DNA of 64,000 nt from Alphaproteobacteria bacterium. GTDB lineage: Bacteria > Pseudomonadota > Alphaproteobacteria > Caedimonadales > UBA9215. Below the pieces are notes generated by a model. That model searched no databases. It was not told where the DNA came from and saw only the letters and a list, made by a program, of their open reading frames with translations. The stretch covers positions 32,867 through 96,866 of the forward strand of contig JAJSAD010000096.1 of NCBI GenBank assembly GCA_024281375.1, read 5' to 3'. Below are positions 1-64,000 of this stretch, one piece after another. The translations under genes and the position numbers were made by a program. The first letter of the stretch is position 1, and the number at the start of each line of letters is the position of its first letter.

Positions 1-112
1 CCAGCAACTGATCGTTCGTGAGATCAGGTTTTTTTGGGTCTTCTTTTGCAAACACACTGGAAAGGGTCACAGCAAGAAAAATTGAAAAAATAATCAGATG
101 TTTTTTAACCAA
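1..112 (-). CDS. hypothetical exported protein, N-terminal fragment running off the window edge
   Basis: Minus-strand reading from TTG at 110-112 (AGGAA 6 nt upstream) gives VKKHLIIFSIFLAVTLSSVFAKEDPKKPDLTNDQLL, a signal-peptide-like start. Not in the ORF track because the window cuts it. Confidence 0.3.
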   Translation of the reverse strand, partial: MVKKHLIIFSIFLAVTLSSVFAKEDPKKPDLTNDQLL

Positions 113-146
113 GGGGTGTTCCTAATTTTCCTCTTACCTTTACAGT

Positions 147-1646
147 TTACGGGATCAACAACGTATGTCCAGTCATTTGAACGGGTTTTTCAAGGCCCAT
201 AACCTCAAGAACGGTGGGCGCAATATCTGCTAAAATCCCGTCGGACTTCACATTATACTTTTGTGGCCCACACACTAAAAAAGGAACAGGATTTAAAGTA
301 TGAGCCGTATGAACCTTACCTGATTGTGGATCAAGCATGGCCTCAACATTGCCATGATCTGCTGTAATAGCTAGAACGCCGCCCTGATTTTCAACACATT
401 GCCATACCCGTGCTATGCATTTATCCAAAGCCTCAACGGCTAAAATAGCTGCATTTAACTTCCCCGTATGTCCCACCATATCTGCATTAGCATAGTTCAC
501 CACAATCAAATCATAGACTTGAGATTCAATAGCCCCACAGAGTTTATCGGTGACTTCTGAGGCTGACATCTCGGGCTGAAGATCATAGGTCGCTACTTTA
601 GGAGAGGGAACCATGAGGCGATCTTCCTTCTCAAAAGGCTCTTCACGCCCGCCATTTAAAAAGTACGTCACGTGAGCATATTTCTCTGTTTCTGCAAGAC
701 GCAGTTGTGTCAATCCTTGTCGAGACACAACGTCGCCTAACGTCATAGCGTAGCATTGCGCGGGAAATAAAGCTTCCAAACGTTGATCAAGGTCCTTGCT
801 ATAACGCACCATACCCAAAATCTGAGACTCTTTCAAATGGGGGGATTCCACAAAACGCGTGAGAATTTGCCGCACCCGATCCGCTCTGAAATTCGCCATC
901 AAAAGACCATCACCCTCTTGAATACCTTGGTAGCCTTTCTTGACACCAGGTACCACAAATTCATCACTAACATCTTGGTCATAGCTTTGCTGACTATAGT
1001 CTAGGGGATCATCAAACGTGGGTGCCTTAGCCTGAACGATCGCCTCAAAAGCCTGATCAATACGCTCCCAGCGATGATCACGATCCATTCCATAATAACG
1101 CCCCCCGAGACTGGCCAGACTCACCTGAGATAAGTCTTTTATGTCCCTTAGAAAGTCCTTTATATATCCTTTTGCACTTTGAGGAGGCGTATCCCGCCCA
1201 TCCAAAAAGGCATGGATAAATGTCGGCACCCCTGCCCTATTCATAATTTTAGCGAGCTCAACAATATGATTAACATGGGAGTGCACCCCACCAGGAGACA
1301 ACAGCCCCATCAGATGACAAGGTTTCCCTGCTTTTTTCAAAGAGTGTGCGAAATCTTGGAGGGTCTTATCTTGCGCCAACGCCCCTGTTGAAATAGCTTG
1401 ATCAATGCGGGGTAAGTCTTGCAAGACAACGCGCCCTGCCCCTATATTCATATGCCCCACCTCAGAATTTCCCATCTGACCTTGGGGCAACCCAACATCC
1501 TGACCAGAGGCACTCAGTAAACTTTTTTGAAAACGCCCCTTAAGCTCATCCCAACAGGGTGTCTTTGCCTGTGAGATTGCGTTTGACGGAGATTCCCTTC
1601 CGTCTCCCCAACCATCTAAGATACATAAAATAAAAGTCTTCTTCAT
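147..1646 (-). CDS. gpmI: 2,3-bisphosphoglycerate-independent phosphoglycerate mutase
   Basis: 499-aa ORF with ILDGWG, NSEVGHMNIGAGR and ITADHGN motifs typical of cofactor-independent PGM. Confidence 0.95.
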   Translation of the reverse strand: MKKTFILCILDGWGDGRESPSNAISQAKTPCWDELKGRFQKSLLSASGQDVGLPQGQMGNSEVGHMNIGAGRVVLQDLPRIDQAISTGALAQDKTLQDFAHSLKKAGKPCHLMGLLSPGGVHSHVNHIVELAKIMNRAGVPTFIHAFLDGRDTPPQSAKGYIKDFLRDIKDLSQVSLASLGGRYYGMDRDHRWERIDQAFEAIVQAKAPTFDDPLDYSQQSYDQDVSDEFVVPGVKKGYQGIQEGDGLLMANFRADRVRQILTRFVESPHLKESQILGMVRYSKDLDQRLEALFPAQCYAMTLGDVVSRQGLTQLRLAETEKYAHVTYFLNGGREEPFEKEDRLMVPSPKVATYDLQPEMSASEVTDKLCGAIESQVYDLIVVNYANADMVGHTGKLNAAILAVEALDKCIARVWQCVENQGGVLAITADHGNVEAMLDPQSGKVHTAHTLNPVPFLVCGPQKYNVKSDGILADIAPTVLEVMGLEKPVQMTGHTLLIP

Positions 1647-1682
1647 TTTTTAATTTTACTTTTCTAGTTTTTTTTGCCTACA

Positions 1683-2402
1683 ATGAAAAAATTAGTATCA
1701 GGAGTATCAACTATGTGTCGCTATCAACTTACCCTCATACTTTCCCTTATCATACACGGATTTTTTAACAGCGCCAACGCCTCTACATCTGAAGCCTGTA
1801 CCTATGAAGAGACTGAAGAAGCAGACTTTATCAAATTCCATATCACCCATCAAAAACATCCTGGTATGAGAGAACTTGGATATCTTAAACTCAGTCTGTT
1901 TAATGGTGAAACATTCTTTGATTGTCCAACAATGAATATCCATTCTTCAACTACCAAATCTCGAAAAAAATTATTCTCAAAGCTTAAAAAACGACCTGTT
2001 GATGAAAATCGAACACCTATTAATTATGCGCCAGGATCTCTCAGACCTAAAATCTATGAAAAAACCTACAAAGTACCTCGCGCTTACCTTGTATTTGGAG
2101 GTTTCCTTTGCCTGTCCTTTTATCAAGAAAACATCGATTTTAAAGGTATTTTTGACCCAATCAGTGGAAAAATAATACGGCGTGTGACGATGTTTCTCTG
2201 GCAAGACCTGAAAAGGGTCAAAGTTCATAACTTTTCTGATATTCTTGAAAGACATGATGGGAGCTACCTTTATGCTATTTACCTTGATATCGACTGGAAC
2301 CGTTTCGTCCCCATTGATCTTGACAAAATGGACCCAGAAACGGAAACACGGCGAGAATTGTACGATGCTATTAAATTACGTGCCGCCTATGTTAAGCCCT
2401 AG
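1683..2402 (+). CDS. hypothetical exported protein (ORFan)
   Basis: ATG at 1683 is preferred over the track's TTG at 1674. N-terminus MKKLVSGVSTMCRYQLTLILSLIIHGFFNSANA is signal-peptide-like. No recognisable family. Confidence 0.5.
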   Translation: MKKLVSGVSTMCRYQLTLILSLIIHGFFNSANASTSEACTYEETEEADFIKFHITHQKHPGMRELGYLKLSLFNGETFFDCPTMNIHSSTTKSRKKLFSKLKKRPVDENRTPINYAPGSLRPKIYEKTYKVPRAYLVFGGFLCLSFYQENIDFKGIFDPISGKIIRRVTMFLWQDLKRVKVHNFSDILERHDGSYLYAIYLDIDWNRFVPIDLDKMDPETETRRELYDAIKLRAAYVKP

Positions 2403-2432
2403 AAAACCAAGCCCGGTGCCCAGTGTTGAAAA

Positions 2433-2468
2433 TTGATATACCCCCCACTATTGATATACCCCCCACTA
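2433..2468. repeat. perfect 2 x 18-bp tandem repeat TTGATATACCCCCCACTA
   Basis: Read directly: 2433-2450 and 2451-2468 are identical. Lies about 30 nt after the stop of the 1683-2402 ORF. Confidence 0.9.
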
Positions 2469-2479
2469 CCCGTCACTTT

Positions 2480-2700
2480 TTATTTACTTCTTTCCTTCCT
2501 CCTCTTTCTTTTCCTGCCTTTATTTTGCCCATTTTTTGACTAATAGTTATTAATGCTGATAAAAAATGCCTATATGTCAAAAATCGCGCGGGATAAACAG
2601 GAGATTTACGAGAAAAAAAAGGAAGTTTTCTTGGGAAAGGGGAACGAAGGAAGAGCCGGAGGCAGGAGAAACTAAGGTAAGAACCGGAGGCAGGAAGGGT
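2480..2700. repeat. palindromic repeat element, copy 1 (CT-rich arm, conserved ~66-bp core at 2527-2592, AG-rich arm)
   Basis: Core TTTTTGACTAATAGTTATTAATGCTGATAAAAAATGCCTATATGTCAAAAA is ~85% identical to 5311-5378. The left arm (TTCCTTCCTCCTCTTTCTTTTCCTGCC) is roughly complementary to the right arm (GGCAGGAGAAA...GGAGGCAGGAAGGG). Confidence 0.7.
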
Positions 2701-2878
2701 TTATACCTATTCAATTTCGAAGTGTGGGTTTTAAAACAAGGGCTGCCAAAATATTTCATTGGCCGGAGCGTATGTTTTATACGTGAGGAAAACGAAGTCC
2801 CGCCGTTTTGAAAGTCCACAGTTTGAAAGAGGATGGGTATAGATCATACAGCCTTTTTTAAAAAGGGGTGGATAGCGT

Positions 2879-2917
2879 AAAAAAACCCACAGCCTTTTAA
2901 AACTGTGGGACTTTTTT
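2879..2917. terminator. bidirectional Rho-independent terminator downstream of the DEAD-box helicase gene
   Basis: AAAAAAA-CCCACAG-CCTTTTAAAA-CTGTGGG-ACTTTTTT: a 7-bp GC-containing stem flanked by an A-run and a T-run. Sits 24 nt after the helicase stop. Confidence 0.7.
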
Positions 2918-2940
2918 AAATCGATTACAAAAGGCCTTGC

Positions 2941-4824
2941 TTAATAAGCGGATGCGCGAGGTTTTGTGCCCCCTTTTTTCCAGCTACCGCCAGGCTTTCC
3001 CTTTGAAAAAGAAGGCTTCTTGTTAAAGCCACCCCGTGAGTCAGAGCCCCCTCTGGAGCCTGACTTAGAACCTGAAAAGCTTTTCTTTTTATGAAAAGAA
3101 CCACCGTCTCTTTTTGACGCATCACGGTCTCTCCAAGACGATCCTTTTTCTGGAGAACGACGATCATCCCTTGAGTTTTCTCTTGATCCCTCACGGTTTT
3201 CCCAAGTTTTCTTTTTAAAACTTCCCCCTGTATCTCTGTCTCTTCTATCAGAGTCACGGAATGATCCCAGATCATTTCTATTATCCCCGTCGCGATCACC
3301 CCAAGATTTCTTCTTGAAATCTCTACCGCCGTCTCTATCTTTGTCTCGGCGATCACCGTCGCGATCACCCCAAGATTTCTTTTTAAAATCTTGATTGTCA
3401 TTTCTATCTTTTCTATCAGAGTTGCGGAATGATCCCCGATCATTTCTATTATCCCCGTCGCGATCACCCCAAGATTTCTTTTTAAAGTCTCTACCACCAT
3501 CTCTATCTCTGCGATCACCGTCGCGATCACCCCAAGATTTCTTTTTAAAGTCTCTACCGCCGTCTCTATCTCTGTCTCGGCGATCCCCGTCGCGATCACC
3601 CCAAGATTTCTTCTTGAAATCTCTACCGCCATCTCGTCGATCAGAACCTCCGCGAGAACCGCTCCTTGAAAATGACTCACTTTTATTGCGCCTAGCACCT
3701 GCCCGTGACGCATGGCGTTCTCCGGGAGTCTCTGCCTTGGCATTAGGGTCCAAAAGACGCTCAATAGCATACCATTTACCCCGGTCTTGGCGGGTAATAA
3801 AGCTCACAGCAGACCCCTTTTCACCGGCACGACCTGTGCGGCCAATACGGTGAATATAATCTTCGGGACATTGAGGTAAATCATAGTTAATCACGTGGCG
3901 AATATGAGGCACATCAATACCGCGCGCCGCTACATCCGTTGCCACCATGATGCGATATTTTTCATTACGAAAACCCCGTAGAACTGTGTCACGCTTACTT
4001 TGGCGCAAGTCACCATGGATAGCCGCAGATTTGTATTTTTCATCATTCAAACGGCGGGAAAGCTTATCTGCCCCGCGCTTTGTTTTAACAAAAATGATCA
4101 CAGAACCCGCCCGCTGATCTAATTGATCCATCAACTGAGAATACTTTTCAGTATCTTTCACCATCACCGTTTCTTGCTCAATACCTTCCCCCGGAGCAGA
4201 TTGTTGACCAACGCTCACACGGATTGGGTTTGACAAATAACGAGAGGCCATCTTCTCAATTTTACGGGGGAGTGTTGCCGAGAACATCAACGTTTGACGG
4301 CCCTCAGGCATTTGATCGATGATGGTTTCGATTTGAACATCAAAGCCCATATCCAACATTAAATCTGATTCATCCAACACAAGAGAACGCGTTTGACGCA
4401 AATCCAAGGTGCGACGTTTAATGTGATCATTCACACGACCAGGAGTGCCAACAACAACCCGAGGCCTATTGCGCAATTGCCTAAACTGACGATCAATGGA
4501 TTCTCCCCCAATTAAGAGCGCTGTCTTAATAGACTTATCAACGGCCAAAAGCTGACGAAACACAGCAGCAACCTGGGTTGCAAGCTCTCTTGTGGGCGTT
4601 AAAACAATCAAAGATTCTTGGGGGTTATCAATAAGTTTAGCTGCTAGGGGAATAGCAAAAGCACCGGTTTTACCCGTTCCCGTTTGGGCCGTTCCCAAAA
4701 CATCTTTCCCTGTCAAAGCCACGGGAATTGTCTGGGCTTGAATAGGCGTTGGCGTTGTGAATTTCATGTCATCCAATGCTTTTAAAAGCTTGGCTGGTAG
4801 TCCTAGTTCTTGGAAGTTTTCCAT
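2941..4824 (-). CDS. DEAD-box ATP-dependent RNA helicase (RhlE/DeaD-like) with a repeat-rich R/D/G/K C-terminal tail
   Basis: AQTGTGKTGAF Walker A, PTRELA, VLDESD (motif II variant), SAT, HRIGRTGRAG. ATG at 4824 is preferred over GTG at 4842. The last ~245 aa are low-complexity repeats. Confidence 0.9.
   Translation of the reverse strand: MENFQELGLPAKLLKALDDMKFTTPTPIQAQTIPVALTGKDVLGTAQTGTGKTGAFAIPLAAKLIDNPQESLIVLTPTRELATQVAAVFRQLLAVDKSIKTALLIGGESIDRQFRQLRNRPRVVVGTPGRVNDHIKRRTLDLRQTRSLVLDESDLMLDMGFDVQIETIIDQMPEGRQTLMFSATLPRKIEKMASRYLSNPIRVSVGQQSAPGEGIEQETVMVKDTEKYSQLMDQLDQRAGSVIIFVKTKRGADKLSRRLNDEKYKSAAIHGDLRQSKRDTVLRGFRNEKYRIMVATDVAARGIDVPHIRHVINYDLPQCPEDYIHRIGRTGRAGEKGSAVSFITRQDRGKWYAIERLLDPNAKAETPGERHASRAGARRNKSESFSRSGSRGGSDRRDGGRDFKKKSWGDRDGDRRDRDRDGGRDFKKKSWGDRDGDRRDRDGGRDFKKKSWGDRDGDNRNDRGSFRNSDRKDRNDNQDFKKKSWGDRDGDRRDKDRDGGRDFKKKSWGDRDGDNRNDLGSFRDSDRRDRDTGGSFKKKTWENREGSRENSRDDRRSPEKGSSWRDRDASKRDGGSFHKKKSFSGSKSGSRGGSDSRGGFNKKPSFSKGKPGGSWKKGGTKPRASAY
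3240..3660. repeat. intragenic tandem repeats (63-99 bp units) encoding GGRDFKKKSWGDRDGDRRDRD modules
   Basis: CGCGATCACCCCAAGATTTCT recurs at 3291, 3360, 3459, 3522 and 3591. The protein shows 5 near-identical plus ~3 degenerate DFKKKSWGDRDGD units. Confidence 0.9.
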
Positions 4825-5259
4825 AAATATATATTCCCACACGCAAAATTTGTCCCAAAAATAAGGACTGCGTGCTTTTAAGTTTTTTACAAATAATTAG
4901 GGAGTTTATTATCCCGATGCCTCTGATCAACAAGATGCCAATCAGGAACAGCAGATAATTAATGAAGGCGACCTCTTTACAAAGCCGACCAAGAGCACTC
5001 TCCATAACCTACATTTAAGAAGCAGCTTATAAAGAGCTTCTTTTCAGAGTCGTTTGCTAACCTTGTTGCTAGCTGCTTGATTTATATGTTCTCAAGCATA
5101 AACTCTTAAAATCAAAGGTCAGAGCGTTTCCTATTATGGAAATCAAGCTCTACTGGATAAGAGTAATACGATTCTTAAGTCAGAATCTAAATGCTTTTTG
5201 AAGATAAGTCAAGTTTATTAAGAAAGACCTCAACCGCCGAACAAATTTCCCCTCTTGAC

Positions 5260-5455
5260 GATTACTTTTTTACCTTCAATCTTGCATCTTCATTTTTTCA
5301 CCTTCTATTCTGCCGATTTTTTTGACCAATAGTCATTAATACTGATAAAAAATGTCTATGTGTCAAAAAAACGCACGGAAGAGGTACGGGATTTTAAGAG
5401 AGGACGAAAGGAAGGAGACGACGACCCAAAGAGAGTAAAATCCGTAGTGAGAAAG
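5260..5455. repeat. palindromic repeat element, copy 2 (core 5311-5378)
   Basis: Core TTTTTTGACCAATAGTCATTAATACTGATAAAAAATGTCTATGTGTCAAAAAA matches copy 1. It has the same CT-rich left / AG-rich right architecture and the same orientation. Confidence 0.7.
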
Positions 5456-5458
5456 GGA

Positions 5459-6061
5459 TTATAACGTTGCCCTGCCCCAATCTGATGTAGTAAGGGGGTA
5501 ACTCATGTCATTATATTCTACACTATATACATAACGGCAAATAGTTTCATTAAGTTGTTGAAGGAGATGAAGTGCACCACTGGAAGTCCCCAGAGAATTT
5601 TCACAACCATATGCCTCTCTATGATATAAAAACTCTTTTACAGTTGAATGTCCATAAGTCCTATCCTCAAAGGTTCCATTGATAAAATAATACACATCTA
5701 TTGCCTGGTATTTCCAGTCCATAAACCACATTTGTAATGTTGGATCAAAAGAATTGTAGCAGACCTTTAGCATTTCAAAACACTGATCCGACAAGGGGCA
5801 TGTGCCATTATCAACGAGTCCCTCATCATCTGAAGAAAAAGCAAGGTAAGAAGTGGTCACAACGGCTGCCGCGCAAGTCGCCACAACATATTTTCCCGCA
5901 TTTCTTTTAAGGTGCCCTACTGTTCCCTTATAAATCCAAGACCCCCAGCTTTCTTGAGAGCCTTCCTCTTCAGGAAGAGGAGAACAGCTTGCCTCAACAT
6001 TGTTAACGCACAAAGAAAGAATTAAGACCATAGAAGTTAGATAGTTGTTAAGTGAAAACAT
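5459..6061 (-). CDS. hypothetical exported Cys-containing protein (ORFan)
   Basis: Internal ATG at 6061 gives MFSLNNYLTSMVLILSLCVNNVEASCS, a signal peptide. The upstream part of the track ORF (from TTG 6145) looks non-coding. Confidence 0.45.
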   Translation of the reverse strand: MFSLNNYLTSMVLILSLCVNNVEASCSPLPEEEGSQESWGSWIYKGTVGHLKRNAGKYVVATCAAAVVTTSYLAFSSDDEGLVDNGTCPLSDQCFEMLKVCYNSFDPTLQMWFMDWKYQAIDVYYFINGTFEDRTYGHSTVKEFLYHREAYGCENSLGTSSGALHLLQQLNETICRYVYSVEYNDMSYPLTTSDWGRATL

Positions 6062-6151
6062 TGAACCCTCAAGTTTAATTATTAAAAACACATCTTCTAT
6101 GTAGTCAAAAAAAATATCATTGTCAACAACAAATGATATTGACAAAAAAAA

Positions 6152-6667
6152 TTACAGATTTTCAAGGTATATCTCTAGCGCCTTTGGAGAGCGAAAGCGT
6201 TGTACGCGATGGGTATGTCGAGGGTCTTGGAGAAGAGCCCTATAACGACGGCGATTTTTCCAGTGGCTTCCAAAAACCCAAACGAAAATAGAATATTTTG
6301 TGAAAAACTGTTGATACCATGTTTCGTAATTCTCCCCACAACATTTTTCCTTTTTCATTAAGCGGCGGAATGTACGCTTTATCACACGCCAAAGAATCAA
6401 GGGAAAAGGATAATCTAGCCATATCAAATGATCAACTTGATCTATGAGGAGAGCTTGGATGTTGCGATAGTTTCCACAGATCACCCAAGGGCCTTTTTTT
6501 GTCTCTTGCAGAATATCATTTTCAAAATCTTCATCCAGTCGTTTGACCCAATGAGGCTCAAACTGAAAAGCGTCGAGCTCAATATAATGAAGCTTGAAGC
6601 TCTGTGCCAGTTGCTTTGCGAGGGTGCTTTTACCGGCACCTGACGTACCAACAACATATAAGTTCAT
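6152..6667 (-). CDS. P-loop NTPase, adenylate-kinase-fold (FlaR/topology-modulation-like)
   Basis: N-terminal Walker A VVGTSGAGKSTLAKQL. The 171-aa size and layout match small AAA/adenylate-kinase-like kinases. Confidence 0.6.
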   Translation of the reverse strand: MNLYVVGTSGAGKSTLAKQLAQSFKLHYIELDAFQFEPHWVKRLDEDFENDILQETKKGPWVICGNYRNIQALLIDQVDHLIWLDYPFPLILWRVIKRTFRRLMKKEKCCGENYETWYQQFFTKYSIFVWVFGSHWKNRRRYRALLQDPRHTHRVQRFRSPKALEIYLENL

Positions 6668-6737
6668 GGACTTGTCCGTAAAAAAGTTGAATTTTATACA
6701 TACATCATTTATATTGAAAGTTAAAGGAATAGGTTAT

Positions 6738-7283
6738 ATGTTATTTTTTAATATCTTTTTTGCTCTTTTAATTGTTTTTTCTAACACAGCCATGGCCCGT
6801 GTGGCTGTCTCTTCCCCCCATGAGGAAGGTCCAGCGCTAAAGCGTGTGAATCGCGCTGCCGCTCCAGAACACCACGGAGCCGGACAATCTGTTAAAAGAA
6901 AACGTTCTTCTAAGAGTGCTGGCAATCAAGGTAAAGCGACAAGTTCCGCCTATTCTCAAAAAGACTTTACCATTCAAATCGATATCGCAGCGGATGATAG
7001 TGCTGAAAATGTAACAGGTAATGCTGAAGAGGGTAGTACTAGTGCTGAAAGTGGGCCTACTGGTCACCCCAAGTACTCAACGGCCGCAGGATTTGGAGCA
7101 AAACCTATTTCCGCCGCCGCTTTAAATGTTGCCAAAGCAAAACATGAACTCAAAAGAAAACTACAAGCGGAGAATAAAAAGAAATTTCAGCTCCAGGACG
7201 TTTCAGGGGAAAAAGGTCAAAAAGACCCCCGGGAAGAGATCATTAATGAACTGATGAAAGCTTCTCAAGACATCGAAAAATAA
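6738..7283 (+). CDS. hypothetical exported low-complexity protein (ORFan)
   Basis: ATG at 6738 gives MLFFNIFFALLIVFSNTAMA. The longer track ORF (6594) overlaps the convergent P-loop gene. The rest is Ala/Ser/Lys-rich and disordered-looking. Confidence 0.45.
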   Translation: MLFFNIFFALLIVFSNTAMARVAVSSPHEEGPALKRVNRAAAPEHHGAGQSVKRKRSSKSAGNQGKATSSAYSQKDFTIQIDIAADDSAENVTGNAEEGSTSAESGPTGHPKYSTAAGFGAKPISAAALNVAKAKHELKRKLQAENKKKFQLQDVSGEKGQKDPREEIINELMKASQDIEK

Positions 7284-7295
7284 TCTTATTTCGCA

Positions 7296-8192
7296 TTAAA
7301 ATCCTAACATTTCTTCAGCCAACGGCACTTCCGTTCTATCGATAAGATGATTCTGGACGAAAAAACTAATCAAAAGTGGATAGGACTTAGGACTTGGTGT
7401 CCCGTATTTTTCGTTTGCAAGGCGTATATAGTCGCCAATAACAAAAACTGCATTGTCACCTAAGTCTGCCTTACTGTCTGAGTCATCCTCTTTGGTGATT
7501 GAAGGATCGTTAACATATTTGAAGAGGCGATCGGTTTTTTCATGTCTCGTAAAGTCGCAAGATTTCATAACTTGGGCTAATAATATGGGATCATTAGCAT
7601 AGGTCCCCAGAGAAGCTAGCACTGTAAAAGCACTCACCATAACGTGATTATAGACCGGTTGTGTTGTGGTATCTACTTTTTCATATCGGCACATTGCCCT
7701 GGCCCTCAAAAACGCGGGGATTGTCTTTCCTGTTGGGAGTTTTGCTGCGCACCTTGCTTCAACTTGGATTCTGATGGCCGCTAAAAGCGTCCCCTCTTTT
7801 CTAACCATATTAGGGTAGGTAGAGTCTTTCCCATTTCGTCTAAAAAGAACAACTTCACTGCATCCTTCATACTCATCATGGCCAATGAGGTCTAAGCGCA
7901 TCTCGGTATCAGAATCAAAAAAGTACTGATTGCAAACCGGGATACGCCCTTTGAATTCCTTTGTGAAATCTAAAGGAAATTCCAAACCATTGGGCAACCT
8001 AACCGTCATTTTTTTGAGGGCATCCCCAAGGCTTTCTAAGGGGGCTTGGACACTAATACGTACGTGTTGCCCAACGATACAAGCTACCGTTGGGACGGGG
8101 GGCTGATCCATTTCTTGTGATGCCTTAGAAAAAGGGCTTTGGAATGAAAAAATAACAAACAGAGCAATTTTAACAGAGTGGCTTAAGTTCAT
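7296..8192 (-). CDS. hypothetical exported protein (ORFan)
   Basis: 298-aa ORF with N-terminus MNLSHSVKIALFVIFSFQSPFSKA. No recognisable family. Confidence 0.5.
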   Translation of the reverse strand: MNLSHSVKIALFVIFSFQSPFSKASQEMDQPPVPTVACIVGQHVRISVQAPLESLGDALKKMTVRLPNGLEFPLDFTKEFKGRIPVCNQYFFDSDTEMRLDLIGHDEYEGCSEVVLFRRNGKDSTYPNMVRKEGTLLAAIRIQVEARCAAKLPTGKTIPAFLRARAMCRYEKVDTTTQPVYNHVMVSAFTVLASLGTYANDPILLAQVMKSCDFTRHEKTDRLFKYVNDPSITKEDDSDSKADLGDNAVFVIGDYIRLANEKYGTPSPKSYPLLISFFVQNHLIDRTEVPLAEEMLGF

Positions 8193-8357
8193 AGTAGGCC
8201 TCCTAAGAACAGTATCTTTTATAAATTAACAATACATACCTTAATTTAAAATTGACAAGAAGTAAATTTTTTATATTTTCAAAGAAGACCTCTCTTGAAA
8301 GCCATGAGAAAAGCATGGTAATCTTAGGAAAAATAATAAAAGAACAGGAACCTTAAG

Positions 8358-9983
8358 ATGAGTGATGCCCTGGAATTTGATGTCGTGATTGTCGGGGCAG
8401 GACCAGCGGGCTTATCTGCTGCTATTCGTTTGAAGCAACTGGCTGCGGAGCATCAAAAAGAGCTGAGTGTTTGTGTGTTGGAAAAAGGCTCTGAGGTAGG
8501 CGCTCATATTTTGTCGGGAAATGTCTTTGAAACCAGGGCTTTGGATGAACTGCTTCCCAACTGGAAAGAACTTGACGCTCCTTTAAAGGTCAACGTTCAG
8601 CAAGATCATTTTCAGTTTCTAACTTCTCAAAAAGCTTATACCCTTCCCACGCCCCCTCAACTCCATAATAGCGATAATTATATCATTAGCTTGGGTAACC
8701 TGTGCCGTTGGCTGGGAACTCAGGCCGAGAATTTAGGGGTTGAGATTTATCCTGGATTTGCAGTCGAAAAGTGCTTGTTTAATGAGGCAGGCGATGTGTG
8801 TGGTGTTGAGACTATTCCCATGGGCCTGAATGAAAAAGGCGAACAAACAGAACAGTACGAGCCCGGTGTTCAATTAATGGCAAAGCACGTGATGCTGGGA
8901 GAAGGCTGTCGAGGCTCTCTGACCAAAGAGCTGTTTGAGAAGTTTGATCTTGAGGGAGAGCAACCTCAAACCTATGGCATTGGATTAAAAGAAATTTGGG
9001 AAGTTGACCCGGGAAAGCATGAAGAAGGTCTTGTGACCCATACCATTGGTTGGCCGATGGATAGTAAAACCTATGGGGGTTCTTTTCTGTATCATATGGA
9101 AAATAACCAAGTAGCCTATGGCTTTGTGGTGGGGTTGGATTATGAAAATCCTCACCTGAGTCCCTACCATGAATTCCAACGTTTTAAGCATCACCCGAAA
9201 ATCCAGCCCCTTTTCGAAGGTGGACGTCGTGTGGCTTATGGCGCACGCGCTTTAAACGAAGGCGGTTTTCAATCGCTGCCAAAAGTGAGTTTTCCAGGTG
9301 GTTCTTTGATTGGCTGTGCGGCTGGATTTCTAAATGTGCCTAAAATTAAAGGCTCTCACACCGCCATGAAGTCTGGCATGATTGCCGCCGACGTTGCTTT
9401 TGACGCTTTGCGACAGGATGCAAAACCAATGGTAGGTGTGTTTGATCAAAAAGTGCGGGAGAGCTGGGTTGGACAAGAGCTCCATAAGGTACGCAATATT
9501 CGACCCGGCTTTAAATGGGGACTGATACCAGGATTGGTAAATGCAGCTTTCGAGACTTACGTTACCCGGGGAAAGTCTCCGTGGACGTTATCCCATCACA
9601 TAGACCATAAAAGCTTAAAGCTCGCCAGCGAATCTCCGAAAATTGACTACCCAAAACCCGATGGGAAAATATCTTTTGATCGTCTTTCTAATGTATTCTA
9701 CTCTGCAACCAACCATGAAGAAAACCAACCCTGTCATTTATTGCTTAAGGATCCCAGCGTTGCTATTGACATAAACTTAGCCAAATATGATGCGCCAGAA
9801 ACGCGCTATTGCCCGGCGGGTGTGTACGAAATTATAGCCGATGAAAGTAAGGGCACAAAGTCCTTGAAAATTAATTCTCAGAACTGTGTGCATTGCAAAA
9901 CATGTGATATCAAGGACCCTACCCAGAATATTACCTGGGTTGTCCCTCAGGGTGGGGGTGGTCCTAACTACCCTAATATGTAG
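8358..9983 (+). CDS. electron-transfer flavoprotein:ubiquinone oxidoreductase (ETF-QO)
   Basis: FAD fold DVVIVGAGPAGLSAA, a C-terminal 4Fe-4S segment CVHCKTCDIKDP, and a 541-aa length typical of the family. Confidence 0.95.
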   Translation: MSDALEFDVVIVGAGPAGLSAAIRLKQLAAEHQKELSVCVLEKGSEVGAHILSGNVFETRALDELLPNWKELDAPLKVNVQQDHFQFLTSQKAYTLPTPPQLHNSDNYIISLGNLCRWLGTQAENLGVEIYPGFAVEKCLFNEAGDVCGVETIPMGLNEKGEQTEQYEPGVQLMAKHVMLGEGCRGSLTKELFEKFDLEGEQPQTYGIGLKEIWEVDPGKHEEGLVTHTIGWPMDSKTYGGSFLYHMENNQVAYGFVVGLDYENPHLSPYHEFQRFKHHPKIQPLFEGGRRVAYGARALNEGGFQSLPKVSFPGGSLIGCAAGFLNVPKIKGSHTAMKSGMIAADVAFDALRQDAKPMVGVFDQKVRESWVGQELHKVRNIRPGFKWGLIPGLVNAAFETYVTRGKSPWTLSHHIDHKSLKLASESPKIDYPKPDGKISFDRLSNVFYSATNHEENQPCHLLLKDPSVAIDINLAKYDAPETRYCPAGVYEIIADESKGTKSLKINSQNCVHCKTCDIKDPTQNITWVVPQGGGGPNYPNM

Positions 9984-10016
9984 AAAATATAGTCTATAAC
10001 ATAAAGGAAGTTTTTT

Positions 10017-10373
10017 ATGATTTTAATACGTGTATTATCAATTTGTTTTCTAACATTTTGCTCTAATTTGTTGACTGTTAAGGGATCTATCGTTGAGAAA
10101 GAGGAACTGGATTTTAAAACAGTCTATACAAAGGTTTGCGTGAGTTTAATGGGGATGCAAAATAACCCTAATCACGATGGTCTATTACAAAGCTTATATC
10201 AAAATCTTGCTTTAATTAATGCAAGTTATGCCCGCACAGGGGCGACCGATGGCTGGACCCTTAACTTACAACAAAATGTCCCAGATATTCTACAAGCTCT
10301 TTTTACAAAAGTAGAGGAGATGAACCTTTTTTCAGAGAGGCGTTCTCAAAGGCTTTCCGCAACAGGAGGGTAA
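10017..10373 (+). CDS. hypothetical small exported protein (ORFan)
   Basis: 118-aa ORF with N-terminus MILIRVLSICFLTFCSNLLTVKG. Confidence 0.4.
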   Translation: MILIRVLSICFLTFCSNLLTVKGSIVEKEELDFKTVYTKVCVSLMGMQNNPNHDGLLQSLYQNLALINASYARTGATDGWTLNLQQNVPDILQALFTKVEEMNLFSERRSQRLSATGG

Positions 10374-10480
10374 AAGTTATTTTTTCCTATCTTCATCCTT
10401 TTACCCCATTGTCTTCCAGGATAAAATAGGGTATCAAAATGGGATGATAGCGACTCACCGGCTGTCCTTAAAATTTTATT

Positions 10481-10565
10481 GCGGGCGTGGTGAAATTGGT
10501 AGACACGCTAGATTTAGGTTCTAGTGTCGCAAGACGTGGGGGTTCAAGTCCCTCCGCCCGCACCA
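10481..10565 (+). tRNA. tRNA-Leu (anticodon UAG)
   Basis: Acceptor GCGGGCG pairs with CGCCCGC. Anticodon loop is TT-TAG-GT. It has a long variable arm, T-loop GGTTCAAGTCC, and an encoded CCA. Confidence 0.9.
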
Positions 10566-10594
10566 TGAGCAAGAGATAAAAGCGAGATTTTCCG

Positions 10595-11929
10595 ATGGAA
10601 ATTAAAAAAGATACCGTAGATGGTTTAAAGCATACATATCAAGTATCTGTAGCCCCTGAAGCCATTGAAATGCGGGTTAAAACACGTATTCTTGAGTCCG
10701 GTAAAAAAGCTAAAATCCCTGGTTTCCGCCCGGGCAAAGCGCCGTTGCAAGTTTTACAACAACGCTACGAAGGCAATGTGCGTCCTGAGGTCATTCGCAC
10801 CGTTATTGATGAGACGTATCGTAAGCTCTTAGTGGAAAAAAAGTTGCGTCCCGCGGGTCAACCTCAAATTACCGTTGATTCCTATGAGGTTAATCAAGCC
10901 CTTGAATGTACTTACGAATTTGAAGTTCTTCCTGTTATCAAAGATATTGACCTGAAGAAAAAAGTGAAACTTGAAAAAATTGTTGCCGATGTTGACCCTA
11001 AAATGTTGGATGAGGCTGTTGGTCGTATCGCGGATACGAATAAAACCACTGAGCCTTTAACTAAAGACCGGGCTGCTAAAAAAGGCGACATTGTCTTTAT
11101 TGATTTTTCTGGGACCACAAAAGAGGGTCCTATTTCTGGTGGGTCTGGGACGGGCGTTCAATTAGAGCTCGGATCTGGTTATTTCATCCCTGGTTTTGAA
11201 GAGCAAATTGAAGGCATGAAAAAAGGCCAAAATAAAAAGATTAAAGTGTCTTTTCCAAAGGATTACTCGGCAGATGATTTGGCGGGGAAAGACGCAACTT
11301 TTGATTGTACTCTTCAAGATATTCACGCCTCTGTGAAACCTAAAGTTGATGATGCTTTTTGTGATAAAATTGGCTTTAAAAGCTTGAAAAACCTTAAAGT
11401 AGCCATTCAAAAGCAACTGGATGCGGAAAATGAACGGATGTCTTTCTTGATTGCCAAGAAGGATGTGCTTGATGCTCTTGATAAAGAAAAACTCCAGCTC
11501 CCCCTCTCTCTTGTGGATAATGAGCTGAAACAAATTATGCCTGAGGCTGTTATTACTGAGGAAGGCAAAAAAGCGAAAAAGCAAAGCAAAGAGGAAATTG
11601 CTGAGCAAAAGAAAATGCGCTCCCTTGCCGAGCGTCGTGTGCGTTTGGGCCTTATTTTGGCTGAGCTTGGTAATAAAAGTAAGCTTGAAGTCACTCAAAA
11701 GGAACTTCAAGAAGCCATGATCCAACAGGCCAGAAACTATCCTGGTGAAGAGAAAAAAGTCATGGAATATTTCCAAAAGAACCATGACGCACAACAATCA
11801 TTGCGTGCACCGATTTTTGAGGATAAAGTAATAGGGATGATCCTTGATAAAGCGGACGTAAAAGAGAAAAAAGTTTCTCAAAGCGACCTGGAAAAAGCCG
11901 TGAAAAAAGTGACGGATGCTGAAGCCTAA
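10595..11929 (+). CDS. tig: trigger factor
   Basis: 444 aa with ribosome-binding motif GFRPGKAP and a central FKBP-like region. Sits immediately upstream of clpP. Confidence 0.95.
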   Translation: MEIKKDTVDGLKHTYQVSVAPEAIEMRVKTRILESGKKAKIPGFRPGKAPLQVLQQRYEGNVRPEVIRTVIDETYRKLLVEKKLRPAGQPQITVDSYEVNQALECTYEFEVLPVIKDIDLKKKVKLEKIVADVDPKMLDEAVGRIADTNKTTEPLTKDRAAKKGDIVFIDFSGTTKEGPISGGSGTGVQLELGSGYFIPGFEEQIEGMKKGQNKKIKVSFPKDYSADDLAGKDATFDCTLQDIHASVKPKVDDAFCDKIGFKSLKNLKVAIQKQLDAENERMSFLIAKKDVLDALDKEKLQLPLSLVDNELKQIMPEAVITEEGKKAKKQSKEEIAEQKKMRSLAERRVRLGLILAELGNKSKLEVTQKELQEAMIQQARNYPGEEKKVMEYFQKNHDAQQSLRAPIFEDKVIGMILDKADVKEKKVSQSDLEKAVKKVTDAEA

Positions 11930-11995
11930 GTCTTGGTGGACTTGAATAAAAAATAGAGTGTTTTCCCAGCACTCTAAAGATACAGGAGGCCTGAT

Positions 11996-12631
11996 ATGGC
12001 AAGAGACTCTTTAGACATTTACCAAAACACCCTCGTTCCCATGGTTGTTGAACAAACACCTAAGGGGGAGCGTTCCTATGATATTTTTTCAAGACTATTA
12101 AAAGAGCGTATTATCTTTGTAACCGGTGAAGTTAACGATACTATGGCAACGTTAGTGTGTGCGCAGCTTTTGTTCCTCGAAGCTGAAAGTCCGACAAAAG
12201 ATATTTATATGTACATTAATTCTCCAGGGGGGGTTGTGTCTTCTGGATTTGCGATGTATGACACCATGCAATATATTCGCCCTGATGTGGCGACCCTGTG
12301 TGTGGGGCAAGCGGCCTCTATGGGCGCAACGCTTTTATTAGCCGGTCACAAAGGAAAACGCTATTGTTTACCCAATGCCCGTGTCATGATTCACCAACCT
12401 CTTGGAGGATTTCGGGGACAAGCAACGGATATTGAAATCCATGCCAAGGAGATTATTACCTTAAAGCACAAGCTCCATGAAATTTATGCTTCCCATACGG
12501 GGCAAAAAATTAAAACTCTTGAGGATGCTATGGAGCGTGACAATTTCTTGAATGCAGAGGAAGCCCGCAAGTTCGGTATTGTGGATGAAGTCATTACAAA
12601 AGCCCCCACACCTGCCGCTACTGCTGCCTAA
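11996..12631 (+). CDS. clpP: ATP-dependent Clp protease proteolytic subunit
   Basis: Contains GQAASMGA (catalytic Ser) and MIHQPLGG (His). 211 aa, with an AGGAGG SD upstream. Confidence 0.95.
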
Positions 12632-12638
12632 AACTGAA

Positions 12639-12744
12639 ATATAGTGATTCAACAAAGTTCTAGTCTAGGAAAGAGTGATCGACGACTATGCCTTATAGTT
12701 TAGGAACGATTGACGACGTCTGGAACTTTGTTGAATCACTATAT
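12639..12744. repeat. 106-bp MITE-like element with perfect 22-bp terminal inverted repeats
   Basis: ATATAGTGATTCAACAAAGTTC (12639-12660) is the exact reverse complement of 12723-12744. The 62-bp interior holds a ~25-bp direct repeat (TAGTCTAGGA..GATCGACGAC / TAGTTTAGGA..GATTGACGAC). Confidence 0.65.
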
Positions 12745-12858
12745 CATATGTTATTTTAGACAGAGCCTCTATCTTGAGGCTCCTTTTTTAAAAAAAATTG
12801 ACAGTTAATATTTTATTTTGTAATATTTTTAAAAGTTATTATAAAAAAAAATGAACCT

Positions 12859-13662
12859 ATGAAAAAAATATTACTATCACTTGTTCTAACAATTATTATT
12901 TCCTCTTCTGTTTTTGCATCAGCAAAAAATGAGCTTGATCAAGACGTCGGCGATAATCCCATAACAAGAAGTATAATCGGTTTTCACTTGCAAACCCTTG
13001 CCCTTTCTCAATCGTATCGTGACTCCTATCAGTCCTTTGAGTTCTCAGCTAAGTACCTTCCAAACGTTTCCTTGGATATACCTCTTCGAAAATTTTCATG
13101 GTTAAATCCTGATGAACTCCCATCCATCACGACGCATTTAGGATGTAATTTTTGTTCTGAATTATCAAGTGAATCTGATATTTTTAAATTTACAGGGGCT
13201 AACGGAGAGCATTATGAAACGCCATTATGGTCAATCAGTATTGACTCGAGTTGCATGGGATTAAAAGAAACCCATACCCAAAAATTACGAGAATTATACA
13301 GACTTTTCCCACAAAAACATGAATTTTCAATTCCTTCTTATGGTAGACTTGAGGGGATGTTCCATGTGCGGCAAAATCTATGGGAGCTTTTACATCATAA
13401 TCCTTCTTCTTTGTCTAATGCAGATGGTATAAATATACTCTCTGTATCGACACATTACACCTATAATAGTTTTTTAGTCGAGCGCGATTTACCTTGGTAT
13501 AAAATCATCATTCCGATGAATTTTGAATGGCTTGTTGATCAACTTTGGGAATATTATCAATTACATATACCACTAGATGGCCCCCTGGCCGGCTTTTATA
13601 TTTTGAAGCCCCATAAGGATTTCACAGCAAGTTTCTCTTCTTCAATTCTGCGGACAAGCTGA
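12859..13662 (+). CDS. hypothetical exported protein (ORFan)
   Basis: 267-aa ORF with N-terminus MKKILLSLVLTIIISSSVFASA. Confidence 0.5.
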   Translation: MKKILLSLVLTIIISSSVFASAKNELDQDVGDNPITRSIIGFHLQTLALSQSYRDSYQSFEFSAKYLPNVSLDIPLRKFSWLNPDELPSITTHLGCNFCSELSSESDIFKFTGANGEHYETPLWSISIDSSCMGLKETHTQKLRELYRLFPQKHEFSIPSYGRLEGMFHVRQNLWELLHHNPSSLSNADGINILSVSTHYTYNSFLVERDLPWYKIIIPMNFEWLVDQLWEYYQLHIPLDGPLAGFYILKPHKDFTASFSSSILRTS

Positions 13663-13779
13663 CATAGTAAAGTAAGGTCCTCTGGGGGAAGAATCAAACT
13701 TCCCCTAGCCTCTTCAAGTTGAAGCGCTCCTAAAATTCCCACTAAACTGCACACACATAGTATTTTTCTCATTTTCTCT

Positions 13780-16626
13780 TTACTCTAAATAAGGTTTTAA
13801 ATACTGACCGGTATAACTTTTAGAAATTTTCACAACATCTTCAGGAGATCCTTGGGCGATAATTTTTCCCCCACCGGTTCCCCCTTCAGGACCTATATCA
13901 ATAATCCAGTCCGCTGTCTTAATCACCTCCAAGTTATGCTCGATCACGATGATAGTATTACCCTGATCTACAAGGGTATGCAAGACCTCTAAGAGTTTTT
14001 TGACATCCTCAAAGTGCAGACCCGTTGTGGGTTCATCTAAAATATAGAGCGTTTTGCCTGTGGCTCGTTTCGCGAGTTCTTTAGAGAGTTTGACCCGTTG
14101 AGCTTCCCCCCCCGATAGTGTTGTAGCTTGTTGACCGATGTGAATATAGCCTAAGCCTACACGTCCCAAGGTCACAAGTTTATCTCTCACACTGGAAATG
14201 GCTTGAAAAAAGTCAATCCCTTCCTCAACGGTCATATCCAAAATATCTGCAATGGATTTGTCTTTAAAGGTAACCTCAAGGGTCTCGCGGTTATAGCGCT
14301 TGCCTCTACATTGATCACATTGTACATACACATCGGGCAAGAAATGCATCTCAATCTTTAGGACGCCATCTCCGCGACACGCCTCACAACGTCCCCCCTT
14401 CACATTGAAAGAGAAACGTCCTGGAGTATACCCCCTGGTTTTAGATTCAGGCAGGGCCGCGAACCACTCTCGAATAGGCGTAAAAGCCCCCGTATAGGTC
14501 GCTGGGTTAGAGCGAGGTGTGCGACCGATGGGAGATTGATCAATATCAATGATCTTGTCAATGTGCTCAACGCCCTTAATACTGTCATGTTCCCCCGCTT
14601 TTTCGCGCCCCCCATGCATTTGTTGGTTGAGCTCTTTATACAACGTTTCAATCACAAGAGAGGATTTTCCACCCCCAGACACCCCGGTTACCGCAATCAT
14701 TTTGCCTAAGGGAAAATCAACGGAAACATTTTGAAGGTTGTTAACCCTTGCCCCCTTAACAGAGATTTTCTTGCCTTTGTGACCGGGGCGACGTTTTGTG
14801 GGTAGCGCAATGACAGCTTCCCCTCGAAGGTATTTCCCTGTCAGACTATGGGGATGGTTTTCGACCTCTTTGGGTATTCCATGAGCAACGATTTCACCGC
14901 CATGAATCCCAGCGCGCGGCCCCATATCAATGAGGTAATCGGCCGCACGAATGGTATCCTCATCATGTTCCACGACAATCACCGTATTATCAAGGTCCCT
15001 CAAGCGCCGCAGCGTTTCCAGCAATCGATCATTATCTCTCTGGTGTAATCCAATGGAGGGCTCATCCAACACATACAGCACACCGGTCAGACCCGAGCCT
15101 ATTTGGGAGGCAAGGCGAATACGTTGACTTTCTCCTCCACTTAAGGTCCCTGAGGACCTAGATAAAGTTAAGTACCCTAACCCGACACTCAACAAAAAAC
15201 CAAGGCGTTCTTTAATTTCTTTTAAAATACGGTAGGAAATATCCTTCTCTTTTTGAGAGAGCTTTTTCTCTAAAGATCCAAACCACGCAACGGATTCCTC
15301 CACAGAAAACTGAGTAGTTTGAGAGATATGATGCTGATCAATTTTTATGCACAACGCCTCAGGACGCAAGCGATCCCCATGGCAGGCTTCACACACATGC
15401 TCTCGTTGATATTTCGACATATCATCCCGGCGCTTTGCGCTGTCTGTATCGCGCCAACGACGCTCAAGACTCGGGATGATGCCCTCAAAAGGTTTGTCAT
15501 TCTTGTAAGTATGGGCTTTATCTTTAATGGTCGTTGGAATTTTGACTTTACCCGAGCCGTATAAAAGACAGTCCTGTGTTTTTGGCATTAAGTTCTTAAA
15601 TGACAAAGTCGGATCATCGCCGCAATGCTCGATGACGGCTTTCATAATTTGCTGATAATAGAAGGTAAAAGAGCTATCCCATGGCGCAACGGCCCCCTCA
15701 AAAATGGACTTTGTCCGGTCGGGAACAACCAAGTCCTCATCAAAAGTGATACTCACCCCCAACCCATCACAAGACTCACAGGCTCCAAAAGGGCTGTTGA
15801 ACGAAAACAGGCGCGGCTCAATTTCATCCAGGGTAAACCCAGATACGGGACAAGAGAACTTTTCCGAAAAGGTCAGGCGCTCACCGTTTTTAACATCTTC
15901 CGCATACAACAAACCTTCCGATAATTTTAGAGCCGTTTCGATACTATCGGCCAAACGGGTCTGAAGATCAGGTTTAATGACCACACGATCCACCACCACT
16001 TCGATGGTATGTTTTAATTTCTTATCCAGAGGGGGAGCCTCATCAATGGTGCAGAGCTCTCCATCGATTTTTAAGCGTTGAAACCCTCGTTTTTTCATCT
16101 CAGCGATTTCTTTTTTATATTCGCCCTTACGACCTCGAACCAACGGCGCTAGCAAAAGAAGCTTTGTCCCCTCTTCCAACTCCATAAGGCGATCCACCAT
16201 CTGAGATACCGTTTGGCTCTCAATGGGGAGGCCCGTTGCCGGAGAATGGGGCACGCCAATTCTCGCAAAGAGCAAGCGCATATAATCATAGATTTCCGTC
16301 ACCGTTCCCACAATAGAGCGTGGATTTTTAGAAGTGGTTTTTTGTTCAATGGAAATAGCAGGCGACAAACCTTCGATGGATTCAACATCGGGCTTTTGCA
16401 TTAATTGAAGAAATTGTCGTGCATAGGCTGAGAGACTTTCCACATAGCGCCGTTGACCTTCGGCATAAATGGTATCAAAAGCCAGGGAGGATTTGCCAGA
16501 GCCACTTAAACCCGTAATCACCACAAGCTGATTCTTTGGAATATCAATACTGACGTTCTTGAGGTTATGCTCTTTAGCGCCCTTAACATAAATCACTGTT
16601 GTCTTATGGGAAACGGATTGGGTCAT
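13780..16626 (-). CDS. uvrA: excinuclease ABC subunit A
   Basis: 948 aa with two ABC modules ([12 protein letters not shown] and [11 protein letters not shown]), two LSGGE signatures and CxxC zinc modules. Confidence 0.97.
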
Positions 16627-16706
16627 GAAAAACTCTATTACTCAGTTAAGATGGTGACCTCTATATAAAAGGTTTTTGAGGAAAAAGGGAAGGAAAAAGG
16701 TGTTGG

Positions 16707-16765
16707 GAAGTTTTAAGAGTGATAATGGCAGAGACGTTATCAGGATAGTGTCGGCAATGAGGGGG
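16707..16765. repeat. direct repeat R-prime (pairs with 20899-20958)
   Basis: Collinear blocks GAAGTTTT, CGTTATCA and TGTCGGCAAT-GAGG are shared with the 20.9-kb copy at the same spacing (one 1-nt indel). Contains hairpin TGATAA..TTATCA. Confidence 0.65.
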
Positions 16766-16767
16766 CC

Positions 16768-16897
16768 GCCCAAAAGCGATACCCACTTGTGTCGAAAGCG
16801 TGCGCTGAGAGATCTGTGGATTTTTATCCACATGCTCTAGGAGGCGTACCATCACCTCGTTTTCCACGTGCGCCCGAGAGCGTTCAAAAACGGACAT
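16768..16897 (-). pseudogene. 5' fragment (first ~43 codons) of the wHTH EPS-type regulator, a truncated paralogue of 44729-45316
   Basis: MSVFERSRAHVENEVMVRLLEHVDKNPQISQRTLSTQVGIAFG matches residues 9-51 of the 195-aa regulator. Homology stops abruptly at ~16768, where repeat R-prime begins. Confidence 0.75.
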
Positions 16898-16915
16898 TAT
16901 CTAAGCGTTCCTTTT

Positions 16916-16957
16916 ATGATCATGATGTGATCATAGGGATGTGCTAGAGGAAGTCAA
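16916..16957 (-). promoter_or_regulatory. promoter-operator module, copy A
   Basis: On the minus strand: TTGACT (16952-16957), a 16-nt spacer, TATGAT (16930-16935). This overlaps the inverted repeat ATGATC-N7-GATCAT (16916-16934). Confidence 0.6.
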
Positions 16958-16965
16958 GAAAAAAA

Positions 16966-19900
16966 TCATGGCAAAGAAATGCTCTGGCTGAAAAGATTCA
17001 TGTGGCCGCTTTTTCCCCAAAGATCTCGATTTCCTACAATATAAAAGACGCGTTTGGCTCGGGATACGGCAACATTGAGAATATTGACTTGAGTTGTTGC
17101 CCAATTTCGAGCCCCCCCTTGTGCAACATCGGGGGCACCGAGCAAGAAGAAAACGGCTTCAGCCTCTTTGCCTTGAAACGTATGCACTGTACCGACATGG
17201 GTTTTCGCCCAATCGTAGATAGAAATATTATAGCCCTCAAAGAAATCCTTGTTGCTCATAAGGAGTGATCTCATGCCTTGTGCCACAGCTTTAAAGGGAG
17301 AAATGATAAACAAATCTGGCATATGACCAAGCCCTTGGGCCAGGGTCATTAATCTATTTAGAATCTCCACGCCTTCTTCTGGGCACCATTTATCTTCTGC
17401 GGTTCCCGCCACATGAATCCAGTGAGAGTCCCCCAAAATACCTTTAATAGGGGACGCTTTTTCAGCGGTAGCATAAACCATAAGATTGCTGTAGGCGAGA
17501 GCATTAGAAATTCTAAACATGGGATTTTCACAGCGTCGATGCACCAAAAGCGGGACGCCAATACGAACATCCTCAAAGTCTCTTTTAATAACCGTTCCGT
17601 ATGAATTAGCTTTATCAGAAAGGGTTTGAATGGACGCTTGAGGGGCCGTGAATCTTTTGGGATCCACGCCGTGATGGGTGGCTAAGCTGTCAAGTAAGGG
17701 TTTGGGAAGGGAGGTCACAGGAGGGATTTGTAGGGGATCTCCAACGGAGATAACGCATTTTGCGCGGTAAATAGCGCCAGCAGCAGCTTGCTGCGTACCT
17801 TGTCCTGCTTCATCAATAAGAAGCCAGCCAAAACTTTCTTTTCTCATGCCGCGTAACATGCCTGTAACGGAAGCGAAGGTCGTTGAGATCACAGGAACAA
17901 CGAGAAATAAACTGGCCCATAAATCTGGTAAAAGTCGATCTTGATCTGGGCTTAAGGTTTCACCACCTAAGACTTTCATCATGGAGCCTAAGTTTTTCCC
18001 CAATGGTTTTGCCGCTCCATCAATAAAGGCTTTGTGTACTTTAATGGCAGCAACAAAAACATCGTCGCGTATTCGTTGTTCTTTTTCGGTGAAGTTCGGA
18101 GAAAAGAGTTGTTGTTCTTTGAAAGGGCGCTCCCAAAAATCCTATGTAATGAGGTGGTCTTGCAAGTTTTTATAGGATCTAGATATGATACTTTTGCCTT
18201 GTGCTAAGTCTTTTTTGATCTCAGAAATTTCACCTTCTATGCCGTCATATTGGAACTGTAGCACTTTCATTTTTTTGGTGTTGGTATGGATAATGTCTTT
18301 TAAATTTAAAACTTCTCTTTGTTTCTTGGTGAGAGCAAAGATACATTGGTCATATTCTTCTCCCCAGGGGCTTTTCGTATCGTTGATGAATGCTCTTTTG
18401 AGTTTATAACTTCCAACTTCAAAGAGATTGGGCTTAAGATATTGATACTCTTTCTTTTGCTGTTCTAGGGATTTTAGTTGCATCTCGTCGTGTTCGAGAT
18501 CATTTTTAGTGTTTTTTATCTCTGAGTCTAGGATAGATATTTCACTTTTCATATTTGTGATTAAGGGGAGGGAGTGCTCTAATTCAAGCTCCTTTTCATT
18601 CATCTGGTGAAGGATCTGGCGGAGGTCTTGAATGTTGAAAGTGAGATATTCAGATTGCGATAGAGCAATATTGAAATTACTGCAAGACTCATCCCAATCC
18701 CATTCAAGGTCTTGAGAATTTTCGGGAATATCCTCTTGTTGAATAATAAGGGGGACTCGTTGGAATTTCTCACCTGTCTTTTTGTCTTTGATGGTGGCTA
18801 GCGGAACTTCTTCTCCGCGGACTTCTTTTAAATAAGTGCGAAGACTAGTATCGTCATTCCACCAGAATGTATTGGCAAAAGCGCTCCTATTTTTACTGTT
18901 ACCGAGGGCGACGGCTGAGAGCCCCCATGTTGCGTATTTATCCTCAGCTATGGCATCGCTGATGGTTCGAAAATAGCTTAGCTCATCGGTGAGATCTTCT
19001 GCGATTTGAGAAAGTTGAGGAAGTTCTTTGCTGATATTTTCAACGGCATTATTGTTTGAAGAGGCAACGAGAATTTCATGTCCTTTGAGTTTCTCATCAA
19101 GTTCATAAAAATCCCCAACCTTGGTGAAAGCATCTTCAGGGTATTTAAAGGAGCTTAAAGCTTTGGCACGATCGATGATAACAGAGGCAACAATATCACG
19201 GAGCAATGTTGTTTTTCCTGTTCCAGGAGGGCCGTTAATCGAAAATAGACCGCCCTCTTTTAAGGTTGTCGTTGCAATATTTACAGCCGTTTGTTGAAGG
19301 AGAACAAGGGGGTGACGTCCTGCGCTGGGCCAACGTCCAGCAGGGGTGTTATCAGGACTTAGAGTAGATTCCAATAAGTCATGATCTTTTAATAAATCTT
19401 GTAAGTCTGGTGAGGAAATGTCTCCAATATATTGTTGGAGAGCTTTTCCAGCTTCCTTGTCCTTTAGGGCTGTTTGAATCCGTTGTAAATCACTAAGGTA
19501 AAAACTGTTAAGAATAGGAGCATTTGGCGTTTTAGGCTTCTCATCTTTTTTTGGTTTTCTTTTGTATTGTTTGATAGAAAAGGTAGGCGATAAGCAGTCC
19601 TCTTCGGGAACGTTACAATTTTGAACGAGGAAGTTATAGGCATGATAAATTTTTTCCCAATTGAGGGGGAGCTTTTTTCCATCATCATTTGTCTCAAATA
19701 AGATATCGCGAAGACTCTGCTTGATAAGAGTTGCCGCAGTATTCCAACACCTCAGATGCTCGAGCTTGTTATGCAAAGAGCGACCATACGCCCAAGGAAA
19801 GCTTGACAGTGCAAGATCATTTTGATCATCGATGGGCACGCCCTCTTCATTCACGGTCACAACGGCAGTGGCGGCATAGCCACTATTGGAGATACGTTCT

Positions 19901-20640
19901 TGGGTATCGTCCTTATAAAGTTCAAGGAGTTTAGTGCTGGCATTTTTAACATCAATTGCGCCCAGATACACTTGATAGTATACGGTCATGCCCTCAGGAA
20001 TTTTTTGTGTTTTTCCCCACGGGAGGCGCGTTCCTGTTAAAGAAGCAACTTTCTTGGGGTCATTGCAAATATCCGCTGGTTTTTTATAGGAATTTGGGGA
20101 AAGAACTTCCGTTGTAATCCACGAATCAAGAACGTCAGAAGGTTTATTATCAAGGGAACGGTCTTTTCTAAAGGAAGGTTTTTTCTTGAGTTTATTTTTA
20201 AGAACTTCATCCCAGTCAATAAGACTTTCTGAGAGTGAGGGGAGTTTCTGATTTATTTGTTTTGGGAGGATATTTGCTCGATGGGCAACATTATTCTCAT
20301 TTTGAGGATGCCGAATAAGTTTTTCAATATGAGCGTCACTAAGCCCAGTTACTTCTTTGATACTGTCAACGGATAGGTTTGTTACTGAGATGTTTTCTAG
20401 AATATCATTGGCATAATCTGCGCCTGATACAAGGTAGTCGGCAAAGCAAAGCAGGATTGTATCTTCGCTGGTTGTCGCCCCTTTTTTGTGCTGGCCATCG
20501 TGCACAAATTTCCAGGTGCCATCTGTCTTATAGATTGTTGCGGAGATTTTAGAATTGTAATGATTACCATTGGGGCGCACCTCCCATTTACTGGATATTT
20601 CTTCGATTTCTCTAAGAATGGCTAGCGATGCGTCTTTCAT
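16966..20640 (-). pseudogene. Upf1/DNA2-like superfamily-1 helicase (~1,223 sense codons) interrupted by one in-frame TAG at 18142-18144
   Basis: Track ORFs 18142-20640 and 16966-18003 share a frame, and the 46 codons between them have no stop. Walker A GPPGTGKTT is in the upstream piece. LLIDEAGQ, VGDPLQIPPV, TVHTFQGKEAEAV and VAVSRAKR are in the downstream piece. Confidence 0.8.
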
Positions 20641-20797
20641 TTAAATTCCCTGCAAAATAGATAAGCAATTGAATTATTAAATATTTAAGCCGATTTGTCT
20701 ATGGGGGAAAGTAAGTGTAGGCTTTTATGAGACCATATAAGAAGAAAATGATAAGTACCCCCTAAAGTGGAGGAGACCCGGAAACCGTTGGTAGGGG

Positions 20798-20848
20798 TGG
20801 TGCCGGTTGAGAGACTCGAACTCCCGACCTACTGATTACAAATCAGAG
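20798..20848 (-). pseudogene. orphan 3' half of tRNA-Thr (UGU): anticodon arm, T-arm, acceptor 3' strand and CCA
   Basis: The minus strand reads CTCTGATTTGTAATCAGTAGGTCGGGAGTTCGAGTCTCTCAACCGGCACCA. T-loop TTCGAGT and anticodon loop TT-TGT-AA are present. No matching 5' acceptor strand or D-arm lies upstream. Confidence 0.75.
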
Positions 20849-20898
20849 TGGACTGGAGTGGTTGATGTGGCCTGGGGGATTGGTATGAAAGGGATTGA

Positions 20899-20958
20899 GA
20901 AGTTTTGAGGATGGTGACGATGAGGCGTTATCACCATATTGTCGGCAATTGAGGAGGA
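20899..20958. repeat. direct repeat R (pairs with 16707-16765)
   Basis: GAAGTTTTGAGGATGGTGACGATGAGGCGTTATCACCATATTGTCGGCAATTGAGGAGG, with hairpin ATGGTGA..TCACCAT. It abuts the stop of the last glycan-operon gene. Confidence 0.65.
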
Positions 20959-21798
20959 TTATTTTTTCAATCTGATGGTTATCAAGCGAGAAATTTCTTT
21001 TATAAAGAAGGATGGGCTATAAAAGAGAACATAGAAAAAATAAAAATGACGAAGGGGGTTGTAGATATCTCTTGCCCTTAAATAAGCATAAAATTTCGCA
21101 GATTTCTTCCGTGTTTTTACAAAATGAGGGTAGTATTTTTTTTGTATCCCAATGCCCTTAGCAATGATTTCTGCTTCATGATTGTTTGATAAAGTATCTG
21201 AGTGAAAACGATATCGATACAATGCTTTTTCCAAGGGTTGAATAAGGGTCAAAGTGGCGATTCTTAACCAGTACTCGTAGTCCTCACATAAAAAATCATC
21301 TTCAGAGTAGGGACCTACTTCTTGAGCAACTGGTGCTCGGTATAAAAAACAGGCTCCGACGACATTCCTAAGAATGAGATCTTGTGCAGGGCCGGCCTGA
21401 ATTTCCCCCGTTTTTTGTCCTTGTTCGTCAATAAGTTCCATACTTGTATATGTAAGGCCAATAGAAGGATCATTATCCAAAATCTGGAGCATTTCGTCTA
21501 ATGCATGAGGGAGATAAGCATTGTCACAGGATGTCCAAGTCCAGTACTTACCAGAAGCCTGTGTAAAACCTTTGTTTAAAGCGCCGGGTATTTTAAGGTT
21601 TTTCTCATTTCGTATATAAGTAATACGGGTGTCTTGTGATGCATATTTCTGCGCAATAGAGGCGGTATTATCTGAGGAATAATCGTCTACGATAATGAGT
21701 TCAAAGTCTTTGAACGTTTGTCCTAGAACGGACTCAATGGATTCAGCTAAATAGGGTTCACCATTATAGACAGGAAGAACAATTGAGATTTTAGGCAT
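20959..21798 (-). CDS. family-2 glycosyltransferase
   Basis: ISIVLPVYNGEPYLAESIESVLGQTFKDFELIIVDDYSSDNT shows the GT-A fold. The internal ATG at 21798 avoids overlap with the upstream gene. Confidence 0.85.
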   Translation of the reverse strand: MPKISIVLPVYNGEPYLAESIESVLGQTFKDFELIIVDDYSSDNTASIAQKYASQDTRITYIRNEKNLKIPGALNKGFTQASGKYWTWTSCDNAYLPHALDEMLQILDNDPSIGLTYTSMELIDEQGQKTGEIQAGPAQDLILRNVVGACFLYRAPVAQEVGPYSEDDFLCEDYEYWLRIATLTLIQPLEKALYRYRFHSDTLSNNHEAEIIAKGIGIQKKYYPHFVKTRKKSAKFYAYLRARDIYNPLRHFYFFYVLFYSPSFFIKEISRLITIRLKK

Positions 21799-23287
21799 GG
21801 GTGGTTTTTTTTCCAATCCAGGCACAAATGGGCGGGCCATCCGTTGTAATTAACTCTTGTACTTCAACTGTAAGGTTACTTTTTTCCATGAGGCGTGCAA
21901 CATAGTCCGCATCAAACCATTGTTCCCAAGCTTCTAAACGAATATTTTTCTGACGTTTAGAGTCTTTATCAATGATTAGGACAGTCCCCCCGGCTTTGCA
22001 GACTCTAGCAAGTTCTTTAATAGCAGCTTCGATATTTACAGCGTGCTCTAAGACTTCACAGCAGAAAATAATGTTGTAAGTTTCATTTTCTAGGGGAATC
22101 TGACATATATTTCCAACTTTTTTTTGCGCTGATTCTGGAAGATAGTCAAATAGGGCATCAGATATATCCATACCAGTCATCGAGAGGTTTAGTCCGTCGT
22201 TAATAAGTGCATGCATAAAACGCCCTTTACCGCACCCGATATCGAGTAATGTTACATTTTTTGTAGGAATATTTTTTTCTGATCTAACAATATTAGCAAG
22301 GCATTTATAACGACCATCTGAGTTATCAATTGCTTTTAGGAAGCTTTCTGCCCGATTGGTTTCAGCAAACTCCAATTGTAATTTTAGGTGAATAGCATCC
22401 AGTAAATATTTAACGGGCCAACTTATTTCCGACGTTTTAAAATAAGAAACAAAGCAGCCAGATCCGCCTCGAAAACCACCAGAAGCACGTTGTTTTTTTA
22501 TAGCATAATCGAGGCAAAGATTTCCTTCTTCTAACATTCCTAACTTATAAAAACAAACAGCATACTGGAGCATTGCCGTTAGGCAAACCCACCTTACATT
22601 TGGAAAAGCAGGAATGGCTCCACTTCGACGTTGGTATTTTTGTATGGAGCGCAAAGCAGTCAAAGCGCGTTCTTTTTCTCCAAGGTCAATGAGTGCCTCC
22701 ACAACATAGGCATGAAAATGAGTGATGACTTTAAATTCTGTTAAATCACTTTGAGCAAGATAGTAGTTGAGCGCACGCTGAACACCGTCTAGATAATCTT
22801 GTCGGTTATATTTCTCGGCAGCTAGTTTTAAGGGCTCAATAGCATAAAGGTGGATATATTCATTACCAATGGCCGTAATTTTAGACATTGTGGGTGTGTG
22901 AATGCGACCGTCTGAATCAATTTGCGAGAGTAGCCAATCACAACCTTTGAGAAAGGATCCCTCATATTTTTCGCCAAAGGGAATCAACTCATAAAGACCT
23001 TTAAGAATTTGCCCTGTATCAAAAGTATAGATTGTTTCAAGTTCTAAGTCTTGCCAAGCTCCTTCAGGCGTTTGAATAGAAAGGAGCCAATCTCCATAAG
23101 AAAGCGCTCGTTCTTTTTCTCCCCATTTTAAAAGAGTTGGGATATAATAACCGGTTACTTCTGGATAGGGTTTCTGCAGCTCGGACCCATGAGCAATACC
23201 ACCGTCAATCGTATTATCTTTGATCCACGCTCGAGCCTTTTCAAAAGAATCTAAAATGTATGAGGGACTTTGTTTATTGAAAATCAT
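21791..23287 (-). CDS. two-domain protein: N-terminal alpha/alpha-toroid-like region fused to a class I SAM methyltransferase
   Basis: The C-terminus has LLDIGCGKGRF (motif I) and VLEHAVNIEAAIKELARVCKAGGTVLIIDK. The N-terminal ~300 aa (GYYIPTLLKWGE, EGAWQD, DSDGRI) resemble prenyltransferase/terpene-cyclase-type repeats, but only weakly. Confidence 0.55.
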   Translation of the reverse strand: MIFNKQSPSYILDSFEKARAWIKDNTIDGGIAHGSELQKPYPEVTGYYIPTLLKWGEKERALSYGDWLLSIQTPEGAWQDLELETIYTFDTGQILKGLYELIPFGEKYEGSFLKGCDWLLSQIDSDGRIHTPTMSKITAIGNEYIHLYAIEPLKLAAEKYNRQDYLDGVQRALNYYLAQSDLTEFKVITHFHAYVVEALIDLGEKERALTALRSIQKYQRRSGAIPAFPNVRWVCLTAMLQYAVCFYKLGMLEEGNLCLDYAIKKQRASGGFRGGSGCFVSYFKTSEISWPVKYLLDAIHLKLQLEFAETNRAESFLKAIDNSDGRYKCLANIVRSEKNIPTKNVTLLDIGCGKGRFMHALINDGLNLSMTGMDISDALFDYLPESAQKKVGNICQIPLENETYNIIFCCEVLEHAVNIEAAIKELARVCKAGGTVLIIDKDSKRQKNIRLEAWEQWFDADYVARLMEKSNLTVEVQELITTDGPPICAWIGKKTTHA

Positions 23288-23290
23288 TTT

Positions 23291-25147
23291 TTAGGCCTGC
23301 AACTTTCGTTTGATTTTTTCAGAGAGGGGCTTTACTTTTTTTGCGATTAAATGAATTCTGTTTTTAATTCTATTTTTTAGGAACTTTTGGTCATTCTTAT
23401 TTTCTATATATGTATTATGCGGCAGTTGTTTCAATCCATTCATTTTATTATAAAATTCAGGAAAGGTGCTTTTAAAGGAAGGGTCAATAAGGTCAAAAAT
23501 ACTAATGATGGAATGGTAGTCATTCCATTCTAAGGGGGCTTGGTTGTTCGGTTCTCCAAGTAAATACAATGTTGTTAAATCAGAGTCGACATAAGATTCT
23601 TTTTTTATAACCACTTCTCGGGTATCAATCATATACTCATAATCTATAATATAAACTTTGGAGTTTTGTGTAATCAAAATGTTGGATGGATCTAAATCGC
23701 GATGAATAAACCCACTTTCAGAGAAAGCTATTAGTAGACTTTCTAAGGATTTCAATAATTTTATTTTTTTTGTTTGATTAAGGGACCCCCAGATATCTTT
23801 AGATAAATACTCTCCTTCGATAAATTCTGTGATAAGAAACTGATAGCCATGTGCGGATGTAGCATAAGAATGAGGAGCGGGAAAAAGATCAGGGTGTTTC
23901 CCATTGAAAAAAGATAGTAACTCGAATTCTTTTTTGACTTTTTTAGAACCATTGAACAAAAATTTAATAAAAACTTTTTGACCCGTTTTTGTTTTTGCTA
24001 AAAAGAATTTCGCGCCTTTGTCAGCCTTCCATAAATCAACCTTGTAGGCAGTTAAGTCAGATAGTTGCAGGTAAGAAAGGTGGTCTTTTGCAAGATCATA
24101 GTAAATGTCTGTGGATTGACGTTCATAAAAGGAGTTGAAAGATTGGTAATTTTTATCATGTAGGAATTTTTTTGTTTTATCGAGGTAAACATCAAATATT
24201 TTAGGCTGACTATCGCCGTAAATTTCGGTGCTTAGTTCTTCTAGTATGCGATGGTATTTGGCCTTCACTGAAAGTTTAAGAAAGTATAATTGATAGACGA
24301 GAAGGAAAAATTGATCTTTTATAGCAGGGATAAATGTTCCAGATTTTCCTTTTATTTTTGTCTTTAAAATATTTAGGAGCCATTTTGCTGGGATATATTG
24401 GTAGCTATGCAGATGAAAAGGAATAGACTCTTTCTTAATAATAACATTAAACATATAAGTATTTAGAACAGCGTCAAATTCTTTTGTGGCATTTAAGATA
24501 TAGCTGGCTGCATGGAGAGATGACTCATCTACAAGTAGATCAATGTCACTTTCTCGGCCGAGGTCTTTGGGGTGGGTTTTGTAGTCCCTGAGCATCACAT
24601 AGGAAAGTGTTTCATTTAGAATATAAAAAACCTGTTCTCGAGATGCCCAAGGTTTTTCTCCAATAAGTTCTTGCTCTATAACACGGTAGTTGCCCTGAGA
24701 TGTTTTATCGGGATTATAAGTCAGAAGGTAGTCATCAACACTAATCCCCAAAAGCATTGCAAGGTTATGGCGAGATTCCACTGGTGTGACCGTGCTATGG
24801 ATTACAAAAGGATCACCTGCCCATGTTCTGTACCGTTCTTTGCTATTGAGCATATTTATATTGATATGTGAATACCCGCTAGATGTAAGGCATGTTTCAT
24901 ATTTTGGTGATAAATCTTTCACGAGTACAAGTAAAAATGGCGCATTCCCTCGACGTTTTAAGTCCATTCCATTGGCTCGAAAATCTAGGCCATAAAAACG
25001 ACACATGTTCTTATGAAATAAATCAGAAGACCATTTTATTTCAATGGTTTCTAAAAGTTGGAATCTGCTTTTTATATCAGCAAGGATTTTCTCTTCTTCA
25101 TGACGAGCATTTGACCAAATAATAAATAAATGAAACTCAGGGGACAT
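23291..25147 (-). CDS. three-part protein with a C-terminal protein-kinase-like (PKL) fold domain
   Basis: Catalytic-loop-like FIHRDLDPSNILI followed by YIIDYEY. The mid region has SDIDLLVDES (nucleotidyltransferase-like?). The N-terminal ~150 aa are unrecognised. Confidence 0.5.
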   Translation of the reverse strand: MSPEFHLFIIWSNARHEEEKILADIKSRFQLLETIEIKWSSDLFHKNMCRFYGLDFRANGMDLKRRGNAPFLLVLVKDLSPKYETCLTSSGYSHININMLNSKERYRTWAGDPFVIHSTVTPVESRHNLAMLLGISVDDYLLTYNPDKTSQGNYRVIEQELIGEKPWASREQVFYILNETLSYVMLRDYKTHPKDLGRESDIDLLVDESSLHAASYILNATKEFDAVLNTYMFNVIIKKESIPFHLHSYQYIPAKWLLNILKTKIKGKSGTFIPAIKDQFFLLVYQLYFLKLSVKAKYHRILEELSTEIYGDSQPKIFDVYLDKTKKFLHDKNYQSFNSFYERQSTDIYYDLAKDHLSYLQLSDLTAYKVDLWKADKGAKFFLAKTKTGQKVFIKFLFNGSKKVKKEFELLSFFNGKHPDLFPAPHSYATSAHGYQFLITEFIEGEYLSKDIWGSLNQTKKIKLLKSLESLLIAFSESGFIHRDLDPSNILITQNSKVYIIDYEYMIDTREVVIKKESYVDSDLTTLYLLGEPNNQAPLEWNDYHSIISIFDLIDPSFKSTFPEFYNKMNGLKQLPHNTYIENKNDQKFLKNRIKNRIHLIAKKVKPLSEKIKRKLQA

Positions 25148-27435
25148 TATTTAAGATCTCTTTGTGGCATTATTCGATTAGAATACATCGTATCGCCTAT
25201 AATTTGATAATTTATTAAAAATTCTCTATGCAGTTCATCTATATCTTTCTTTATTTCTTTATTATCAATGAGGTTTAGGTGTTTATCTTTTCTAAAATTA
25301 TATATTTCATAAACGTTATTAACATCAACACGTGCAATGTATGGGTCTAATACGAATACCAGATAGCCATCCCAGTTAGGTAAAATCATTCCCCTTTTTT
25401 TTGCTTTTTTAACAGGGGCATGTAAGTTTCTACCAAAAGAAGTATACTCACCACCAAAGTTTAAAATGTTTAATAGCGTTGGCCCGACATCAATTTGAAA
25501 AGCAGGTTGATCTACTTTTTGAGGGGATAGGATACCGGGGGCATGTATTAAAAAGGGGATATGGTAGTGATCGTAAAGCGATAGCTTGCGATCGATGGAG
25601 GTATGGTCAGAAATTAATACAAAAATCGTATTTTCATAGACAGGGTTCTTTTTAACTTTATCAAAAAATTCCCTCAAGGCAAAATCTGCATAACGGGTAC
25701 TATAATAAAACCTTTCTTCGGTTGTGAGTGGATGATCAGGTCTGTGTCCTCTAGGTATTGGGACATGAGGGTGAGAGCTTTCAGTATGGGTGACGATAAA
25801 AAATGGTTTTTCAGCAGAAATCATTTTCTTGTAAAGTTTGTCATAGCCATATTCGTCATGGACATACCAAACACCATGGATTCGTCCATCTGTTTTTTCA
25901 GCACCGGTATCTCCTAGGTTGATATCTGGGTCTAAATCATCGTAACTTAGAAAGTTATCAAACAGAGGTGATATGTTTTCAATTCCCGCAATCATAAAAG
26001 GTAAACTGTAAAAATCGACATTTGTTTTAAATCGATCCTTATTTATAGGAAATAATGATAAAAATAATTTTTGATAGCGTGTAAGGATATTGGCTGTCGA
26101 ATCCCAGGTTGTTGAAAATTCTGACGAGTAGCCACGTTTCTTCAAAATTTTTAAATAACTGGAGCTCAGAGAGTGTGTTATTAAGCCTGTGTTTTTAGCA
26201 CTAACAACTCCCCAAATTGGAAGAGAACTACTAATCGCTGACTCCCCCTCATATGATGCCTCTGAGTTTGCAAAACAATGTTCGCAATATAAACTGTCCT
26301 TTTTGAGTTCCTCAATAAACTTAAGAGGGGTCTCCCTTCCTTTAAATGAGTCGCTTGTAGATTCCTCAAGTGTTTCAAGTACAATAACAACAACATTAGG
26401 CTTTTTAGATGTATCCCCTGCTTCTTTGAAACGAAAAGCAGGAAAGTCTTTAGATATAATTTTTTCATCCGAGGCCAAATTTTGTTGAATATAATTTTCA
26501 ATTTCTGTTTTTGATAAATTTAAATTTGGCCGAACAAAAAATGGAAGAAGGCGCTTCTCTTGACCAAAGCCCTTTATTCTCAGGTATTCAGAAAGAGAAT
26601 TAGATAAAAAATATTGAAGAGGGTTTTTGTTAAAGGAGTCTCTTTCGACTAAATCATTGTATTTTAAAGTGTATTTTCCATTTTCATATAAGTTGTTATT
26701 TTCTTTATAGTTTTGTATCCCAGAAGTTAAATGAAAAGTTATTATTAGAGCCGGTGGTAAAATAAAAATTGCTAAAACATTTTGGAATGTTTCTTTTTTA
26801 TAGGATATGTCTTGAGAGTGGAAAACACGATGATATAAAAAAGGGCTTATTAAGAAAAATATAACTAAGTATGCATAGTCATAAGATATATCTTTCATGT
26901 CTCTCAAATAAAGAAATTCTAAACCAACAGGCTTGTTGATGGCTGGGTACCACCCCCAGAGAAAGGCAATAAATGCAACAAATAATAGCGAAAGGGTTGT
27001 GTAAATTCTTATATCAGAGAGTTTTTTCCCCTTAATATTAAAAAAAGATGAAATAAGAAATGCTGTTTGTATCATTACTAATATTGGGAAGGCAAATCGT
27101 AAGGAGGAAAAATCATTTAATAAAAATGTGAAACTATTAAATGGGACGTTATATATAAGGATGGTGTATATCCGAAAACACATCGAAAACGTTAAATACG
27201 TTAATAAAAAGAAAATCATTCCTTTTAGATGTATATTATTACCCGTAGTCGGCCTATCTTTTCGGTCCCTGATAAAGTTTGCGATCATAATGATTACGTT
27301 GAAAGCTAATATATACACGAGTAGATTCATGCTTTGAGTTTTTATCACAGAGAAAGATAAATATACAGCCGTAAGAATTACAGCTATATAGGCTACTGTT
27401 TTTGAAAATTTATTTTGTAGAAATTTTATAAACAT
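25147..27435 (-). CDS. polytopic membrane protein with C-terminal LtaS/sulfatase-type (alkaline-phosphatase superfamily) transferase domain
   Basis: About 10 hydrophobic segments, then PNVVVIVLETLEEST, HTESSHPHVPIP and FVLISDHTS. The start is uncertain (ATG 27435, ATG 27483 or TTG 27498). Confidence 0.65.
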   Translation of the reverse strand: MFIKFLQNKFSKTVAYIAVILTAVYLSFSVIKTQSMNLLVYILAFNVIIMIANFIRDRKDRPTTGNNIHLKGMIFFLLTYLTFSMCFRIYTILIYNVPFNSFTFLLNDFSSLRFAFPILVMIQTAFLISSFFNIKGKKLSDIRIYTTLSLLFVAFIAFLWGWYPAINKPVGLEFLYLRDMKDISYDYAYLVIFFLISPFLYHRVFHSQDISYKKETFQNVLAIFILPPALIITFHLTSGIQNYKENNNLYENGKYTLKYNDLVERDSFNKNPLQYFLSNSLSEYLRIKGFGQEKRLLPFFVRPNLNLSKTEIENYIQQNLASDEKIISKDFPAFRFKEAGDTSKKPNVVVIVLETLEESTSDSFKGRETPLKFIEELKKDSLYCEHCFANSEASYEGESAISSSLPIWGVVSAKNTGLITHSLSSSYLKILKKRGYSSEFSTTWDSTANILTRYQKLFLSLFPINKDRFKTNVDFYSLPFMIAGIENISPLFDNFLSYDDLDPDINLGDTGAEKTDGRIHGVWYVHDEYGYDKLYKKMISAEKPFFIVTHTESSHPHVPIPRGHRPDHPLTTEERFYYSTRYADFALREFFDKVKKNPVYENTIFVLISDHTSIDRKLSLYDHYHIPFLIHAPGILSPQKVDQPAFQIDVGPTLLNILNFGGEYTSFGRNLHAPVKKAKKRGMILPNWDGYLVFVLDPYIARVDVNNVYEIYNFRKDKHLNLIDNKEIKKDIDELHREFLINYQIIGDTMYSNRIMPQRDLK

Positions 27436-28765
27436 TTGGAAAAATTCTTTTGATTTTAATTTTAATTTTAAGAGGGTCAACATCCTCAAAAAGGGCAAGC
27501 TTTTTGGATAAGTCTTTTTTTGTAAAAGGAGTCAATGTTTCAGCTGTGGCTTGATCTACATTATAGTGAAGAGGTAAAAAACGTCGCCCCAGCAGTTTTA
27601 GTTTTTGGAATAAGGTTCGAGAATCTGTAAGTTTATATGACCCTTTGTTTTATAATAATGGCTTGGCGTCCTTAACAATAAAATCAACAAACTCTTTGGT
27701 GCTGGTGCCAATATTATGGAAATAATCTTTTAGTTTTTTGTGAGCTTGTTGGTCTATCTTAGACTGTGTTTTGCTATCCCATTTTTTATTCTTTAAAAGG
27801 TAGTCAATCATTTCTTTGGCTTCTTCCAAGGTTTGAGGAACCTCTCCAAATGCTAGAGCCCATTTGTGACTGCTATGGCTATTTCCCTTTTGAAGCGAAA
27901 GAACTGGAATACTGGTTAGGTAACCTTGCATAGCAGTGGTGCAATCTTTATGTAATATAATTTTTGCACCTGACATTGCTTGGTTTATATCCCCCTTTTT
28001 TGATATGGTAACATTGGGGTAATGTTTAAATATTTCATCGTATTTTTCTTGAATTTCTACAGGGTGAGGTCTAATAAGAAATTGTTCATTTGGGTAACTT
28101 ATTATGAGTTCTTCTAAAATACCTTTGAAATCAATAAAGTGTGTTTTTTCTTCCTGATAACTATCTTTAAAGAGTTTCAAAGTGGTCGGGCTGATAAGGG
28201 AACAAGCCTTCAATTGTTCCTTTAGGGAATACCCCATAAAGCAGCCAAAGTTAGTATTAACTAAGATATATGACTGCGGGAGTGTTTTAATCTTAAGGGC
28301 CTGATAAAATGATTTATATCGTGCCGTTGAAAGATCAAAAGCAGGCGTTCCCATTATTATATATTTATTTTCAAGCCCTGAATTAGGATTGCGTGAAATA
28401 AGATCTACTTTTTGATTGCTACCCCATAAAAAAATTTTGCGCATACAGTGTAATGATTTTATAGCTGGTTCATGGGTTATTGCATAGACAGGGTTAGTGG
28501 CACCCTCGTCTGAAAGGTCATATAGGTAGATCCCTTTTTGCATTAGATGTTTATAATATGCCGGGTCTGGGTTGACACCTTTTTCTAAAAAGACTCCTCT
28601 ATAATTTTTATATTTTAATTCATCACGGATATAAGGTGGATTTCCTAAAATAACATCAAAACCAGCCTTGCAGAAATGCCTTGCTAAATTAAGTTTATAA
28701 TCAAGCTCACGTTTTGGAGACTCAATGGGAAGGAAGAGGGTAGGTTTTTCTAAACTTAAAGCCAT
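27410..28765 (-). pseudogene. surface-carbohydrate-biosynthesis-type protein; 371-aa ORF followed, after an in-frame TAA (27650-27652), by 79 further open codons
   Basis: The same frame stays open from 27649 to the TAA at 27410-27412 (NKGSYKLTDSRTLFQKLKLLGRRFLPLHYNVDQATAETLTPF...). This fills the only ~150-bp gap in an otherwise abutting operon. The family call is from memory of similar proteins in nonulosonic-acid loci. Confidence 0.45.
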
Positions 28766-28789
28766 TATAGATAATTAGTTAACTCAGTA

Positions 28790-29344
28790 TTATTCTGTGG
28801 TAAATTTTTCATAATCTTCGTATAGCAATCCAAATATTAGCAGTGAAGTGAAATGTTCCTTATATGGGAACATTTCCCTTAAGCAACCTTCTTCTTTAAA
28901 ACCACTTTTTTTTAATATTTTAACGCTTCCTTCATTAGCTCCATAACACCCTGCACATAATTTTCTTAACTTGAGTGAGGTAAAAGCAAACTGGCAAACG
29001 AGGGCAATGGCCTCTTTTGCCAGACCACGTCCTTGGGATGATTTTTTTCCTATAAAATAACTAATGTCAGCATATTTATATTTTGAATGTATGGGGCCTA
29101 ATTTTATATTTCCTATGTGTAACATAGTATCTTTTTCATATATGCCAAACAAAAAAACATTTGGATTGTTTTCTTGTTCTTCAACGAAATCTTGAACAGC
29201 AAGAAGGGAGTGAAGTGTATGTCGAATTTCTAGGTATTGGTTAATTTCTTCATCATTGAGCCACTGAACATACTCCGCATGGCAATCATGAGGGGTAAGA
29301 ATTTTTAATATTAGCCGGTCTGACTTTAAAACTATGTTATCCAC
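28790..29344 (-). CDS. GNAT-family N-acetyltransferase (RimJ/PseH-like)
   Basis: LKSDRLILKILTPHDCHAEYVQWLNDEEINQYLE and a QGRGLAKEA acetyl-CoA loop. A probable GTG start at 29344, 8 nt after the hisH-like stop, is preferred over the overlapping track start at 29455. Confidence 0.7.
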   Translation of the reverse strand: MDNIVLKSDRLILKILTPHDCHAEYVQWLNDEEINQYLEIRHTLHSLLAVQDFVEEQENNPNVFLFGIYEKDTMLHIGNIKLGPIHSKYKYADISYFIGKKSSQGRGLAKEAIALVCQFAFTSLKLRKLCAGCYGANEGSVKILKKSGFKEEGCLREMFPYKEHFTSLLIFGLLYEDYEKFTTE

Positions 29345-29352
29345 AATACAGC

Positions 29353-29973
29353 CTATAAATTGAGAAAATATTTCAAATGTCTTAGTCCGACAGTACCACT
29401 TTTTTCTGGGTGATACTGCAAACCAATGCAGTTGTTTTTTTGAATTATAGCGCAAATATTTTTGTCACCGTAAGGAATCGTTGCAACGATATCATCGGAT
29501 TCATCTATGAAGGCAAAAGAATGGACAAAATAGAGTTCTTCCGAAGGGGTTTCTGGCAACTTTATATTAGTATTTTTTTTATAATTAAGAGATTGCCAAT
29601 TAATATTTGGGAGTTTTTCACCAGGAAATGTTGGTAGCTTCTTTATGGTTCCCTTAATTATACCCAATCCGTCCGATAAGCCAAATTCCTCAGACTGTTG
29701 AAACAAAAGTTGCATCCCCACACAAATGCCTAAAAAGGGTCGGTCACTTTGAAGGAATTCCAATATACTTTCATGAAAATTTCGTTTTTTCAGGGCATCC
29801 ACGGCTACTTTAAAAGAGCCGACACCAGGCAAAATGAGGCGGTTGGCAGAGCGGATATCTGCGTCAGTTTGGGCGATATGAACGGTGGCACCACTATATT
29901 CAAGAGCTCTTATAAGGCTCAAAATATTATTGCAACCATAATCAATTATTGTAATATCGGATGAAACTAGCAA
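29353..29973 (-). CDS. HisH-like glutamine amidotransferase subunit (WbuY-type)
   Basis: ITIIDYGCNNILS, GICVGMQLLF (catalytic Cys) and LQYHPEKSG. Paired with a HisF-like gene in a glycan locus. Confidence 0.85.
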   Translation of the reverse strand: MLVSSDITIIDYGCNNILSLIRALEYSGATVHIAQTDADIRSANRLILPGVGSFKVAVDALKKRNFHESILEFLQSDRPFLGICVGMQLLFQQSEEFGLSDGLGIIKGTIKKLPTFPGEKLPNINWQSLNYKKNTNIKLPETPSEELYFVHSFAFIDESDDIVATIPYGDKNICAIIQKNNCIGLQYHPEKSGTVGLRHLKYFLNL

Positions 29974-30731
29974 TTTCTTACCTTAATTTTGTTAGAAGCT
30001 AATTCTTTTTTTATATTTTGAATGTTATTTTCTGCCCAATGGAGAATATGTGCCATCGAGGCACCAGTAACCTCAGTGTTTTTTATAAGACTTAGAAGAT
30101 GGTCATTTGTTCCCATACCTCCACTTGCAATTACAGGAATAATCCTATACTCAGAGATCTCTTGAGTAAGTGTAATATCATAACCATTTTTCATTCCTTC
30201 ATGATCTACGGAGGTCAATAATATTTCGCCTGCACCACGACTTTCCGCCTCTTTACTCCATTCTATGGGATCTTTATAAGTATGTTCACGCCCATTTTCT
30301 ATAAAGCACTCCCACAGATTGTTTTTTATTTTTTTAGCCTCAATAGATATGACTATACATTGTGAGCCAAAGCGAGTTGCTAGTTGATTAATCAGGTCAG
30401 GATTTTTGATAGCAGCTGTATTAATAGCTACTTTTTCCGCGCCAGCTAAAAGAGCCGTTTCAACATCACCAGCGTTTCTGATCCCACCACCAAGGGTTAT
30501 TGGAATAAAAATATTTTGTGTAGCCCTTTTTATAGTATCAAAAAGGTTGTTTTTCCCATATAGGCTGGCAACAGCATCCATAAAAAGAAGTTCATCAGCA
30601 CCGTCTTGATAGTACTTTTGTGCAAATACTAAGGGATCGCCAACTTTTCGAAGCCCTTCTAGGTTGATGCCCTTTATAAGATGCTGGCCCTTTATATCAA
30701 GCCTAGGTATGATCCTTACTTTACGGGGCAT
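29967..30731 (-). CDS. HisF-like cyclase subunit (WbuZ-type)
   Basis: RIIPRLDIKGQHLIKGINLEGLRKVGDP and GADELLFMD. The start is ATG 30731 or GTG 30752. Confidence 0.85.
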   Translation of the reverse strand: MPRKVRIIPRLDIKGQHLIKGINLEGLRKVGDPLVFAQKYYQDGADELLFMDAVASLYGKNNLFDTIKRATQNIFIPITLGGGIRNAGDVETALLAGAEKVAINTAAIKNPDLINQLATRFGSQCIVISIEAKKIKNNLWECFIENGREHTYKDPIEWSKEAESRGAGEILLTSVDHEGMKNGYDITLTQEISEYRIIPVIASGGMGTNDHLLSLIKNTEVTGASMAHILHWAENNIQNIKKELASNKIKVRNC

Positions 30732-32056
30732 ATTTGTGATCTTAGCTCCCACTTACCATTATTATTTTGCCAAATATGAGGTGATCTAAAGGAGTCAGCC
30801 AAGTTATCAAAATATTCTCTGCTAATAATGGGGGACTCAAAATTCTCACTTGCGACTGGGAATGTTTTTGAGTCAATACTTAAATATTTAAAAATTTCAT
30901 CTATAAATCTATCAGGGAATTCTCCATCAAATTTTTTTACAAGCGCCACACCATCCTCACGGGTAATATCATTTGAGCGAATTTCTTGGGAAGCATCACA
31001 ACTTGCCCGCCCAAAACCAAACTTAATAAACATTGAATAATAAAAAAGATCATCTATTTTATCATCTATGCTATTGTATTTACTGTAAGTTCCTGGAGTT
31101 CTTTCAGGGGATGGTTGAAAACCTCCATGTTCAACAGAATAGTAGTAACAACTCTGAGGGTGCCACTTAAGGTAATAACCTAGGTAATGAACAGCAATAT
31201 CATTCTTCTCAATAACTTCTGGGTTTACAGGAAGGTATAAATTTAGATCATTCTGAGTTAAGCCATAGTTCTCTTTTAATTCTAAAATAGATGTTCCACC
31301 AAGGTGCACATCATCAGGGTCAGATTCTGTAAAAAACTTCCAATCTCTTTGGGCCGATGTATTATCCTGTATAGGGTTATTATACTCTGCATCATTCTCA
31401 CCATAAAAAACTAATGGAATATCATGTTGAGCTGCTACTTTAGGGGCAAGTGCTTTTTGCCCAATGATAAAGGGTTGAAATGGATGGAATAAATTCTCGA
31501 GAGCCAGTCTTGTTAAGAGTCGATGAGTCTTTCCATTGGGGGTGCATAGCCAATTATCAAAGCCAGCATGAATCCACGACTGAAAATTTTTCCATCCCCA
31601 ATCTGTATACATGTTAGGAGCCCAGGTCATTGTGAGGGGGTTCATTCCAAATTCATATTTTAAAATATGGGCGGCATAAAAACTATCTTTCCCGCCAGAG
31701 CCGGGGACTAATACATCATATCTGCCATCGGAACGACGGTACCTATCACAAACTTCTTGTAGCTCCTTGCGCCTATCCTCCCAATTAATAGAATTGTTTT
31801 TTATGAAGGAAAATTTGCAGGGGTCACAAATGCCATCATCATTAAATGGAATTGTTGATTTCTTTGAACTTGCTTTATGTCGAAATTCCACTGTAGAGCT
31901 GGGGTATTGATTTGACATAGCGCAATTGCGGCAAAAAAGAACTTGCTCTGGTGAACCATAGCGGATTTCTCTATCAGTTAAGTTTGGAGCAAATTTATTT
32001 TTATCTATATATTTTTCTTTTTTATACATATGAGTATGATCCTTTTGAATTTCCAT
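30716..32056 (-). CDS. N-acetyl-sugar amidotransferase (PP-loop; PseA/PtmG/WbpG-like)
   Basis: PP-loop VLVPGSGGKDSFYAAHIL and an N-terminal Cys cluster CRNCAMSN..CDPC. Adjacent to the hisH/hisF-like pair. Confidence 0.8.
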   Translation of the reverse strand: MEIQKDHTHMYKKEKYIDKNKFAPNLTDREIRYGSPEQVLFCRNCAMSNQYPSSTVEFRHKASSKKSTIPFNDDGICDPCKFSFIKNNSINWEDRRKELQEVCDRYRRSDGRYDVLVPGSGGKDSFYAAHILKYEFGMNPLTMTWAPNMYTDWGWKNFQSWIHAGFDNWLCTPNGKTHRLLTRLALENLFHPFQPFIIGQKALAPKVAAQHDIPLVFYGENDAEYNNPIQDNTSAQRDWKFFTESDPDDVHLGGTSILELKENYGLTQNDLNLYLPVNPEVIEKNDIAVHYLGYYLKWHPQSCYYYSVEHGGFQPSPERTPGTYSKYNSIDDKIDDLFYYSMFIKFGFGRASCDASQEIRSNDITREDGVALVKKFDGEFPDRFIDEIFKYLSIDSKTFPVASENFESPIISREYFDNLADSFRSPHIWQNNNGKWELRSQICPVK

Positions 32057-33363
32057 TATCCTTTCCTTACCGTAAAAACAGGTTCAAGGATAGGGGATTC
32101 TAAGCGCTCGATGAGGTTTTTTTCCTTTAAGGATAAAGCCATTTTAGGAAGGATTTTCTCATAAGCATTTTTAATTTTTTGAAAGTCCTTTTCATCAAAA
32201 GAGAGCGTAATATTATGACTAGAAAGAATAAAAATTCCCTCATTAATCATTTCTTTTTGAAAAAACGTTCTTAAGGCATTTTGGGAGATTTGTGGCGTTT
32301 CTTTAAAGCTAATGATGACCCAGGGAGCCAGGCCTCTTAATACCATAACATATCCCAAGTCATGTTTGTCAATTATAGTCTGAACGGCGTCTTTGAGCTT
32401 CTCGCCATAGGCCCAAGTGTACTCGAGAACTTTCTTATCTCGGAGTTTTTTTATAGTGACAATGGAGGCCGCTAGGGATAAAGATTCAGCACCAAAAGTG
32501 CTTGAAAAAAAGACTTCCTCAATATGTTTCATATACTTTTCTTTACCAACTAAGACTGAAATAGGCATGCCATTTCCCATAGCCTTTCCAAAGATGGCAA
32601 GATCTGGTGTCACATTAAAAAGCTCCTGCGCCCCCCCCAAGGCAAAACGAAAACCCGTGATGACTTCATCAAAGATAAAAAGAGCACCATGCTTATGGGT
32701 AAGATCTTTAACTTTTTGAAGAAAGTCATCTTTCGGTTCATCAGAATTCATAGGTTCCATAATAATGGCAGCGAATTCCTCAGGGTATTTTTTAAATAAC
32801 GCCTCTAAGGAGCTAATGTCATTATATCTGAAAGCATGTGTTAGCTCTTTTACGGCTAGGGGAATACCACCATCCATGCTAGTTGAAGCCACATACCACT
32901 CATGCCAACCATGATAACCGCAAACCGCAACACGCTCTTTTTTAGTAATGTGACGCGCGAGGCTGATGGCACCTGTTGTGCAGTCTGAGCCATTTTTCCC
33001 ATAGCGCACCATTTCCGCACAGGGGATCAAGTCCACAAGGAGCGCTGCTAATTCTAGTTCAAGCTCTGTGGAAAGGCTGAATGTTATGCCTTTGGACAAT
33101 TGATCTTTTATAGCTGAGTCAACATCTGGGTCTTGATAGCCAAGAATGACAGAGTTAAGACCTGAAAGCATATCAATATATTCATTTCCGTCTACATCCC
33201 AAATCTTACTTCCTTTTCCTTTTGTGGCAAAGAGCGGGGAATGCCCTTCTGGAAACTGAGTGTGGCTTCTGGAAAAGGTTTGAGCACCTAAAGGGATAAG
33301 TCTTAGAGCATTTCTTAAGGCAGATTGAGACTTTTGAAACTTTGGATTAGCTTTGTTTAACAC
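32056..33363 (-). CDS. class III PLP aminotransferase (glutamate-1-semialdehyde aminomutase-like)
   Basis: GSKIWDVDGNEYIDMLSG, FIFDEVITGFR and FGKAMGNG (PLP Lys). 435 aa. Confidence 0.8.
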   Translation of the reverse strand: MLNKANPKFQKSQSALRNALRLIPLGAQTFSRSHTQFPEGHSPLFATKGKGSKIWDVDGNEYIDMLSGLNSVILGYQDPDVDSAIKDQLSKGITFSLSTELELELAALLVDLIPCAEMVRYGKNGSDCTTGAISLARHITKKERVAVCGYHGWHEWYVASTSMDGGIPLAVKELTHAFRYNDISSLEALFKKYPEEFAAIIMEPMNSDEPKDDFLQKVKDLTHKHGALFIFDEVITGFRFALGGAQELFNVTPDLAIFGKAMGNGMPISVLVGKEKYMKHIEEVFFSSTFGAESLSLAASIVTIKKLRDKKVLEYTWAYGEKLKDAVQTIIDKHDLGYVMVLRGLAPWVIISFKETPQISQNALRTFFQKEMINEGIFILSSHNITLSFDEKDFQKIKNAYEKILPKMALSLKEKNLIERLESPILEPVFTVRKG

Positions 33364-34160
33364 TGGGTATACCCTCCATCAACAACAAGATTGTGTCCTG
33401 TCATATAGGATGACTGATCGGAAAGAAGAAAGAGAACAGCCTCGGCAATTTCATTGTTTTTAGCCATGCGCCCCAGAGGCACTTTAGAACTATAATTCTG
33501 AGTAAAAATATCATTTTGCCCGCTTTCTACACCGCCCGGAGTAACCGTGTTAACACGAATGTTTTTTGGTCCCCAGTAGCCGGCTAAATAACGCGATAGG
33601 GCAATAACGCCCCCCTTTGAGGCAGCATAAACGGCGGGTGTATTGATAGGCGTCCCCATATATTCGGACCCCTCATAGATACGATTGTCAGGGGCTCTAA
33701 GTCCGTAAATGGATGCTGTGTGAACAATGGACCCTTTTTTTTGCTTGACCATTTGTGAGCCAAAAACTTGATCAACAAGCATAACAGAATCTAAATTGAC
33801 AGAAAAAATTTCCTGCCATGTCTCCAGCTTGTAGTCTTCGAAGGGAGTAAAAAAATCCTCTAAATTTTTGCCTTTCCAGGCGGCATTGTTGTGTAGCCCA
33901 TCTAATTGTGCCCAACGAGAAATGATCTGGGATAGTGCGTGGTCCAAGGCATTTCGATTGCGCACGTCACATTGGATGTAAAATAGATTTTCTACATGTT
34001 CTTTAGGAAGATTTTCCTTTAATGCTGTGATATTATTGTCAGAGATATCAATGGCTGCAATTTTTGCCCCTTGTAAAAGAGCTAATCGGCAAACCTCCAA
34101 GCCAATGATTCCATTGGCTCCTGTGACGGCAATCACTTTATTCTCTAGGTTATTTTGCAT
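33357..34160 (-). CDS. short-chain dehydrogenase/reductase (PtmA-like)
   Basis: VTGANGIIG cofactor motif and the YAASKGG catalytic motif. Adjacent to the CMP-sugar synthetase, as in Campylobacter ptmA-ptmB. Confidence 0.8.
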   Translation of the reverse strand: MQNNLENKVIAVTGANGIIGLEVCRLALLQGAKIAAIDISDNNITALKENLPKEHVENLFYIQCDVRNRNALDHALSQIISRWAQLDGLHNNAAWKGKNLEDFFTPFEDYKLETWQEIFSVNLDSVMLVDQVFGSQMVKQKKGSIVHTASIYGLRAPDNRIYEGSEYMGTPINTPAVYAASKGGVIALSRYLAGYWGPKNIRVNTVTPGGVESGQNDIFTQNYSSKVPLGRMAKNNEIAEAVLFLLSDQSSYMTGHNLVVDGGYTQC

Positions 34161-34848
34161 TTTTATCCATTAACATTTCTGCGTATATAAAGTCCAGTTC
34201 TTCGTCAATCTCTATAGAGCGCTCATGGGGCATAATATAGAGGCCTGTTTGTTCATTGTAAAGGGAGTCACTTTCCATGAGGGTTTTGCGATTCCAGACA
34301 TAAATAGAGGCATTGAGGTCATAAGTATCTGGTGTGTCTTGGCGTCGATGTATAGGGTTATTGGGAACACAGCAAGGTTTTACGCGCCAATCTAAATCAT
34401 GCTCAACAACATCAAAGTAAGGGGAGCGCCTAGCTGGTGTAACGCTAAATATATTACTGTGATTATGGCTACGCAATAAGTCGATGGCAGCAATAATATC
34501 ATCAGACGTTCGAAGGGGGGAGGTGCAGTCTAAGTCGACAAATATATCAAATGTATTCTCCGAAAGCTTTTCAACTTCTTGTGCGCAGTGGCGAATTGCA
34601 GGAATTTTGGGAGCTGTGTCAGAGGATAGATCATCTGGGCGTTTAATTAGAAAATCAACACCTTCTTTTTTTGCAGCATCTAAAATGTCCCTCGAGTCAC
34701 TACTAACAGCAATATAGTTAAAGACACCAGAGTCTTTTGCATGTTGAATCGTGTGAGCAATCAAAGGCCTTCCCATCAGAGGGAGAATGTTTTTATTCTT
34801 AAGTCCCCTGGAGCCACCACGTGCACAGATTGTACATAAAATTTTCAT
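34150..34848 (-). CDS. neuA: acylneuraminate cytidylyltransferase family (CMP-nonulosonic acid synthetase, LegF/PtmB/NeuA-like)
   Basis: N-terminus ICARGGSRGLKNKNILPLMGRPLIAHTI. 232 aa. Confidence 0.85.
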   Translation of the reverse strand: MKILCTICARGGSRGLKNKNILPLMGRPLIAHTIQHAKDSGVFNYIAVSSDSRDILDAAKKEGVDFLIKRPDDLSSDTAPKIPAIRHCAQEVEKLSENTFDIFVDLDCTSPLRTSDDIIAAIDLLRSHNHSNIFSVTPARRSPYFDVVEHDLDWRVKPCCVPNNPIHRRQDTPDTYDLNASIYVWNRKTLMESDSLYNEQTGLYIMPHERSIEIDEELDFIYAEMLMDKNAK

Positions 34849-34850
34849 GC

Positions 34851-35924
34851 CTATTGATGGCCTTCTTGTTCAGAAAAATAAGTTTTGTAGTCTTGTTGGG
34901 CCTGGGCAAAATCTTCTTTTTGTCCTATATCTAGCCAATATTCATGGATAGGAAAAGTTTTCACAGAGTTCCCTTTTGACATGAGATCTTCTCAAAGAGT
35001 TGTCATATTATAGAAAGTATCCTGTGGCACAAAAGTCAGGGCTTCAGGGCTAATGACATAAAGTCCCGCGCTGACAAACATCCTATTAATAGGTTTTTCC
35101 TTTAATTGAACAAGGTTTAGGCCATCTAGTTCTACAACACCATAGGGAACTTGATAATCGTACTCACGGACACATAATGTTGCCATCCCGGAATTTTGTA
35201 TATGAAAATCTAATAGGGCGGAATAGTTAATATTTGTGAGTAGGTCCCCATTGATTATTAATAAAGGATTGGCTATCTCATTTTGTAAAAGGGATAAGCA
35301 CCCAGCTGTTCCGAGGGGCTTTTCTTCTTCGAGGTATGAAATGGAAACGTTCCAGCGACTTCCATCTCCAAAAAAATCTTTAATATTTTTTGATAAATAA
35401 TTTACAGAGAAGTAAAAAATTGAAAATCCATCTTGAATAAGGGTTTCAAAAATAGTTTGTAAGATTGGCTTATCACCCACTGTAAGCAAAGGTTTTGGTG
35501 TATTTTCGGTGAGGGGAAAAAGCCGCTCACCTTTTCCGCCAGCCATAATTAACACGGGGCTTTTATGCTTTTTTTTCTGTGTTAACTCGTCCGATGTGTG
35601 GATATCCACAATATGTTCATCTGTATCTAGAACTGGAATAATTGTGACTTGATTGTCACGCATTAATTCTGGAAAAGATTCTTCATTTGCACCACGGGTG
35701 CATGATAGAGGGGACTTGTTCATAGCCTCTGTTACTAATGAATCTAAGGTCTTGTTTTTTAAAAGTGCGCGTCGAACATCGCCATCGGTTAAGGTGCCGA
35801 GAAGCTTATAATGAGGGCCAGATACGATAGCAATTTTTTCAGGGTACTTATTGATAACCTCAATTGCTTCTAATATAGAAGCTGTGGGAGAAATTAACAA
35901 ACGATTCCAGAGTTCTTTTTTCAT
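34851..35924 (-). pseudogene. CBS-domain sugar-phosphate nucleotidyltransferase (PtmE-like) with in-frame TGA at 34992-34994
   Basis: The 310-aa ORF ends ...YNMTTL-TGA. The same frame continues EDLMSKGNSVKTFPIHEYWLDIGQKEDFAQAQQDY...TAG at 34851. The tail carries the conserved NTP-transferase C-terminal HEYWLDIG motif. Confidence 0.8.
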
Positions 35925-35936
35925 ATCATTTTCTAC

Positions 35937-36611
35937 TTATATATTGTATTTGCTATGATTTAACGGTACTTCAAAACGAGTGTTTTGAAATTCAATATAC
36001 GCCCCTGGATATCCTGGAAAACTAGTGGCTTTTACTCGAAGGGTGACTTCTTTTTCATCCATATCTAAAGTAATATGACAAAGCTCATTGAGCTGCTTTC
36101 TTGTATATGGTTTTCTCGCCCATTTTTCATTAGAAACAGGGATGTCCCTCTTCTTAAAGTATGTACTCATGACGTCCATAAATAACGAGTACATATTGAA
36201 ATAACAGCGGTCAGTTAGAGTTTCAACAGAGTCGGCTTCAAAGATAGGAAAACGACGAACCATTACTACGGGGCCAGCATCAACTTTTTCATACATATGA
36301 TGGCAAGTTACACCAAATTCTTTTTCCTCATTATAAATAGCAAAGTTTGTACAACCAATTCCAGGATACTCTGGAGGACCCGGATGGAAATTTAAGGCGG
36401 CAACTTTAGCTTTTTTTAATAACGAAGCAGGGATTATCCAAGGACTCGAAAATGATATTAGTATATCAAAGCTCGTTTTTTCGCACTCCTCAGGAAAAGC
36501 ATCCCCGCGTTCACCAATATAAGCATCAACTTGAAGGTTCATATTTTTTAAAAATTCCAAACATTTTCTAGTTAAATAATTGTTTTTTTTTCCAAAAAAA
36601 AGGATGTTCAT
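35937..36611 (-). CDS. formyltransferase-family protein
   Basis: ALNFHPGPPEYPGIG and HHMYEKVDAGPVV match the formyl-transferase catalytic-core layout. 224 aa. Confidence 0.6.
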   Translation of the reverse strand: MNILFFGKKNNYLTRKCLEFLKNMNLQVDAYIGERGDAFPEECEKTSFDILISFSSPWIIPASLLKKAKVAALNFHPGPPEYPGIGCTNFAIYNEEKEFGVTCHHMYEKVDAGPVVMVRRFPIFEADSVETLTDRCYFNMYSLFMDVMSTYFKKRDIPVSNEKWARKPYTRKQLNELCHITLDMDEKEVTLRVKATSFPGYPGAYIEFQNTRFEVPLNHSKYNI

Positions 36612-36650
36612 ATTGTTCTCATTAAAAGTTGTGTGTGAGGCATTTTTATT

Positions 36651-37334
36651 CTACTTTTTTACTCTAAAGATAAGTGTTGCGGTTGCGATGTCATTTTTGA
36701 AAAGAGGGTCAATATCTTGCTGAAAGTAAATGAAATCAATATGACCGTCAAAAGCTTCTTTGATACTATCAAGAGAATTAAATCTTTTTTTATTGACGGT
36801 GCCATAACTTTCAGCAACATCTAAATCTGGAGTATTATCATAGGAGGCTGTAACTGCGACGGTCCCATTGTTCTTAGAGACTCGAACTATTTCTTGAGCG
36901 GCTTTCTTAGGGTTGTCACTATAGACGATTACCCAACCTGCCATCACAATGTCACGAGAGCTAGAATCAAAAGGCATATCATGCATATCTCCTACTTGGA
37001 TATGTTTTGAATATGATAAAATATCCAGACCCTTAATATTTTTAAGCTTAAATCCATAAGCCCACAAGTTAAAAATTTCAGCCTCAGTTCTAGGCCCAAT
37101 AGAGAGAACCGTTAATTTGTTTTGAGTGCGAAGAATTTTTTCAATGCTAACAAGGGGTCTAATGAGCTGGTGTGTTCTCTCCCCTCCAGTCTCTTTTAAA
37201 CCGAGTAAATTTTGACGCAATGTTCGATTCGAAATATCTACTATATTATCAAGGCCATCTAAAACCTTTAGATTTCGTTTTAGGAAAAAGTACCTTATAT
37301 AACAAAAAATATTTCTTAATAGATCGATTTGCAT
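36651..37334 (-). CDS. class I SAM-dependent methyltransferase (weak)
   Basis: VLSIGPRTEAE (motif I-like), DMHDMPFDSSSRDIVMAGWVIVY and AAQEIVRVSKNNGTVAV. Confidence 0.5.
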   Translation of the reverse strand: MQIDLLRNIFCYIRYFFLKRNLKVLDGLDNIVDISNRTLRQNLLGLKETGGERTHQLIRPLVSIEKILRTQNKLTVLSIGPRTEAEIFNLWAYGFKLKNIKGLDILSYSKHIQVGDMHDMPFDSSSRDIVMAGWVIVYSDNPKKAAQEIVRVSKNNGTVAVTASYDNTPDLDVAESYGTVNKKRFNSLDSIKEAFDGHIDFIYFQQDIDPLFKNDIATATLIFRVKK

Positions 37335-37439
37335 GATTTGCTTTGGAGCCGTTGTAACAAGGCGAATTAATTTATTTTTTTTAGCATTTGTCTTTCTTTC
37401 TATGGGTCTATATATAGGTTCTTTCTCGCTTAAAGAGGC

Positions 37440-38303
37440 CTAGTATCTTTTATTTTCTTCTTCGATTGCACGAGAAATATCATTCTTTGTTTCTTGTGAT
37501 GAAATATCCAACTTTATAGAAGAGGATTGAAATTCAAAAATTAATATATCTCTTTGACAATTCTTTTCTGGAATGCCCGCCATATGAAGACAAGTGGCTG
37601 TGTCACAAATAACGGCAGAACCCATTTTCCCGATGAAAGTTTTTTTCTTTTCACTCTCATTAATCAAATTCTCAGCATTGCCATAGTCATCTCTTTCTTT
37701 GTAACCTTTTTTTAACAATGTTCTGGAAAAATTTTTATCAAAAAATGAAAGGGGACCATCTTTTATTGTAATATCGGATAGGGCAACGAAGAGTTTTAAA
37801 GTATCTACTGGATGACGATCATAGTGCAGCTTGTAAGCATATACTTCGCGTGAAGTCTCAGGGTGGGTAATATGCTTGGTGCGATATGCGGAAACATGAG
37901 AAATTTTAAAGTGTGCGCCATAATATTGGTATATTTTTTCTAGAACATCTGGGGTTAATATTTCTAATACACTTGGCACCTCTTTCAATATATTTTTTAT
38001 CATGAAAAAAGACTTTGGATCTCCTTCTTTTCCTTTGTAAAGGTTATCCTTATTTTCAAATATTATTTTTTCATATTTTTCTTTGATTTCTTGTAGTGCC
38101 TTTTTATTTGAAATCTCAAGAAAGTGGTAACCTAGTGGAAAATGTCTTTTGTTATCGTTTGAATATTTTTCATTAGCTTTCCAACGGTCAAGGCCTAATT
38201 TATTGAGGTGAAAACCCACTCTGTTTTTATATAGTATTTCACCCAAAAAAATATCAAATTTGAATTTATTTCTAAAACAAAGATCTTTAAAATTATTTAA
38301 CAT
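37440..38303 (-). CDS. hypothetical protein, possibly PhyH-like Fe(II)/2-oxoglutarate oxygenase
   Basis: Spacing of HYDRH ... KDGPLSFF ... CLHMAG resembles an HxD...H facial triad. This is a weak call. Confidence 0.3.
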   Translation of the reverse strand: MLNNFKDLCFRNKFKFDIFLGEILYKNRVGFHLNKLGLDRWKANEKYSNDNKRHFPLGYHFLEISNKKALQEIKEKYEKIIFENKDNLYKGKEGDPKSFFMIKNILKEVPSVLEILTPDVLEKIYQYYGAHFKISHVSAYRTKHITHPETSREVYAYKLHYDRHPVDTLKLFVALSDITIKDGPLSFFDKNFSRTLLKKGYKERDDYGNAENLINESEKKKTFIGKMGSAVICDTATCLHMAGIPEKNCQRDILIFEFQSSSIKLDISSQETKNDISRAIEEENKRY

Positions 38304-38340
38304 TTATTAATATTCCTTCTGGTTTAATGAAATAAAAAAA

Positions 38341-39420
38341 CTAGGCAATTTTAGTGCCTTTTTTAAAGTTATTTTGAGAAATAGATCCTAACATTTTCCA
38401 TAATTGCATAGGACTTATGCCATCTCCGGCACGCTGAGTTGTCAAATTATCTAGACTATATAGATCACCTTCTTTAATGTCTTGACGTGCTATAATAGTC
38501 TTACGCACAAGACGTACAGTTTTCTCTTCTGCTCGTGTGCGGAATTTAATAGGAGAGCCTAAAGCTTCTTCTGTTTGGCGGATGGATGTGATCATTTTTT
38601 TTAATTCTTCAGGTGAAAGGGAAGCTTTATGATCTGGACCAGGAAGATTTTTATCTATAGTGAAGTGCTTTTCAATAATGCGGGCTCCACGGGCAACAGC
38701 AGCAATAGAAACAACCTCTCCTTGTGTGTGATCTGAGTAACCGACACGAACATTAAAGGCTTGTGCAAGGGTATCCATGGCGCGTAGGTTGACATGTTTG
38801 AAGGCAGCAGGATAGTCGCTTGTGCAGTGAAGAACAGATACTTTTTCTGAAATGATATCTTGTGCGTCTTGGTTGGCCCAGTTTTGTTGAATTGTTTCAT
38901 TGGTTGGGATGGCGTCGGGGTTCAGGTATCCAAATGCTAGAACCATTAAAGCTTGCTCTACCTCGCCGAGGGTTGCCATACCTGTTGATAAAATAACTTT
39001 TGAGCCTGTTTTTGAGACGTCAAATAGAAGGGGAGCATTGGTGATTTCACCAGAAGGTATTTTGAAAAAATCCATTTCCAAGGAAGATAGAAAAGGAACG
39101 TCATTATGGTCAAAAACACTGGACATAAAGCCGATATTTTTTTCCTTACAACGGGTCAAAAGAGGGGCATAAAAATCTAAGGGGAGCTCTAAACGTTTCA
39201 ACATAGCGTGTTGAGACTCAGCCGACCCACAATTGTTTTTTTGATAATCAGCCTTATCAACGTTGCTTGACGCAAGCTTGTCCGCTGAAAATGTTTGAAA
39301 TTTTACAACATTAGCCCCAGCTTCGGCGGCAATATCAATGAGCTCTAAGCCTAAGTCTAGAGATCCATTATGATTCACGCCAGCTTCAGCAATAATAAGA
39401 GTGTGATCTTTAACAGGCAT
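38341..39420 (-). CDS. neuB: N-acetylneuraminate/legionaminic acid synthase (NeuB/LegI family)
   Basis: IIAEAGVNHNGSLDLGLELIDIAAEAGANVVKFQTF and a C-terminal SAF-type domain. 359 aa. Confidence 0.9.
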   Translation of the reverse strand: MPVKDHTLIIAEAGVNHNGSLDLGLELIDIAAEAGANVVKFQTFSADKLASSNVDKADYQKNNCGSAESQHAMLKRLELPLDFYAPLLTRCKEKNIGFMSSVFDHNDVPFLSSLEMDFFKIPSGEITNAPLLFDVSKTGSKVILSTGMATLGEVEQALMVLAFGYLNPDAIPTNETIQQNWANQDAQDIISEKVSVLHCTSDYPAAFKHVNLRAMDTLAQAFNVRVGYSDHTQGEVVSIAAVARGARIIEKHFTIDKNLPGPDHKASLSPEELKKMITSIRQTEEALGSPIKFRTRAEEKTVRLVRKTIIARQDIKEGDLYSLDNLTTQRAGDGISPMQLWKMLGSISQNNFKKGTKIA

Positions 39421-40561
39421 ATTTCAACTCCACGAATTTCTTTTTGAGGGGAAGTTTCTGTTTGAAAATAGTCTCTAGGGTCTGTGCAATTTTTGTTGAT
39501 GCATTTCCGCTACCATAGGGGCAAGTAATATCAGATCGGTCAAAATTGAAGGCCACCTCTAGAGCATGCTCAATAGAAGTATTATCTGTGCCGCAGTTAA
39601 TAACACTATTCCCCTGAGGGCGCCCTTCTTGGCGGTCTCCAATATTTATGGAAGGAATTTTAAAATAAGGTGCTTCCATTAAAGCGCTGGAGGAATTTCC
39701 CATCACCACATCTACCTTGTTTAGCAAACTAAAGTATTTATGCGTCCCCAAGGAATCAAAAATCCAAGTGTTTTTTTCGGAGCTAACAAAATCATCCAGT
39801 AAATGGTTGAAATCTTGATTGCCACTATCTACATTGGGCCGTGTTATAAAGATATTTGTTTCTTTAAGAGAAGATAAAACATCTAAAGAATTGCGGAGGC
39901 CCTGTGTACCTAAGTCTTCTTCGAAAGTGACGGGGTGAAATGTAAATAGTATGTTTTTCTTATTAAAATTAATGCCCAGTGTCGACTCTAATTCGTTAGA
40001 ACTCAATAGGTTGAATTCTTTTAGGTTGTCTAAGGCTGTGTGGCCTGTGTTGAAAACAGTACTTGAGGATTCACCAAGTTGTCTAACGCGGTCATATGAC
40101 TCTTTATTTGTCACAAAATGAATGGTTGAAAGCTTTGTTATGGCATGGCGAATTGATTCATCAATAGCGCCAAAGGTTAAATCACCACCACACATATGGG
40201 CAATAGGGATACCTAAAAGATAAGCAGGTGTTACAATCCCCATTAATTCAAACCGATCTCCTAAAATGAGGAGGAGGTCAGGCCTGCTTTCATTAAAGAA
40301 TTTTGAAAATTTTTCAGTGGCAGTAGCAATTGATAGGGCATGTGAAAGTTTTGAATCATCGTCATGGAAAATTTCAATGACTTTAGCAATGGAGACTTTG
40401 TCAGTCTCTATTTCTGATATTGATTGGTGGGTACTGTTTATATGGGAACCTGTTACGACTAAATTAAGCTCGAAGTATTTTGAGGCTTCAACCTTTCGAA
40501 TAACAGGCCTTAGTAAGCCATAATCAGCTCGTGATGTTGTAACAATACAGATTTTTTTCAT
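39410..40561 (-). CDS. neuC: hydrolysing UDP/GDP-N-acetylhexosamine 2-epimerase (NeuC/LegG family)
   Basis: MKKICIVTTSRADYGLLRPVI and HMCGGD. 383 aa. Confidence 0.9.
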   Translation of the reverse strand: MKKICIVTTSRADYGLLRPVIRKVEASKYFELNLVVTGSHINSTHQSISEIETDKVSIAKVIEIFHDDDSKLSHALSIATATEKFSKFFNESRPDLLLILGDRFELMGIVTPAYLLGIPIAHMCGGDLTFGAIDESIRHAITKLSTIHFVTNKESYDRVRQLGESSSTVFNTGHTALDNLKEFNLLSSNELESTLGINFNKKNILFTFHPVTFEEDLGTQGLRNSLDVLSSLKETNIFITRPNVDSGNQDFNHLLDDFVSSEKNTWIFDSLGTHKYFSLLNKVDVVMGNSSSALMEAPYFKIPSINIGDRQEGRPQGNSVINCGTDNTSIEHALEVAFNFDRSDITCPYGSGNASTKIAQTLETIFKQKLPLKKKFVELKYAC

Positions 40562-41730
40562 GTATGTGTGACCTCAAAAAAATCAAGGAGGGCAGTCCTG
40601 ATACGCATCATCTCATCATCACTGAGCCCTGTAGAGCTTGGTAGGATAATGACTCTTTCATAGAGAGAATCAATATAGGTTTGGGCCGTTTGTAAAGCTT
40701 TTTCATAAGGGGGGTTTTTATGAAGTGGTTTCCAGAAATGGCGTGCTTGTATGTTGTTTTTTTCTAGGTACTGTATTAATTTGTTGACTTGGTCTGCATT
40801 GGGCAGGACAAGGCCAGAAAGCCAGCAATTTTTTTCAGATTGAGGAGGAACGGGAAAAGTATCAACATTGCTTAGCCGCTTTACAAGCTGACCATAGAAA
40901 GTTGCGATCTTCTTTTTCTTATCAACGAAATCAGATAGCTTTTCAAGTTGTGCAAGGCCGACGGCTGCTTCAAGATTGGTGATTCTGTAATTATAGGCAA
41001 CTTTATCGTGTGTATAATCGGTTCCTAAACGAGCGGTTGAGCTCAAGTGGCGAATATTTTGAGCAAGTTTTTGATCATTAGTTAGAACGCAACCACCACC
41101 ACCTGAAGTGATAATCTTGTTACCATTAAAAGATAAAATTGAAGCATCGACTGGAAGTTGTCCAATCTCCTGCTCACCCACCTTAGATCCAAGAGCCCCA
41201 GCGGCGTCTAATAGAATAGGCAAGTTGTAGGAATCTGCAATTTTTCTGAGGTTTTTAAGGCAATAAGGAATGCCTAAGGCGAACACGGGTAATATTGCTG
41301 CAATTCTTTTTCCTAAAATTTTGTGAATCAAAGAGCCATTTGAACAGGTGGTTTCGGCCTCTAAAGTCTTTTTTAATAAATTTTCATCTAACCCCCATAT
41401 TTCCGGGGAAACATCAAACAACCATGGCTCGGCGCCGCAATAACTAATAGCATTAGCCGTTGCAATAAAGGTAAAAGACGGTGTGATAACAATATCACCG
41501 GGTGACACCCCCAAGGCTCTTAATGTGACATGTAAAGCAGATGTGCCACTGCAAGTAGAAACAGCATGGGAAGCTTGTGTAGCTTTAGAGATCAGCTCTT
41601 CAAAGCGTGCCACAAAAGGTCCGATAGACGATACAAAGTTAGTTTGAATGCATTCCTCCAGGTACTTTGATTCATTTCCCTGAAGGAAAGGAACGCTAAG
41701 GGGAATTGTATTTTCTCTATTAGCAGACAT
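40558..41730 (-). CDS. DegT/DnrJ/EryC1-type PLP sugar aminotransferase (LegC/PglE-like)
   Basis: PLSVPFLQGNESKYLEECI, SGTSALHV and SFNGNKIITSGGGG (PLP Lys). The ATG at 41730 is preferred over 41781. Confidence 0.85.
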   Translation of the reverse strand: MSANRENTIPLSVPFLQGNESKYLEECIQTNFVSSIGPFVARFEELISKATQASHAVSTCSGTSALHVTLRALGVSPGDIVITPSFTFIATANAISYCGAEPWLFDVSPEIWGLDENLLKKTLEAETTCSNGSLIHKILGKRIAAILPVFALGIPYCLKNLRKIADSYNLPILLDAAGALGSKVGEQEIGQLPVDASILSFNGNKIITSGGGGCVLTNDQKLAQNIRHLSSTARLGTDYTHDKVAYNYRITNLEAAVGLAQLEKLSDFVDKKKKIATFYGQLVKRLSNVDTFPVPPQSEKNCWLSGLVLPNADQVNKLIQYLEKNNIQARHFWKPLHKNPPYEKALQTAQTYIDSLYERVIILPSSTGLSDDEMMRIRTALLDFFEVTHT

Positions 41731-42718
41731 AGGAATCAATAGAATATTTTTCCAAGTTTTGAGGGTCTGTAAACCACTCAATTGTTTTCTTTAGGCCATT
41801 TTTAAATCCTTCTGTGCCTGCAAATTCTGCTTGCCAATTCAAAAGTTTTCTTGCTTTGTTCGGGTCGCAAAATAGACGTTCAACCTCACTTTTTTCGGGG
41901 CGAATGCGTTGGTTTTCTTGGAGAATATCAATATCAACACTCATGATCTCAGAAATCAATTTCACTGTATCACCAATGGAAATTTCAAAGCCACTGCCCA
42001 GGTTAATTACTTCCCCTATGGATTCTGGAGACTCTAGGATTTTCAAAATCCCCCTAGTTGTATCCTTAACAAAATTGAAGTCCCTTGTGGGGGTGAGAGA
42101 GCCTAATTTAATTGAACGCTCTCCCTTAGATATTTGGCTAATAATTGTTGGAATGACGGCACGATTAGATTGCCGTGGCCCATAGGTATTAAAAGGTCTA
42201 GCAATAGAAATAGGTAAGTCAAAAGATCTATGGTAAGAGAGGGCTAATTGATCTGCAGCAATTTTCGTAGCAGCATAAGGCGATTGCGCATTTAAGGGGT
42301 GCTGTTCATCTATAGGAACATATTGTGCTGTGCCATAAACTTCGCTGGTGGAGGTGTGTATAATTTTCTCTGTTCCTAAAATACGAGCATTTTCCAGGAG
42401 GTTGAGAGTGCCCTTTATGTTTGTATCGACATAGGATTCTGGCGCTGAATAAGAGTATGGGATTGCTATTAAAGCGGCTAAGTTAATTACAGCATCACAC
42501 CCACGCATTGCCTCTATTAGCGCGCTTCTGTCACGAATATCTCCGTTAATAACTTCAATATTTTTCAAGACATCTGATCTTATAGAGTCTAACCACCCTC
42601 TGTAGCCAAAAGAGTTATAGAGAAACATTGCACGGACATCGTACCCTTCATTGCACAGTAACTCACAGAGGTGTGATCCAATAAAACCCTCGGAGCCAGT
42701 TATCAATATTTTTTTCAT
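41720..42718 (-). CDS. NAD-dependent nucleotide-sugar 4,6-dehydratase (LegB-like, extended SDR)
   Basis: KILITGSEGFIGSHL, SPYAATK catalytic YxxxK, STSEVYG. Confidence 0.85.
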   Translation of the reverse strand: MKKILITGSEGFIGSHLCELLCNEGYDVRAMFLYNSFGYRGWLDSIRSDVLKNIEVINGDIRDRSALIEAMRGCDAVINLAALIAIPYSYSAPESYVDTNIKGTLNLLENARILGTEKIIHTSTSEVYGTAQYVPIDEQHPLNAQSPYAATKIAADQLALSYHRSFDLPISIARPFNTYGPRQSNRAVIPTIISQISKGERSIKLGSLTPTRDFNFVKDTTRGILKILESPESIGEVINLGSGFEISIGDTVKLISEIMSVDIDILQENQRIRPEKSEVERLFCDPNKARKLLNWQAEFAGTEGFKNGLKKTIEWFTDPQNLEKYSIDSYVC

Positions 42719-44466
42719 ATCTTACTCACTTTGGTATTTTTATCACCAATACTTTCTAAACACCCATCTTTCAGTTCAATAATTTTATTGCACCTTGAAA
42801 GGGTGCTGAGGCGGTGGGCGATCATGATGACGGTGTAGTCTTTTGAAATTTCATTGATGGTCTTCATAAGTCTTGATTCTGTTTCTGTATCAAGCGCCGA
42901 TGTTGCCTCATCAAAGATCAGGACTTCTGGTTGACGATAGAGGGCTCTGGCAATGGCGATGCGTTGACGTTCTCCACCAGAGAGGCGTACTCCACGTTCC
43001 CCGACCAGGGTTTTAGTTCCGTCATCAAGGCTTGAAATAAGCTTGTCTAGTTGGGCTGCGTTGATGGCTTTGGTAAGACGCTCTTGATCAATGGTGTCTT
43101 CGCCAAAAGCAATGTTGGCTTCGATAGTATCGTCAATGAGATAAATAGATTGGGGAACATACCCAATCTTTTGATGCCACTGTTTCGAGGCAACAGTAAA
43201 TTTATGATCGATTAAAATTTCACCTTGAGTTGGTTTTAGCAATCCCAATATCAAGTCCACGAGGGTTGACTTACCCGATCCTGTTTCGCCAACAATACCC
43301 ACGCAGTCACCTTTTTGAACTTCAAAGGAAATGCCTTTCAAAGCTGTTTGGCTTTCTTGAGAGTAAGTAAAGGAAACTGATTTTAAAAGAAGGCTTTGTT
43401 TGAATGAAAAATTCGGAACGTCTAAGATTTCTTTTCCTTGTGTCTGTGTGAAAAAATCATTGTGAATACGATTAATAAAGGGGATAACAGATTTGAGAAT
43501 ACTCAGCTGGCTGATAATGCGATTTAAACCAGGCATCACTCGAAAGCCTAAGTATAAATACCCCCCCATAACTCCCATCATTTCTTGGGGTTGATTATGT
43601 TGTAAGCTCATATAGGCAATGGCAAAGACAAAAATTCCAACAAATAAAACCTCAATTACCATACGGGGTAAACTATTAACTGTTTTATGGATGGCTTGAA
43701 CCTTCCCATTGGCTTGCGCATATGTATAGTATGAATTAATAAATGGTTCCTGTTTGCCGAATAGAATGATTTCTTTAAAGCCATGAAAGAATTGCATCAA
43801 TTTTTCTATTCCAAGCACCTGTGACTTTTGTAATTTTTCTCCCCACTGATAAAATGCGGGTAAAAGAAACTTATAAATTATAAGGGCAAAAATTAATGAG
43901 ATAGCAAAAAGGTATCCTGCAAGAAAGGGGGACATATAAACGATCATTCCAATAAGAAGAAAAAAGACCATGGATTCAGAAAGAATTATTGCAAGCGATA
44001 AAACCCCCCCTGTAAACATTTGATCTGTTTCTGCTCCGGTAATTGAAATGCTGTGGGAAGAATTACGCGTCAGTTGTAAGGCGTAATCCATCTGAGTATA
44101 TTTATGGAGAAGCCTTTTTTTAAATTGATAATTCATACGTTGTACTGTGAAATTCTGGAAGAGGACTTCTGCTGCGGCAAAAATATTTTTAACGAGATAG
44201 ATGACACCAACGCTAATGGCGATATAAAAGATAATGCGCCCCGAAGATACATCCCCCTCAACTCCAAGGTACTTGAGGTACTTCAGCGAGCTTTGAGGGT
44301 CTGTCATAGAGCTCGCGAAAACAACGATTACCGAGGCTGTGATAACTTCTAAAACAGAAGCCACAACGGCAAAGCCCATGATACTTGCCCACTCCCACTT
44401 TTCCTGCCTGGAAAGGAGGGATCGGATCTTTTGAACAGCTGAAAAGATGGAGGGTGTTTTAGACAT
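42715..44466 (-). CDS. ABC exporter, fused permease/ATPase (MsbA-like)
   Basis: Six-helix N-terminal half, then GETGSGKST, LSGGERQRIAIARA and LIFDEATSALD. First gene of the glycan operon. Confidence 0.9.
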   Translation of the reverse strand: MSKTPSIFSAVQKIRSLLSRQEKWEWASIMGFAVVASVLEVITASVIVVFASSMTDPQSSLKYLKYLGVEGDVSSGRIIFYIAISVGVIYLVKNIFAAAEVLFQNFTVQRMNYQFKKRLLHKYTQMDYALQLTRNSSHSISITGAETDQMFTGGVLSLAIILSESMVFFLLIGMIVYMSPFLAGYLFAISLIFALIIYKFLLPAFYQWGEKLQKSQVLGIEKLMQFFHGFKEIILFGKQEPFINSYYTYAQANGKVQAIHKTVNSLPRMVIEVLFVGIFVFAIAYMSLQHNQPQEMMGVMGGYLYLGFRVMPGLNRIISQLSILKSVIPFINRIHNDFFTQTQGKEILDVPNFSFKQSLLLKSVSFTYSQESQTALKGISFEVQKGDCVGIVGETGSGKSTLVDLILGLLKPTQGEILIDHKFTVASKQWHQKIGYVPQSIYLIDDTIEANIAFGEDTIDQERLTKAINAAQLDKLISSLDDGTKTLVGERGVRLSGGERQRIAIARALYRQPEVLIFDEATSALDTETESRLMKTINEISKDYTVIMIAHRLSTLSRCNKIIELKDGCLESIGDKNTKVSKI

Positions 44467-44728
44467 TAAGTGTGTTTTATACCTATTAAAATAGTAGACT
44501 TATTCTATTTTGGATCGTGGCTTTGGAAACAAGGGCCGAGTGAGCTGATTGTATGTTGTATACATGACACTCACGAGGTCTCGCTGCTTTCAAAGATCAC
44601 GGTTCAAAAGAAGATGAGTCTAAACGGCTACCGCACTGGTGGGTGATAACCCAACAGCGCATTTTTGTGAAATTTACGGATAATCTAGCAAAAACTGCCT
44701 CGTTTATCCAATTAATTAATAACGCTTT

Positions 44729-45316
44729 TTAGCGTTTAATATGCAGCACTCCAAGGGCAAAAACCCTCTCGGCTGCAAGTGCCTTTATGGCACGGTCGTA
44801 AACTGTTTGCGGGTCGTGAAGATCCGCAATAAAGACCGCATCGTACCCTTTCAAATCACTGTCAACTGACACAAGGTGTAGATCAAAGATATAGGCTTGG
44901 GCCACCAGTTGAATGATCTCAGCAAGGTCTCCCGTGCCCACAATAGCGATTGTTTGATAGCCCCGTTGTTGCGCTTCTGTGAAAAAGACATCCGCTTGGG
45001 CGCGAGCTTCTCGAAAAAGGGAGAGGGAGTGGCTCATGTAATCCTTCACCATACGCGTTTTCTCGATCATGCCCTGGGGCGTTACAAAATAGGCATAGCG
45101 TTTTGGGGAAATATTTTTGACTCGGATCCAGCCTTTTTCAACGGAACGCTTAAGGTAGGTGTTCACTAATCCAAAAGCAATGCCTACTTGTGTGGATAGA
45201 GCGCGCTGAGAAACCTGCGGGTTTTCATCCACATGCTCTAGGAGGCGTACCATGACCTCGTTTTCTACGTGCGCCCGAGAGCGTTCAAAAGCAGACAAAT
45301 TAATATCCAATTTCAT
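44729..45316 (-). CDS. winged-helix (MarR/EPS-associated type) transcriptional regulator with C-terminal Rossmann-like domain
   Basis: ENEVMVRLLEHVDENPQVSQRALSTQVGIAFGLVNTYLKRSVEKGWI (wHTH) and TIAIVGTGDLAEI. Sits directly upstream of the glycan operon. Confidence 0.7.
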   Translation of the reverse strand: MKLDINLSAFERSRAHVENEVMVRLLEHVDENPQVSQRALSTQVGIAFGLVNTYLKRSVEKGWIRVKNISPKRYAYFVTPQGMIEKTRMVKDYMSHSLSLFREARAQADVFFTEAQQRGYQTIAIVGTGDLAEIIQLVAQAYIFDLHLVSVDSDLKGYDAVFIADLHDPQTVYDRAIKALAAERVFALGVLHIKR

Positions 45317-45318
45317 TA

Positions 45319-45360
45319 ATGATCATGCTGCGATCATAGGCATCTTGATTTGAAAGTCAA
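45319..45360 (-). promoter_or_regulatory. promoter-operator module, copy B
   Basis: Minus strand: TTGACT (45355-45360), 16 nt, TATGAT (45333-45338). Inverted repeat ATGATC-N7-GATCAT at 45319-45337. Confidence 0.6.
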
Positions 45361-45451
45361 GATTTTTTTAAAAGGTAAGTAATATGATCTGTGAAAAGAA
45401 ATTATTGAAATGTTTATAAGGCGCGCAGATACGTTGCCGGTGAACGGGCTT

Positions 45452-45868
45452 CTAACCCCGAGCTAGTGCCACAAGGGCATCCGTTTGGTGAGGGATTTTT
45501 GCGACGATATCATTAACCACGAGCTTGCGCCAAATCCAGCTGAGAGGGCCGGTTATAGTCATGGTTATCACCAAACACAGGCCATCACTTTCCGCAACAA
45601 TTTTATGGGATCCATACATGGTGGCACCAGGGAACTTTGTGCAGTCTGTGAAGGACGTCCCCACGGTGACTTCGACCAGTGTGAGTTGTGCTTTCGGGCC
45701 TTTTTTTGGGGTGAGAGTAAAGGCTTGTCCTTGTTCAAAGGGCCCATCGAGTTCACAAGAAGCAAGCATAGGATTCCAGCGCGGCCAGTTATTGATGTCC
45801 GTCCACAGGCGCCAGATAGCGTCTTTTTTCACCCCTTGATAAGTCTTTGAGTACGTCTTTTCCCACAT
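45452..45868 (-). CDS. SRPBCC-superfamily (START/polyketide-cyclase-like) protein
   Basis: 138 aa. N-terminus KDAIWRLWTDINNWPRWNP is typical of SRPBCC ligand-binding proteins. A GGGGAGGA SD lies upstream. Confidence 0.65.
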   Translation of the reverse strand: MWEKTYSKTYQGVKKDAIWRLWTDINNWPRWNPMLASCELDGPFEQGQAFTLTPKKGPKAQLTLVEVTVGTSFTDCTKFPGATMYGSHKIVAESDGLCLVITMTITGPLSWIWRKLVVNDIVAKIPHQTDALVALARG

Positions 45869-45911
45869 AGCAGTTCCTCCCCAGAGCAGACAATATCAAC
45901 TCATTCCATTA

Positions 45912-45953
45912 ATGATCCTGATGCGATCATAAGCATGTGCTAGGCGAAGTCAA
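45912..45953 (-). promoter_or_regulatory. promoter-operator module, copy C
   Basis: Minus strand: TTGACT (45948-45953), 16 nt, TATGAT (45926-45931). Inverted repeat ATGATC-N7-GATCAT at 45912-45930. Confidence 0.6.
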
Positions 45954-46000
45954 GATTTTTTAAGAGGTGTGCACGTTCAGGTATTGGCGGCTTTCATGGC

Positions 46001-46495
46001 CTAATTTTTCAATAATATATCTAGCGCTGACATAGGAAGAACGAGCTTTGTAGGTGTGGAATGGAGCCGTTTAAAGCCAAAACCCTCATAAAAAGAGGCT
46101 GCTTTTTGGTTTTTCGCCTCTACGATCATTCCATAAATGCCAATGTTTTTTGCCATCTCCGATGTCTTCACAAAGGCATCAAAGATCAATGTGTCCCCGT
46201 ACCCTTTTCCTTGATAGTTTTTATCAACGGCCAGGCGACCCAGTAAAAGGAAGGGAAGATCATCATACCCACTAATTTTAATATCTTCCGGAAGATAGTC
46301 CCGTAAGACGGAATGAGCGCTCAAGGAATAATATCCTATAATAAGGTTGCTATCAGCAACCAACACATAAACCCGTGTCAATGAGCGTTTTTGGTCTTGA
46401 TTTGCATATTTAGATAGGTATGTATTCAAAGGTTCCACACCACAATCAAAGTTTTTACGGTCATGTTTTTTGGGATCAAGGGGTTCAAACTTCAT
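46001..46495 (-). CDS. GNAT-family toxin (TacT/KacT-like) of a type II TA pair
   Basis: FDCGVEPLNTYLSKYANQDQKR, LLLGRLAVDKNYQGKGYG. Its start lies 1 nt after the upstream DUF1778 gene stop. Confidence 0.8.
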   Translation of the reverse strand: MKFEPLDPKKHDRKNFDCGVEPLNTYLSKYANQDQKRSLTRVYVLVADSNLIIGYYSLSAHSVLRDYLPEDIKISGYDDLPFLLLGRLAVDKNYQGKGYGDTLIFDAFVKTSEMAKNIGIYGMIVEAKNQKAASFYEGFGFKRLHSTPTKLVLPMSALDILLKN

Positions 46496-46496
46496 T

Positions 46497-46775
46497 TTAT
46501 TTGGTAAGGTCCTTATGTTTTTGAAATGCCTTCTTCATGCGAAGCGTTGGCGCATTAGGCTTGTCGATCATACTGAAGAACCTATACCAATCATCCTTTG
46601 AAAAAATTGTTTTTTCATGTTGGGCTATGACAGCTGTCGCTTTTTCACGAATGCTTTGCCGAATGAACTTACTTTTATCAATCCCAATATAATTCTGAGC
46701 ACGCGCCATTAGCTCTTCTGTAGGAATATCAATCCGAAATTTTATAGCGTGGTTCTTATTTTCGATCTCTCTCAT
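46497..46775 (-). CDS. DUF1778 (TacA-like RHH) antitoxin
   Basis: 92 aa. IKFRIDIPTEELMARAQNYIGIDKSKFIRQSI, with tail PNAPTLRMKKAF typical of DUF1778. Confidence 0.75.
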   Translation of the reverse strand: MREIENKNHAIKFRIDIPTEELMARAQNYIGIDKSKFIRQSIREKATAVIAQHEKTIFSKDDWYRFFSMIDKPNAPTLRMKKAFQKHKDLTK

Positions 46776-47059
46776 ATCATTAACTCATCTCTCGTTTATA
46801 TTTTTATTGTACCCACAAATGTACCCACTGTCAATAGTTTTTTTGAGGGAAAAAATACATAGAGGAGGAATGAAAACATTTTTTTAGTAAGAGTATTTTC
46901 TTTCCCTATTGACGCTTCCTGTGATGCTTTGCCATTTTTCTTCTTCCTGAAAACAAAAAAATGTAAAATTCCAAAGGTCCAAAAAAGTTTTTCAAAAACT
47001 TGATAGGCGCGTTTACATGTTGCCTTCAGAACAGTGAAATTGCTCCGTCGCAAGCAGCG

Positions 47060-49260
47060 GTGTGACACGAAGTTGTTATGTAGAATGTTTAAGGGATATA
47101 ATCGTGGAAGACTGATTCCATGAATAGTGTACCCCAAGAACCGACTTTTTCGCAAGGGTGTCCCTATCCAGATGTGCAAAGAGAGTAATTTTTTTTGCAA
47201 AGCTCTGGTGACAATGTAGCCGCAGGAAGTCCTGTAGGATTTGATCGTGAGAAAGAATCTGAAACTGCCAGTATCAGGTGGTGAGGAACTAGGGAAGCAG
47301 AATAGGGAGAACATATGTGAACTTTTTAAAATGTCGTGAGCGACACAGAGTGAAAGATACTGTAACACTCTCGCCAAAAGGCATTGCAATTGGGAATGAA
47401 GGTGTCGTTGCTACTTCATCGCGAACCATAAAATTGCCGGCATAAAGAAAGCTCCTAAGTTCTGCGCTAAGTCTACATAATAGAACGTGGAAAACCTGTA
47501 AACCTCCTAGCAATAGGAAAGCAAACCGTAAGGTTTTGCCCATGGGTTTGCAGGCACAGGATGTGATAAAAAGCAAATGTCTTTCTGTAATGGAGAGAAT
47601 ACAGGGCTATCCCTGGCGTGAAAACGAGCCCACTTATCACTGGTCTTTTGTCGTAAGAGACTTTGAAGAATCGTGTAAGGAATAAACGCAAATGACAATA
47701 GCTTTGCCTATTGGTGCCTCTTCCAATCAACTGCTCCTAAATTCCTGGGATGCTATCCCCTGGAAAAAGGCGGACAAAGTGATTAAACGACTTCAGATGC
47801 GTATTGCGAAGGCCACAAGAGAACAGAAGATGGAAAAGGTTAACGCCTTACAACGTCTTCTTACCTCCTCTTTTTACGGTAAATGCTTAGCCGTTAAAAG
47901 AGTTGTTCAAAGTAAAGGAGGTAAAACCCCTGGGGTAGATGGGGTTACTTGGCAAACATCTAAACAAAGGATGCAAGCTGTTGGTGCGCTAAAATGGCGG
48001 GGGTATACTTCTCAACCGTTGAAGCGCATTTATATCCCCAAGAAAGATGGACGAAAACGCCCTCTTTCAATTCCCACTCTCTACGATCGTGCTCAACAAG
48101 CTTTGTGGAAATTAGCCTTAGAGCCTGTCGCTGAGGAGCGGGCAGATCTGAATGCGTATGGGTTTCGTCCTATGCGCTCCACAGCTGATGCTATACAACA
48201 ATGTCATATAGCTTTGTCCCAAAAGACATCAGCAACATGGATTCTGGAAGGGGATATAGAGGCTTGTTTTGATAGGATTGACCATAATTGGCTAATGGAA
48301 AATATACCCATGGATAAAACCATCCTGGGAAAGTTTCTAAAAGCTGGATTTATGGAAAGTCAGCAGGTTTTTCCGACAACAATGGGAACACCTCAAGGTG
48401 GCGTGATCTCTCCCACTCTTGCTCTTATGGCTCTAAGTGGTTTGGAAAGATATATTAGAACTCAATTCAAATCACGGTCATCTAGCAAGGTTAATATTGT
48501 TACCTACTACGATGATTTCATCATTACGGCAGATACAAAAGAGATCCTCCAGCAAAAGATTTTTCCAATGGTTGTCGATTTTCTTAGGGAACGAGGATTA
48601 ACGTTATCCCCGAGTAAAACGAGAATTACCAATATCAAAGAAGGCTTTGATTTCTTAGGCCATACGATTAAACGGTATGACTGTGGGAAGGTGCTTATAA
48701 CACCTTCTAAAGACAATACTGAGACATTGATCAAAAACCTGAGAGAAACAGTGAAATCCATGCGAAGCGTGACGGCGGAAAGGCTCATTTACACTTTAAA
48801 TCCTAAGATACGGGGTTGGTGTAATTATTTCCGTCATATAGCGTCCAGCAGAACGTTTACCAAGGTCGATTATCACGTCTATCAAATGTTGGCCCGATGG
48901 GCCTGTCGAAGACATCCAAACAAATCTAAAGCTTGGTCTTTAAGAAAATACTTTAAAAGCCAGGGAAATAGAAATTGGGTGTTTAGTGATACAGTGACTC
49001 ACAAAGAGAAGATGAAAACGATCTCGCTTTTTGCGGCTCACAAGGTATCTATTCGACGTCGCATTAAAGTTAAAGGAGCGGCGCATCCCTTTGACCATGA
49101 GTTCAAAGACTATTTTGAACTTAGGAAAAAGAGTTTGAACATATTATGGTCGGGCGAGAAAAACTCGCCTTAACAAAGGCTTGAGCCGTATGATGGGAAA
49201 CTATCACGTACGGTTCTTAAGGGACGGGGGAACAGTAATGTTCCCCTGTTACCTGACTAC
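47060..49260 (+). mobile_element. group II intron (ribozyme plus intron-encoded protein); boundaries approximate
   Basis: 5' GTGTGACACG at 47060. Domain V GAGCCGTATGATGGGAAACTATCACGTACGGTTC at 49183-49216. Domain VI helix at 49221-49253 with bulged A at 49251. The RT ORF sits in domain IV. Confidence 0.8.
47692..49173 (+). CDS. group II intron reverse transcriptase/maturase (no endonuclease domain evident)
   Basis: RIYIPKKDGRKRPLSIPTLYDRAQQ (RT1-2), TPQGGVISP, YYDDFII (YxDD) and maturase X motif RGWCNYFRH. 493 aa, intact. Confidence 0.95.
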   Translation: MTIALPIGASSNQLLLNSWDAIPWKKADKVIKRLQMRIAKATREQKMEKVNALQRLLTSSFYGKCLAVKRVVQSKGGKTPGVDGVTWQTSKQRMQAVGALKWRGYTSQPLKRIYIPKKDGRKRPLSIPTLYDRAQQALWKLALEPVAEERADLNAYGFRPMRSTADAIQQCHIALSQKTSATWILEGDIEACFDRIDHNWLMENIPMDKTILGKFLKAGFMESQQVFPTTMGTPQGGVISPTLALMALSGLERYIRTQFKSRSSSKVNIVTYYDDFIITADTKEILQQKIFPMVVDFLRERGLTLSPSKTRITNIKEGFDFLGHTIKRYDCGKVLITPSKDNTETLIKNLRETVKSMRSVTAERLIYTLNPKIRGWCNYFRHIASSRTFTKVDYHVYQMLARWACRRHPNKSKAWSLRKYFKSQGNRNWVFSDTVTHKEKMKTISLFAAHKVSIRRRIKVKGAAHPFDHEFKDYFELRKKSLNILWSGEKNSP

Positions 49261-49446
49261 CCTCACTCTCAATAAAACATTCAGAAAGTATTGCGAAATA
49301 GCCTAAGCGAAGCGGTTTTGCGGCGATTTTGTTCTTTTTCATTTTGAGACTCCGCAGTGTACGTTTGGTACATGAAGGAAGGATCAAAATAAAAAAGGGC
49401 AAAAAGAGCCCAAAAGAGGCATTTCCCAGACTTTACACGGAGTTCA

Positions 49447-50596
49447 ATGGCCCTAGCCCACACCAAGACTTAAAGTATTTTCACGTTCTTCGAGGAGAAC
49501 AGTTGGTTCCCTTGCTTATCGAGCAGGGGTGTGTTTGCTGGATAAAGAAACGGGCGAGATTCACGATTACAGCAAGAAGCAAGTTCAGTCCGTCGATTTG
49601 CTACTTCCCGAAGATGCGCCACAGTGGGCGAAGGATTTACAAAAGAAGATTTCTGAGAACCGGACTGCTGGCGTTCAAGAGGTTTCCGATATTGCTGAGG
49701 CTGCTGAAAAGCGCAAAGACTCCCAAGTGTATCGTGAATATGAGTTCTCTTTGCACCGCGAATTAACCGATGCTCAGAACAAAGAATTGGCCTTAAAATT
49801 CCTTCAAGAACAGTTCTGTTCTAGGGGGATGATGGTCAAAGCAAACTTCCACTTTGATGTTGATAAAGAGGGAAACAGAAAACCCCATTGCCATGCTGTG
49901 ATGCTGACAAGGCGCCTTGAAGAAAATGGCCTTTCCAAGATGAAAGATCGGAGCTGGAACCACAAAGATTTGGCCACAGAATGGCGCAAAGAATTTTGCA
50001 ATTATTCCAATGCTGCCTTTAAAAAACTTGGCCTTGATATCGTGCTGGATCCACGTACCTATGCAGAGCAAGGCATTAACATTGAACCCCAAACAAAGCT
50101 GAGTCGAAATACCCTTGAAATCGAACAACGTCATGGGGCAAATCCTAAAAATATTCTCTCGACACCAGTAACGACTCGCGGTCAGGATTTCCAACAAATT
50201 ACCTTACGCAATCTTTATAAAATCATCGATAACCCCAAGATCGTTTTGGAAGATATCTCGAAGCAACAAATGACCTTTATGTGGGGAGATGTTGTTAAGT
50301 TTTTGGCGCGTCATATCGATGATCAAGCCTTGTTTGAACGTGTGTGTTTAAAGCTTCAAAACTCTGAGGAACTCGTTTGCGTCAAAGCAGGAGGCTCTTT
50401 ATCCCAACGGGTCTTTACAACGAAAACACGTCTTGAGGAAGAAACACGTTTTGTTGAGGGCGTACGTTCTTTAAAAGATAGTCAGACACATGCTGTTGAT
50501 ACTGAGGTGGCTCAGTCTGTGATTGAGTCTACGAACCACAAGCCTTTCAAGAGCGATATAAGGATCCTGAGGCTTCTTTCTCCGATGATCAGGTAA
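49447..50596 (+). pseudogene. traA: Ti-type TraA (MOBQ) relaxase domain, with a frameshift at ~49462 and terminated by an in-frame TAA
   Basis: ATG 49447 gives MALAH, then the frame shifts by 1 nt into ...RLKVFSRSSRRTVGSLAYRAG (catalytic Tyr motif). HFDVDKEGNRKPHCHAVM is the His triad. The TAA at 50594-50596 is in frame with the next ORF. Confidence 0.8.
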
Positions 50597-50611
50597 GATC
50601 AAATCCACCAT

Positions 50612-52909
50612 ATGGCGTCATCAAATCAGTTGAGCTTTATCGAGGGCTATGCGGGGGCTGGTAAGACCACCGTGATGCGCGGCATGAAAGAAATCTGGGA
50701 AGCCAGTGGTTTTAAAGTTTATGGGCTTGCTCCCACAGGGCGCGCAACGGATAACCTTGCGGACTGCGGCATTCGTTCACAAACTGTTGATCGCTTTTTA
50801 CGATCCTATGAACATGGCCAAAACCAGCTCAGCTCTAAGAGCGTTCTGGTGCTCGATGAAGCGGGTATGGTGAGCAGTAAGAATTTCACTGCGCTCATTG
50901 GTGTGACGAAAGAACTAGGTGTTAAGCTGGTAGCTTGTGGAGATCGAGGGCAACTTTCTCCCGTCGAAGCTGGTGCGCCTTTTAGGCTTTCTATTAATGA
51001 AATCGGGAAAGCGGATTTAACCACAGTTTTACGTCAAAAAGTTCCTTGGCAATCACAAGCAACGTCTCTCTTTGGAGAAGGCAAAACAGAGGATGCTTTG
51101 CGCCTTTATGGAGATCATGGCCGCATTAAGTTTGTTGAAGAATCACTGCCTCTGAATGTTGTTGAGCAATACAATCTCTCTCGTCGTATTACGGGAAATA
51201 TCGCCCATGAAATGAATCAAGATATTGAGCGGGCGAAAGACAATAAAGTTCTTGGGGGCGAAGAGCTTACCTTCAAAAAACACCACGATTACGCTTTATT
51301 CATAGACTGGAAAAACACACGGGATGCCTGCACAAAAGAAATCTTTCTGAACATAAGAACCTATCAACCCGTTATGAAGGAAATGGGTGTTGACGGCGTT
51401 GATTTCTGTAACAAGGTTATTAATCACCCTCATAAGATCACCCAAGACTACGACAAATATCGTCTTGCCAAGGCGCTCGGCATCGATTGGCGCATTGACG
51501 TTACCCACACCTGTGATCCGCGTCTTGAAACCAAAAAAGAGCTCATGAGCGATTGGTTTAAATCCACCCAAGATCATCCCGATGCCAAACAAGCCATGAT
51601 GGCCTATAGCAACAAGGATGTGCTTCACCTCAATATGATGGCCCGTCAGCTTAAAAAAGAATCCGGCGAGATCGGAAAAGAGGAATTTACTTATATCATC
51701 GAGCGTAATGCCAATGGTGCGTTAGGGGAAGAACTAGGAAATCGCAAAACCCTTCTTGAAGAACGAACCTTTAGCAAAGGGGATCAAATTGTCTTCACGG
51801 AAAACAACACAGGACTTGGGGTAAGGAATGGGACTTTGGGCCAAATTACGTCCCTTGATAAATCAAAAATCACAGCCACCTTTAAAGAGGAGGGCCTTGA
51901 GAAAGAGGTTTCCTTCGCTCCGAATCTGTACAAACGATTTGATAATGGTTGGGCTCTGACCATTCACAAAAACCAAGGGGCTACCGTTGATCTGTCCTTT
52001 ACTCTAGCCAGCTTTGAGCAATTTAGAAACCTAAGCTATGTGAGTATGACGCGCCATGAAAAGGACGCTAAACTCTACGGATCTGATTTTGATTTCTATC
52101 GTGAGGAGAAAATCTATGATCGTTTGGGGCGCCATCAAGATAAGCTGTCTTCCCTAGATTATTTGAGTCCTGAGGATTCTGAAAAACTTCTCAGATCTGA
52201 ACGGGAGCAGCTCAACAAGACCTTTGAAGCCGTCGGGCGTAAGCTTGACGCAGTGGGTTATGTGGGAGGCAGAGCATGGGGGCAGGTTTGCGATAAATTC
52301 CTGGGAAGAACCCCAGAGAGCAACCTCATTCGTGTTGATTATGAAGCCCTTCATTACCATAAGACAGAAGCCACCAGAGCTGATGAAGTTCTTCGAGGCG
52401 TTAAGTATGACGACTCTATTTTGCCTCGTGATGTTATTCCCAAGGTTACTGCTGAGGCTTCTGATGCGAAAGAAACACAGAAAAAACCTGACCCCAAAGT
52501 CGAAGAGGCTGCCCCTGTTACACCATCTAAAGTAGCCCCTAAAGAAGCTCATCAAGCTCAAGCGAAACAAGTTCCCCCTACACCCCCAGTGGAGACGGTT
52601 GTTCATACGGCGCCTGAGGTGAAGGAAAAGCAAGAAACAGCAGGCCTTCAAAAAGAACAAACCATTGTTATAGAGGCCCCTCGTAAACAACAACGCCCCC
52701 GTAAACAACAAAAACAACAACGTCCCCGCAAACAGAAACTACCCACGCAAGACTTCCAAAAGTTTGTAAGGGATGTCGAAAGTTCCATTCGTATTGAAGA
52801 CCTAGCAAAGGATATTTTGGGAGCTCAGAATCTTAATACGAGCTTGTCTAATTCTTCCCAATTAAGGTTTGGTCGCAATGGAAGTTTGTCTGTTGAGTTG
52901 AAAGGGTAA
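50612..52909 (+). CDS. traA: TraA RecD-like helicase portion (possibly non-functional fragment)
   Basis: EGYAGAGKTTVM Walker A, VLVLDEAGMV Walker B, and WALTIHKNQGATVD / SYVSMTRHEKD C-terminal motifs. Same frame as the ORFs on both sides. Confidence 0.8.
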   Translation: MASSNQLSFIEGYAGAGKTTVMRGMKEIWEASGFKVYGLAPTGRATDNLADCGIRSQTVDRFLRSYEHGQNQLSSKSVLVLDEAGMVSSKNFTALIGVTKELGVKLVACGDRGQLSPVEAGAPFRLSINEIGKADLTTVLRQKVPWQSQATSLFGEGKTEDALRLYGDHGRIKFVEESLPLNVVEQYNLSRRITGNIAHEMNQDIERAKDNKVLGGEELTFKKHHDYALFIDWKNTRDACTKEIFLNIRTYQPVMKEMGVDGVDFCNKVINHPHKITQDYDKYRLAKALGIDWRIDVTHTCDPRLETKKELMSDWFKSTQDHPDAKQAMMAYSNKDVLHLNMMARQLKKESGEIGKEEFTYIIERNANGALGEELGNRKTLLEERTFSKGDQIVFTENNTGLGVRNGTLGQITSLDKSKITATFKEEGLEKEVSFAPNLYKRFDNGWALTIHKNQGATVDLSFTLASFEQFRNLSYVSMTRHEKDAKLYGSDFDFYREEKIYDRLGRHQDKLSSLDYLSPEDSEKLLRSEREQLNKTFEAVGRKLDAVGYVGGRAWGQVCDKFLGRTPESNLIRVDYEALHYHKTEATRADEVLRGVKYDDSILPRDVIPKVTAEASDAKETQKKPDPKVEEAAPVTPSKVAPKEAHQAQAKQVPPTPPVETVVHTAPEVKEKQETAGLQKEQTIVIEAPRKQQRPRKQQKQQRPRKQKLPTQDFQKFVRDVESSIRIEDLAKDILGAQNLNTSLSNSSQLRFGRNGSLSVELKG

Positions 52910-54529
52910 TATGCTGGTTCTTGGAAAAATTGGGAAAGCAATGAAAAAGGCTGGCCATTAAAACTTATTCAAAATGAAAAGGGGTTAGATTTTAATGGGT
53001 CTCTTGCATTTGCCTCAAGCTATTGCCGTGGGAGTATTTCTAACGATATCGATGCGTTCTTAAAGGGCAAAAAATTGAGGGAAATTTCTCCAGCAGAACG
53101 TCAAGCACAAAACGCGGAATATAAAGCTGAACGCCTTAAGCAAGCGGCAGAAACAAAGCGCATTAACGATGCAAAGGTTCACGACGTCCAAACACTCGTT
53201 TCAAAGGCACAGCCTATTGCAGGCACGCCCGCTGAGACTTATTTGTGCAAAGAACGCGGCATTCAAGGAGACCTTCCAGATTCTTTAAGATATATCCCAC
53301 CGCAAACTCTTTTCTCTTATAAGGGAAATAAGATCCCCATAAAGAGTGGTGCATTACTATCCGTTGCAACAGATCATGATGGTGAGGTTAAAGCGATTCA
53401 ACTAACACAGCTCACAGAAAGTGGGCAAAAGGCTGTTGGCTTTGATGGATCAACATTACCAAAGAAAACCTATGGCGTTCAAAAAGGTTCTTTTGTGGAG
53501 CTTCAAAAAGGAAGCAATAAAGATCCCATCATTCTAGCGGAAGGTATTGAAACTGCCCTCTCTGTGAAAGAAACGGGTATCAAAGGAACAGTTCTGTGTT
53601 CCCTTGGCACGTCTAATATTGGTAACCTTGATGTGAAAAACCGAGAGGTTATTATTGCAGCCGATTGGGATGGCAGCTTTGAGGTACAGTCCTGGAAAAC
53701 AACGGAAAAAGCCAAAGGGAATCTTGAAGCTAAAGGAAATAGTGTTTCCATTGTTCTGCCCGTTGAAAATACAAAATTAACGGATCGGAAAGTAGATTTT
53801 AACGATCTTTTAAAACAAGAAGGTGTAGACTCAGTCATAGATCGTGTATCAGAGCAAGCCCCTGGGGTTTTTGGCCACGTGTCATCCTCCAGGGACTTTC
53901 AACTTGAGGATTCCCATGAAAGACAAGAAGATCATAACGTTTCCGAAAAGCAACCTGCTGACCCTGGGCTTAACCCATCAACAGATCACGCCGAAAACAC
54001 GGGGCAGCTTTTGGCGCAAATGGATAAGAAAGCGGACGAAAAAACTTTTCAAGACGCGGCCTTAAAAGATAATATTCTTGCGTATTTCGAGCAAGAACTT
54101 GCAAAGCCAGAAAATAGAAACTGGAACAAAGACCACGTCCTAGAAGACGTTCAACGCGATCCTCTTGATGCCCTCAATTGGTGGAAAAAAGAATGTGGCG
54201 GTGGTGCTTTTGATCCTAGTAAACCCCTTAGTGAGCAGCCTTCAAGTTTACAGGTTGATATCACTCTGACTGACACGTCGAAAACCTCTGAAGGTGATTT
54301 CGCGAAAGACTTCGCTAAAGAGCTTAAGAACCTGGATGACAGTATCGAACGCGTCGCTAATAAACAGGACTACCAAGGCGCCCTCGCCAACTACACCCAA
54401 CAACGCGAAGACCTCCTAAAAGGCCTTGATGACACAAAAATTCAAGACCTCAAATCCCAGGAGCCAGACCTTGCCCACCGCGTCGAAGAACATCAAAACA
54501 GCAAGAAAATAACCGAGGATCGGGCTTAG
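52910..54529 (+). CDS. Toprim/primase-like module, in frame with the TraA helicase ORF across the TAA at 52907-52909
   Basis: 55 open codons link the stop to the track ORF (YAGSWKNWESNEKGWPLKLIQNEKGLDFNGSLAFA...). Toprim signatures ILAEGIETALSV and IIAADWDG are present. Confidence 0.7.
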   Translation, partial: YAGSWKNWESNEKGWPLKLIQNEKGLDFNGSLAFASSYCRGSISNDIDAFLKGKKLREISPAERQAQNAEYKAERLKQAAETKRINDAKVHDVQTLVSKAQPIAGTPAETYLCKERGIQGDLPDSLRYIPPQTLFSYKGNKIPIKSGALLSVATDHDGEVKAIQLTQLTESGQKAVGFDGSTLPKKTYGVQKGSFVELQKGSNKDPIILAEGIETALSVKETGIKGTVLCSLGTSNIGNLDVKNREVIIAADWDGSFEVQSWKTTEKAKGNLEAKGNSVSIVLPVENTKLTDRKVDFNDLLKQEGVDSVIDRVSEQAPGVFGHVSSSRDFQLEDSHERQEDHNVSEKQPADPGLNPSTDHAENTGQLLAQMDKKADEKTFQDAALKDNILAYFEQELAKPENRNWNKDHVLEDVQRDPLDALNWWKKECGGGAFDPSKPLSEQPSSLQVDITLTDTSKTSEGDFAKDFAKELKNLDDSIERVANKQDYQGALANYTQQREDLLKGLDDTKIQDLKSQEPDLAHRVEEHQNSKKITEDRA

Positions 54530-54558
54530 GAATTTAAGTCTAGTAACCTGTTCCTCTT

Positions 54559-55962
54559 TTACGAATATAACTCTTTCCTATTTTCCAAATATTTCTTCAA
54601 AAAGAAATGGGCTCTTAACGTAGGGTCTACTTTTTCAGAATTAAATTGAAGATCATGTTCATCTACCTCACTAGTATCTACACCAGAGTTCATTTTTTCA
54701 ATATCGCTGTAAGTAAGGCCAAGTTTCTTCATTAAGCGTTCCAGATAGAGAAAAGTGTTCTGGTAAGACCTAGGGTTATCAAAAGTAAAATCTCTATTCA
54801 GTAATAAAAGAGCTCCTATCAATTCCCTTGTCCCTAATTTTTCAGTGCGCCATATTTTATAAAAAAGCAAATCAGATAAACGCTGACCAAAATATGGGTT
54901 GTATGAGACTTCATTTCTCTTAGTGGTCCAATTATTAGTTAGTAAGTATTTTCCAAGTGCTCTTTGCACATCATCTGAAAAACCAAAGGATCGATAGTTT
55001 GATAATAAATATGACTGTGTTTCATGAAAGTTATGCCTCCCTGCCCTCATAGAATGAATTGGCTCTCCTCTCCTATTGTCACCGCCACTTCCCCAAACTG
55101 CAAAAACAGAATCAGGAATCATTGATGATATATGATCGATATATGAAATACTGGAATGGGTGAGTATACCTGTTCCCTCCAAAGACACGCCAGGAGGATA
55201 TAAAGCAGCATGTTGAAACACACTATGGTGATCATCGACAGAGTTAATTTGATGAGGTTTTCCTGATTCCCCCCTTGTTAAGAGGGCAACGGGGTCGTTA
55301 TCAAAATAAAAGCGTGTATGGGCAGATCGACAAAACCTAAGATTTAACACTTTACATAATTCTGCTCCTAAAATGGGAGGGGCTCCAAGGGTCAATAGAG
55401 AGCAAAATCCCTCAGGAAATTTGTGAGGGTTGTGATCATGCATAGCAATCAAATCTAAAGCAGCTAAATTTGTAACAGCTCCTCCCAAACTGTGCCCAGA
55501 TAAAACAAGGAATTGATCTTCATCAAGGTGATCAAAATGTTCAACGGGATCCAAAAACTCGTAATAATCAAAAATACCTTTATGAACAACACTTTCAGGA
55601 AAATTAGGAAAGCACACTTTGGTTGAAGCTCTGACGGCTGTCAAATCTGCAACAGCATGACCATAACTATCCGTCCCCTTAAATGAAATGACTTTTAAGG
55701 GGCCATTGTTGGCTTCAATGCCATATTGATAACCGTCATGGTTTCGTAAACTCACAATATCCCAACCAGCCTCTTCTAAGCCAGAAGTATATTTGCTCTC
55801 CTCTATGCCATAAGCTACATGGCACAGTTGCGTCATCTCTTTAACGTCTTGGTGGTCGTAAGTGTTTAATAGGTTACTTATCTCTCTGCTTTCAGTTGAA
55901 GCTAATAATGTATTGCTAACAAAGCAAAGAGTTATAGCTACAAGGTGTTTGAATTTCATCAT
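54559..55962 (-). CDS. secreted class-3 lipase-family alpha/beta hydrolase
   Basis: Signal peptide MMKFKHLVAITLCFVSNTLLAST and nucleophile elbow LSGHSLGGAV. Confidence 0.7.
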   Translation of the reverse strand: MMKFKHLVAITLCFVSNTLLASTESREISNLLNTYDHQDVKEMTQLCHVAYGIEESKYTSGLEEAGWDIVSLRNHDGYQYGIEANNGPLKVISFKGTDSYGHAVADLTAVRASTKVCFPNFPESVVHKGIFDYYEFLDPVEHFDHLDEDQFLVLSGHSLGGAVTNLAALDLIAMHDHNPHKFPEGFCSLLTLGAPPILGAELCKVLNLRFCRSAHTRFYFDNDPVALLTRGESGKPHQINSVDDHHSVFQHAALYPPGVSLEGTGILTHSSISYIDHISSMIPDSVFAVWGSGGDNRRGEPIHSMRAGRHNFHETQSYLLSNYRSFGFSDDVQRALGKYLLTNNWTTKRNEVSYNPYFGQRLSDLLFYKIWRTEKLGTRELIGALLLLNRDFTFDNPRSYQNTFLYLERLMKKLGLTYSDIEKMNSGVDTSEVDEHDLQFNSEKVDPTLRAHFFLKKYLENRKELYS

Positions 55963-56075
55963 AGAGTCTTCCTGTAAAGTGTTATCTCTGATAACGTATC
56001 ACAAAAAAAAGAGTGAGGTAAACTTCAGATTTGAAAAGTGGCAGAAAGTTTAAAGATCACGGTCGTGCTGCTGCT

Positions 56076-56681
56076 TTAGGGATTTAAACAATTTGTAAAG
56101 AAGCTTTCCATTTCTGCTCTTTTATCTTTAGGTAATGGTCCATTGGGTGAGGTGTTATTTTGGATGCGCCATATTTTTTTCAATCCTACATCCCATTTTT
56201 TTGGTGTAGCTCTTAGAGCAACAGCCCATAAATGGTGCACATAGGCTTTTTTGCTCTCATTAGGATACAAGTCTAATGCAGAAAAAAGCCTTTTAAATTT
56301 CTTCAGCCCTTTCCCTCCCTCAAGATCAGCATTAACTTTTTGGCAATTCACAAAGGTTTTTCCAATGCACTCATCAATGTATTTGCCTAGTTCATGGGTA
56401 GCTGACTTATTTGATTGGCGTGAATATGGGCTTATCAGCCTTAAGGTTTTATAATGAACTCTGACTGTCGAATCGATTTTTTCAGCCTCAGCATAAATTT
56501 CTTCAAGAATCTCATCAAACCTCTTTTTTGAATCTTCAAAAACTGCAGTTTTTAAAAATTCAAATTTGGACGGTTTTTTTATATACTTATAGTCTGCATC
56601 AAGTATCATATAACTTAATGTCCGAGGTGTTCCACTATCCCAGCGAATAGCTAATATTGCGTTTTTTTTCTTTTTCATCAT
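56076..56681 (-). CDS. hypothetical cytoplasmic protein (third gene of a three-gene cassette)
   Basis: 201-aa ORF. N-terminal ILAIRWDSGTPRTLSYMILD is faintly RNase-H/RuvC-like. No confident family. Confidence 0.4.
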   Translation of the reverse strand: MMKKKKNAILAIRWDSGTPRTLSYMILDADYKYIKKPSKFEFLKTAVFEDSKKRFDEILEEIYAEAEKIDSTVRVHYKTLRLISPYSRQSNKSATHELGKYIDECIGKTFVNCQKVNADLEGGKGLKKFKRLFSALDLYPNESKKAYVHHLWAVALRATPKKWDVGLKKIWRIQNNTSPNGPLPKDKRAEMESFFTNCLNP

Positions 56682-56710
56682 ATTACCCCTATAATTATTT
56701 TCGGAAAATT

Positions 56711-57214
56711 CTATAGCTTATCTTTTGAAGCGATTATTAATTCATTGAAATGAGCTTTGAGCTCTCTTTTCATATGTTTAACCCGGATTTTTTTACCATC
56801 TTGAGTTGCAATTGTTCCTTTAACGACTGTTCGCTTTAAGCTATTGTGATCCAAATTCAAAGCAGATAGATCATCACCAGAGATATAAAATCGTTGGCTG
56901 TTTTTAGGAAGAATTGTGAAGTCTTCAGGTGATTCTGCAATATTACCAAAGAAAATTCTATGCATTTGGTTGAAATTGCTTTTAATGGAAAAATGGTTAT
57001 CGATATATACTGGAAGCAAACCACGATTTTGAACCTCAATGAACAAGTGTGTGGCAAATGGCTCGCCATCACTAAACGAATAAGAGACCCTCATTAATTT
57101 TGCGCGTGCCTTTGTTTTATTTTGTCGAACTGCCACTACAGAAACCAAAAAAGTAGCTAAAACACCTAGCGCTAATAAGGAATGTTGGTAACTTTCAAAA
57201 AATGCTTCCACCAT
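56711..57214 (-). CDS. hypothetical single-pass membrane protein
   Basis: 167 aa with N-terminal helix LLALGVLATFLVSVVAV followed by a beta-rich-looking domain. Starts 4 nt after the upstream gene. Confidence 0.4.
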   Translation of the reverse strand: MVEAFFESYQHSLLALGVLATFLVSVVAVRQNKTKARAKLMRVSYSFSDGEPFATHLFIEVQNRGLLPVYIDNHFSIKSNFNQMHRIFFGNIAESPEDFTILPKNSQRFYISGDDLSALNLDHNSLKRTVVKGTIATQDGKKIRVKHMKRELKAHFNELIIASKDKL

Positions 57215-57218
57215 ATTA

Positions 57219-57608
57219 TTATAACCTCACATCACTCAAAAGGTATTGTATTAGTGCAAAAAACCATATAATCCCTAACTTGAAAATTAAATCAAATCCA
57301 GGGTATATAAAAATTGATGCTGACATGATAAATAAGGATAAAGCTGCAGAGTGAAATATAATTTGACGTTTTTGATCGGTCATTGCCCTTACATGCACAT
57401 TGTATTTTTTTGTGAAAAAATACAATACGACAAAATAAGTGGCGTACAGCACTATAATTCTTCCAGCTTCACCGCGGCTTCCAAAATCAAAACGTAAATC
57501 ATGGTATCCAAAAAGAAGAACGTCTTTTTGGCTTTTTATCCAAGTAGATAAGTAAAAAAGAAGCGGAGACCATAATATAAATATGGGTGACTTCAATATA
57601 TTTAACAT
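57219..57608 (-). CDS. hypothetical 4-TM membrane protein
   Basis: About 129 aa from ATG 57608 (TTG 57620 in the track), with four hydrophobic segments. Confidence 0.4.
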   Translation of the reverse strand: MLNILKSPIFILWSPLLFYLSTWIKSQKDVLLFGYHDLRFDFGSRGEAGRIIVLYATYFVVLYFFTKKYNVHVRAMTDQKRQIIFHSAALSLFIMSASIFIYPGFDLIFKLGIIWFFALIQYLLSDVRL

Positions 57609-57828
57609 AACATTTTCCAAAAAGATGTTTATTATTTTATTTTAACAAAAATTTATTAAATAACTGTTAACGTTGTAAAGTCTCCTCATAGTAGGTATTG
57701 GACCGTGATCTGTGCTGTGAACCACCATAATGATTTCAAAACACACCTTTAGGCCTTACATAGCAAGGATTTACGAGGTTTTTCTCTTATCCGACAAAAC
57801 AGAAGCTGCGACAAGCAGCATAACCGTT

Positions 57829-58551
57829 CTACTTTTGAGCCCCCGTATAAATGGGGGGATTACCGTTCTCCCACCACATAAAGGGTATATCTAAATTTAT
57901 TAATTCATCCTTTCGTTCTTTTGAAAAAATAGAACTATAAATTTCTTTATATATATTGTCGTCTGGATCAACTTGCAAGATTTCTTCGAGTGTAGCACAG
58001 CCTGATCGTGCATAGAATTCTTTCCCTGATAAATACCCTGGAAAAATTGAGTTATAAATTTTCTCGTAAGAACTCTCCCTATCTCGGTGCTGTTCTAGAA
58101 TATTCATAATTCTATAAATCCTTGGCCTTAAAGATTTATAAAGAATACCAATGTAGTAAAAATACATCAAATACGCTGTTAAAATTCTTAGGGCAAAAAA
58201 GACGCTCCACTGATTTATCTCAATTAGAGAGTGATTTAACAAGACTTTGCTATCTACACATAGAAGCCTTTTTTTACCTCCCACTCCCATTTCTTCCCTT
58301 CTCATGCGCATGAGATCACAGTCTTGAGATTCAAAATCCTTCAGTTGAAGATTATGCCAACGAACCATTGTTCCCATAAAACTTCCTAACTTATGTACTG
58401 ATATATCATTTGCTTCTAAAAGTGCTGGCATGTCAGCAACAACTGACATTGCAAAGTTAGTTTCTAGCAAACTAAGGTCTTCAAGCGTTGCATTCTTTAA
58501 ATAAGTTTCAAAGAATTTTAACCTTGATCTGGTTCTAAAATATTGAAACAT
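57829..58551 (-). CDS. hypothetical protein
   Basis: 240-aa ORF with one central hydrophobic stretch (WSVFFALRILTAYLMYFYYIGILY). No recognisable family. Confidence 0.35.
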   Translation of the reverse strand: MFQYFRTRSRLKFFETYLKNATLEDLSLLETNFAMSVVADMPALLEANDISVHKLGSFMGTMVRWHNLQLKDFESQDCDLMRMRREEMGVGGKKRLLCVDSKVLLNHSLIEINQWSVFFALRILTAYLMYFYYIGILYKSLRPRIYRIMNILEQHRDRESSYEKIYNSIFPGYLSGKEFYARSGCATLEEILQVDPDDNIYKEIYSSIFSKERKDELINLDIPFMWWENGNPPIYTGAQK

Positions 58552-58613
58552 CCTCTTATGTCCTAAAAAATGAGCCGCATATTCAAGTATATCAAAATTT
58601 TATTAAGTAACTG

Positions 58614-59177
58614 TTAATTTTGCATAATTTCCTCATAATATCCTTTCCAGGAGTCGCCCATTTTGGCCCTAAGTTTTTCCTGTTCCTGAGGTAGTAGTTT
58701 TTTGAAAGCATGTCGGAACATGATGCCTTCTCGAAGGTAGTCAAAGTGGCGTTGGCTGAGGGAGTAGTTGGTTTGTTGGGGAAAGAAGTACCAGAGGCTG
58801 GCTCCGCTGAGAAGGCTTCCAAGGCAAAAGGCTACGCAGATATACAGACTCGTTTTTTTAAGTTTTCGCTCTTGGTATTGGTGGGAGGACTTAAGCTCTT
58901 GCATGAGCCCATCCAGGCTTCCAGAAAGCTTTAAAAACTGTTTTGAAAGAGACGTCGTCATCAAGCCCACCAATTCAGGGTGTGATGCTTTTGTGGTCTC
59001 ACGGATTGTTTCCTCAAGGGTTTTTCGACAGCCATTCAGCTCACTAACTTCGTCTTGAAGGGATATTTTCAACCCAGCCAGCTCTTTTTTAAGCTGGATC
59101 GTTTCATCAATTTTATTTTGAAAAATTGTCGTGTTGCGATCGAATTTTCGCAGGGCGTCTTTGAGGTCTGTTTCCAT
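58614..59177 (-). CDS. hypothetical coiled-coil protein with one TM segment
   Basis: 187 aa. The N-terminal ~100 aa are heptad-like, followed by TSLYICVAFCLGSLLSGASLWYFF. Lies immediately downstream of traD. Confidence 0.4.
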   Translation of the reverse strand: METDLKDALRKFDRNTTIFQNKIDETIQLKKELAGLKISLQDEVSELNGCRKTLEETIRETTKASHPELVGLMTTSLSKQFLKLSGSLDGLMQELKSSHQYQERKLKKTSLYICVAFCLGSLLSGASLWYFFPQQTNYSLSQRHFDYLREGIMFRHAFKKLLPQEQEKLRAKMGDSWKGYYEEIMQN

Positions 59178-59188
59178 AAAAAGGCTCC

Positions 59189-60391
59189 TTAGTTTTTTAG
59201 ATCAAATGAGGGATGAAGGGATTTGCGCTCGTGATAGTGCATCTTTAATTTTGAGATGGGGAATTTCCCAGGGAGCTTGAGGTAACAGGTGAGGTCTGGC
59301 AGTAGGGCCACTTCCGTTGGGAGCACAAGGCGCCGTCTGCTCTTTTGCTTATTTAGGGAAATACCATCACGCATTTGGTGTGCTCCATAAGAAAGACTTT
59401 CTTTGGCTTCCTCTATTTCTTCCTCCCCCAGCCATTTTGAAATTTGCTCACAGGCTTGGGATTCTTCGCTCCTAAAAAAGAACTTCGTGTTAAACAGGTT
59501 GAGAATTGTTTTAGAGCCATTGTGGCCGTAAATTTCGTCAAACTGGGACATGCTCTGAAGACCCGCAAACAGGCAGGCCCCATATTTGCGCCCTTTGGAG
59601 AGGAGGGCCTGAAGAGACTGTAACTTCTGAATGGCTGGGAGCTCATCCATGATAAACCAAACCCGCCTCGTTTGTGATTCACTCTGTGACATGAGGAGTG
59701 TGGCCGTGGAATTAAACACAGCGGCTATGAGGGGGTTCAACGTATGAAGCATATCCTCATTAGCCGTCACGAAAATCCAGTTTTCTTTGGTCTCGTCCCT
59801 GATCCAATCTGAAATAGAAAACCCCTTATCACCCCTTCCTAGATGTTTTAAAAACTGAACACTGCTGCTAAGAGTTGACCTGAAACTTAAGGTTGTTCGC
59901 TCACCTGCTGGATCCGCAAAAGGATAGGCATCGGTTCCCCAGAAAAAAGCTCCAAACTCTTTTAAGGAGGATTTAATCAAAATTCGGTGAAGTTCTTTGG
60001 GTGAAATATCCCGCTGTTGTGCTTTTTGAAGCCCGACGGAAAAGAGCTTCGCTGATCCGTTTTGCCACAGAGGATCTGAATGTTCTCCGTTCTTGGGCAC
60101 AATAGATTTTGCAAGATGATCAAACTGATATTCATGGGAACATTCATGGACGATGTCCCAATTTGACGAACGTTCATCAAAGGGATTGATAATAATATCG
60201 CCCCGATCAGGGTTGTAATATTTTGAAATAATATCTCCTGTGGTATCGATCACGAGGGCGCGTTGTGTTGCCTTGGCTATTTGAGGCAGAAGATCATTAT
60301 AGAGATTTGTTTTACCAGAACCGGTGGTTCCAACGGCGAGGATATGTTTTGTCTCAGAGTCTTTAATAAGGGGGAGTTTTTCAATGGTCAA
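59189..60391 (-). pseudogene. traD: F-type TraD / type IV coupling protein, N-terminally truncated
   Basis: VGTTGSGKT Walker A lies 20 aa from the start, and WFIMDELP is the Walker B. No TM region. The frame closes 16 codons upstream. The TTG start overlaps the TGA of the traG fragment. Confidence 0.7.
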
Positions 60392-61293
60392 ATGGGATGC
60401 CTTTTGATGGGGTTGATTGTTTTTTTCTCTGCATGATCAATTTTGTTTTGCACAATATCTCGCCCTGTTTTGTTAATGGTAGGAACATCTGATAGGAATC
60501 TTTGGATTTCTCCCTTATTCAACACATGATCGATATTGCCAACCCTTGCACGCAATATTTCTTCTTTCCCCTTCATAAAACCAGTCTTCAGGCCATCAAC
60601 TTCTTGCCCTCCCTTGTTTAAGAACGGTACAATATCAGCCTTAGACAACCCTGTTTGTTTAGATACATAATTAAGGAAGGGATCATTTTCATTTGCCGTA
60701 CTTCCCACATGGTTTTGTTGCGCAATAGACCTTGAAGCCACTGCTTCATTAAAGAAGTTCTGATTGCCCATGGAGACATTGCCATCGGCAGCTTCTCCAG
60801 AAAACTTACCCGAAAGGCCTTGAAGGCCTGAGGTTAATCCGCCAACAATTGTGGACATCACATAGGGGGAACCACTCACAACACCCCATGCTAAGACGGG
60901 CACCATGAGTTGCATTCCTGCTACCCAGGAGCCTACAGACCAAGCTGCATCTGAACGCCCCGATATTGTGGCGATTGTGAAACCTTCAATTCCTTGCAAA
61001 GCATCTTCGGAAGATTTCTTAAGCCAAAACAAAGAAAGGGAATTAAGCATTGACGATAACACGGGCCAAAGCTGGAAACTGAATATCAGTTTTACAAATA
61101 ACCAAAATTTAGTGATCCCCCCTGGCATAAAATAAAACCCAACAATCACAACAAAAAGCATGCATAACAAACCGATCATGGTGGCTTGAAGAAGAGGCAT
61201 AGTTACTGAGGACGTGAAGGCGCTCATCATGCCGGTCATACCTTGAGTTTCAAGGGCCCTTGCAGCATTCATGGAAACAAGTTCTGGGTGCAA
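60388..61293 (-). pseudogene. traG: F-type TraG (TraG_N-like) internal fragment
   Basis: 301 aa with several TM helices (LLCMLFVVIVGFYF, FSFQLWPVLSSML, MQLMVPVLAWGV), against ~900 aa for full-length TraG. Position between traN and traD matches F-type order. Confidence 0.5.
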
Positions 61294-61315
61294 ACGTGGG
61301 TATAAAGGGTATCCA

Positions 61316-61582
61316 TTAAATAGCTCCTTCCAGATCGTAGTTAGCCCGCATCTCGTCTTCCTTTGAACGAATGAGCTTATCGATCATCCAGATTTCACGA
61401 CCATCCAGGGTTGCCATTTTTTGTTGAAGGCGTGTTCTGGCTAGCTCTAGACGTTTCTTAAACTCTTGAGTGACGGTGGTATCAAATTGAACGGACTCTA
61501 AAACAGAAACGGCTTGTAAAACTTCTGCCGCAGCTTCCTCAAATTGCTTTAAGAGGATCGTCTTCCGTGAACCGGAAATCAT
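61316..61582 (-). CDS. hypothetical coiled-coil ORF, uncertain
   Basis: 88-aa ORF overlapping the end of the traN fragment in another frame. No family recognised. Confidence 0.2.
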   Translation of the reverse strand: MISGSRKTILLKQFEEAAAEVLQAVSVLESVQFDTTVTQEFKKRLELARTRLQQKMATLDGREIWMIDKLIRSKEDEMRANYDLEGAI

Positions 61583-61868
61583 GTTCTAGGCATTCCCGTT
61601 GACTATTAATGACCGCTGAGCCTGTTTTGTTTTCAGGATCATGGATCATGCCTGTGGCGGCATCCCCCATTTTATGAAAGTTGTCTCGGTAATCTCTTTC
61701 TGGAACATTTTGCCCTTTATAAAAGGGAACGTCGTCAGTGTTTAAGGACTCAGGCCCTTGAATTATATTCCCGCCAAAACTTTTACCATCGGCATAAGAA
61801 AGTTTGTCATTTGCGAGGGAAGGGAGAGGAAAAGATAAAACAATAATAAGCGCTGCAAACTGATTCAT
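61539..61868 (-). pseudogene. traN: F-type TraN N-terminal fragment (109 aa of ~600)
   Basis: Signal peptide, then SYADGKSFGGNIIQGPESLNTDDVPFYKG, resembling the start of F TraN as I recall it. The Cys-rich body is absent. Confidence 0.45.
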
Positions 61869-62557
61869 CCTTGTGCATCCCTTCTCTTTTGAAGCAGGGC
61901 TTTTGCGGGCTCTACCAACTCCCCTTCTATAGCAAATAATTCAAGGGCAGACCTCACAGAGACATTACCCGTGACCTTGTCATAGGGGCCTTGAATGTCA
62001 CCGTCTTTGATTTCCGTTAACACAAAGGTCGGGATGCGTTTAACGTCAAATCGTTCAAATAAGGTTGGGTCAATATCAATGGGAATGCTAAGCTCTCTCA
62101 TGCGCTTTTGTGTTTCTTTGAAAGAGTTATTAACGAGCCCCTGGATCACAAGGTTAGCACCCAGATCTTTGGCTTGTTGGGAAAGGGTCTTGAGGGTTTT
62201 ATCTGGAAGGGAAAGGCTCACAAGAATATAGAGCCCACTATCTCCTTGATATCGTGCTTTTGGAATATCTGATCCCATCTTTGCTGTACGACAGGTTTTG
62301 CCATATTCTTTAGGTTGAAGAACCTCATTTCTTTTTAAAATAGGCTCCTTTTTTGTGTCATCGAATCCAAAGAAAGACGGATACTTTTGATTCTTTGTGC
62401 TTTCGATAAACCGTCGAGCTTCACCTATAGAAGCATCCCGTTGGGGAACAGACTCGCGCGCGATTTCTTGGGCCATACGCGTATAGTCTGTAGCTTGAAC
62501 AGGTAAAAAATTGAAAATCAGTCCAACAAAAACCCTTGACGTAAACTTGTTAAACAT
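61865..62557 (-). CDS. trbC: F-type pilus assembly protein TrbC
   Basis: LYILVSLSLPDKTLKTLSQQAKDLGANLVIQGLVNNSFKET...IDIDPTLFERFDVKRIPTFVL parallels F TrbC. The ATG at 62557 is preferred over the track's longer ORF. Confidence 0.75.
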   Translation of the reverse strand: MFNKFTSRVFVGLIFNFLPVQATDYTRMAQEIARESVPQRDASIGEARRFIESTKNQKYPSFFGFDDTKKEPILKRNEVLQPKEYGKTCRTAKMGSDIPKARYQGDSGLYILVSLSLPDKTLKTLSQQAKDLGANLVIQGLVNNSFKETQKRMRELSIPIDIDPTLFERFDVKRIPTFVLTEIKDGDIQGPYDKVTGNVSVRSALELFAIEGELVEPAKALLQKRRDAQG

Positions 62558-62589
62558 GTTATGCTTGTTATATAAAATGGAGATTAGAT

Positions 62590-62814
62590 GTGACAACCCT
62601 TGGTATCCGCATTCCCGATGAGATGCAAAAAACACTGGATGGCATTTGTTCTTTAAGCAAAAGGTCAAAGACGTCCATCGTGAAAGAAATCCTCGAAGAC
62701 CACCTTCAAGATGTACACGACTATTATATGACCCTAGAAGCTTTTGATCGTCACCAAAAATCTGGAGGAAAAACAACCTCCTTAAAGGATATAAAAGAAG
62801 AAAATGGTCTCTAA
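62590..62814 (+). CDS. ribbon-helix-helix antitoxin (RelB/ParD-like), copy 1
   Basis: 74 aa: LGIRIPDEMQKTLDGICSLSKRSKTSIVKEILEDHL. Overlaps the downstream relE-like start by 11 nt. Confidence 0.7.
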   Translation: MTTLGIRIPDEMQKTLDGICSLSKRSKTSIVKEILEDHLQDVHDYYMTLEAFDRHQKSGGKTTSLKDIKEENGL

Positions 62815-63080
62815 ACCCAAATGGCGTATTGAATTTTCTCAGGAATCCCGAAAACTTTTTAGGAAACTTGATAAGCCCATAAAAAAACGTATTAGTGACT
62901 ACCTTGAAAATAAAGTTGCGTTTCTCGATAATCCCAAAGACCTTGGAAGGAAACTTTAAAGGATTTTGGTGTTACCGTGTGGCACGTGATTATAGGGTCA
63001 TGTGTGATATACAAAATGATACACTCGTTTTTTTGGTTGTTCTTCTTGGACATAGAAAAAATATTTATGACACGCATTAA
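62804..63080 (+). pseudogene. RelE/ParE-family toxin with a 1-nt frameshift near 62957
   Basis: Frame 1 reads MVSKPKWRIEFSQESRKLFRKLDKPIKKRISDYLENKVAFLDNPKDLGRKL-stop. Frame 2 continues KGFWCYRVARDYRVMCDIQNDTLVFLVVLLGHRKNIY. Deleting one T of the CTTT run restores a ~91-aa RelE. Confidence 0.75.
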
Positions 63081-63112
63081 TTTGCCCTTTAAAAACTTCA
63101 AGAGATCCTGAG

Positions 63113-63346
63113 ATGAAAATTGAAATTCCAGACGCCCTTGTCGACGAGTTAATCCGACTAAGTAAAAAGGCGGATAAAACGCCAGAGCGTGTTGTGCATG
63201 AAGCTCTTGCTGAACACCTAGAAGATTTAGATGATTATTTTTGTGCCCTTGAGGCCATCGAGGAAAATAAAAAGGCTGGCGGGAAGACCTACACATTGGA
63301 AGAAGTAAAAAAAGAGCTAGGTCTTGAGGACGAAGATATTTCATAA
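63113..63346 (+). CDS. ribbon-helix-helix antitoxin, copy 2 (orphan; no toxin gene follows)
   Basis: 77 aa: KIEIPDALVDELIRLSKKADKTPERVVHEALAEHLEDLDDYFCALEAIEENKKAGGKT. Parallels copy 1 (EILEDHLQDVHDYYMTLEAFDRHQKSGGKT). Confidence 0.65.
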   Translation: MKIEIPDALVDELIRLSKKADKTPERVVHEALAEHLEDLDDYFCALEAIEENKKAGGKTYTLEEVKKELGLEDEDIS

Positions 63347-63521
63347 TAAGCAGCAGTCCCTTTTTCGCCAAATGAGATACCCAAAGTCTTCCCCTTGGAA
63401 GGGATATTCATGACCTGGTTGCCAGAACATTTCCGTCGCGCCAAAGGCGGACGTACTGCATAGCAGTAGAGTGAGCCGTTTATTTTTCATCTTTAATCTC
63501 CTTTAAAGTTCTGACGGCCAC

Positions 63522-63788
63522 TTAGCCACGGGATAGGATTTTCCACCCCAGGGAAAATTTCTTTTGCGTCGTAACGGGGCTTTTGCTCTTGCCAAAATAA
63601 GACAGGAATTTCCCTTCAATAATGAGTTCGTTTTTTGAGCGATCTATATGGGCTTTCTCAGGATAAAAGGCTGTGCTGATGTTGTCTTTCTTTAAGGACT
63701 TTGCGGTGGCCTCAAGGTCTTTATAATTTAATTGCTTATCAATTATTATATTTTGAGTTGGAAAATAAAATAAGGGTATCCTATTCAT
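63522..63788 (-). CDS. hypothetical protein
   Basis: 88-aa ORF only. No family recognised. Confidence 0.2.
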   Translation of the reverse strand: MNRIPLFYFPTQNIIIDKQLNYKDLEATAKSLKKDNISTAFYPEKAHIDRSKNELIIEGKFLSYFGKSKSPVTTQKKFSLGWKILSRG

Positions 63789-63854
63789 TCAGGCGTTCTT
63801 AAAACCTATAAAGTTCTAGTTGCTCTACTTCTATGTCATTTTTTTAAAAAAAGT

Positions 63855-63896
63855 GCCCAGGTGATGTACTGATTAAACAAGAAACATCACCTGGGC
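63855..63896 (-). terminator. strong hairpin, probable Rho-independent terminator for a minus-strand transcript entering from the right edge
   Basis: A perfect 13-bp stem GCCCAGGTGATGT / ACATCACCTGGGC with a 16-nt loop. On the minus strand it is followed by ACTTTTTTT. Confidence 0.5.
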
Positions 63897-64000
63897 CAGT
63901 CAGGGTGGAAAACAGTCACGGGGTTACAAGCCGGCTGTATTTCCTATTTGCACCCCATAAAACAGGGGAAAAATAGGGTGCAAAACTATTGGCACTGGCT

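Follow-up and report, generated by a model that had tools for sequence, protein, structure and literature searches.

Probable remnants of tRNA-Thr-targeting integrative elements beside a glycan locus in an uncultured alphaproteobacterium

Introduction

Islands and ICEs inserted at tRNA genes by tyrosine integrases are catalogued in the Islander database, which includes a class with crossover in the anticodon loop (PMC4383910; for the class, Williams 2002 as cited there). An anticodon-centred attP is the commonest att sublocation (2083 of 3919 islands), the island sits 5' of its own displaced 3' tDNA fragment, and arrays at a single tDNA, whether in tandem or decayed, are well known, with 125 tandem arrays listed in Islander (PMC4383910).

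Here, we describe a 64-kb window (the whole stretch of 64,000 nucleotides that was analysed) from an uncultured Holosporales-like alphaproteobacterium. Like Islander islands, the window carries a displaced 3' tDNA fragment, running from the anticodon stem to the CCA with candidate arm DNA adjoining, and a relative (loci L021 and L022) has a P4-type integrase with an arm-binding domain beside an intact tRNA. Unlike them, it has neither an integrase nor a regenerated tRNA, one of its two arm-like repeats (R') has no tRNA fragment, and arm and core are conserved across lineages while nearby genes decay.

Three other kinds of system invite comparison. Rickettsiales amplified genetic elements (RAGE) and the related F-type/TraA(Ti) ICEs found in intracellular alphaproteobacteria (PMC10732058) share with the window F-type tra/trb genes, a relaxase of the TraA(Ti) type, a helicase as cargo, frequent truncations and pseudogenes, and the expectation of an integrase at one end. 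The window differs from RAGE in that few tra genes are visible, no SpoT, Dam or histidine kinase cargo is seen in it, the host does not belong to the Rickettsiales (the closest named UvrA matches are Caedimonas and Paracaedimonas, 73-74%) and its 23-kb glycan cluster cargo is not a described RAGE feature. As in variable loci of the O-antigen or capsule type, a regulator on the 5' side and R with the helicase on the 3' side are conserved around differing gene content; unlike in variable surface-glycan loci, the 3' flank is here an att-type sequence with a tRNA fragment and not a housekeeping gene. Finally, the helicase has the Upf1-like SF1 core of Mokosh-type defence helicases (PADLOC MkoC/MkoA), although the profile match is confined to that core and a stop codon interrupts the gene.

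Results

The features of the window are given in Table 1. From 1 to 16.6 kb the window is core genome, ending with uvrA. In five relatives (81-88% amino acid identity) a pdh E1a-E1b-E2 cluster occupies this side of uvrA, and the synteny comparison suggested in the first-pass annotation revealed neither the glycan locus nor an intact tRNA-Thr at this position in any of them. On sequence comparison, the uvrA adjacency is peculiar to this lineage. The accessory block that had been placed at 16.7-45.4 kb does have accessory DNA at its flanks, but it does not end at 45.4 kb, since conjugative genes reach the window end. The gene content of the glycan cluster is unlike that of the clusters in L003, L019 and L021. 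The non-coding block shared with L021 sits there between the integrase island and the regulator. A complete ICE or RAGE-like element was considered and rejected, as the relaxase is in two parts and lacks its 5' end, TraG survives only in part, there is no integrase and only TraD, TraG_N and TrbC are found before the window end.

Table 1. Features of the accessory region and its left flank (window coordinates)
Feature	Coordinates	Strand	Basis or detail
uvrA, last core gene before the accessory region	13780-16626	-	Pfam UvrA_inter, UvrA_DNA-bind
R', degenerate copy of the candidate att-arm module	16692-16771	-	nhmmer, Smith-Waterman
Regulator stub, first 42 codons of a MarR_EPS-like regulator, cut exactly at the R' edge	16770-16896	-	
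Promoter and palindromic operator copy, pointing toward uvrA	16897-16964	-	TTGACT, 16 nt, TATGAT; operator TATGATCACATCATGATCAT
Upf1-like SF1 helicase pseudogene, would encode 1224 aa	16966-20640	-	Pfam, PADLOC
Helicase promoter-like site	20673-20701	-	TAGACA, 17 nt, AATAAT
Block D	20717-20749	-	homologous to sequence just downstream of the intact L021 tRNA-Thr
tRNA-Thr(UGU) 3' half, anticodon stem-loop to CCA (candidate att core and displaced fragment)	20798-20846	-	identity to intact genes
Spacer between R and core, C-rich, G-poor	20847-20887	-	56% identity to L003
R, candidate att-arm module (box A, hairpin, box B)	20881-20960	-	homology to L003 R
Glycan cluster, nonulosonic/legionaminic-acid type, PglK-like flippase to GT2	20959-44466	-	low GC
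Intact MarR_EPS-like regulator with promoter/operator	44729-45368	-	
SRPBCC gene with third promoter/operator copy	45452-45960	-	
Non-coding block common to L021	46944-47055	-	81% over 116 nt
Group II intron with reverse-transcriptase/maturase ORF	47141-49257	+	Rfam RF02012, RF00029; Pfam RVT_1, GIIM
Split TraA(Ti)-type relaxase and DUF7146-Toprim protein	49529-54529	+	relaxase parts 49529-50596, 50612-52909
Conjugation genes: TraD/TrwB coupling protein, TraG_N fragment, F-type TrbC	59189-62776	-	

The orphan 3' half of tRNA-Thr(UGU), complete with its CCA, had been taken to be 51 nt long; its actual length is 49 nt. From position 28 to the CCA, all 49 positions agree with the intact tRNA-Thr(UGU) genes of L008 and L009, and 48/50 agree with the L021 tRNA. 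As Islander asks of such fragments, it is thus (near-)identical to the 3' part of the cognate gene. It also marks a crossover at the anticodon loop, one of the recognised sublocations beside the T loop and the 3' end: its start coincides with the 5' arm of the anticodon stem, in the window as in L003. ARAGORN called no tRNA gene there, and the Rfam tRNA model gave 17.7 bits, under the gathering score. The intact cognate is not in the 64-kb window, where the sole tRNA is a tRNA-Leu, and neither the scan of window ORFs for Phage_integrase nor tblastn with two integrases of the family returned a match, bearing out the first-pass statement that the window has no integrase. Block D is 26/32 identical to its L021 counterpart (score 34 vs a shuffle mean of 17.6; 0/2000 shuffles as high).

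R and R' are true homologues, none being expected by chance: three exact collinear blocks are common to 16707-16758 and 20899-20949, a comparable pair arose in 0/100 shuffles, and the Smith-Waterman score of 52 (shuffle mean 15.1, sd 2.5) was reached by 0/2000. The homology extends over approximately the limits given in Table 1 (nhmmer), with ~72% identity. The blocks had been described as identically spaced; the spacing is only nearly so, the first gap being longer in R' (20 nt) than in R (19 nt). Box A of R is a tandem pair of 11-mers, TTGCCGACAAT ATGGTGATAAC, and its box B is CCTCAAAACTTCTCAATCCC; in R' the corresponding sequences are TTGCCGACACT ATCCTGATAAC and AAAACTTC. Each repeat contains the hairpin reported for it, with weak folds (-6.8 and -4.6 kcal/mol, z -3.3 and -2.3) and stems that are out of register with each other. 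The reported positions are also correct: R ends one base before the stop codon (20959) of the GT2 gene, the last of the glycan cluster, R' starts where the regulator homology stops (~16766-16770), and 80 nt separate R' from the start of uvrA (16626). The window holds two copies of R, and L003 and L004 have one apiece; none besides these was found in the 25 loci compared (nhmmer on 18), in 185,579 species genomes or in viral contigs, and a search of JGI metagenomes gave only three matches, all at chance level. A dispersed, high-copy short repeat of the REP or MITE type, the possibility that the first-pass annotation had raised against itself, was rejected because, in the data searched, the copies are confined to the window and L003/L004.

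Two groups of relatives inform on the ancestry of the junction, one distant (L003 and L004) and one closer (L021 and L022). In L003 and L004 the order glycan cluster, R, tRNA remnant, helicase is the same as in the window, with a different glycan cluster. R is 82% identical between L003 and the window, with perfect blocks of 21 and 26 nt, and the anticodon stem-loop is conserved at 15/15 positions, vs 56% identity for the spacer, 26% for the rest of the tRNA half and 70% for the helicase gene. The retention of R and of the anticodon stem-loop while the rest of the tRNA half decays argues for selection on R and the core and not on tRNA function.

In L021 and L022, TCTCCCCCAATTGCCGACAATATGCCGACAAT lies 133 nt past an intact tRNA-Thr(UGU). 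It is a box A with its tandem 11-mers and agrees with L003 R at 30/32 positions and with window R at 19/20 (0/2000 shuffles as high). A P4-type integrase (Arm-DNA-bind_3, Phage_integrase) lies ~80 nt beyond, and past it come Fic, SNF2, HipBA, the shared non-coding block, the regulator and a glycan cluster, all on the strand of the tRNA and collinear with the window minus strand. L021 shares box A alone with the window, not box B or the spacer. Because box A is 3' of the tRNA in L021 and 5' of the half tRNA in the window, the claim that both arms carry box A is an assumption. The tandem 11-mers of the L021 tRNA-integrase spacer have an analogous pair in a third locus, L024, where they lie ~35 nt upstream of the matched coding region of an integrase (54% identical), ~20 nt upstream of its ATG; a 3' fragment of tRNA-Thr(CGU) is found ~130 nt further upstream, and the 11-mers are inverted relative to it.

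Helicase and regulator remnants fill the space between R' and the half tRNA. The amber-split helicase had been correctly recognised: 18145-20640, a TAG at 18142-18144 and 16966-18141 form one frame. The amber falls inside the AAA_11 domain, at a position occupied by Glu in the close homologue L005, and full-length homologues have 1220-1248 aa. The promoter-like site is inside a ~100-nt upstream stretch that can be aligned with L003 and L005. MkoC (PADLOC) matches the helicase core (E 5e-36 and 2e-22; profile positions 243-951 of 1136), Pfam shows nothing in the 440-aa N-terminal region at E <= 0.01, and a PDB search with the 832-aa N-terminal product was without a match. An intact Mokosh type II system (MkoC) was rejected as an identification, given the core-only match, the in-frame amber and the absence of any nuclease family from the Pfam search.

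The duplicated promoter and regulator start, previously counted as ~43 codons, are present at 16770-16964 with 42 codons. The stub is 87.4% identical to 45171-45297 of the window regulator and 87.5% identical to the orthologue in L021, these last two being 88.2% identical to each other; the differences of the stub from the regulator copies are mostly synonymous. For its promoter/operator (16893-16964), the closer copy is the one preceding the SRPBCC gene (45885-45960), with 81% identity vs 64% for the promoter of the regulator itself (70% vs 64% when gaps are allowed). The stub is thus equidistant from the window regulator and from its L021 orthologue, which indicates that it is not a recent local duplicate and fits a second element better than a local duplication. 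The intact regulator scores 66.7 bits against TIGR04176 (MarR_EPS), for which the curated cut-off is 88, and stands at the head of the glycan cluster in the window and in five relative loci.

Discussion

Sequence homology, orientation, the pattern of conservation and the surroundings of the integrase in relatives lead us to propose that the region is probably a graveyard of integrative elements that target tRNA-Thr(UGU) via a P4-type tyrosine integrase. Such a scar is of a common kind in bacterial genomes and involves no new mechanism. The attP core of the element would consist of the tRNA-Thr anticodon stem-loop followed by a copy of the remaining tRNA 3' half, flanked by arm DNA that the N-terminal arm-binding domain of the integrase would recognise; integration would then regenerate the tRNA at one end and leave the displaced 3' half joined to the element arm at the other. 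The stretch 20798-20960 (R, a ~40-nt spacer and the tRNA half) would be this distal junction, either an attR or an attP-like joint of two tandem elements, with R as the arm and the 11-bp repeats of box A as putative integrase-bound sites. Since islands lie 5' of their displaced fragment (PMC4383910), the orientation places the matching element on the glycan side. The junction would thus close an element extending to higher coordinates, with the glycan cluster and the MarR_EPS-like regulator, then the degraded conjugation genes; its integrase and the intact tRNA-Thr would be expected past the 64-kb mark. A second, older, related element with the same distal layout (regulator, cargo, R) may have left behind the helicase pseudogene, the regulator stub and R' after losing its integrase, cargo and core, and the R'-uvrA join may be a lineage-specific rearrangement or a secondary-site event.

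Of the first-pass proposal of a tRNA-targeting island scar, the att remnant and the place of R in the att region are retained, while the self-contained 4.2-kb module is not. Several observations count against the attachment-site reading: the other end of the element, with the integrase and the intact tRNA-Thr, is not in the window, no recognisable core or tRNA remnant follows R', the match with L021 is limited to box A, box A lies on opposite sides of the tRNA sequence in L021 and in the window, the L024 11-mers are inverted relative to their tRNA fragment, and the L019 and L020 loci discussed below lack a tRNA or integrase nearby. The perfect tRNA fragment of the window, set against its decay in L003, calls for recent or repeated recombination or for independent events.

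Alternatively, R could have a function of its own at the end of the glycan locus, for example as a Rho-dependent terminator or as a hairpin bound by a protein, and serve as the conserved 3' flank for homologous cluster swaps, the tRNA half being an unrelated older scar and the stub with R' a second, emptied glycan locus. Indeed, two different glycan clusters have R directly behind their final gene, the transcript strand of R is C-rich and G-poor, the hairpin occurs at the same position in three copies, five loci have the regulator as a conserved 5' flank although their glycan clusters differ, and the stub joined to R' resembles both flanks brought together. However, box A is also found between tRNA-Thr and the integrase in L021/L022, far from any glycan-cluster end and without the hairpin; moreover, there is no U-tract, a Rho-utilisation site would not need perfect conservation over 21-26 nt, and the anticodon stem-loop is conserved along with R in L003. 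We therefore consider this explanation unlikely.

A bolder idea is that R and the anticodon stem-loop form a recombination site that still works and is under selection even in places with no adjacent integrase, where integrases of tRNA-Thr islands, acting in trans, would swap glycan clusters. This is a long shot, but if true, glycan clusters (regulator to R) would be exchanged between elements and genomes, and serotype switching would proceed by site-specific and not homologous recombination.

The first-pass annotation regarded the 4.2-kb module 16707-20958 as one small island inserted between uvrA and the glycan locus, with R and R' as its duplicated att sites. The direct repeats do bracket the module exactly, with one outer edge at the stop of the glycan gene and the other 80 nt short of uvrA, and a defence-type helicase is typical island cargo. 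Yet in true attL/attR pairs the repeated sequence is a tRNA segment, whereas R is not tRNA-derived and comparison with the R' flank revealed no tRNA-like sequence after R', so that the tRNA half is not repeated there. The glycan/R/tRNA remnant/helicase junction exists in L003/L004 without R', the stub or uvrA, which means that no insertion of the module between uvrA and the glycan locus took place here; R is closer to its L003 counterpart than to R', and relatives carry the pdh cluster and no glycan locus beside uvrA. A small island is thus very unlikely.

We find very improbable a local segmental duplication of the regulator-to-R block with deletion of the second copy from regulator codon 43 to R, a scenario free of mobile elements: although promoter, regulator 5' end and R' follow each other as expected of the deletion product, the identities of the stub imply copies as old as the species split or derived from elsewhere, its promoter is only 64% identical to that of the regulator, and the tRNA half and the link between box A and the integrase are left unexplained. 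A misjoin across repeats is hardly credible: the source does resemble a contig from a metagenome-assembled genome, but the repeats are short (~70-190 nt) and, at 64-87% identity, too divergent to mislead an assembler, and the key junction recurs in the independent assemblies L003 and L004.

The attachment-site reading would set the left edge of an extensive accessory region at 16.7 kb, the region continuing past 64 kb, and would put the 23-kb nonulosonic-acid glycan cluster either within a tRNA-Thr integration hot spot or next to one. In L019 and L020, no tRNA or integrase was found within 10 kb upstream of the regulator and glycan loci; the glycan locus could thus be chromosomal and merely adjoin the hot spot. 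A candidate att signature also emerges for this integrase family, namely tandem 11-mers TTGCCGACAAT, ~100 nt of arm and spacer, and an anticodon stem-loop core, and could serve to delimit related islands in metagenome-assembled genomes. Routine island decay would account for the presence, side by side, of an orphan tRNA half, an interrupted helicase gene and a truncated regulator. In keeping with this reading, the nearest helicase homologue (L005, 79%) adjoins an integrase pseudogene of the same family and has TraD and relaxase-type genes close by, and another homologue (L006) is located near ParAB.

The tRNA-Thr half and the repeats

The orphan tRNA fragment is the 3' half of a tRNA-Thr(UGU) ending in CCA, as the first-pass annotation had it: it is identical at 49 of 49 positions to intact tRNA-Thr(UGU) genes from two other alphaproteobacterial MAGs, over a span that opens with the 5' anticodon-stem arm and closes with the CCA. 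ARAGORN made no call on it and its Rfam score was under threshold; a permuted two-piece tmRNA or an expressed tRNA-like RNA was ruled out, because neither tool gives anything and the fragment is clearly the 3' half of a tRNA-Thr. No integrase was detected in the 64-kb window, also as first read.

The direct repeats R' and R around the 4.2-kb module are true repeats: their three exact blocks occur solely at these two places and no such pair is found in shuffles. Their local alignment scores 52 (shuffle mean 15.1; 0 of 2000 shuffles reach 52), and a profile search widened the homology and found no third copy in the window (coordinates are in the table). The blocks are collinear as described, but the spacing is not quite identical, the first gap differing by one base; likewise a hairpin is present in each repeat, but it is weak and out of register between the two. 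R was ruled out as an intrinsic terminator, its hairpin having no following T-run on either strand. Box A, the tandem 11-mers, reads TTGCCGACAATATGCCGACAAT.

Nor is R a dispersed high-copy repeat in the scans of GTDB genomes, viral contigs and JGI metagenomes. The R pattern had no match in 185,579 GTDB species genomes (the source genome not among them), two viral-contig scans, one for R and one for box A, gave none either, and the three JGI matches, all to one unrelated coding sequence, were taken as chance. A plasmid collection held nothing resembling R', the regulator stub or R, the tRNA part alone being matched. After R', similarity to a tRNA relic was no better than in shuffles, and a CTGA/GTAAT string 61 nt past R' was discarded as an unsupported relic. 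In the helicase promoter, a candidate relic of box A (CCCCCATAGACAAAT) showed no significant similarity.

Coordinates of the features discussed
Feature	Locus	Position	Remark
52-nt intergenic repeat	window	2532-2583; 5318-5369	
DEAD-box helicase ORF	window	2941-4842	tandem repeats at 3188-3635
25-nt inverted repeat	window	12639-12744	
Orphan promoter to uvrA	window	16626-16957	promoter 16957-16930, minus strand
R'	window	16692-16771	exact blocks 16707-16758
Promoter/operator copies	window	16893-16964; 45290-45368; 45885-45960	upstream of stub, regulator and SRPBCC gene, respectively
Helicase stop codon	window	18142-18144	TAG
Block shared with L021	window	20717-20749	downstream of half tRNA
Half tRNA-Thr(UGU)	window	20798-20846	minus strand
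DNA aligned to L003/L004	window	20832-20954	
R	window	20881-20960	exact blocks 20899-20949
Low-GC part of glycan cluster	window	21000-31000	
618-aa protein gene	window	23291-25147	
Regulator part matching stub	window	45171-45297	
Non-coding block shared with L021/L022	window	46944-47055	
Group II intron	window	47141-49257	
TraA(Ti)-type relaxase	window	49529-52909	split at 50596/50612
61-nt AT-rich repeat	window	57633-57693; 58580-58640	
Helicase and abutting integrase	L005	8093-9916	
Promoter/operator	L019	9933-10001	upstream of regulator
Intact tRNA-Thr(UGU)	L021/L022	1219-1294	
Integrase relic and Fic duplicate	L021	9182-9342	
Promoter/operator	L021	9933-10001	upstream of regulator
tRNA-Thr(CGU) fragment; tandem 11-mers	L024	205-255; 380-405	

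The junction and the integrase in other genomes

The same junction is carried by a distant relative (loci L003 and L004), in which the helicase (66% amino-acid identity; 70% nucleotide identity for the gene) directly follows a glycan cluster, just as it does in the window, and the intergenic DNA can be aligned. R is 82% identical, with perfect blocks of 21 and 26 nt, the anticodon stem-loop is conserved at 15 of 15 positions, the spacer is 56% identical and the remaining tRNA half 26%. The glycan clusters have almost no genes in common. Together, these segment identities and the unlike clusters argue that the junction predates, or is independent of, the window's genome, that breakage at the anticodon stem is characteristic of the family, and that selection has acted on R and the anticodon stem-loop, with none on the tRNA-like remainder.

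A closer relative retains both an intact tRNA-Thr(UGU) and an integrase (L021, contig TARA_SAMEA4397255_METAG-scaffold_225, and L022, which shares both assembly and coverage with L016, one of the uvrA relatives). On one strand, the tRNA gene is followed after 133 nt by TCTCCCCCAATTGCCGACAATATGCCGACAAT and, ~80 nt further on, by an integrase with Arm-DNA-bind_3 and Phage_integrase domains; next are genes for Fic, SNF2 and HipBA, the C-terminal relic of an integrase, a non-coding block that recurs in the window, the regulator and a glycan cluster. With respect to the strand of the tRNA, the window and L021 agree in the order of this block, the regulator and the glycan cluster. The 32-nt string TCTCCCCCAATTGCCGACAATATGCCGACAAT, made of two tandem 11-mers of which R and R' hold diverged versions, matches R at 30 of 32 positions in L003 and 19 of 20 in the window, and a further block directly behind the tRNA in L021 has its counterpart downstream of the half tRNA (26 of 32 positions); in neither comparison did any of 2000 shuffles score as high. 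Collinear homology between R box B plus spacer and the L021 stretch upstream of the integrase was not significant (p ~0.24-0.37), and a marginal similarity between that region and the stretch after R' (p ~0.04) is not relied on.

The T-stem 3' strand of the intact tRNA in L021/L022 reads CCCCC, not CTCTC, which leaves an A-C mismatch; the consensus form is retained in the window fragment, and the decayed L003 remnant also reads TCCCCCAAC. The tRNA 3' end supplied by the island may be slightly defective. At the distal end of the L021 island, directly before the block shared with the window, the integrase relic is reversed and accompanied by a 73-nt duplicate from the Fic gene region, which is further evidence for repeated events at this hot spot.

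Analogous tandem 11-mers (TTGCTACCGAT ATGCTACCGTA) lie upstream of a 54%-identical integrase gene in L024, from a viral collection (IMG/VR UViG_3300003757_000005). A tRNA-Thr(CGU) 3' fragment with its 5' stem arm replaced lies ~130 nt further upstream and is inverted relative to the integrase, whereas the L021 tRNA is not. A second copy of the fragment, which would mark both ends of the element, is absent from that contig.

The window helicase had been called amber-split, and it is indeed a single frame of 1224 codons interrupted by a lone TAG: an AAA_11 domain spans the stop, full-length relatives measure 1220-1248 aa and the closest carries Glu at the amber position. It has relatives in mobile contexts: a 79%-identical helicase (L005) adjoins a pseudogenised integrase and has TraD, HU and a relaxase-type ATPase close by, and another homologue (L006) lies near ParAB. 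A stop after codon 278 has broken the L005 helicase independently, and the integrase that it abuts, of the same family as that of L021 (44-53% identity), is 5'-truncated and frame-broken; both being broken, the same gene pair is decaying in another lineage.

Origin of the junction

In tRNA-targeting islands, the gene is rebuilt at one end and a displaced 3' fragment is left at the other, with the island between; the crossover falls in the anticodon loop in about half of the mapped islands, and tandem arrays occur (PMC4383910). The pattern at the distal end of such islands is matched by R together with the spacer and the 49-nt half tRNA. We thus propose that an element lying 5' of the fragment, at higher coordinates, has its distal junction here, the 20.8-kb site being either an attR proper or an attP-like joint between two tandem elements. 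R would be a putative att arm and box A, assumed to be carried by both arms, a candidate integrase-binding site. The simplest history would place two related elements in series at a tRNA-Thr hot spot, the older one having been reduced to the broken helicase, the regulator stub and the arm R', and R' having been brought to uvrA by a later rearrangement or a secondary-site event.

Less probably, R serves the glycan locus purely, acting as a terminator or providing a flank across which cassettes are exchanged. This would account for its position next to the final gene in two different clusters but leaves box A beside the L021 integrase unexplained. Misassembly is unlikely since the repeats have diverged and L003 and L004 were assembled independently. 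The regulator identities contradict a local duplication with subsequent deletion: the stub, whose duplication beside R' had been correctly recognised (127 nt, 42 codons, 87% identity to the intact copy), is 87.4% identical to the window regulator and 87.5% to its L021 orthologue, with mostly synonymous differences. Being equidistant from both, it appears once to have functioned as a gene in a separate, related unit and is no recent local copy. Finally, the self-contained 4.2-kb island between uvrA and the glycan locus, with R and R' as duplicated att sites, fails because L003 carries the same junction and the repeat is not a tRNA segment. The earlier observation is borne out and its interpretation stands in part: the scar of a tRNA-targeting element is a feature of a well-known kind, and the half tRNA and R fit it. 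What is unusual is that the arm and the anticodon stem-loop are selectively conserved without a nearby integrase, and that a large surface-glycan cluster lies between the att ends.

The regulator and the uvrA flank

The promoter/operator of the stub is closer in sequence to the SRPBCC-gene copy than to the regulator's own promoter. In all three window copies, a near-palindromic operator, TATGATC(A/G)CA(T/G)CA(T/G)GATCAT, comes after a TTGACTT promoter, and the arrangement is kept upstream of the regulator in L019 and L021; the operator is probably the autoregulatory site of the MarR_EPS-like protein. The regulator resembles the EPS-associated MarR family (66.7 bits, under the curated cut-off), and homologues 84-91% identical head glycan clusters of differing content in L019-L023. 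A 176-aa predicted protein from a 1-kb ENA contig (P0260) has GT2 glycosyltransferase domains joined to a regulator-like N-terminus (74% identity over half the query), and may be another truncation or fusion of the regulator at a glycan-locus edge.

Synteny around uvrA was compared in relatives. In five loci (UvrA 81-88% identical), the side of uvrA that faces R' in the window is occupied by a divergent pdh E1a-E1b-E2 cluster, with neither a tRNA-Thr nor an R'-like sequence beside uvrA; the uvrA-R' adjacency is therefore specific to the window's lineage. The orphan regulator promoter (TTGACT, 16 nt, TATGAT) faces uvrA, ~300 nt downstream, and no terminator is predicted between them. uvrA may now be transcribed from a promoter under the control of the glycan regulator.

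Flanking genes

The accessory DNA is the whole stretch from 16.7 kb to the window end. On the higher-coordinate side of the half tRNA, the glycan cluster and the regulator are followed by a group II intron, a split TraA(Ti)-type relaxase, a Toprim protein, TraD, TraG_N and TrbC. GC content is 32-36% over part of the glycan cluster against 42-47% in core genes; low GC is typical for horizontally exchanged surface-polysaccharide genes. The cluster includes a 618-aa protein with a kinase-like domain. The conjugative gene mix recalls degraded RAGE-type elements of intracellular alphaproteobacteria (PMC10732058). The intron looks complete, with a reverse-transcriptase/maturase ORF, and lies just upstream of the relaxase. 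The latter is missing ~30 residues at its N-terminus and is broken into two ORFs; insertion inside traA was rejected, as no TraA-like N-terminus (5' exon) is encoded upstream. Two AT-rich 61-nt repeats (77% identity), probably duplicates of a promoter region, lie upstream of two unknown small genes in the conjugative-element region.

Core genes (iPGM, a DEAD-box helicase, ETF-QO, tRNA-Leu, tig, clpP and uvrA) fill the first 16.6 kb. The host is an uncultured, probably Holosporales-like alphaproteobacterium because its UvrA is 88% identical to alphaproteobacterial MAG proteins and 73-74% to those of Caedimonas and Paracaedimonas. Among the core genes, a 52-nt intergenic repeat with inverted ends (TTTTTTGAC...GTCAAAAA) occurs twice, 2.8 kb apart (90% identity), the C-terminal part of the DEAD-box helicase ORF holds degenerate tandem repeats of 63-168 nt, and an inverted repeat of 25 nt (96% complementarity, 56-nt loop) is found directly downstream of clpP.

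Follow-up and report, generated by a model that had tools for sequence, protein, structure and literature searches.

Work on plasmids describes pseudogenes as denser in mobile DNA than in the core, and conjugative functions as frequently lost (PMC11229322). The locus analysed here resembles such decaying ICEs and plasmids, which have lost self-transmissibility: it likewise contains a multiply disrupted relaxase gene, a truncated coupling protein and T4SS fragments, and related copies of the element are intact elsewhere (loci L001–L004). It differs in nothing essential, although the element is chromosomal and adjoins a glycan cluster and a defence-like helicase, the affected genes of each being described as carrying a single nonsense lesion. 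The lesion pattern is a known phenomenon, an already described kind of gene decay.

The window, that is, the whole stretch of 64,000 nucleotides analysed, opens with a core chromosomal stretch, which is followed by accessory DNA in which lie a Mokosh-like helicase gene, a glycan cluster and toxin-antitoxin genes, together with a group II intron and what is left of an integrated conjugative element (traA, a coupling protein and F-type T4SS fragments; Table 1). The region is AT-rich (32–45% GC). Judged from the sequence, four accessory genes are cut by genuine premature stops that arose by base substitution, namely the helicase, surface carbohydrate, PtmE-like and traA genes. Homologues are single and uninterrupted across each of the four stops, with dozens to more than 1000 per gene, and in stop-bridged alignments each stop faces a sense codon and no gap. 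The original prediction named six in-frame stops as actual or possible interruptions of accessory genes. All six are present, each between two ORFs that share one frame, and the reading as mutational lesions is right for these four; of the other two, TAA 50594–50596 in traA results from a double frameshift, and TAG 37440–37442 is the natural end of a complete gene.

Table 1. Features of the window and lesions of traA (positions counted from the first nucleotide of the window)
Feature	Position	Strand	Remarks
Core chromosomal stretch, gpmI to uvrA	1–16.6 kb
SF1 (AAA_11/AAA_12) helicase pseudogene, Mokosh MkoC-like core	16966..20640	-	1224 codons if bridged
Glycan cluster, legionaminic/pseudaminic-acid-type			23 kb, 22 genes
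Surface carbohydrate biosynthesis protein gene (TIGR04396 family)	27410..28765	-	ancestral ORF 451 codons
PtmE-like CBS + nucleotidyltransferase gene	34851..35924	-	ancestral ORF 357 codons
Methyltransferase gene	36651–37334		not fused to 287-aa gene
Complete 287-aa gene, putative protein	37440..38303	-	natural stop TAG 37440–37442
Group II intron	47141..49257	+	Rfam matches only; true 5' end further left
Reverse transcriptase/maturase ORF in intron	47692–49173		intact
traA (Ti-type relaxase-helicase-primase) pseudogene	49447..54529	+	multiple lesions
traA lesion: 1-bp insertion	~49465		frameshift after codon 6
traA lesion: 2-bp and 1-bp insertions	~50540 and ~50601		60 nt between out of frame
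traA lesion: CAA>TAA	52907–52909		C>T
traA lesion: 2-bp insertion	~54500		shifts last ~10 codons
Type IV coupling protein (TrwB/TraD) remnant	59189..60391	-	N-terminal 163 residues missing
TraG fragment	60388..61293	-	last third of TraG_N domain only, profile 304–456 of 462
relB-like antitoxin gene	62590–62814		precedes relE-like gene
relE-like toxin gene	62804..63080	+	split by frameshift near 62950
TraE C-terminal fragment	63522..63788	-	profile positions 110–170 of 182

The helicase gene is interrupted by TAG 18142–18144 at codon 833, between Walker A (GPPGTGKT) and motif II (LLIDEAGQ). The stop splits Pfam AAA_11, with profile positions 9–171 before it and 195–254 after it. More than 1500 homologues were found, and the full-length ones among the matches listed are mostly single proteins of 1050–1250 aa that carry E/K/Q/S/P/D/C at the stop column without a gap. 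A 77%-identical orthologue, L005, has GAG at this position, which shows the GAG>TAG change directly from DNA; L005 has acquired an independent TCA>TGA at codon 279. The alignment of these two copies has gaps of 3 and 24 nt only, and apart from its single stop each 3.7-kb gene is free of stops and frameshifts. The three segments of the gene have dN/dS values of 0.16, 0.155 and 0.05 against L005, the last for codons 834–1224. The closest described system is Mokosh type II MkoC (PADLOC), whose profile is matched by the intact homologue P0001 (E = 4.5e-70) and by the two halves of the window helicase (E = 1.7e-22 and 5.1e-36), and the intact element L001 carries a helicase paralogue next to traA. 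However, only the core of the profile (positions ~244–950 of 1136) is matched, no domain is annotated in the N-terminal ~440 residues, and a nuclease domain was not detected. A defence role for this Mokosh-like helicase is conjecture. With nonsense lesions in two lineages the helicase family is mildly nonsense-rich, although two cases are too few to carry weight.

Two genes of the glycan cluster are also cut. The surface carbohydrate gene is interrupted by TAA 27650–27652 at codon 372, and the 79 codons past it match the C-terminus of homologues of 446–460 aa, with 42–62% identity versus 52–60% upstream. This bears out what had been listed as a probable case, a 371-aa glycan gene, since the downstream codons are homologous to full-length proteins, which cover 98–100% of the bridged sequence. 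Lysine is the most frequent residue at the stop column, and the change was probably AAA>TAA (A>T). The family assignment comes from homologue P0259, which shares 58% identity with the bridged window protein; it is this homologue, rather than the window protein, that scores 219.6 bits against TIGR04396 (cut-off 125, profile 2–424 of 427). The second gene encodes the same CBS plus NTP_transferase architecture as PtmE, the CBS-domain sugar-1-phosphate nucleotidyltransferase of the Campylobacter legionaminic-acid pathway, and is a putative orthologue of Cj1329. As further likeness, it lies in a cluster with genes for NeuB, a NeuC-type epimerase, a DegT aminotransferase, a 4,6-dehydratase, a CMP-sugar synthetase and SDR proteins, and this cluster is syntenic with L007. 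Unlike PtmE, the window copy is missing the final 46 residues, and its substrate and activity are predicted. Its stop, TGA 34992–34994 at codon 311, divides NTP_transferase (profile positions 3–188 and 209–243) and leaves the conserved C-terminal motif FPIHEYWLDIG beyond it. All 119 homologues are 347–364 aa long. The stop column is F in 64, L in 39 and I in 15, with L in the closest homologues, and the change was probably TTA>TGA (T>G). Together the two lesions suggest that the nonulosonic-acid glycan pathway of the organism may be impaired. The cluster, with two nonsense lesions in 22 genes and no frameshift detected, is mildly nonsense-rich, but counts this low carry no meaning.

Damage to traA is more extensive. 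The ancestral protein resembles Ti-type TraA (MobA/MobL plus a RecD-like helicase), to which a DUF7146-Toprim primase is added in this lineage, and the order MobA_MobL, AAA_30, DUF7146, Toprim_3 can be read across the window lesions. An intact 1699-aa orthologue, P0124, present on 15 contigs, matches TIGR02768 (TraA_Ti) with E = 2e-168 and 562 bits, against an equivalog cut-off of 590.45; the primase extension makes it about twice the length of the model, and the window copy differs further in being disrupted. Of the two traA sites that had been reported as in-frame stops, TAA 52907–52909 is a substitution, reading CAA in the DNA of the intact orthologue. The other, TAA 50594–50596, is no point nonsense: insertions of two and one nucleotides put the stretch between them out of frame and expose TAA where the orthologue reads GTA-CGC (Val-Arg), while the ancestral peptide FQER.KDPEAS.SDDQVR remains readable in another frame across it. 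Locus L002 is 81% identical to the window traA at the nucleotide level, and segments compared with it have dN/dS values of 0.06, 0.10 and 0.18. TraA is disrupted elsewhere as well, being split into 974 + 770 aa by a frameshift in another MAG and lying in fragments in L005.

The rest of the element is reduced to pieces. The coupling protein remnant corresponds to residues 164–568 of a 568-aa orthologue (92% identity), and a deletion has fused it to the TraG fragment; between the TraE fragment and trbC (61865–62776) most F-type T4SS genes are absent. The group II intron lies directly upstream of traA, where an intact relative has relaxosome accessory genes. ORFs at 46796–47730, within or beside the 5' RNA domains of the intron, match no Pfam family and look non-coding.

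These lesions very probably reflect ordinary, recent decay of a dying conjugative element and of the genes near it. Selection on parts of the accessory DNA would have been relaxed recently, and spontaneous mutations of all kinds would now be building up: four stop-creating base substitutions, at least five small frameshifting indels, deletions of most of the transfer machinery and, presumably, the insertion of the intron beside traA. A single stop with the frame kept is expected because the reading frame is unaffected by a point substitution, and the three singly struck genes may not have had time to acquire a second lesion. The truncated products would be inactive, the helicase lacking motifs II–VI, PtmE its sugar-binding W-D-I-G motif, and TraA its start, relaxase-helicase link and primase. 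Values of dN/dS of 0.05–0.18 on either side of the lesions (helicase versus L005, traA versus L002) indicate that purifying selection acted until lately and that the damage is recent. Core proteins are singletons at 90% identity clustering, and the collections contain no sister genome for dating the lesions; searching the assembly index for proteins identical to those of the window gave no match, and a contig scan with the surface carbohydrate protein found no close relative (best match 56% identical). That only accessory genes are struck holds true but is weak evidence, as ~75% of the coding DNA is accessory and four of four has P~0.3.

The stretch comes from a 99,095-bp contig of a draft genome, and poor assemblies are documented to show internal stops as a signature (PMC11017572). 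It is nevertheless very unlikely that base miscalls in a draft or metagenome-assembled genome produced the stops and that the genes are in fact intact. First, 4.9% of all possible substitutions in the affected genes make stops, so that four stops in ~55 kb of coding DNA imply ~80 base errors, or ~0.15%. Second, such an error rate predicts indels too, yet the genes for UvrA (948 aa), a sulfatase (783 aa) and an ABC transporter (583 aa) are uninterrupted. Third, base-calling errors do not account for the kilobase-scale deletions and the intron insertion of the same element. Fourth, the same helicase carries another stop in a different organism, which was assembled independently. It is similarly improbable that this gene is struck in both lineages because of recurrent selection for silencing a costly defence or ICE-maintenance helicase, or because the stop codon acts as a reversible 'off switch', and not through neutral decay.

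Decay by mutations of all kinds also accounts for the lesion spectrum better than AT-biased (GC-to-AT) mutation pressure selectively enriching nonsense over indels, which is highly improbable. The region is AT-rich, the CAA>TAA of traA is a classic transition, and the helicase GAG>TAG is AT-enriching too. However, there is no surplus to explain: the original prediction, which proposed such pressure, counted only two frameshifts, whereas traA alone has four and relE a fifth, so that four nonsense lesions stand against at least five frameshifting indels, in addition to at least three large truncations or deletions (coupling protein, TraG, TraE) and the adjacent intron. Only one lesion is a transition of the CAA/CAG/TGG type, and the inferred TTA>TGA of the PtmE-like gene is GC-enriching. 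Each of the four changes that created a stop appears to belong to a different substitution class, G>T and C>T being seen in DNA and T>G and A>T inferred, the latter as probable. Opportunities to create stops in the affected genes are T>A 41%, C>A 24%, C>T 17% and T>G 12.5%; one change per class is roughly what unbiased opportunity predicts, and there is thus no GC-to-AT signature. Although the related element L001 codes for a protein with a deaminase domain, a deaminase-type C>T signature is rejected on the same distribution.

That the interrupted genes still work, through read-through, recoding with selenocysteine or pyrrolysine, or two-piece split proteins, is hardly credible, even though their downstream parts are open and highly conserved (as the last helicase segment illustrates) and one stop breaks this helicase in each of two lineages. 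The lesions involve all three stop codons, each of which also ends normal genes (window gene ends: 34 TAA, 13 TAG, 8 TGA), including the intact tig (TAA), ETF-QO (TAG) and a DegT-family gene (TGA); codon reassignment is therefore rejected. The stop columns are E/K/Q, K, L/F/I and Q, which are neither stops nor Cys- or Lys-specific positions, and columns of L/F/I and E/K/Q argue against selenocysteine or pyrrolysine. A single tRNA, an ordinary tRNA-Leu, is encoded in the window. Homologues carry sense codons at the stop positions, save for the separately interrupted L005 orthologue, which is split by its own stop at another codon (279 rather than 833), and the full-length homologues listed are single ORFs. 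None of the best-scoring homologues listed for the four genes is split at the same point, and the breaks fall within folded domains. Functional splitting and read-through, both raised earlier as alternatives, thus find no parallel among these proteins, and a special mutational bias, recoding or a gene-splitting mechanism would be unneeded if the genes are simply decaying.

The results matter mainly for annotation. Four gene pairs should each be merged into one pseudogene, traA needs to be marked as multiply disrupted and the conjugative element as non-transmissible, and the 287-aa gene and the methyltransferase gene should remain separate. TAG 37440–37442, suggested as a possible interruption, is rejected as a premature stop: homologues of the 287-aa gene are stand-alone proteins of ~280–315 aa that align end to end, and in the syntenic cluster of L007 the two genes lie in different frames. 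Because one apparent in-frame stop turned out to stem from two frameshifts that compensate each other, and another to mark a gene boundary where the frames agree by chance, frame-reading alone is unsafe for mutational spectra or 'nonsense surpluses'. Neighbours sharing a frame by chance and separated by a single stop also occur at 35937–36611/34992–35924, 6152–6667/5459–6145 and 23291–25147/21791–23287. The second of these pairs encodes a small, complete P-loop protein and then a signal-peptide protein, and is not a split gene; nor is the third, the two genes of which lie in different frames in L006, while L007 and L010 have the methyltransferase without the kinase.

The interrupted reading frames in this window are best explained by ordinary, recent decay affecting a conjugative element and the accessory genes near it. 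The original prediction named six stop codons as single in-frame interruptions of accessory genes; all six codons are present at the positions given, and the open reading frames (ORFs) flanking each share a frame. Interruption was judged by homology rather than by frame alone, because same-frame neighbors arise by chance. Adjacent genes on the same strand share a frame about one-third of the time, and the window contains harmless pairs of this kind at 6152–6667/5459–6145, 23291–25147/21791–23287 and 35937–36611/34992–35924. Four of the six codons are premature stops, one (TAA 50594–50596) is a misread double frameshift, and one (TAG 37440–37442) is a false positive. No homologues split at the same points as the window genes occur among the matches listed.

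Features of the decayed region and of the glycan cluster (window positions)
Feature	Coordinates	Strand	Details
SF1 helicase, 1224 bridged codons	16966–20640	minus	premature TAG 18142–18144
Surface carbohydrate gene, 451 codons	27410–28765	minus	371-aa ORF plus 79 codons past TAA 27650–27652
PtmE-like gene, 357 bridged codons	34851–35924	minus	CBS and NTP_transferase; premature TGA 34992–34994
287-aa gene			ends at TAG 37440–37442; adjacent methyltransferase separate
Group II intron	~47141–49257	plus	Rfam: group-II-D1D4-7 at 47141–47289, domain V/VI at 49181–49257
traA pseudogene	49447–54529	plus	four frameshifting indels and one nonsense change
Conjugation module remnants	59189–63788	minus	coupling protein, TraG_N tail fragment, TrbC, TraE C-terminal fragment

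In the helicase, the TAG cuts the Pfam AAA_11 domain, with profile positions 9–171 upstream and 195–254, followed by AAA_12, downstream; the Walker A motif (GPPGTGKT) precedes the stop and motif II (LLIDEAGQ) follows it. A search of 5.8 billion proteins yielded 1525 matches at E ≤ 1e-10. Among those listed, full-length homologues are mostly 1050–1250 aa, and the closest, at 61–69% identity, span 99–100% of the bridged query, in which the ORFs on either side of the stop are read as one frame. In the same search, the 832-aa fragment itself is seen on the source contig only. The stop falls in a gap-free column where close relatives have E, K or Q (LIT-E/K-DFW). The nearest orthologue with DNA, on contig L005 (77% nucleotide identity), has GAG at this position; the change is therefore GAG>TAG, a G>T transversion, and the uninterrupted homologues, the sense column and this GAG bear out the TAG as a premature stop. 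The helicase core resembles that of MkoC, the Mokosh type II helicase; since only the core matches, the protein is not filed as a Mokosh member.

Two glycan-cluster genes carry further premature stops. The NTP_transferase profile of the PtmE-like gene extends over positions 3–188 before the TGA and 209–243 after it, solved nucleotidyltransferases align straight across the stop to a conserved W-x-D-I-G motif, and all 119 listed homologues are 347–364 aa, against 357 bridged codons. The stop column holds F (64), L (39) or I (15), with L in the three closest homologues, so these proteins point to a single-step origin by TTA>TGA, a T>G transversion. Architecture and the nonulosonic-acid cluster context suggest a likeness to PtmE, a legionaminic-acid pathway nucleotidyltransferase. 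The surface carbohydrate gene (family TIGR04396, surface carbohydrate biosynthesis protein), originally called only a probable case, is confirmed: the good matches among its 85 homologues are 446–460 aa and cover 98–100% of the bridged query, and the codons past the TAA show 42–62% identity to homologues versus 52–60% upstream. K is the commonest residue in the stop column (27 of 61).

The TAG at 37440–37442, proposed as a possible interruption, is instead a normal gene boundary. An exhaustive HMMER search found 740 relatives of the 287-aa protein, which stand alone at about 280–315 aa; the best aligns residues 1–287 to 1–293 of 294, and in the syntenic cluster of contig L007 its homologue is read in a different frame from the methyltransferase. 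That cluster (L007 1–17101, binned as Candidatus Paceibacterota) is of the nonulosonic-acid type and closely resembles the window in gene content, with gene order largely shared; the common genes include those for the 287-aa protein, the methyltransferase, the surface carbohydrate protein, a 498-aa methyltransferase and a GT2. Its proteins are 38–68% identical to those of the window, which suggests horizontal spread across phyla or a mis-binned contig.

The traA gene, predicted to contain two such stops and a 5' frameshift, is more heavily damaged. Its 355-aa piece shares a ≥90%-identity cluster with intact proteins of 1699 aa (15 contigs) and 1731 aa (13 contigs), and DNA from four intact loci was available for comparison. 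In nucleotide alignment with one of them, L002 (81% identity), all indels are multiples of three except +1 at 49465, +2 at 50540, +1 at 50601 and +2 at ~54500. The first shifts the frame past codon 6, in agreement with the predicted 5' lesion, and by our reading of the alignment the last puts the terminal G-L-G-(L/I)-stop in another frame. The TAA at 52907–52909 stands as a clean C>T nonsense change, the orthologue having CAA (Gln). The TAA at 50594–50596 does not stand as a point change: it lies between the +2 and +1 insertions, where 60 nt are read out of frame, and represents GTA-AGA (Val-Arg) with the frame displaced by one base. In the other frame, this stretch still spells the ancestral peptide (A/G)FQER(S/Y)KDPEAS(L/F)S(E/D)DQVR. 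Domain order and NCBIfam agree with a Ti-type TraA relaxase, the orthologue scoring 562 bits, just below the 590-bit cut-off.

Larger lesions occur elsewhere in the region. The intact relative (L001/L002) has an integrase, traD, traA, a 1166-aa helicase paralogue and a 568-aa coupling protein. The window coupling protein keeps only residues 164–568 (92% identity), lacking 1–163, and directly next to its ORF is a 301-aa remnant of TraG (TraG_N profile 304–456 of 462). Of TraE, an 88-aa piece is left; the window lacks most of the F-type T4SS genes that lie between traE, trbC and traG, and relE is frameshifted near 62950. The group II intron, whose 493-aa RT/maturase ORF (47692–49173) is intact, stops ~190 nt short of the traA start; the small relaxosome genes present at this site in the intact relative are not detectable in the window, where the intron adjoins traA.

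These lesions appear recent. Helicase dN/dS between the window and L005 is 0.16 (codons 1–278), 0.155 (280–832) and 0.05 (834–1224), with dS near saturation; values for traA against L002 are 0.06 (relaxase), 0.10 (helicase) and 0.18 (primase), and that of the coupling-protein remnant is 0.05. Purifying selection was thus in force for almost the whole of the divergence. By rough estimate, one nonsense change per 4–5 kb corresponds to ~0.5% neutral divergence, a level at which a gene is expected to carry a single lesion and to stay open beyond it. No relatives of the window core proteins were found at ≥90% identity.

Assembly artefacts can also produce internal stops (PMC11017572), and this explanation is given little credence here. 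Four random stops imply ~80 wrong bases in 55 kb, and such an error rate should also bring indels, yet long genes are uninterrupted; errors in base calling explain neither the kilobase deletions nor an intron insertion. Moreover, L005, a different assembly of another organism, carries its own lesions: its helicase orthologue (9080–12775; 79% amino acid identity; Logan run ERR3534970) is interrupted at codon 279 by one in-frame TGA, a codon that reads TCA in the window (TCA>TGA); of its traA, DUF7146 and AAA_30 fragments are left, and its integrase is down to a 155-aa piece. In a further MAG, a frameshift splits traA into 974 and 770 aa. The independent nonsense mutation of the same helicase in two lineages is the only mildly unusual point; that it reflects recurrent selection against a costly defence-like gene is improbable.

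GC-to-AT mutation pressure, offered originally to explain a surplus of nonsense over indel lesions, finds no footing in the lesions themselves. The inventory comprises four nonsense changes, at least five frameshifting indels (four in traA and one in relE, where two in all had been reported), at least three large truncations and an intron next to traA, so nonsense lesions are not in surplus. Of the single-base changes possible in the affected genes and the glycan cluster, 4.9% would create a stop (T>A 41%, C>A 24%, C>T 17%, T>G 12.5%, C>G 6%). DNA comparison places the helicase lesion in the C>A class (as G>T) and that of traA in C>T; the PtmE-like lesion would be T>G and the surface carbohydrate lesion probably A>T (the T>A class). 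Four lesions in four classes, one of them GC-enriching, leave no GC-to-AT signature. Codon reassignment is ruled out, since TAA, TAG and TGA terminate 34, 13 and 8 ORFs in the window, intact core genes included. Neither selenocysteine nor pyrrolysine fits the residues in the stop columns; the sole tRNA in the window is tRNA-Leu(UAG).

The claim that only accessory genes are affected holds within the window but carries little weight, as accessory genes make up about three-quarters of its coding DNA: by our own arithmetic, chance alone gives P~0.3 for four of four lesions and P~0.08 for nine of nine small lesions. The restriction fits a picture of relaxed selection on mobile DNA, without being strong evidence alone. 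Mobile DNA is known to be pseudogene-rich (PMC11229322), and such gene decay is an already known phenomenon; the finding is useful mainly for annotation.

Several other features were observed. In the intact relative (L001/L002, 15242–21389), the gene after traA encodes the MkoC-like helicase paralogue, which shares 37% identity with the helicase of the window, and a gene for a 439-aa deaminase-domain protein follows as well; the window has a class-3 lipase gene (54559–55962) and small ORFs in place of this stretch. In the window, trbC and the traE fragment are separated by a relBE cassette together with a second RHH antitoxin-like ORF (63113–63346). Genes for a TacA-like antitoxin (92 aa) and a GNAT acetyltransferase (164 aa), on the minus strand between the glycan cluster and the intron (46001–46775), look like an intact TacAT-type toxin-antitoxin module; minus-strand ORFs at 46796–47730 look spurious. 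A 127-nt direct repeat (87% identical; 16770–16896 and 45171–45297, 28.4 kb apart) brackets the helicase and the entire glycan cluster. It corresponds to the 5' end of a MarR-family EPS-associated regulator gene (44729–45316), of which a truncated second copy, a 78-codon ORF, adjoins uvrA (16661–16897), and suggests island insertion or replacement via recombination at this gene. A 52-nt direct repeat (90% identical; 2532–2583 and 5318–5369) lies on both sides of a DEAD-box helicase gene, whose 3' part contains 63–168-nt tandem-like repeats (3188–3635; families D1/D3) that probably encode a repetitive C-terminal tail.

Follow-up and report, generated by a model that had tools for sequence, protein, structure and literature searches.

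A 21-gene legionaminic-acid-type operon with a candidate LegH replacement and an interrupted PtmE-like gene

Between positions 20959 and 44466 of the 64-kb window (the whole stretch of DNA that we analyzed) lies a run of genes predicted to make a legionaminic acid (Leg) glycan. Two questions arise from it: which enzyme would carry out the N-acylation step usually performed by LegH, and whether the locus still works, given an in-frame stop codon in its PtmE-like gene. The ORF listing showed 21 codirectional ORFs on the minus strand of this interval and no competing plus-strand ORF of more than 123 aa. Neighboring genes overlap by 1 to 103 nt at 12 of the 20 junctions and are separated by gaps of 2 to 151 nt at the other 8, much as originally predicted. 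Because scans for promoter and terminator consensus sequences found sites no more frequently than in shuffled sequence, operon continuity is judged from gene arrangement only.

All of the gene families named in the original prediction were recovered in Pfam/NCBIfam profile searches, and we conclude that the locus is a real operon of 21 genes devoted to the synthesis, decoration, and export of a legionaminic-acid-type surface sugar, a kind of locus that is already known. The genes appear to be organized in three functional layers, namely, a CMP-legionaminic acid core, tailoring, and assembly and export. The original prediction left the distal third, concerned with glycan assembly and export rather than with tailoring, undescribed. 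We consider it likely that, as a whole, this is a three-layer Leg locus in which a formyltransferase, FT224, serves the N-acylation step and a nonsense codon in the PtmE-like gene cripples the pathway.

The interrupted PtmE-like gene

The gene for the PtmE-like CBS-domain sugar-1-phosphate nucleotidyltransferase (34851..35924, minus strand; CBS and NTP_transferase domains) carries a TGA at 34992-34994, codon 311 of 357. The original prediction was thus right both to report this in-frame stop and to question whether the locus works. The stop removes 46 conserved C-terminal residues, among them six that are invariant (P325, E328, Y329, W330, D332, and G334). In an alignment with nine full-length homologues (347 to 359 aa), the column of the stop is occupied by Leu, Phe, or Ile, with Leu in most homologues, and a single-base TTA-to-TGA change would fit if TTA is assumed as the ancestral codon.

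It is somewhat unlikely that the TGA arose as an error in sequencing or assembly, or that the cell copes with it by read-through or by obtaining the NDP-sugar from another enzyme, and that the locus is fully functional. The remaining 20 ORFs of the operon are intact and of normal length, the TGA is one base away from a Leu codon, and TGA is the leakiest stop codon. Set against this, a truncated 310-aa product stands in the public record, the invariant residues lie within the segment lost, and neither a SECIS-like fold nor any other RNA structure was found downstream of the TGA as a recoding signal. Moreover, nonsense codons of the other types, TAG and TAA, interrupt two other genes of the window, which argues for gene decay rather than recoding, and decay is also indicated by two tra ORFs of the window that abut in different frames. 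We therefore take the TGA to be a genuine nonsense codon. The locus has probably been inactivated or crippled, in a region where nonsense and frameshift lesions are building up, and recently so, given that the 20 remaining genes are intact. Lacking a complete PtmE, the pathway may yield no product.

The N-acylation step and the LegH slot

In the related loci L002 and L086, LegH lies between NeuB and PtmE, exactly the slot that is taken here by a cassette of three genes encoding a PhyH-like oxygenase (U287), a methyltransferase (MT227), and FT224. The cassette has a GC content of 31 to 36%, versus ~40% in the neighboring genes, and is bounded by the sole run of intergenic gaps in the core (4 of the 8 gaps in the operon fall between NeuB and PtmE). 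As the original prediction had noted, a hexapeptide acetyltransferase of the LegH type is absent: Pfam/NCBIfam searches found no LegH/PglD-type ORF in the operon, and a six-frame search of the whole 64-kb window with the LegH profile gave no match (all E values >0.6).

FT224 (35937..36611, minus strand) is a short, 224-aa protein of the sugar N-formyltransferase type with a Formyl_trans_N domain, and 36 family members all keep its Asn74-His76-Asp111 triad. When the family profile was compared with the PDB, the top match was the GDP-perosamine N-formyltransferase WbkC (E, 1e-17), whose substrate is a GDP-linked 4-amino-4,6-dideoxyhexose, followed by ArnA, WlaRD, and PseJ (1e-10). A Foldseek search with the AF2 model (pLDDT, 94.7) returned top matches that were all sugar 4-N-formyltransferases (TM, 0.72 to 0.77), with WbkC and VioF the best. 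By sequence and model, FT224 thus looks like a sugar 4-N-formyltransferase, with that activity as its predicted one.

The FT224 family occurs inside Leg clusters across 80 metagenome loci, typically in the order LegB-LegC-formyltransferase-NeuB/NeuC-PtmE. Among the 24 informative loci (those spanning 8 kb or more and containing three or more core genes), 18 lack a LegH-like gene, and half of these (9/18) also carry WbuX. The other six hold a LegH-like gene as well (four full-length and two short), so that one enzyme does not strictly exclude the other, and a different amine could be the substrate of the formyltransferase. FT224 is most likely the replacement candidate for LegH at the N-acylation step, where it would generate a 7-N-formyl sugar. 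Because it fills the LegH slot, resembles 4-N-formyltransferases, and belongs to a family found in Leg clusters mostly without LegH, the earlier suggestion of a formyltransferase as LegH substitute has gained support, and the likeliest product, as we infer it, is close to Leg5Am7Fo (7-N-formyl, 5-N-acetimidoyl legionaminic acid) with extra decoration. The original expectation of an N-formyl derivative is supported, but to call such a derivative unusual was an overstatement, since N-formyl derivatives of Leg and pseudaminic acid (Pse) have precedent: the product of PseJ is Pse5Ac7Fo (PMC11040635), Halorubrum has 5-N-formyl-Leg and a leg cluster that includes a gene predicted to encode a formyltransferase (PMC6137143), and formylated CMP-nonulosonates occur in Kuenenia together with a Leg-like cluster (bioRxiv 10.64898/2026.04.20.719630).

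The operon also encodes a GNAT acetyltransferase of the RimL/PseH type (28790..29455, minus strand; Acetyltransf_3, E, 2e-22), for which a start codon downstream of the listed TTG is more probable. This enzyme might be the true LegH substitute, like PseH in Pse and SpsD in Bacillus subtilis Leg synthesis, with the formyltransferase acting elsewhere and the ordinary Leg5Am7Ac of Legionella and Campylobacter as the product. Its family, with a weak PseH match (E, 1.5e-7), the requirement of B. subtilis Leg synthesis for the putative acetyltransferase gene spsD (PMC7439481), and the metagenome clusters holding both a formyltransferase and LegH are consistent with such a role, which we nevertheless judge improbable. 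The GNAT scored 31.6 bits with the PseH model, well short of the cutoff of 93, and none of the 80 formyltransferase-containing Leg loci has a GNAT homologue, whereas the formyltransferase is constant. In addition, it is the formyltransferase that fills the LegH slot, while the GNAT gene is distal and adjoins transferase genes, and profile searches found no deacetylase that could free another amine for formylation.

It is equally doubtful that a canonical LegH/PglD is encoded elsewhere in the genome and that the formyltransferase and the GNAT provide extra tailoring only. Cj1298 of Campylobacter jejuni offers a model, since legH there lies near the pseudaminic acid locus and not within the leg gene cluster (bioRxiv 10.64898/2026.04.20.719630, SugarBase), and the visible portion of the present genome is 64 kb from a 99-kb contig, so that absence of LegH from it is not proof for the genome. 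However, the same 18 of the 24 independent Leg loci with a formyltransferase lack LegH within up to 20 kb, and in the closest syntenic loci LegH sits exactly where the cassette now is, which suggests replacement rather than relocation. We accordingly favor FT224 for the N-acylation step.

The two companions of FT224 may add or prepare further substituents. U287 (37440..38303, minus strand; GC, 31%), the first gene of the cassette, encodes a predicted PhyH-like Fe(II)/2-oxoglutarate oxygenase. It has no Pfam match of its own, and one member of its family (1169 representatives) matches PhyH at an E value of 3e-4. Residues H160, D162, H240, and R251 are the same in all of 44 sequences, and this HxD...H...R motif supports the original tentative assignment as a 2-oxoglutarate oxygenase. 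Homologues of U287 follow a class III aminotransferase in L086 and L087, and in L087 a homologue of MT227 (61% identity) comes directly after. MT227 itself (36651..37334, minus strand) is a SAM-methyltransferase-like protein (Methyltransf_11; E, 5e-9) paired with U287.

Core enzymes and further tailoring

The core layer would synthesize CMP-legionaminic acid by a route of the Campylobacter GDP-sugar type. That route in Campylobacter involves PtmF (Gfo/Idh/MocA), PgmL, and GlmU, none of which is encoded in the present operon. In the order of steps that we infer, PtmE would provide an NDP-hexosamine, which LegB (NAD-dependent NDP-GlcNAc 4,6-dehydratase; 41720..42718, minus strand) would dehydrate at C4/C6. 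LegC (pyridoxal phosphate [PLP] aminotransferase; 40558..41781, minus strand) would then aminate C4. N-acylation of the 4-amino group would come next, after which NeuC/LegG (hydrolyzing 2-epimerase; 39410..40561, minus strand) would strip the nucleotide and epimerize C2, NeuB/LegI (nonulosonic acid synthase; 38341..39420, minus strand) would join the product to phosphoenolpyruvate (PEP), and a LegF/NeuA-like CMP-nonulosonate synthetase (34150..34848, minus strand) would activate it.

LegB scored 492 bits with TIGR04180 (cutoff, 475) and only 63 bits with the PseB model. LegC, probably translated from a start farther downstream than the listed TTG, scored 409 bits with TIGR04181, just below the cutoff of 420, and its second-best model was PseC (229 bits). 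These matches to Leg-specific equivalogs, far above those to the Pse models, confirm the legionaminic acid assignment. NeuC/LegG passed TIGR03568 (401 bits versus a cutoff of 236) and NeuB/LegI passed TIGR03569 (444 versus 400); the latter scored 264 bits with the PseI model (cutoff, 340), and its solved relatives were SpsE (188 bits), PseI (164 bits), and Neisseria meningitidis NeuB (144 bits), in that order. SpsE is needed for Leg synthesis in B. subtilis (PMC7439481). The CMP-synthetase (CTP_transf_3) had PseF as its top NCBIfam match, at 120 bits (below the cutoff of 206), and shares 68% identity with the corresponding protein of L086. That NeuB and NeuC belong instead to a plain sialic acid (Neu5Ac) pathway, a possibility raised with the original prediction and favored by the N-acetylneuraminate synthesis names of the models that they passed, or to a pseudaminic acid pathway is hardly credible and is contradicted by LegB and LegC directly upstream with overlapping stops and starts, PseB, PseC, and PseI scores all far below their cutoffs, a NeuC-type rather than a PseG-type enzyme, a synthase closest to the Leg synthase SpsE, and a PtmE-type nucleotidyltransferase in the operon.

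The acetamidino module of the original prediction was confirmed at the family level. It consists of a WbuX/PseA-type N-acetyl sugar amidotransferase (30716..32056, minus strand; TIGR03573, 362 bits versus a cutoff of 203), a HisF/WbuZ-like cyclase subunit (29967..30752, minus strand; His_biosynth; hisF, 278 bits, and WbuZ, 263 bits, both just below their cutoffs), and a HisH/WbuY-like glutaminase subunit (29353..29973, minus strand; TIGR01855, 183 bits versus 105). WbuX, with ammonia supplied by the HisH/HisF pair, would turn the 5-N-acetyl group into acetamidino. A PtmA-like short-chain dehydrogenase (33357..34160, minus strand; adh_short_C2) matched PRK09186 at 202 bits and FlagModPtmA at 144 bits, both below their cutoffs (350 bits for the PtmA model), and a class III, glutamate-1-semialdehyde (GSA)-aminomutase-like aminotransferase (32056..33363, minus strand; Aminotran_3) matched PRK06209 at 395 bits, below the cutoff of 486. 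The aminotransferase recurs beside the same PtmE/CMP-synthetase/dehydrogenase block in L005, L011, L027, L057, and L086. This conserved pair and the GNAT may add or prepare further substituents.

Assembly, export, and regulation

The assembly and export layer would comprise a TIGR04396/TagB-like transferase, a family 2 glycosyltransferase (GT2), an LtaS-type transferase, a kinase-like protein, a methyltransferase fusion, and a PglK-like flippase. No initiating transferase, ligase, or oligosaccharyltransferase is encoded in the locus, nor is the acceptor molecule specified. The putative flippase for a lipid-linked glycan is a fused TMD-NBD ABC exporter of the PglK/MsbA type (42715..44466, minus strand; ABC_tran and ABC_membrane), which aligned over its full length with PglK, its top NCBIfam match, yet at 315 bits was far below the equivalog cutoff of 1000. 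The TIGR04396 "surface carbohydrate biosynthesis protein" (27650..28765, minus strand; 196 bits versus a cutoff of 125), a putative nonulosonic acid transferase, contains a BFO_1060 glycosyltransferase domain (78 bits) and the motifs DEG at residue 86 and HP at residue 234, both described for Tannerella forsythia Pse/Leg transferases (PMC5420450).

The membrane protein with a sulfatase/LtaS-type alkaline-phosphatase-superfamily domain (25147..27498, minus strand; Sulfatase, E, 8e-23, residues 367 to 679) has weak matches to phosphoglycerol transferase I and LtaS and may be a phosphoglycerol or phosphoethanolamine-type transferase. Next to it, a two-domain protein (23291..25147, minus strand) has a protein-kinase-like C-terminal domain (Pkinase, RIO1, and APH at residues 384 to 511; motifs HRDLDPSN and IIDYE; Kdo-kinase model, E, 1e-5) and an N-terminal domain (residues 1 to 309) that shares 33% identity with a stand-alone protein from a Leg cluster in L079. 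The methyltransferase fusion (21791..23287, minus strand) has a C-terminal SAM methyltransferase domain (Methyltransf_11/23/25 at residues 330 to 474), and its N-terminal ~320 aa had no significant match in Pfam or PDB searches. The last gene of the operon encodes the GT2 (20959..21840, minus strand; Glycos_transf_2, E, 3e-33). In L086, a 67%-identical C terminus of the fusion is followed by a GT2, 58% identical to that of the operon and adjoining legB, both lying upstream of legB.

Directly upstream of the operon, on the same strand and beyond the interval originally described, is a gene for a MarR-family, EPS-associated regulator (44729..45316; HTH_24; TIGR04176 MarR_EPS, 66.7 bits, below the cutoff of 88), which probably belongs to the locus. 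The Dissulfurispira Leg cluster in L005 has an upstream gene with the same Pfam families.

Legionaminic acid core of the operon

Profile searches of each ORF recovered every item in the gene list of the original prediction. The operon consists of 21 minus-strand ORFs spanning 20959-44466, with no rival plus-strand ORF longer than 123 aa in the ORF listing, and their strand also carries, just upstream, a gene for a MarR-type EPS-associated regulator (44729-45316). Adjacent ORFs overlap at 12 of the 20 junctions; the other eight are gaps of 2 to 151 nt, four of which are clustered between NeuB and PtmE. The 151-nt gap lies at 27499-27649, and one of 105 nt lies at 37335-37439. Scans of the region for consensus promoters and terminators returned site counts equal to those in shuffled sequence, so that gene arrangement is the sole basis for the idea of a single operon. 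A weak hairpin (5 bp, 3 of them G-C) followed by a T-run was seen at the NeuB stop codon (38343-38359), where it precedes a 37-nt gap ahead of a low-GC cassette; terminator-like sites there were not above chance. The G+C content is 32 to 41% in the operon versus 40 to 47% in the flanks, and it is mosaic within the operon: 31, 35, and 36% in the three cassette genes (U287, MT227, and FT224); 33 to 35% in the genes for the GNAT, the TIGR04396 protein, the LtaS-like protein, and the kinase protein (23291-29455); and 38 to 43% in LegB to NeuB and the CMP synthetase-SDR-aminotransferase block. This mosaic suggests that the operon modules were gained separately.

The core genes, all on the minus strand, identified the pathway. 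The LegB ORF (41720-42718) scored above the TIGR04180 cutoff (492 versus 475 bits) and only 63 bits with the PseB model. For the LegC ORF (40558-41781), which overlaps both legB and neuC, TIGR04181 was by far the best model at 409 bits, just under its cutoff of 420, with PseC at 229. The epimerase (39410-40561) is NeuC/LegG rather than PseG type (TIGR03568, 401 versus 236 bits). The NeuB/LegI synthase (38341-39420) matched TIGR03569 (444 versus 400 bits) and fell below the PseI cutoff (264 versus 340 bits); its nearest solved structure was Bacillus subtilis SpsE (188 bits), with PseI (164 bits) and meningococcal NeuB (144 bits) next, and SpsE is necessary for legionaminic acid (Leg) synthesis in B. 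subtilis (PMC7439481). The CMP-synthetase (34150-34848) matched CTP_transf_3 (E value, 2e-20), which gives family-level membership only, and its best equivalog, PseF, stayed below cutoff at 120 bits. The PtmA-like SDR (33357-34160) reached 144 bits versus the PtmA cutoff of 350. No operon ORF matched GFO_IDH_MocA (PtmF type), and a class III aminotransferase (32056-33363) lies in that neighborhood. Because LegB and LegC overlap upstream of NeuC, a PtmE-type gene is present, SpsE is the closest structure, and scores with the pseudaminic acid (Pse) models are far lower than those with the Leg models, a plain sialic acid or Pse pathway is excluded for practical purposes. Thus, the Leg-type assignment was upheld.

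The Campylobacter jejuni CMP-Leg pathway comprises LegB, LegC, LegH, LegG, LegI, and LegF with PtmE, PtmA, and PtmF, and PtmG and PtmH act in tailoring. The window shares with it LegB, a LegC-like aminotransferase, NeuC/LegG, NeuB/LegI, a CMP-synthetase, a PtmE-type protein, a PtmA-like SDR, and a predicted acetamidino-forming amidotransferase, and its small methyltransferase could parallel PtmH. In contrast to C. jejuni, the window has no LegH and, instead of the Gfo/Idh/MocA protein PtmF, a class III aminotransferase; its amidotransferase has its own HisH/HisF pair; it additionally encodes a formyltransferase, a GNAT, and a predicted 2-oxoglutarate (2OG) oxygenase; PtmE is cut short; and no maf or flagellin genes lie near the locus. 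The locus is a Leg-type glycan locus of a kind already known, whose accessory genes form an uncommon combination, and what the original prediction described is real and was largely interpreted correctly.

The FT224 formyltransferase and the LegH step

Nonulosonic acids are displayed on flagella, LPS, capsules, and S-layers, where they control surface charge, phage adsorption, and recognition by the immune system; their diversity comes mainly from their N-acyl groups. It had been predicted that no hexapeptide LegH-type acetyltransferase was visible in the operon and that the formyltransferase or the GNAT might replace it. The absence holds for the whole 64 kb: neither Hexapep nor PglD_N matched any of the 21 operon ORFs, and a LegH profile made from 16 proteins of related loci found nothing in the six-frame translation of the window (all E values, >0.6). 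In two related loci, L002 (found through a 47%-identical PtmE) and L086 (found through U287, with several genes 55 to 68% identical), the LegH gene sits exactly between NeuB and PtmE. That position in the window holds U287 (287 aa, 37440-38303), the methyltransferase-like MT227 (227 aa, 36651-37334), and the formyltransferase FT224 (224 aa, 35937-36611), all on the minus strand. With a G+C content of 31 to 36% versus ~40% in its neighbors and intergenic gaps on its borders, the cassette looks like an insertion or replacement.

FT224 is a member of a large family of ~220-aa proteins (1,389 matches) that are mostly unannotated or labeled "methionyl-tRNA formyltransferase." Its Formyl_trans_N core carries an Asn-His-Asp triad (N74, H76, and D111) that is invariant across 36 family members and aligns with the N-x-H and D motifs of GAR transformylase. 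The best match of the family profile was the Brucella GDP-perosamine N-formyltransferase WbkC (E value, 1e-17), followed by ArnA, WlaRD, and PseJ (1e-10). The AF2 model of FT224 (pLDDT, 94.7) has the Rossmann-like core and small C-terminal subdomain expected of the family, and Foldseek ranks 1 to 19 were all sugar N-formyltransferases (E values to 8e-18; TM, 0.72 to 0.78), mostly the 4-N enzymes WbkC, VioF, WbtJ, and Rv3404c. Enzymes of the WbkC/VioF/WbtJ type formylate NDP-4-amino-4,6-dideoxyhexoses, and the LegC product is of this chemical class.

We fetched 80 metagenome loci with FT224 relatives and annotated them using the window proteins. The relatives were almost always located within a Leg cluster, most commonly in the order LegB-LegC-formyltransferase-NeuB/NeuC-PtmE, and in many loci the family gene adjoined LegC. 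Among the 24 informative loci (at least 8 kb long with at least three core genes), a LegH-like gene was absent from 18, full in 4, and short in 2. The formyltransferase and LegH do not strictly exclude each other, both being present in 6 of the 24. WbuX, HisF, and HisH were also present in 9 of the 18 loci without LegH.

About 10 metagenomic Leg clusters (L070, L025, L036, L043, L044, L049, L050, L054, L059, and L082) have a small conserved ORF of ~75 to 85 aa after the formyltransferase gene (6116-6346 in L070); the two overlap slightly, and the ORF gives a partial LegH/PglD profile match of ~91 to 103 bits. This ORF, which the window lacks, may represent a PglD N-terminal domain encoded on its own or what remains of a LegH that was replaced.

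The position of FT224, its modeled fold, and the frequency of relatives in loci without LegH support the idea that it takes over 4-N-acylation, corresponding to N-7 of the nonulosonate, and thus the suggestion that the formyltransferase substitutes for LegH. The case falls short of proof because LegH in C. jejuni is encoded outside the leg cluster (bioRxiv 10.64898/2026.04.20.719630), some of the loci have both genes, and the operon includes a GNAT of the RimL/PseH type (28790-29455, minus strand).

Formylated Pse and Leg sugars were already known before this locus. Pse5Ac7Fo is made via PseJ (PMC11040635). Like FT224, PseJ (PDB 6CI2) is short (~200 to 220 aa) and is found within a nonulosonic acid cluster, and FT224 can be likened to it in that PseJ stands in for the N-acetyltransferase step of the Pse pathway. 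The PseJ pathway differs, however, in its UDP-linked L-altro sugar, and FT224 is closer in sequence and fold to the GDP-/dTDP-sugar 4-N-formyltransferases WbkC, VioF, and WbtJ than to PseJ. As in the window, the leg clusters of Halorubrum sp. PV6 and "Candidatus Kuenenia stuttgartiensis" have an embedded predicted formyltransferase, and formylated Leg-type sugars have been detected in both, as 5-N-formyl-Leg in Halorubrum (PMC6137143) and as formylated CMP-nonulosonates alongside the Leg-like cluster in Kuenenia (bioRxiv 10.64898/2026.04.20.719630). The Halorubrum cluster, whose sugar is 5-N-formylated, also has LegH/NeuD, and the Kuenenia cluster also has a deacetylase. The window differs from them in having neither, which points to 7-N-formylation; since the operon encodes no deacetylase able to free N-5 for formylation, N-7 is the likelier position.

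We regard it as possible, though on the doubtful side of even, that the ~220-aa FT224 family is an unrecognized "LegJ," a GDP-sugar 4-N-formyltransferase that takes the place of LegH in a widely distributed subclass of Leg clusters, such that many environmental bacteria make 7-N-formyl Leg, and that in this operon it is joined to amidination and a PhyH-like oxygenase/methyltransferase cassette of a type not described before to give a derivative not yet seen chemically. If the family is a 4-N-acylating enzyme, current genome-based "Leg5Ac7Ac" predictions would be wrong for many organisms. The main by-product of this analysis is evidence, from comparison of loci, that in many Leg clusters the LegH step is taken by a large formyltransferase family that lacks annotation. 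The locus itself is one further combination of nonulosonic acid genes and leaves the understanding of Leg biosynthesis unchanged; it is more useful as a pointer to this family, with >1,300 relatives, at the LegH position in many environmental Leg clusters.

Other tailoring genes and glycan assembly

Three adjacent, overlapping minus-strand genes encode a WbuX amidotransferase (30716-32056; TIGR03573, 362 versus 203 bits), a HisF/WbuZ-like protein (29967-30752; HisF 278 and WbuZ 263 bits, both just below cutoff), and a HisH-like protein (29353-29973; 183 versus 105 bits). As the standard glycosyl-amidation set, WbuX and HisH/HisF should yield an acetamidino group.

U287 itself had no Pfam match, and a word-indexed search found three close homologues; a full HMMER profile search found 1,169 representatives. 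In a 44-sequence alignment (27% mean column identity), H160, D162, H240, and R251 were invariant, and by this pattern U287 is a predicted PhyH-like protein in which H160, D162, and H240 would form the iron triad and R251 would be the 2-oxoglutarate-binding Arg of Fe(II)/2OG oxygenases. The possible 2OG oxygenase of the original prediction is thus supported by an HxD...H plus Arg motif that is invariant in the family. One distant family member matched PhyH at an E value of 3e-4 (21.4 bits versus a cutoff of 22). PDB sequence and profile searches with U287 gave nothing significant; the subthreshold matches were the PhyH-type enzymes DhiD, CurA halogenase, and leucine hydroxylase. The AF2 model, built from only four sequences, had a pLDDT of 41.

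U287 homologues lie directly after the class III aminotransferase in L086 and L087, and in L087 a 61%-identical MT227 homologue follows, which makes the predicted oxygenase and the methyltransferase a conserved pair tied to the PtmE-CMP synthetase-SDR-aminotransferase block. The block recurs in L005 (Dissulfurispira thermophila), L011, L027, L057, and L086. Both L086 and L087 are uncharacterized metagenomic Leg clusters (Logan), as are L074, L076, L014, and L078 (JGI). With L086 the window shares MT498-GT2-LegB-LegC-NeuC-NeuB-...-PtmE-CMP synthetase-SDR-class III aminotransferase-U287 at 32 to 69% protein identity, but L086 keeps LegH and has no formyltransferase. L087 shares aminotransferase-U287-MT227, and the four JGI loci share the formyltransferase with WbuX/HisF/HisH and no LegH. 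None of these six loci has the GNAT, the LtaS-like gene, or the kinase fusion, and none of the loci compared combines all of the window modules.

The remaining genes, also on the minus strand, are candidates for assembly and export. The first operon gene encodes a PglK/MsbA-like ABC exporter (42715-44466), suggesting that a lipid-linked oligosaccharide is flipped across the membrane. The 371-aa TIGR04396 "surface carbohydrate biosynthesis" protein (27650-28765; 196 versus 125 bits) has DEG at residue 86 and HP at residue 234 and scored 78 bits, versus a model cutoff of 200, with the BFO_1060 glycosyltransferase domain. The D/E-D/E-G and HP motifs have been described for the Tannerella forsythia TagB-like Pse/Leg transferases Tanf_01245 and TFUB4_00887 (PMC5420450). 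With the subthreshold domain match and both motifs, the protein resembles the T. forsythia transferases and is the best candidate for the nonulosonate transferase. However, an analogous candidate in B. subtilis, SpsB, is not needed for Leg transfer (PMC7439481).

A 783-aa membrane protein with an LtaS/sulfatase-type domain (25147-27498) and a 618-aa protein with a C-terminal protein-kinase-like domain (23291-25147; HRDLDPSN and IIDYE) suggest phospho-substituents. Residues 1 to 309 of the kinase protein share 33% identity with a 408-aa protein that stands alone (L079, 2157-3380) and is encoded between LegB-like and LegC-like genes on a TARA Oceans contig; these residues are a putative domain recurring in Leg clusters. 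The last two genes encode MT498 (498 aa, 21791-23287), with a C-terminal SAM methyltransferase domain, and the glycosyltransferase GT2 (20959-21840), and in L086 this pair adjoins legB. Pfam and PDB gave no assignment for the N-terminal domain of either the 618-aa or the 498-aa protein, for the membrane part at the N terminus of the LtaS-like protein, or for the homologues in L079 and L032. The window has no genes for an initiating transferase, polymerase, ligase, or flagellin.

The in-frame stop in PtmE and the surrounding region

The predicted in-frame TGA in the PtmE-like CBS-nucleotidyltransferase gene (34851-35924, minus strand) is real and removes a conserved C terminus. It lies at 34992-34994, codon 311 of 357, and the sequence beyond it is clearly PtmE; 46 residues are lost, including the invariant P325, E328, Y329, W330, D332, and G334, and the public protein record is a 310-aa fragment. 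In an alignment with nine full-length homologues (347 to 359 aa), the TGA falls in a Leu/Phe/Ile column. Two other genes are also interrupted. An SF1 helicase-like gene (AAA_11/AAA_12) of 1,224 codons directly downstream of the operon (16966-20640, minus strand) is cut by one in-frame TAG (18142-18144) into ORFs of 832 and 345 aa and is a second nonsense pseudogene in the window, and a Ti-type TraA relaxase gene (49529-52909, plus strand) is interrupted by an in-frame TAA (50594-50596). Stop codon recoding was rejected because three stop types are involved, the aligned residue in PtmE is Leu and not Trp, Gly, or Sec, and the fold of 68 nt of RNA from just before the TGA onward was no better than shuffled (z = +1.0). 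These observations argue for ordinary gene decay, and the PtmE lesion is probably recent because the other 20 operon genes look intact; the pathway may still run through stop codon read-through or with NDP-sugar from a different source. The PtmE nonsense codon, together with the other lesions and the conjugative remnants, captures a surface-glycan pathway as decay sets in.

To the left of the operon are gpmI, a DEAD-box helicase gene, tRNA-Leu, tig, clpP, and uvrA. Tig and ClpP are 28 and 66% identical to their Escherichia coli counterparts, and the window proteins tested were singletons at 90% identity. At 11996-13662 (plus strand), the gene after clpP is a 267-aa ORF without an NCBIfam match rather than clpX, which comes next in the E. 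coli order tig-clpP-clpX.

To the right are a TacA/TacT-like pair, a group II intron, and remnants of an F-type/Ti-type conjugative element. The pair (46001-46775, minus strand), between the operon regulator and the intron, encodes a 92-aa TacA-like antitoxin and a 164-aa GNAT toxin-like protein and is likely a TacAT toxin-antitoxin. The group II intron (47141-49257, plus strand) is complete, with Rfam D1-D4 at 47141-47289 and the 3' domain at 49181-49257, and holds an intact 493-aa reverse transcriptase/maturase ORF (47692-49173). The TraA gene comes right after it, and the profile match of this gene begins only at profile position 31 to 32. A partial TraD (59189-60391) and a TraG-like fragment (60388-61293), both on the minus strand, overlap by 4 nt in different frames, and together with the TraA, TrbC, and TraI-like genes they look like a decaying F-type/Ti-type conjugative element. 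The best plasmid match of TraA was from an Aquicella plasmid (33% identity), and those of TraD were from Megaira, Rickettsia felis, Protochlamydia, Paracaedimonas, and Legionella (37 to 41%). The conjugative remnants are related to those of protist symbionts, a hint that the host is possibly protist associated.
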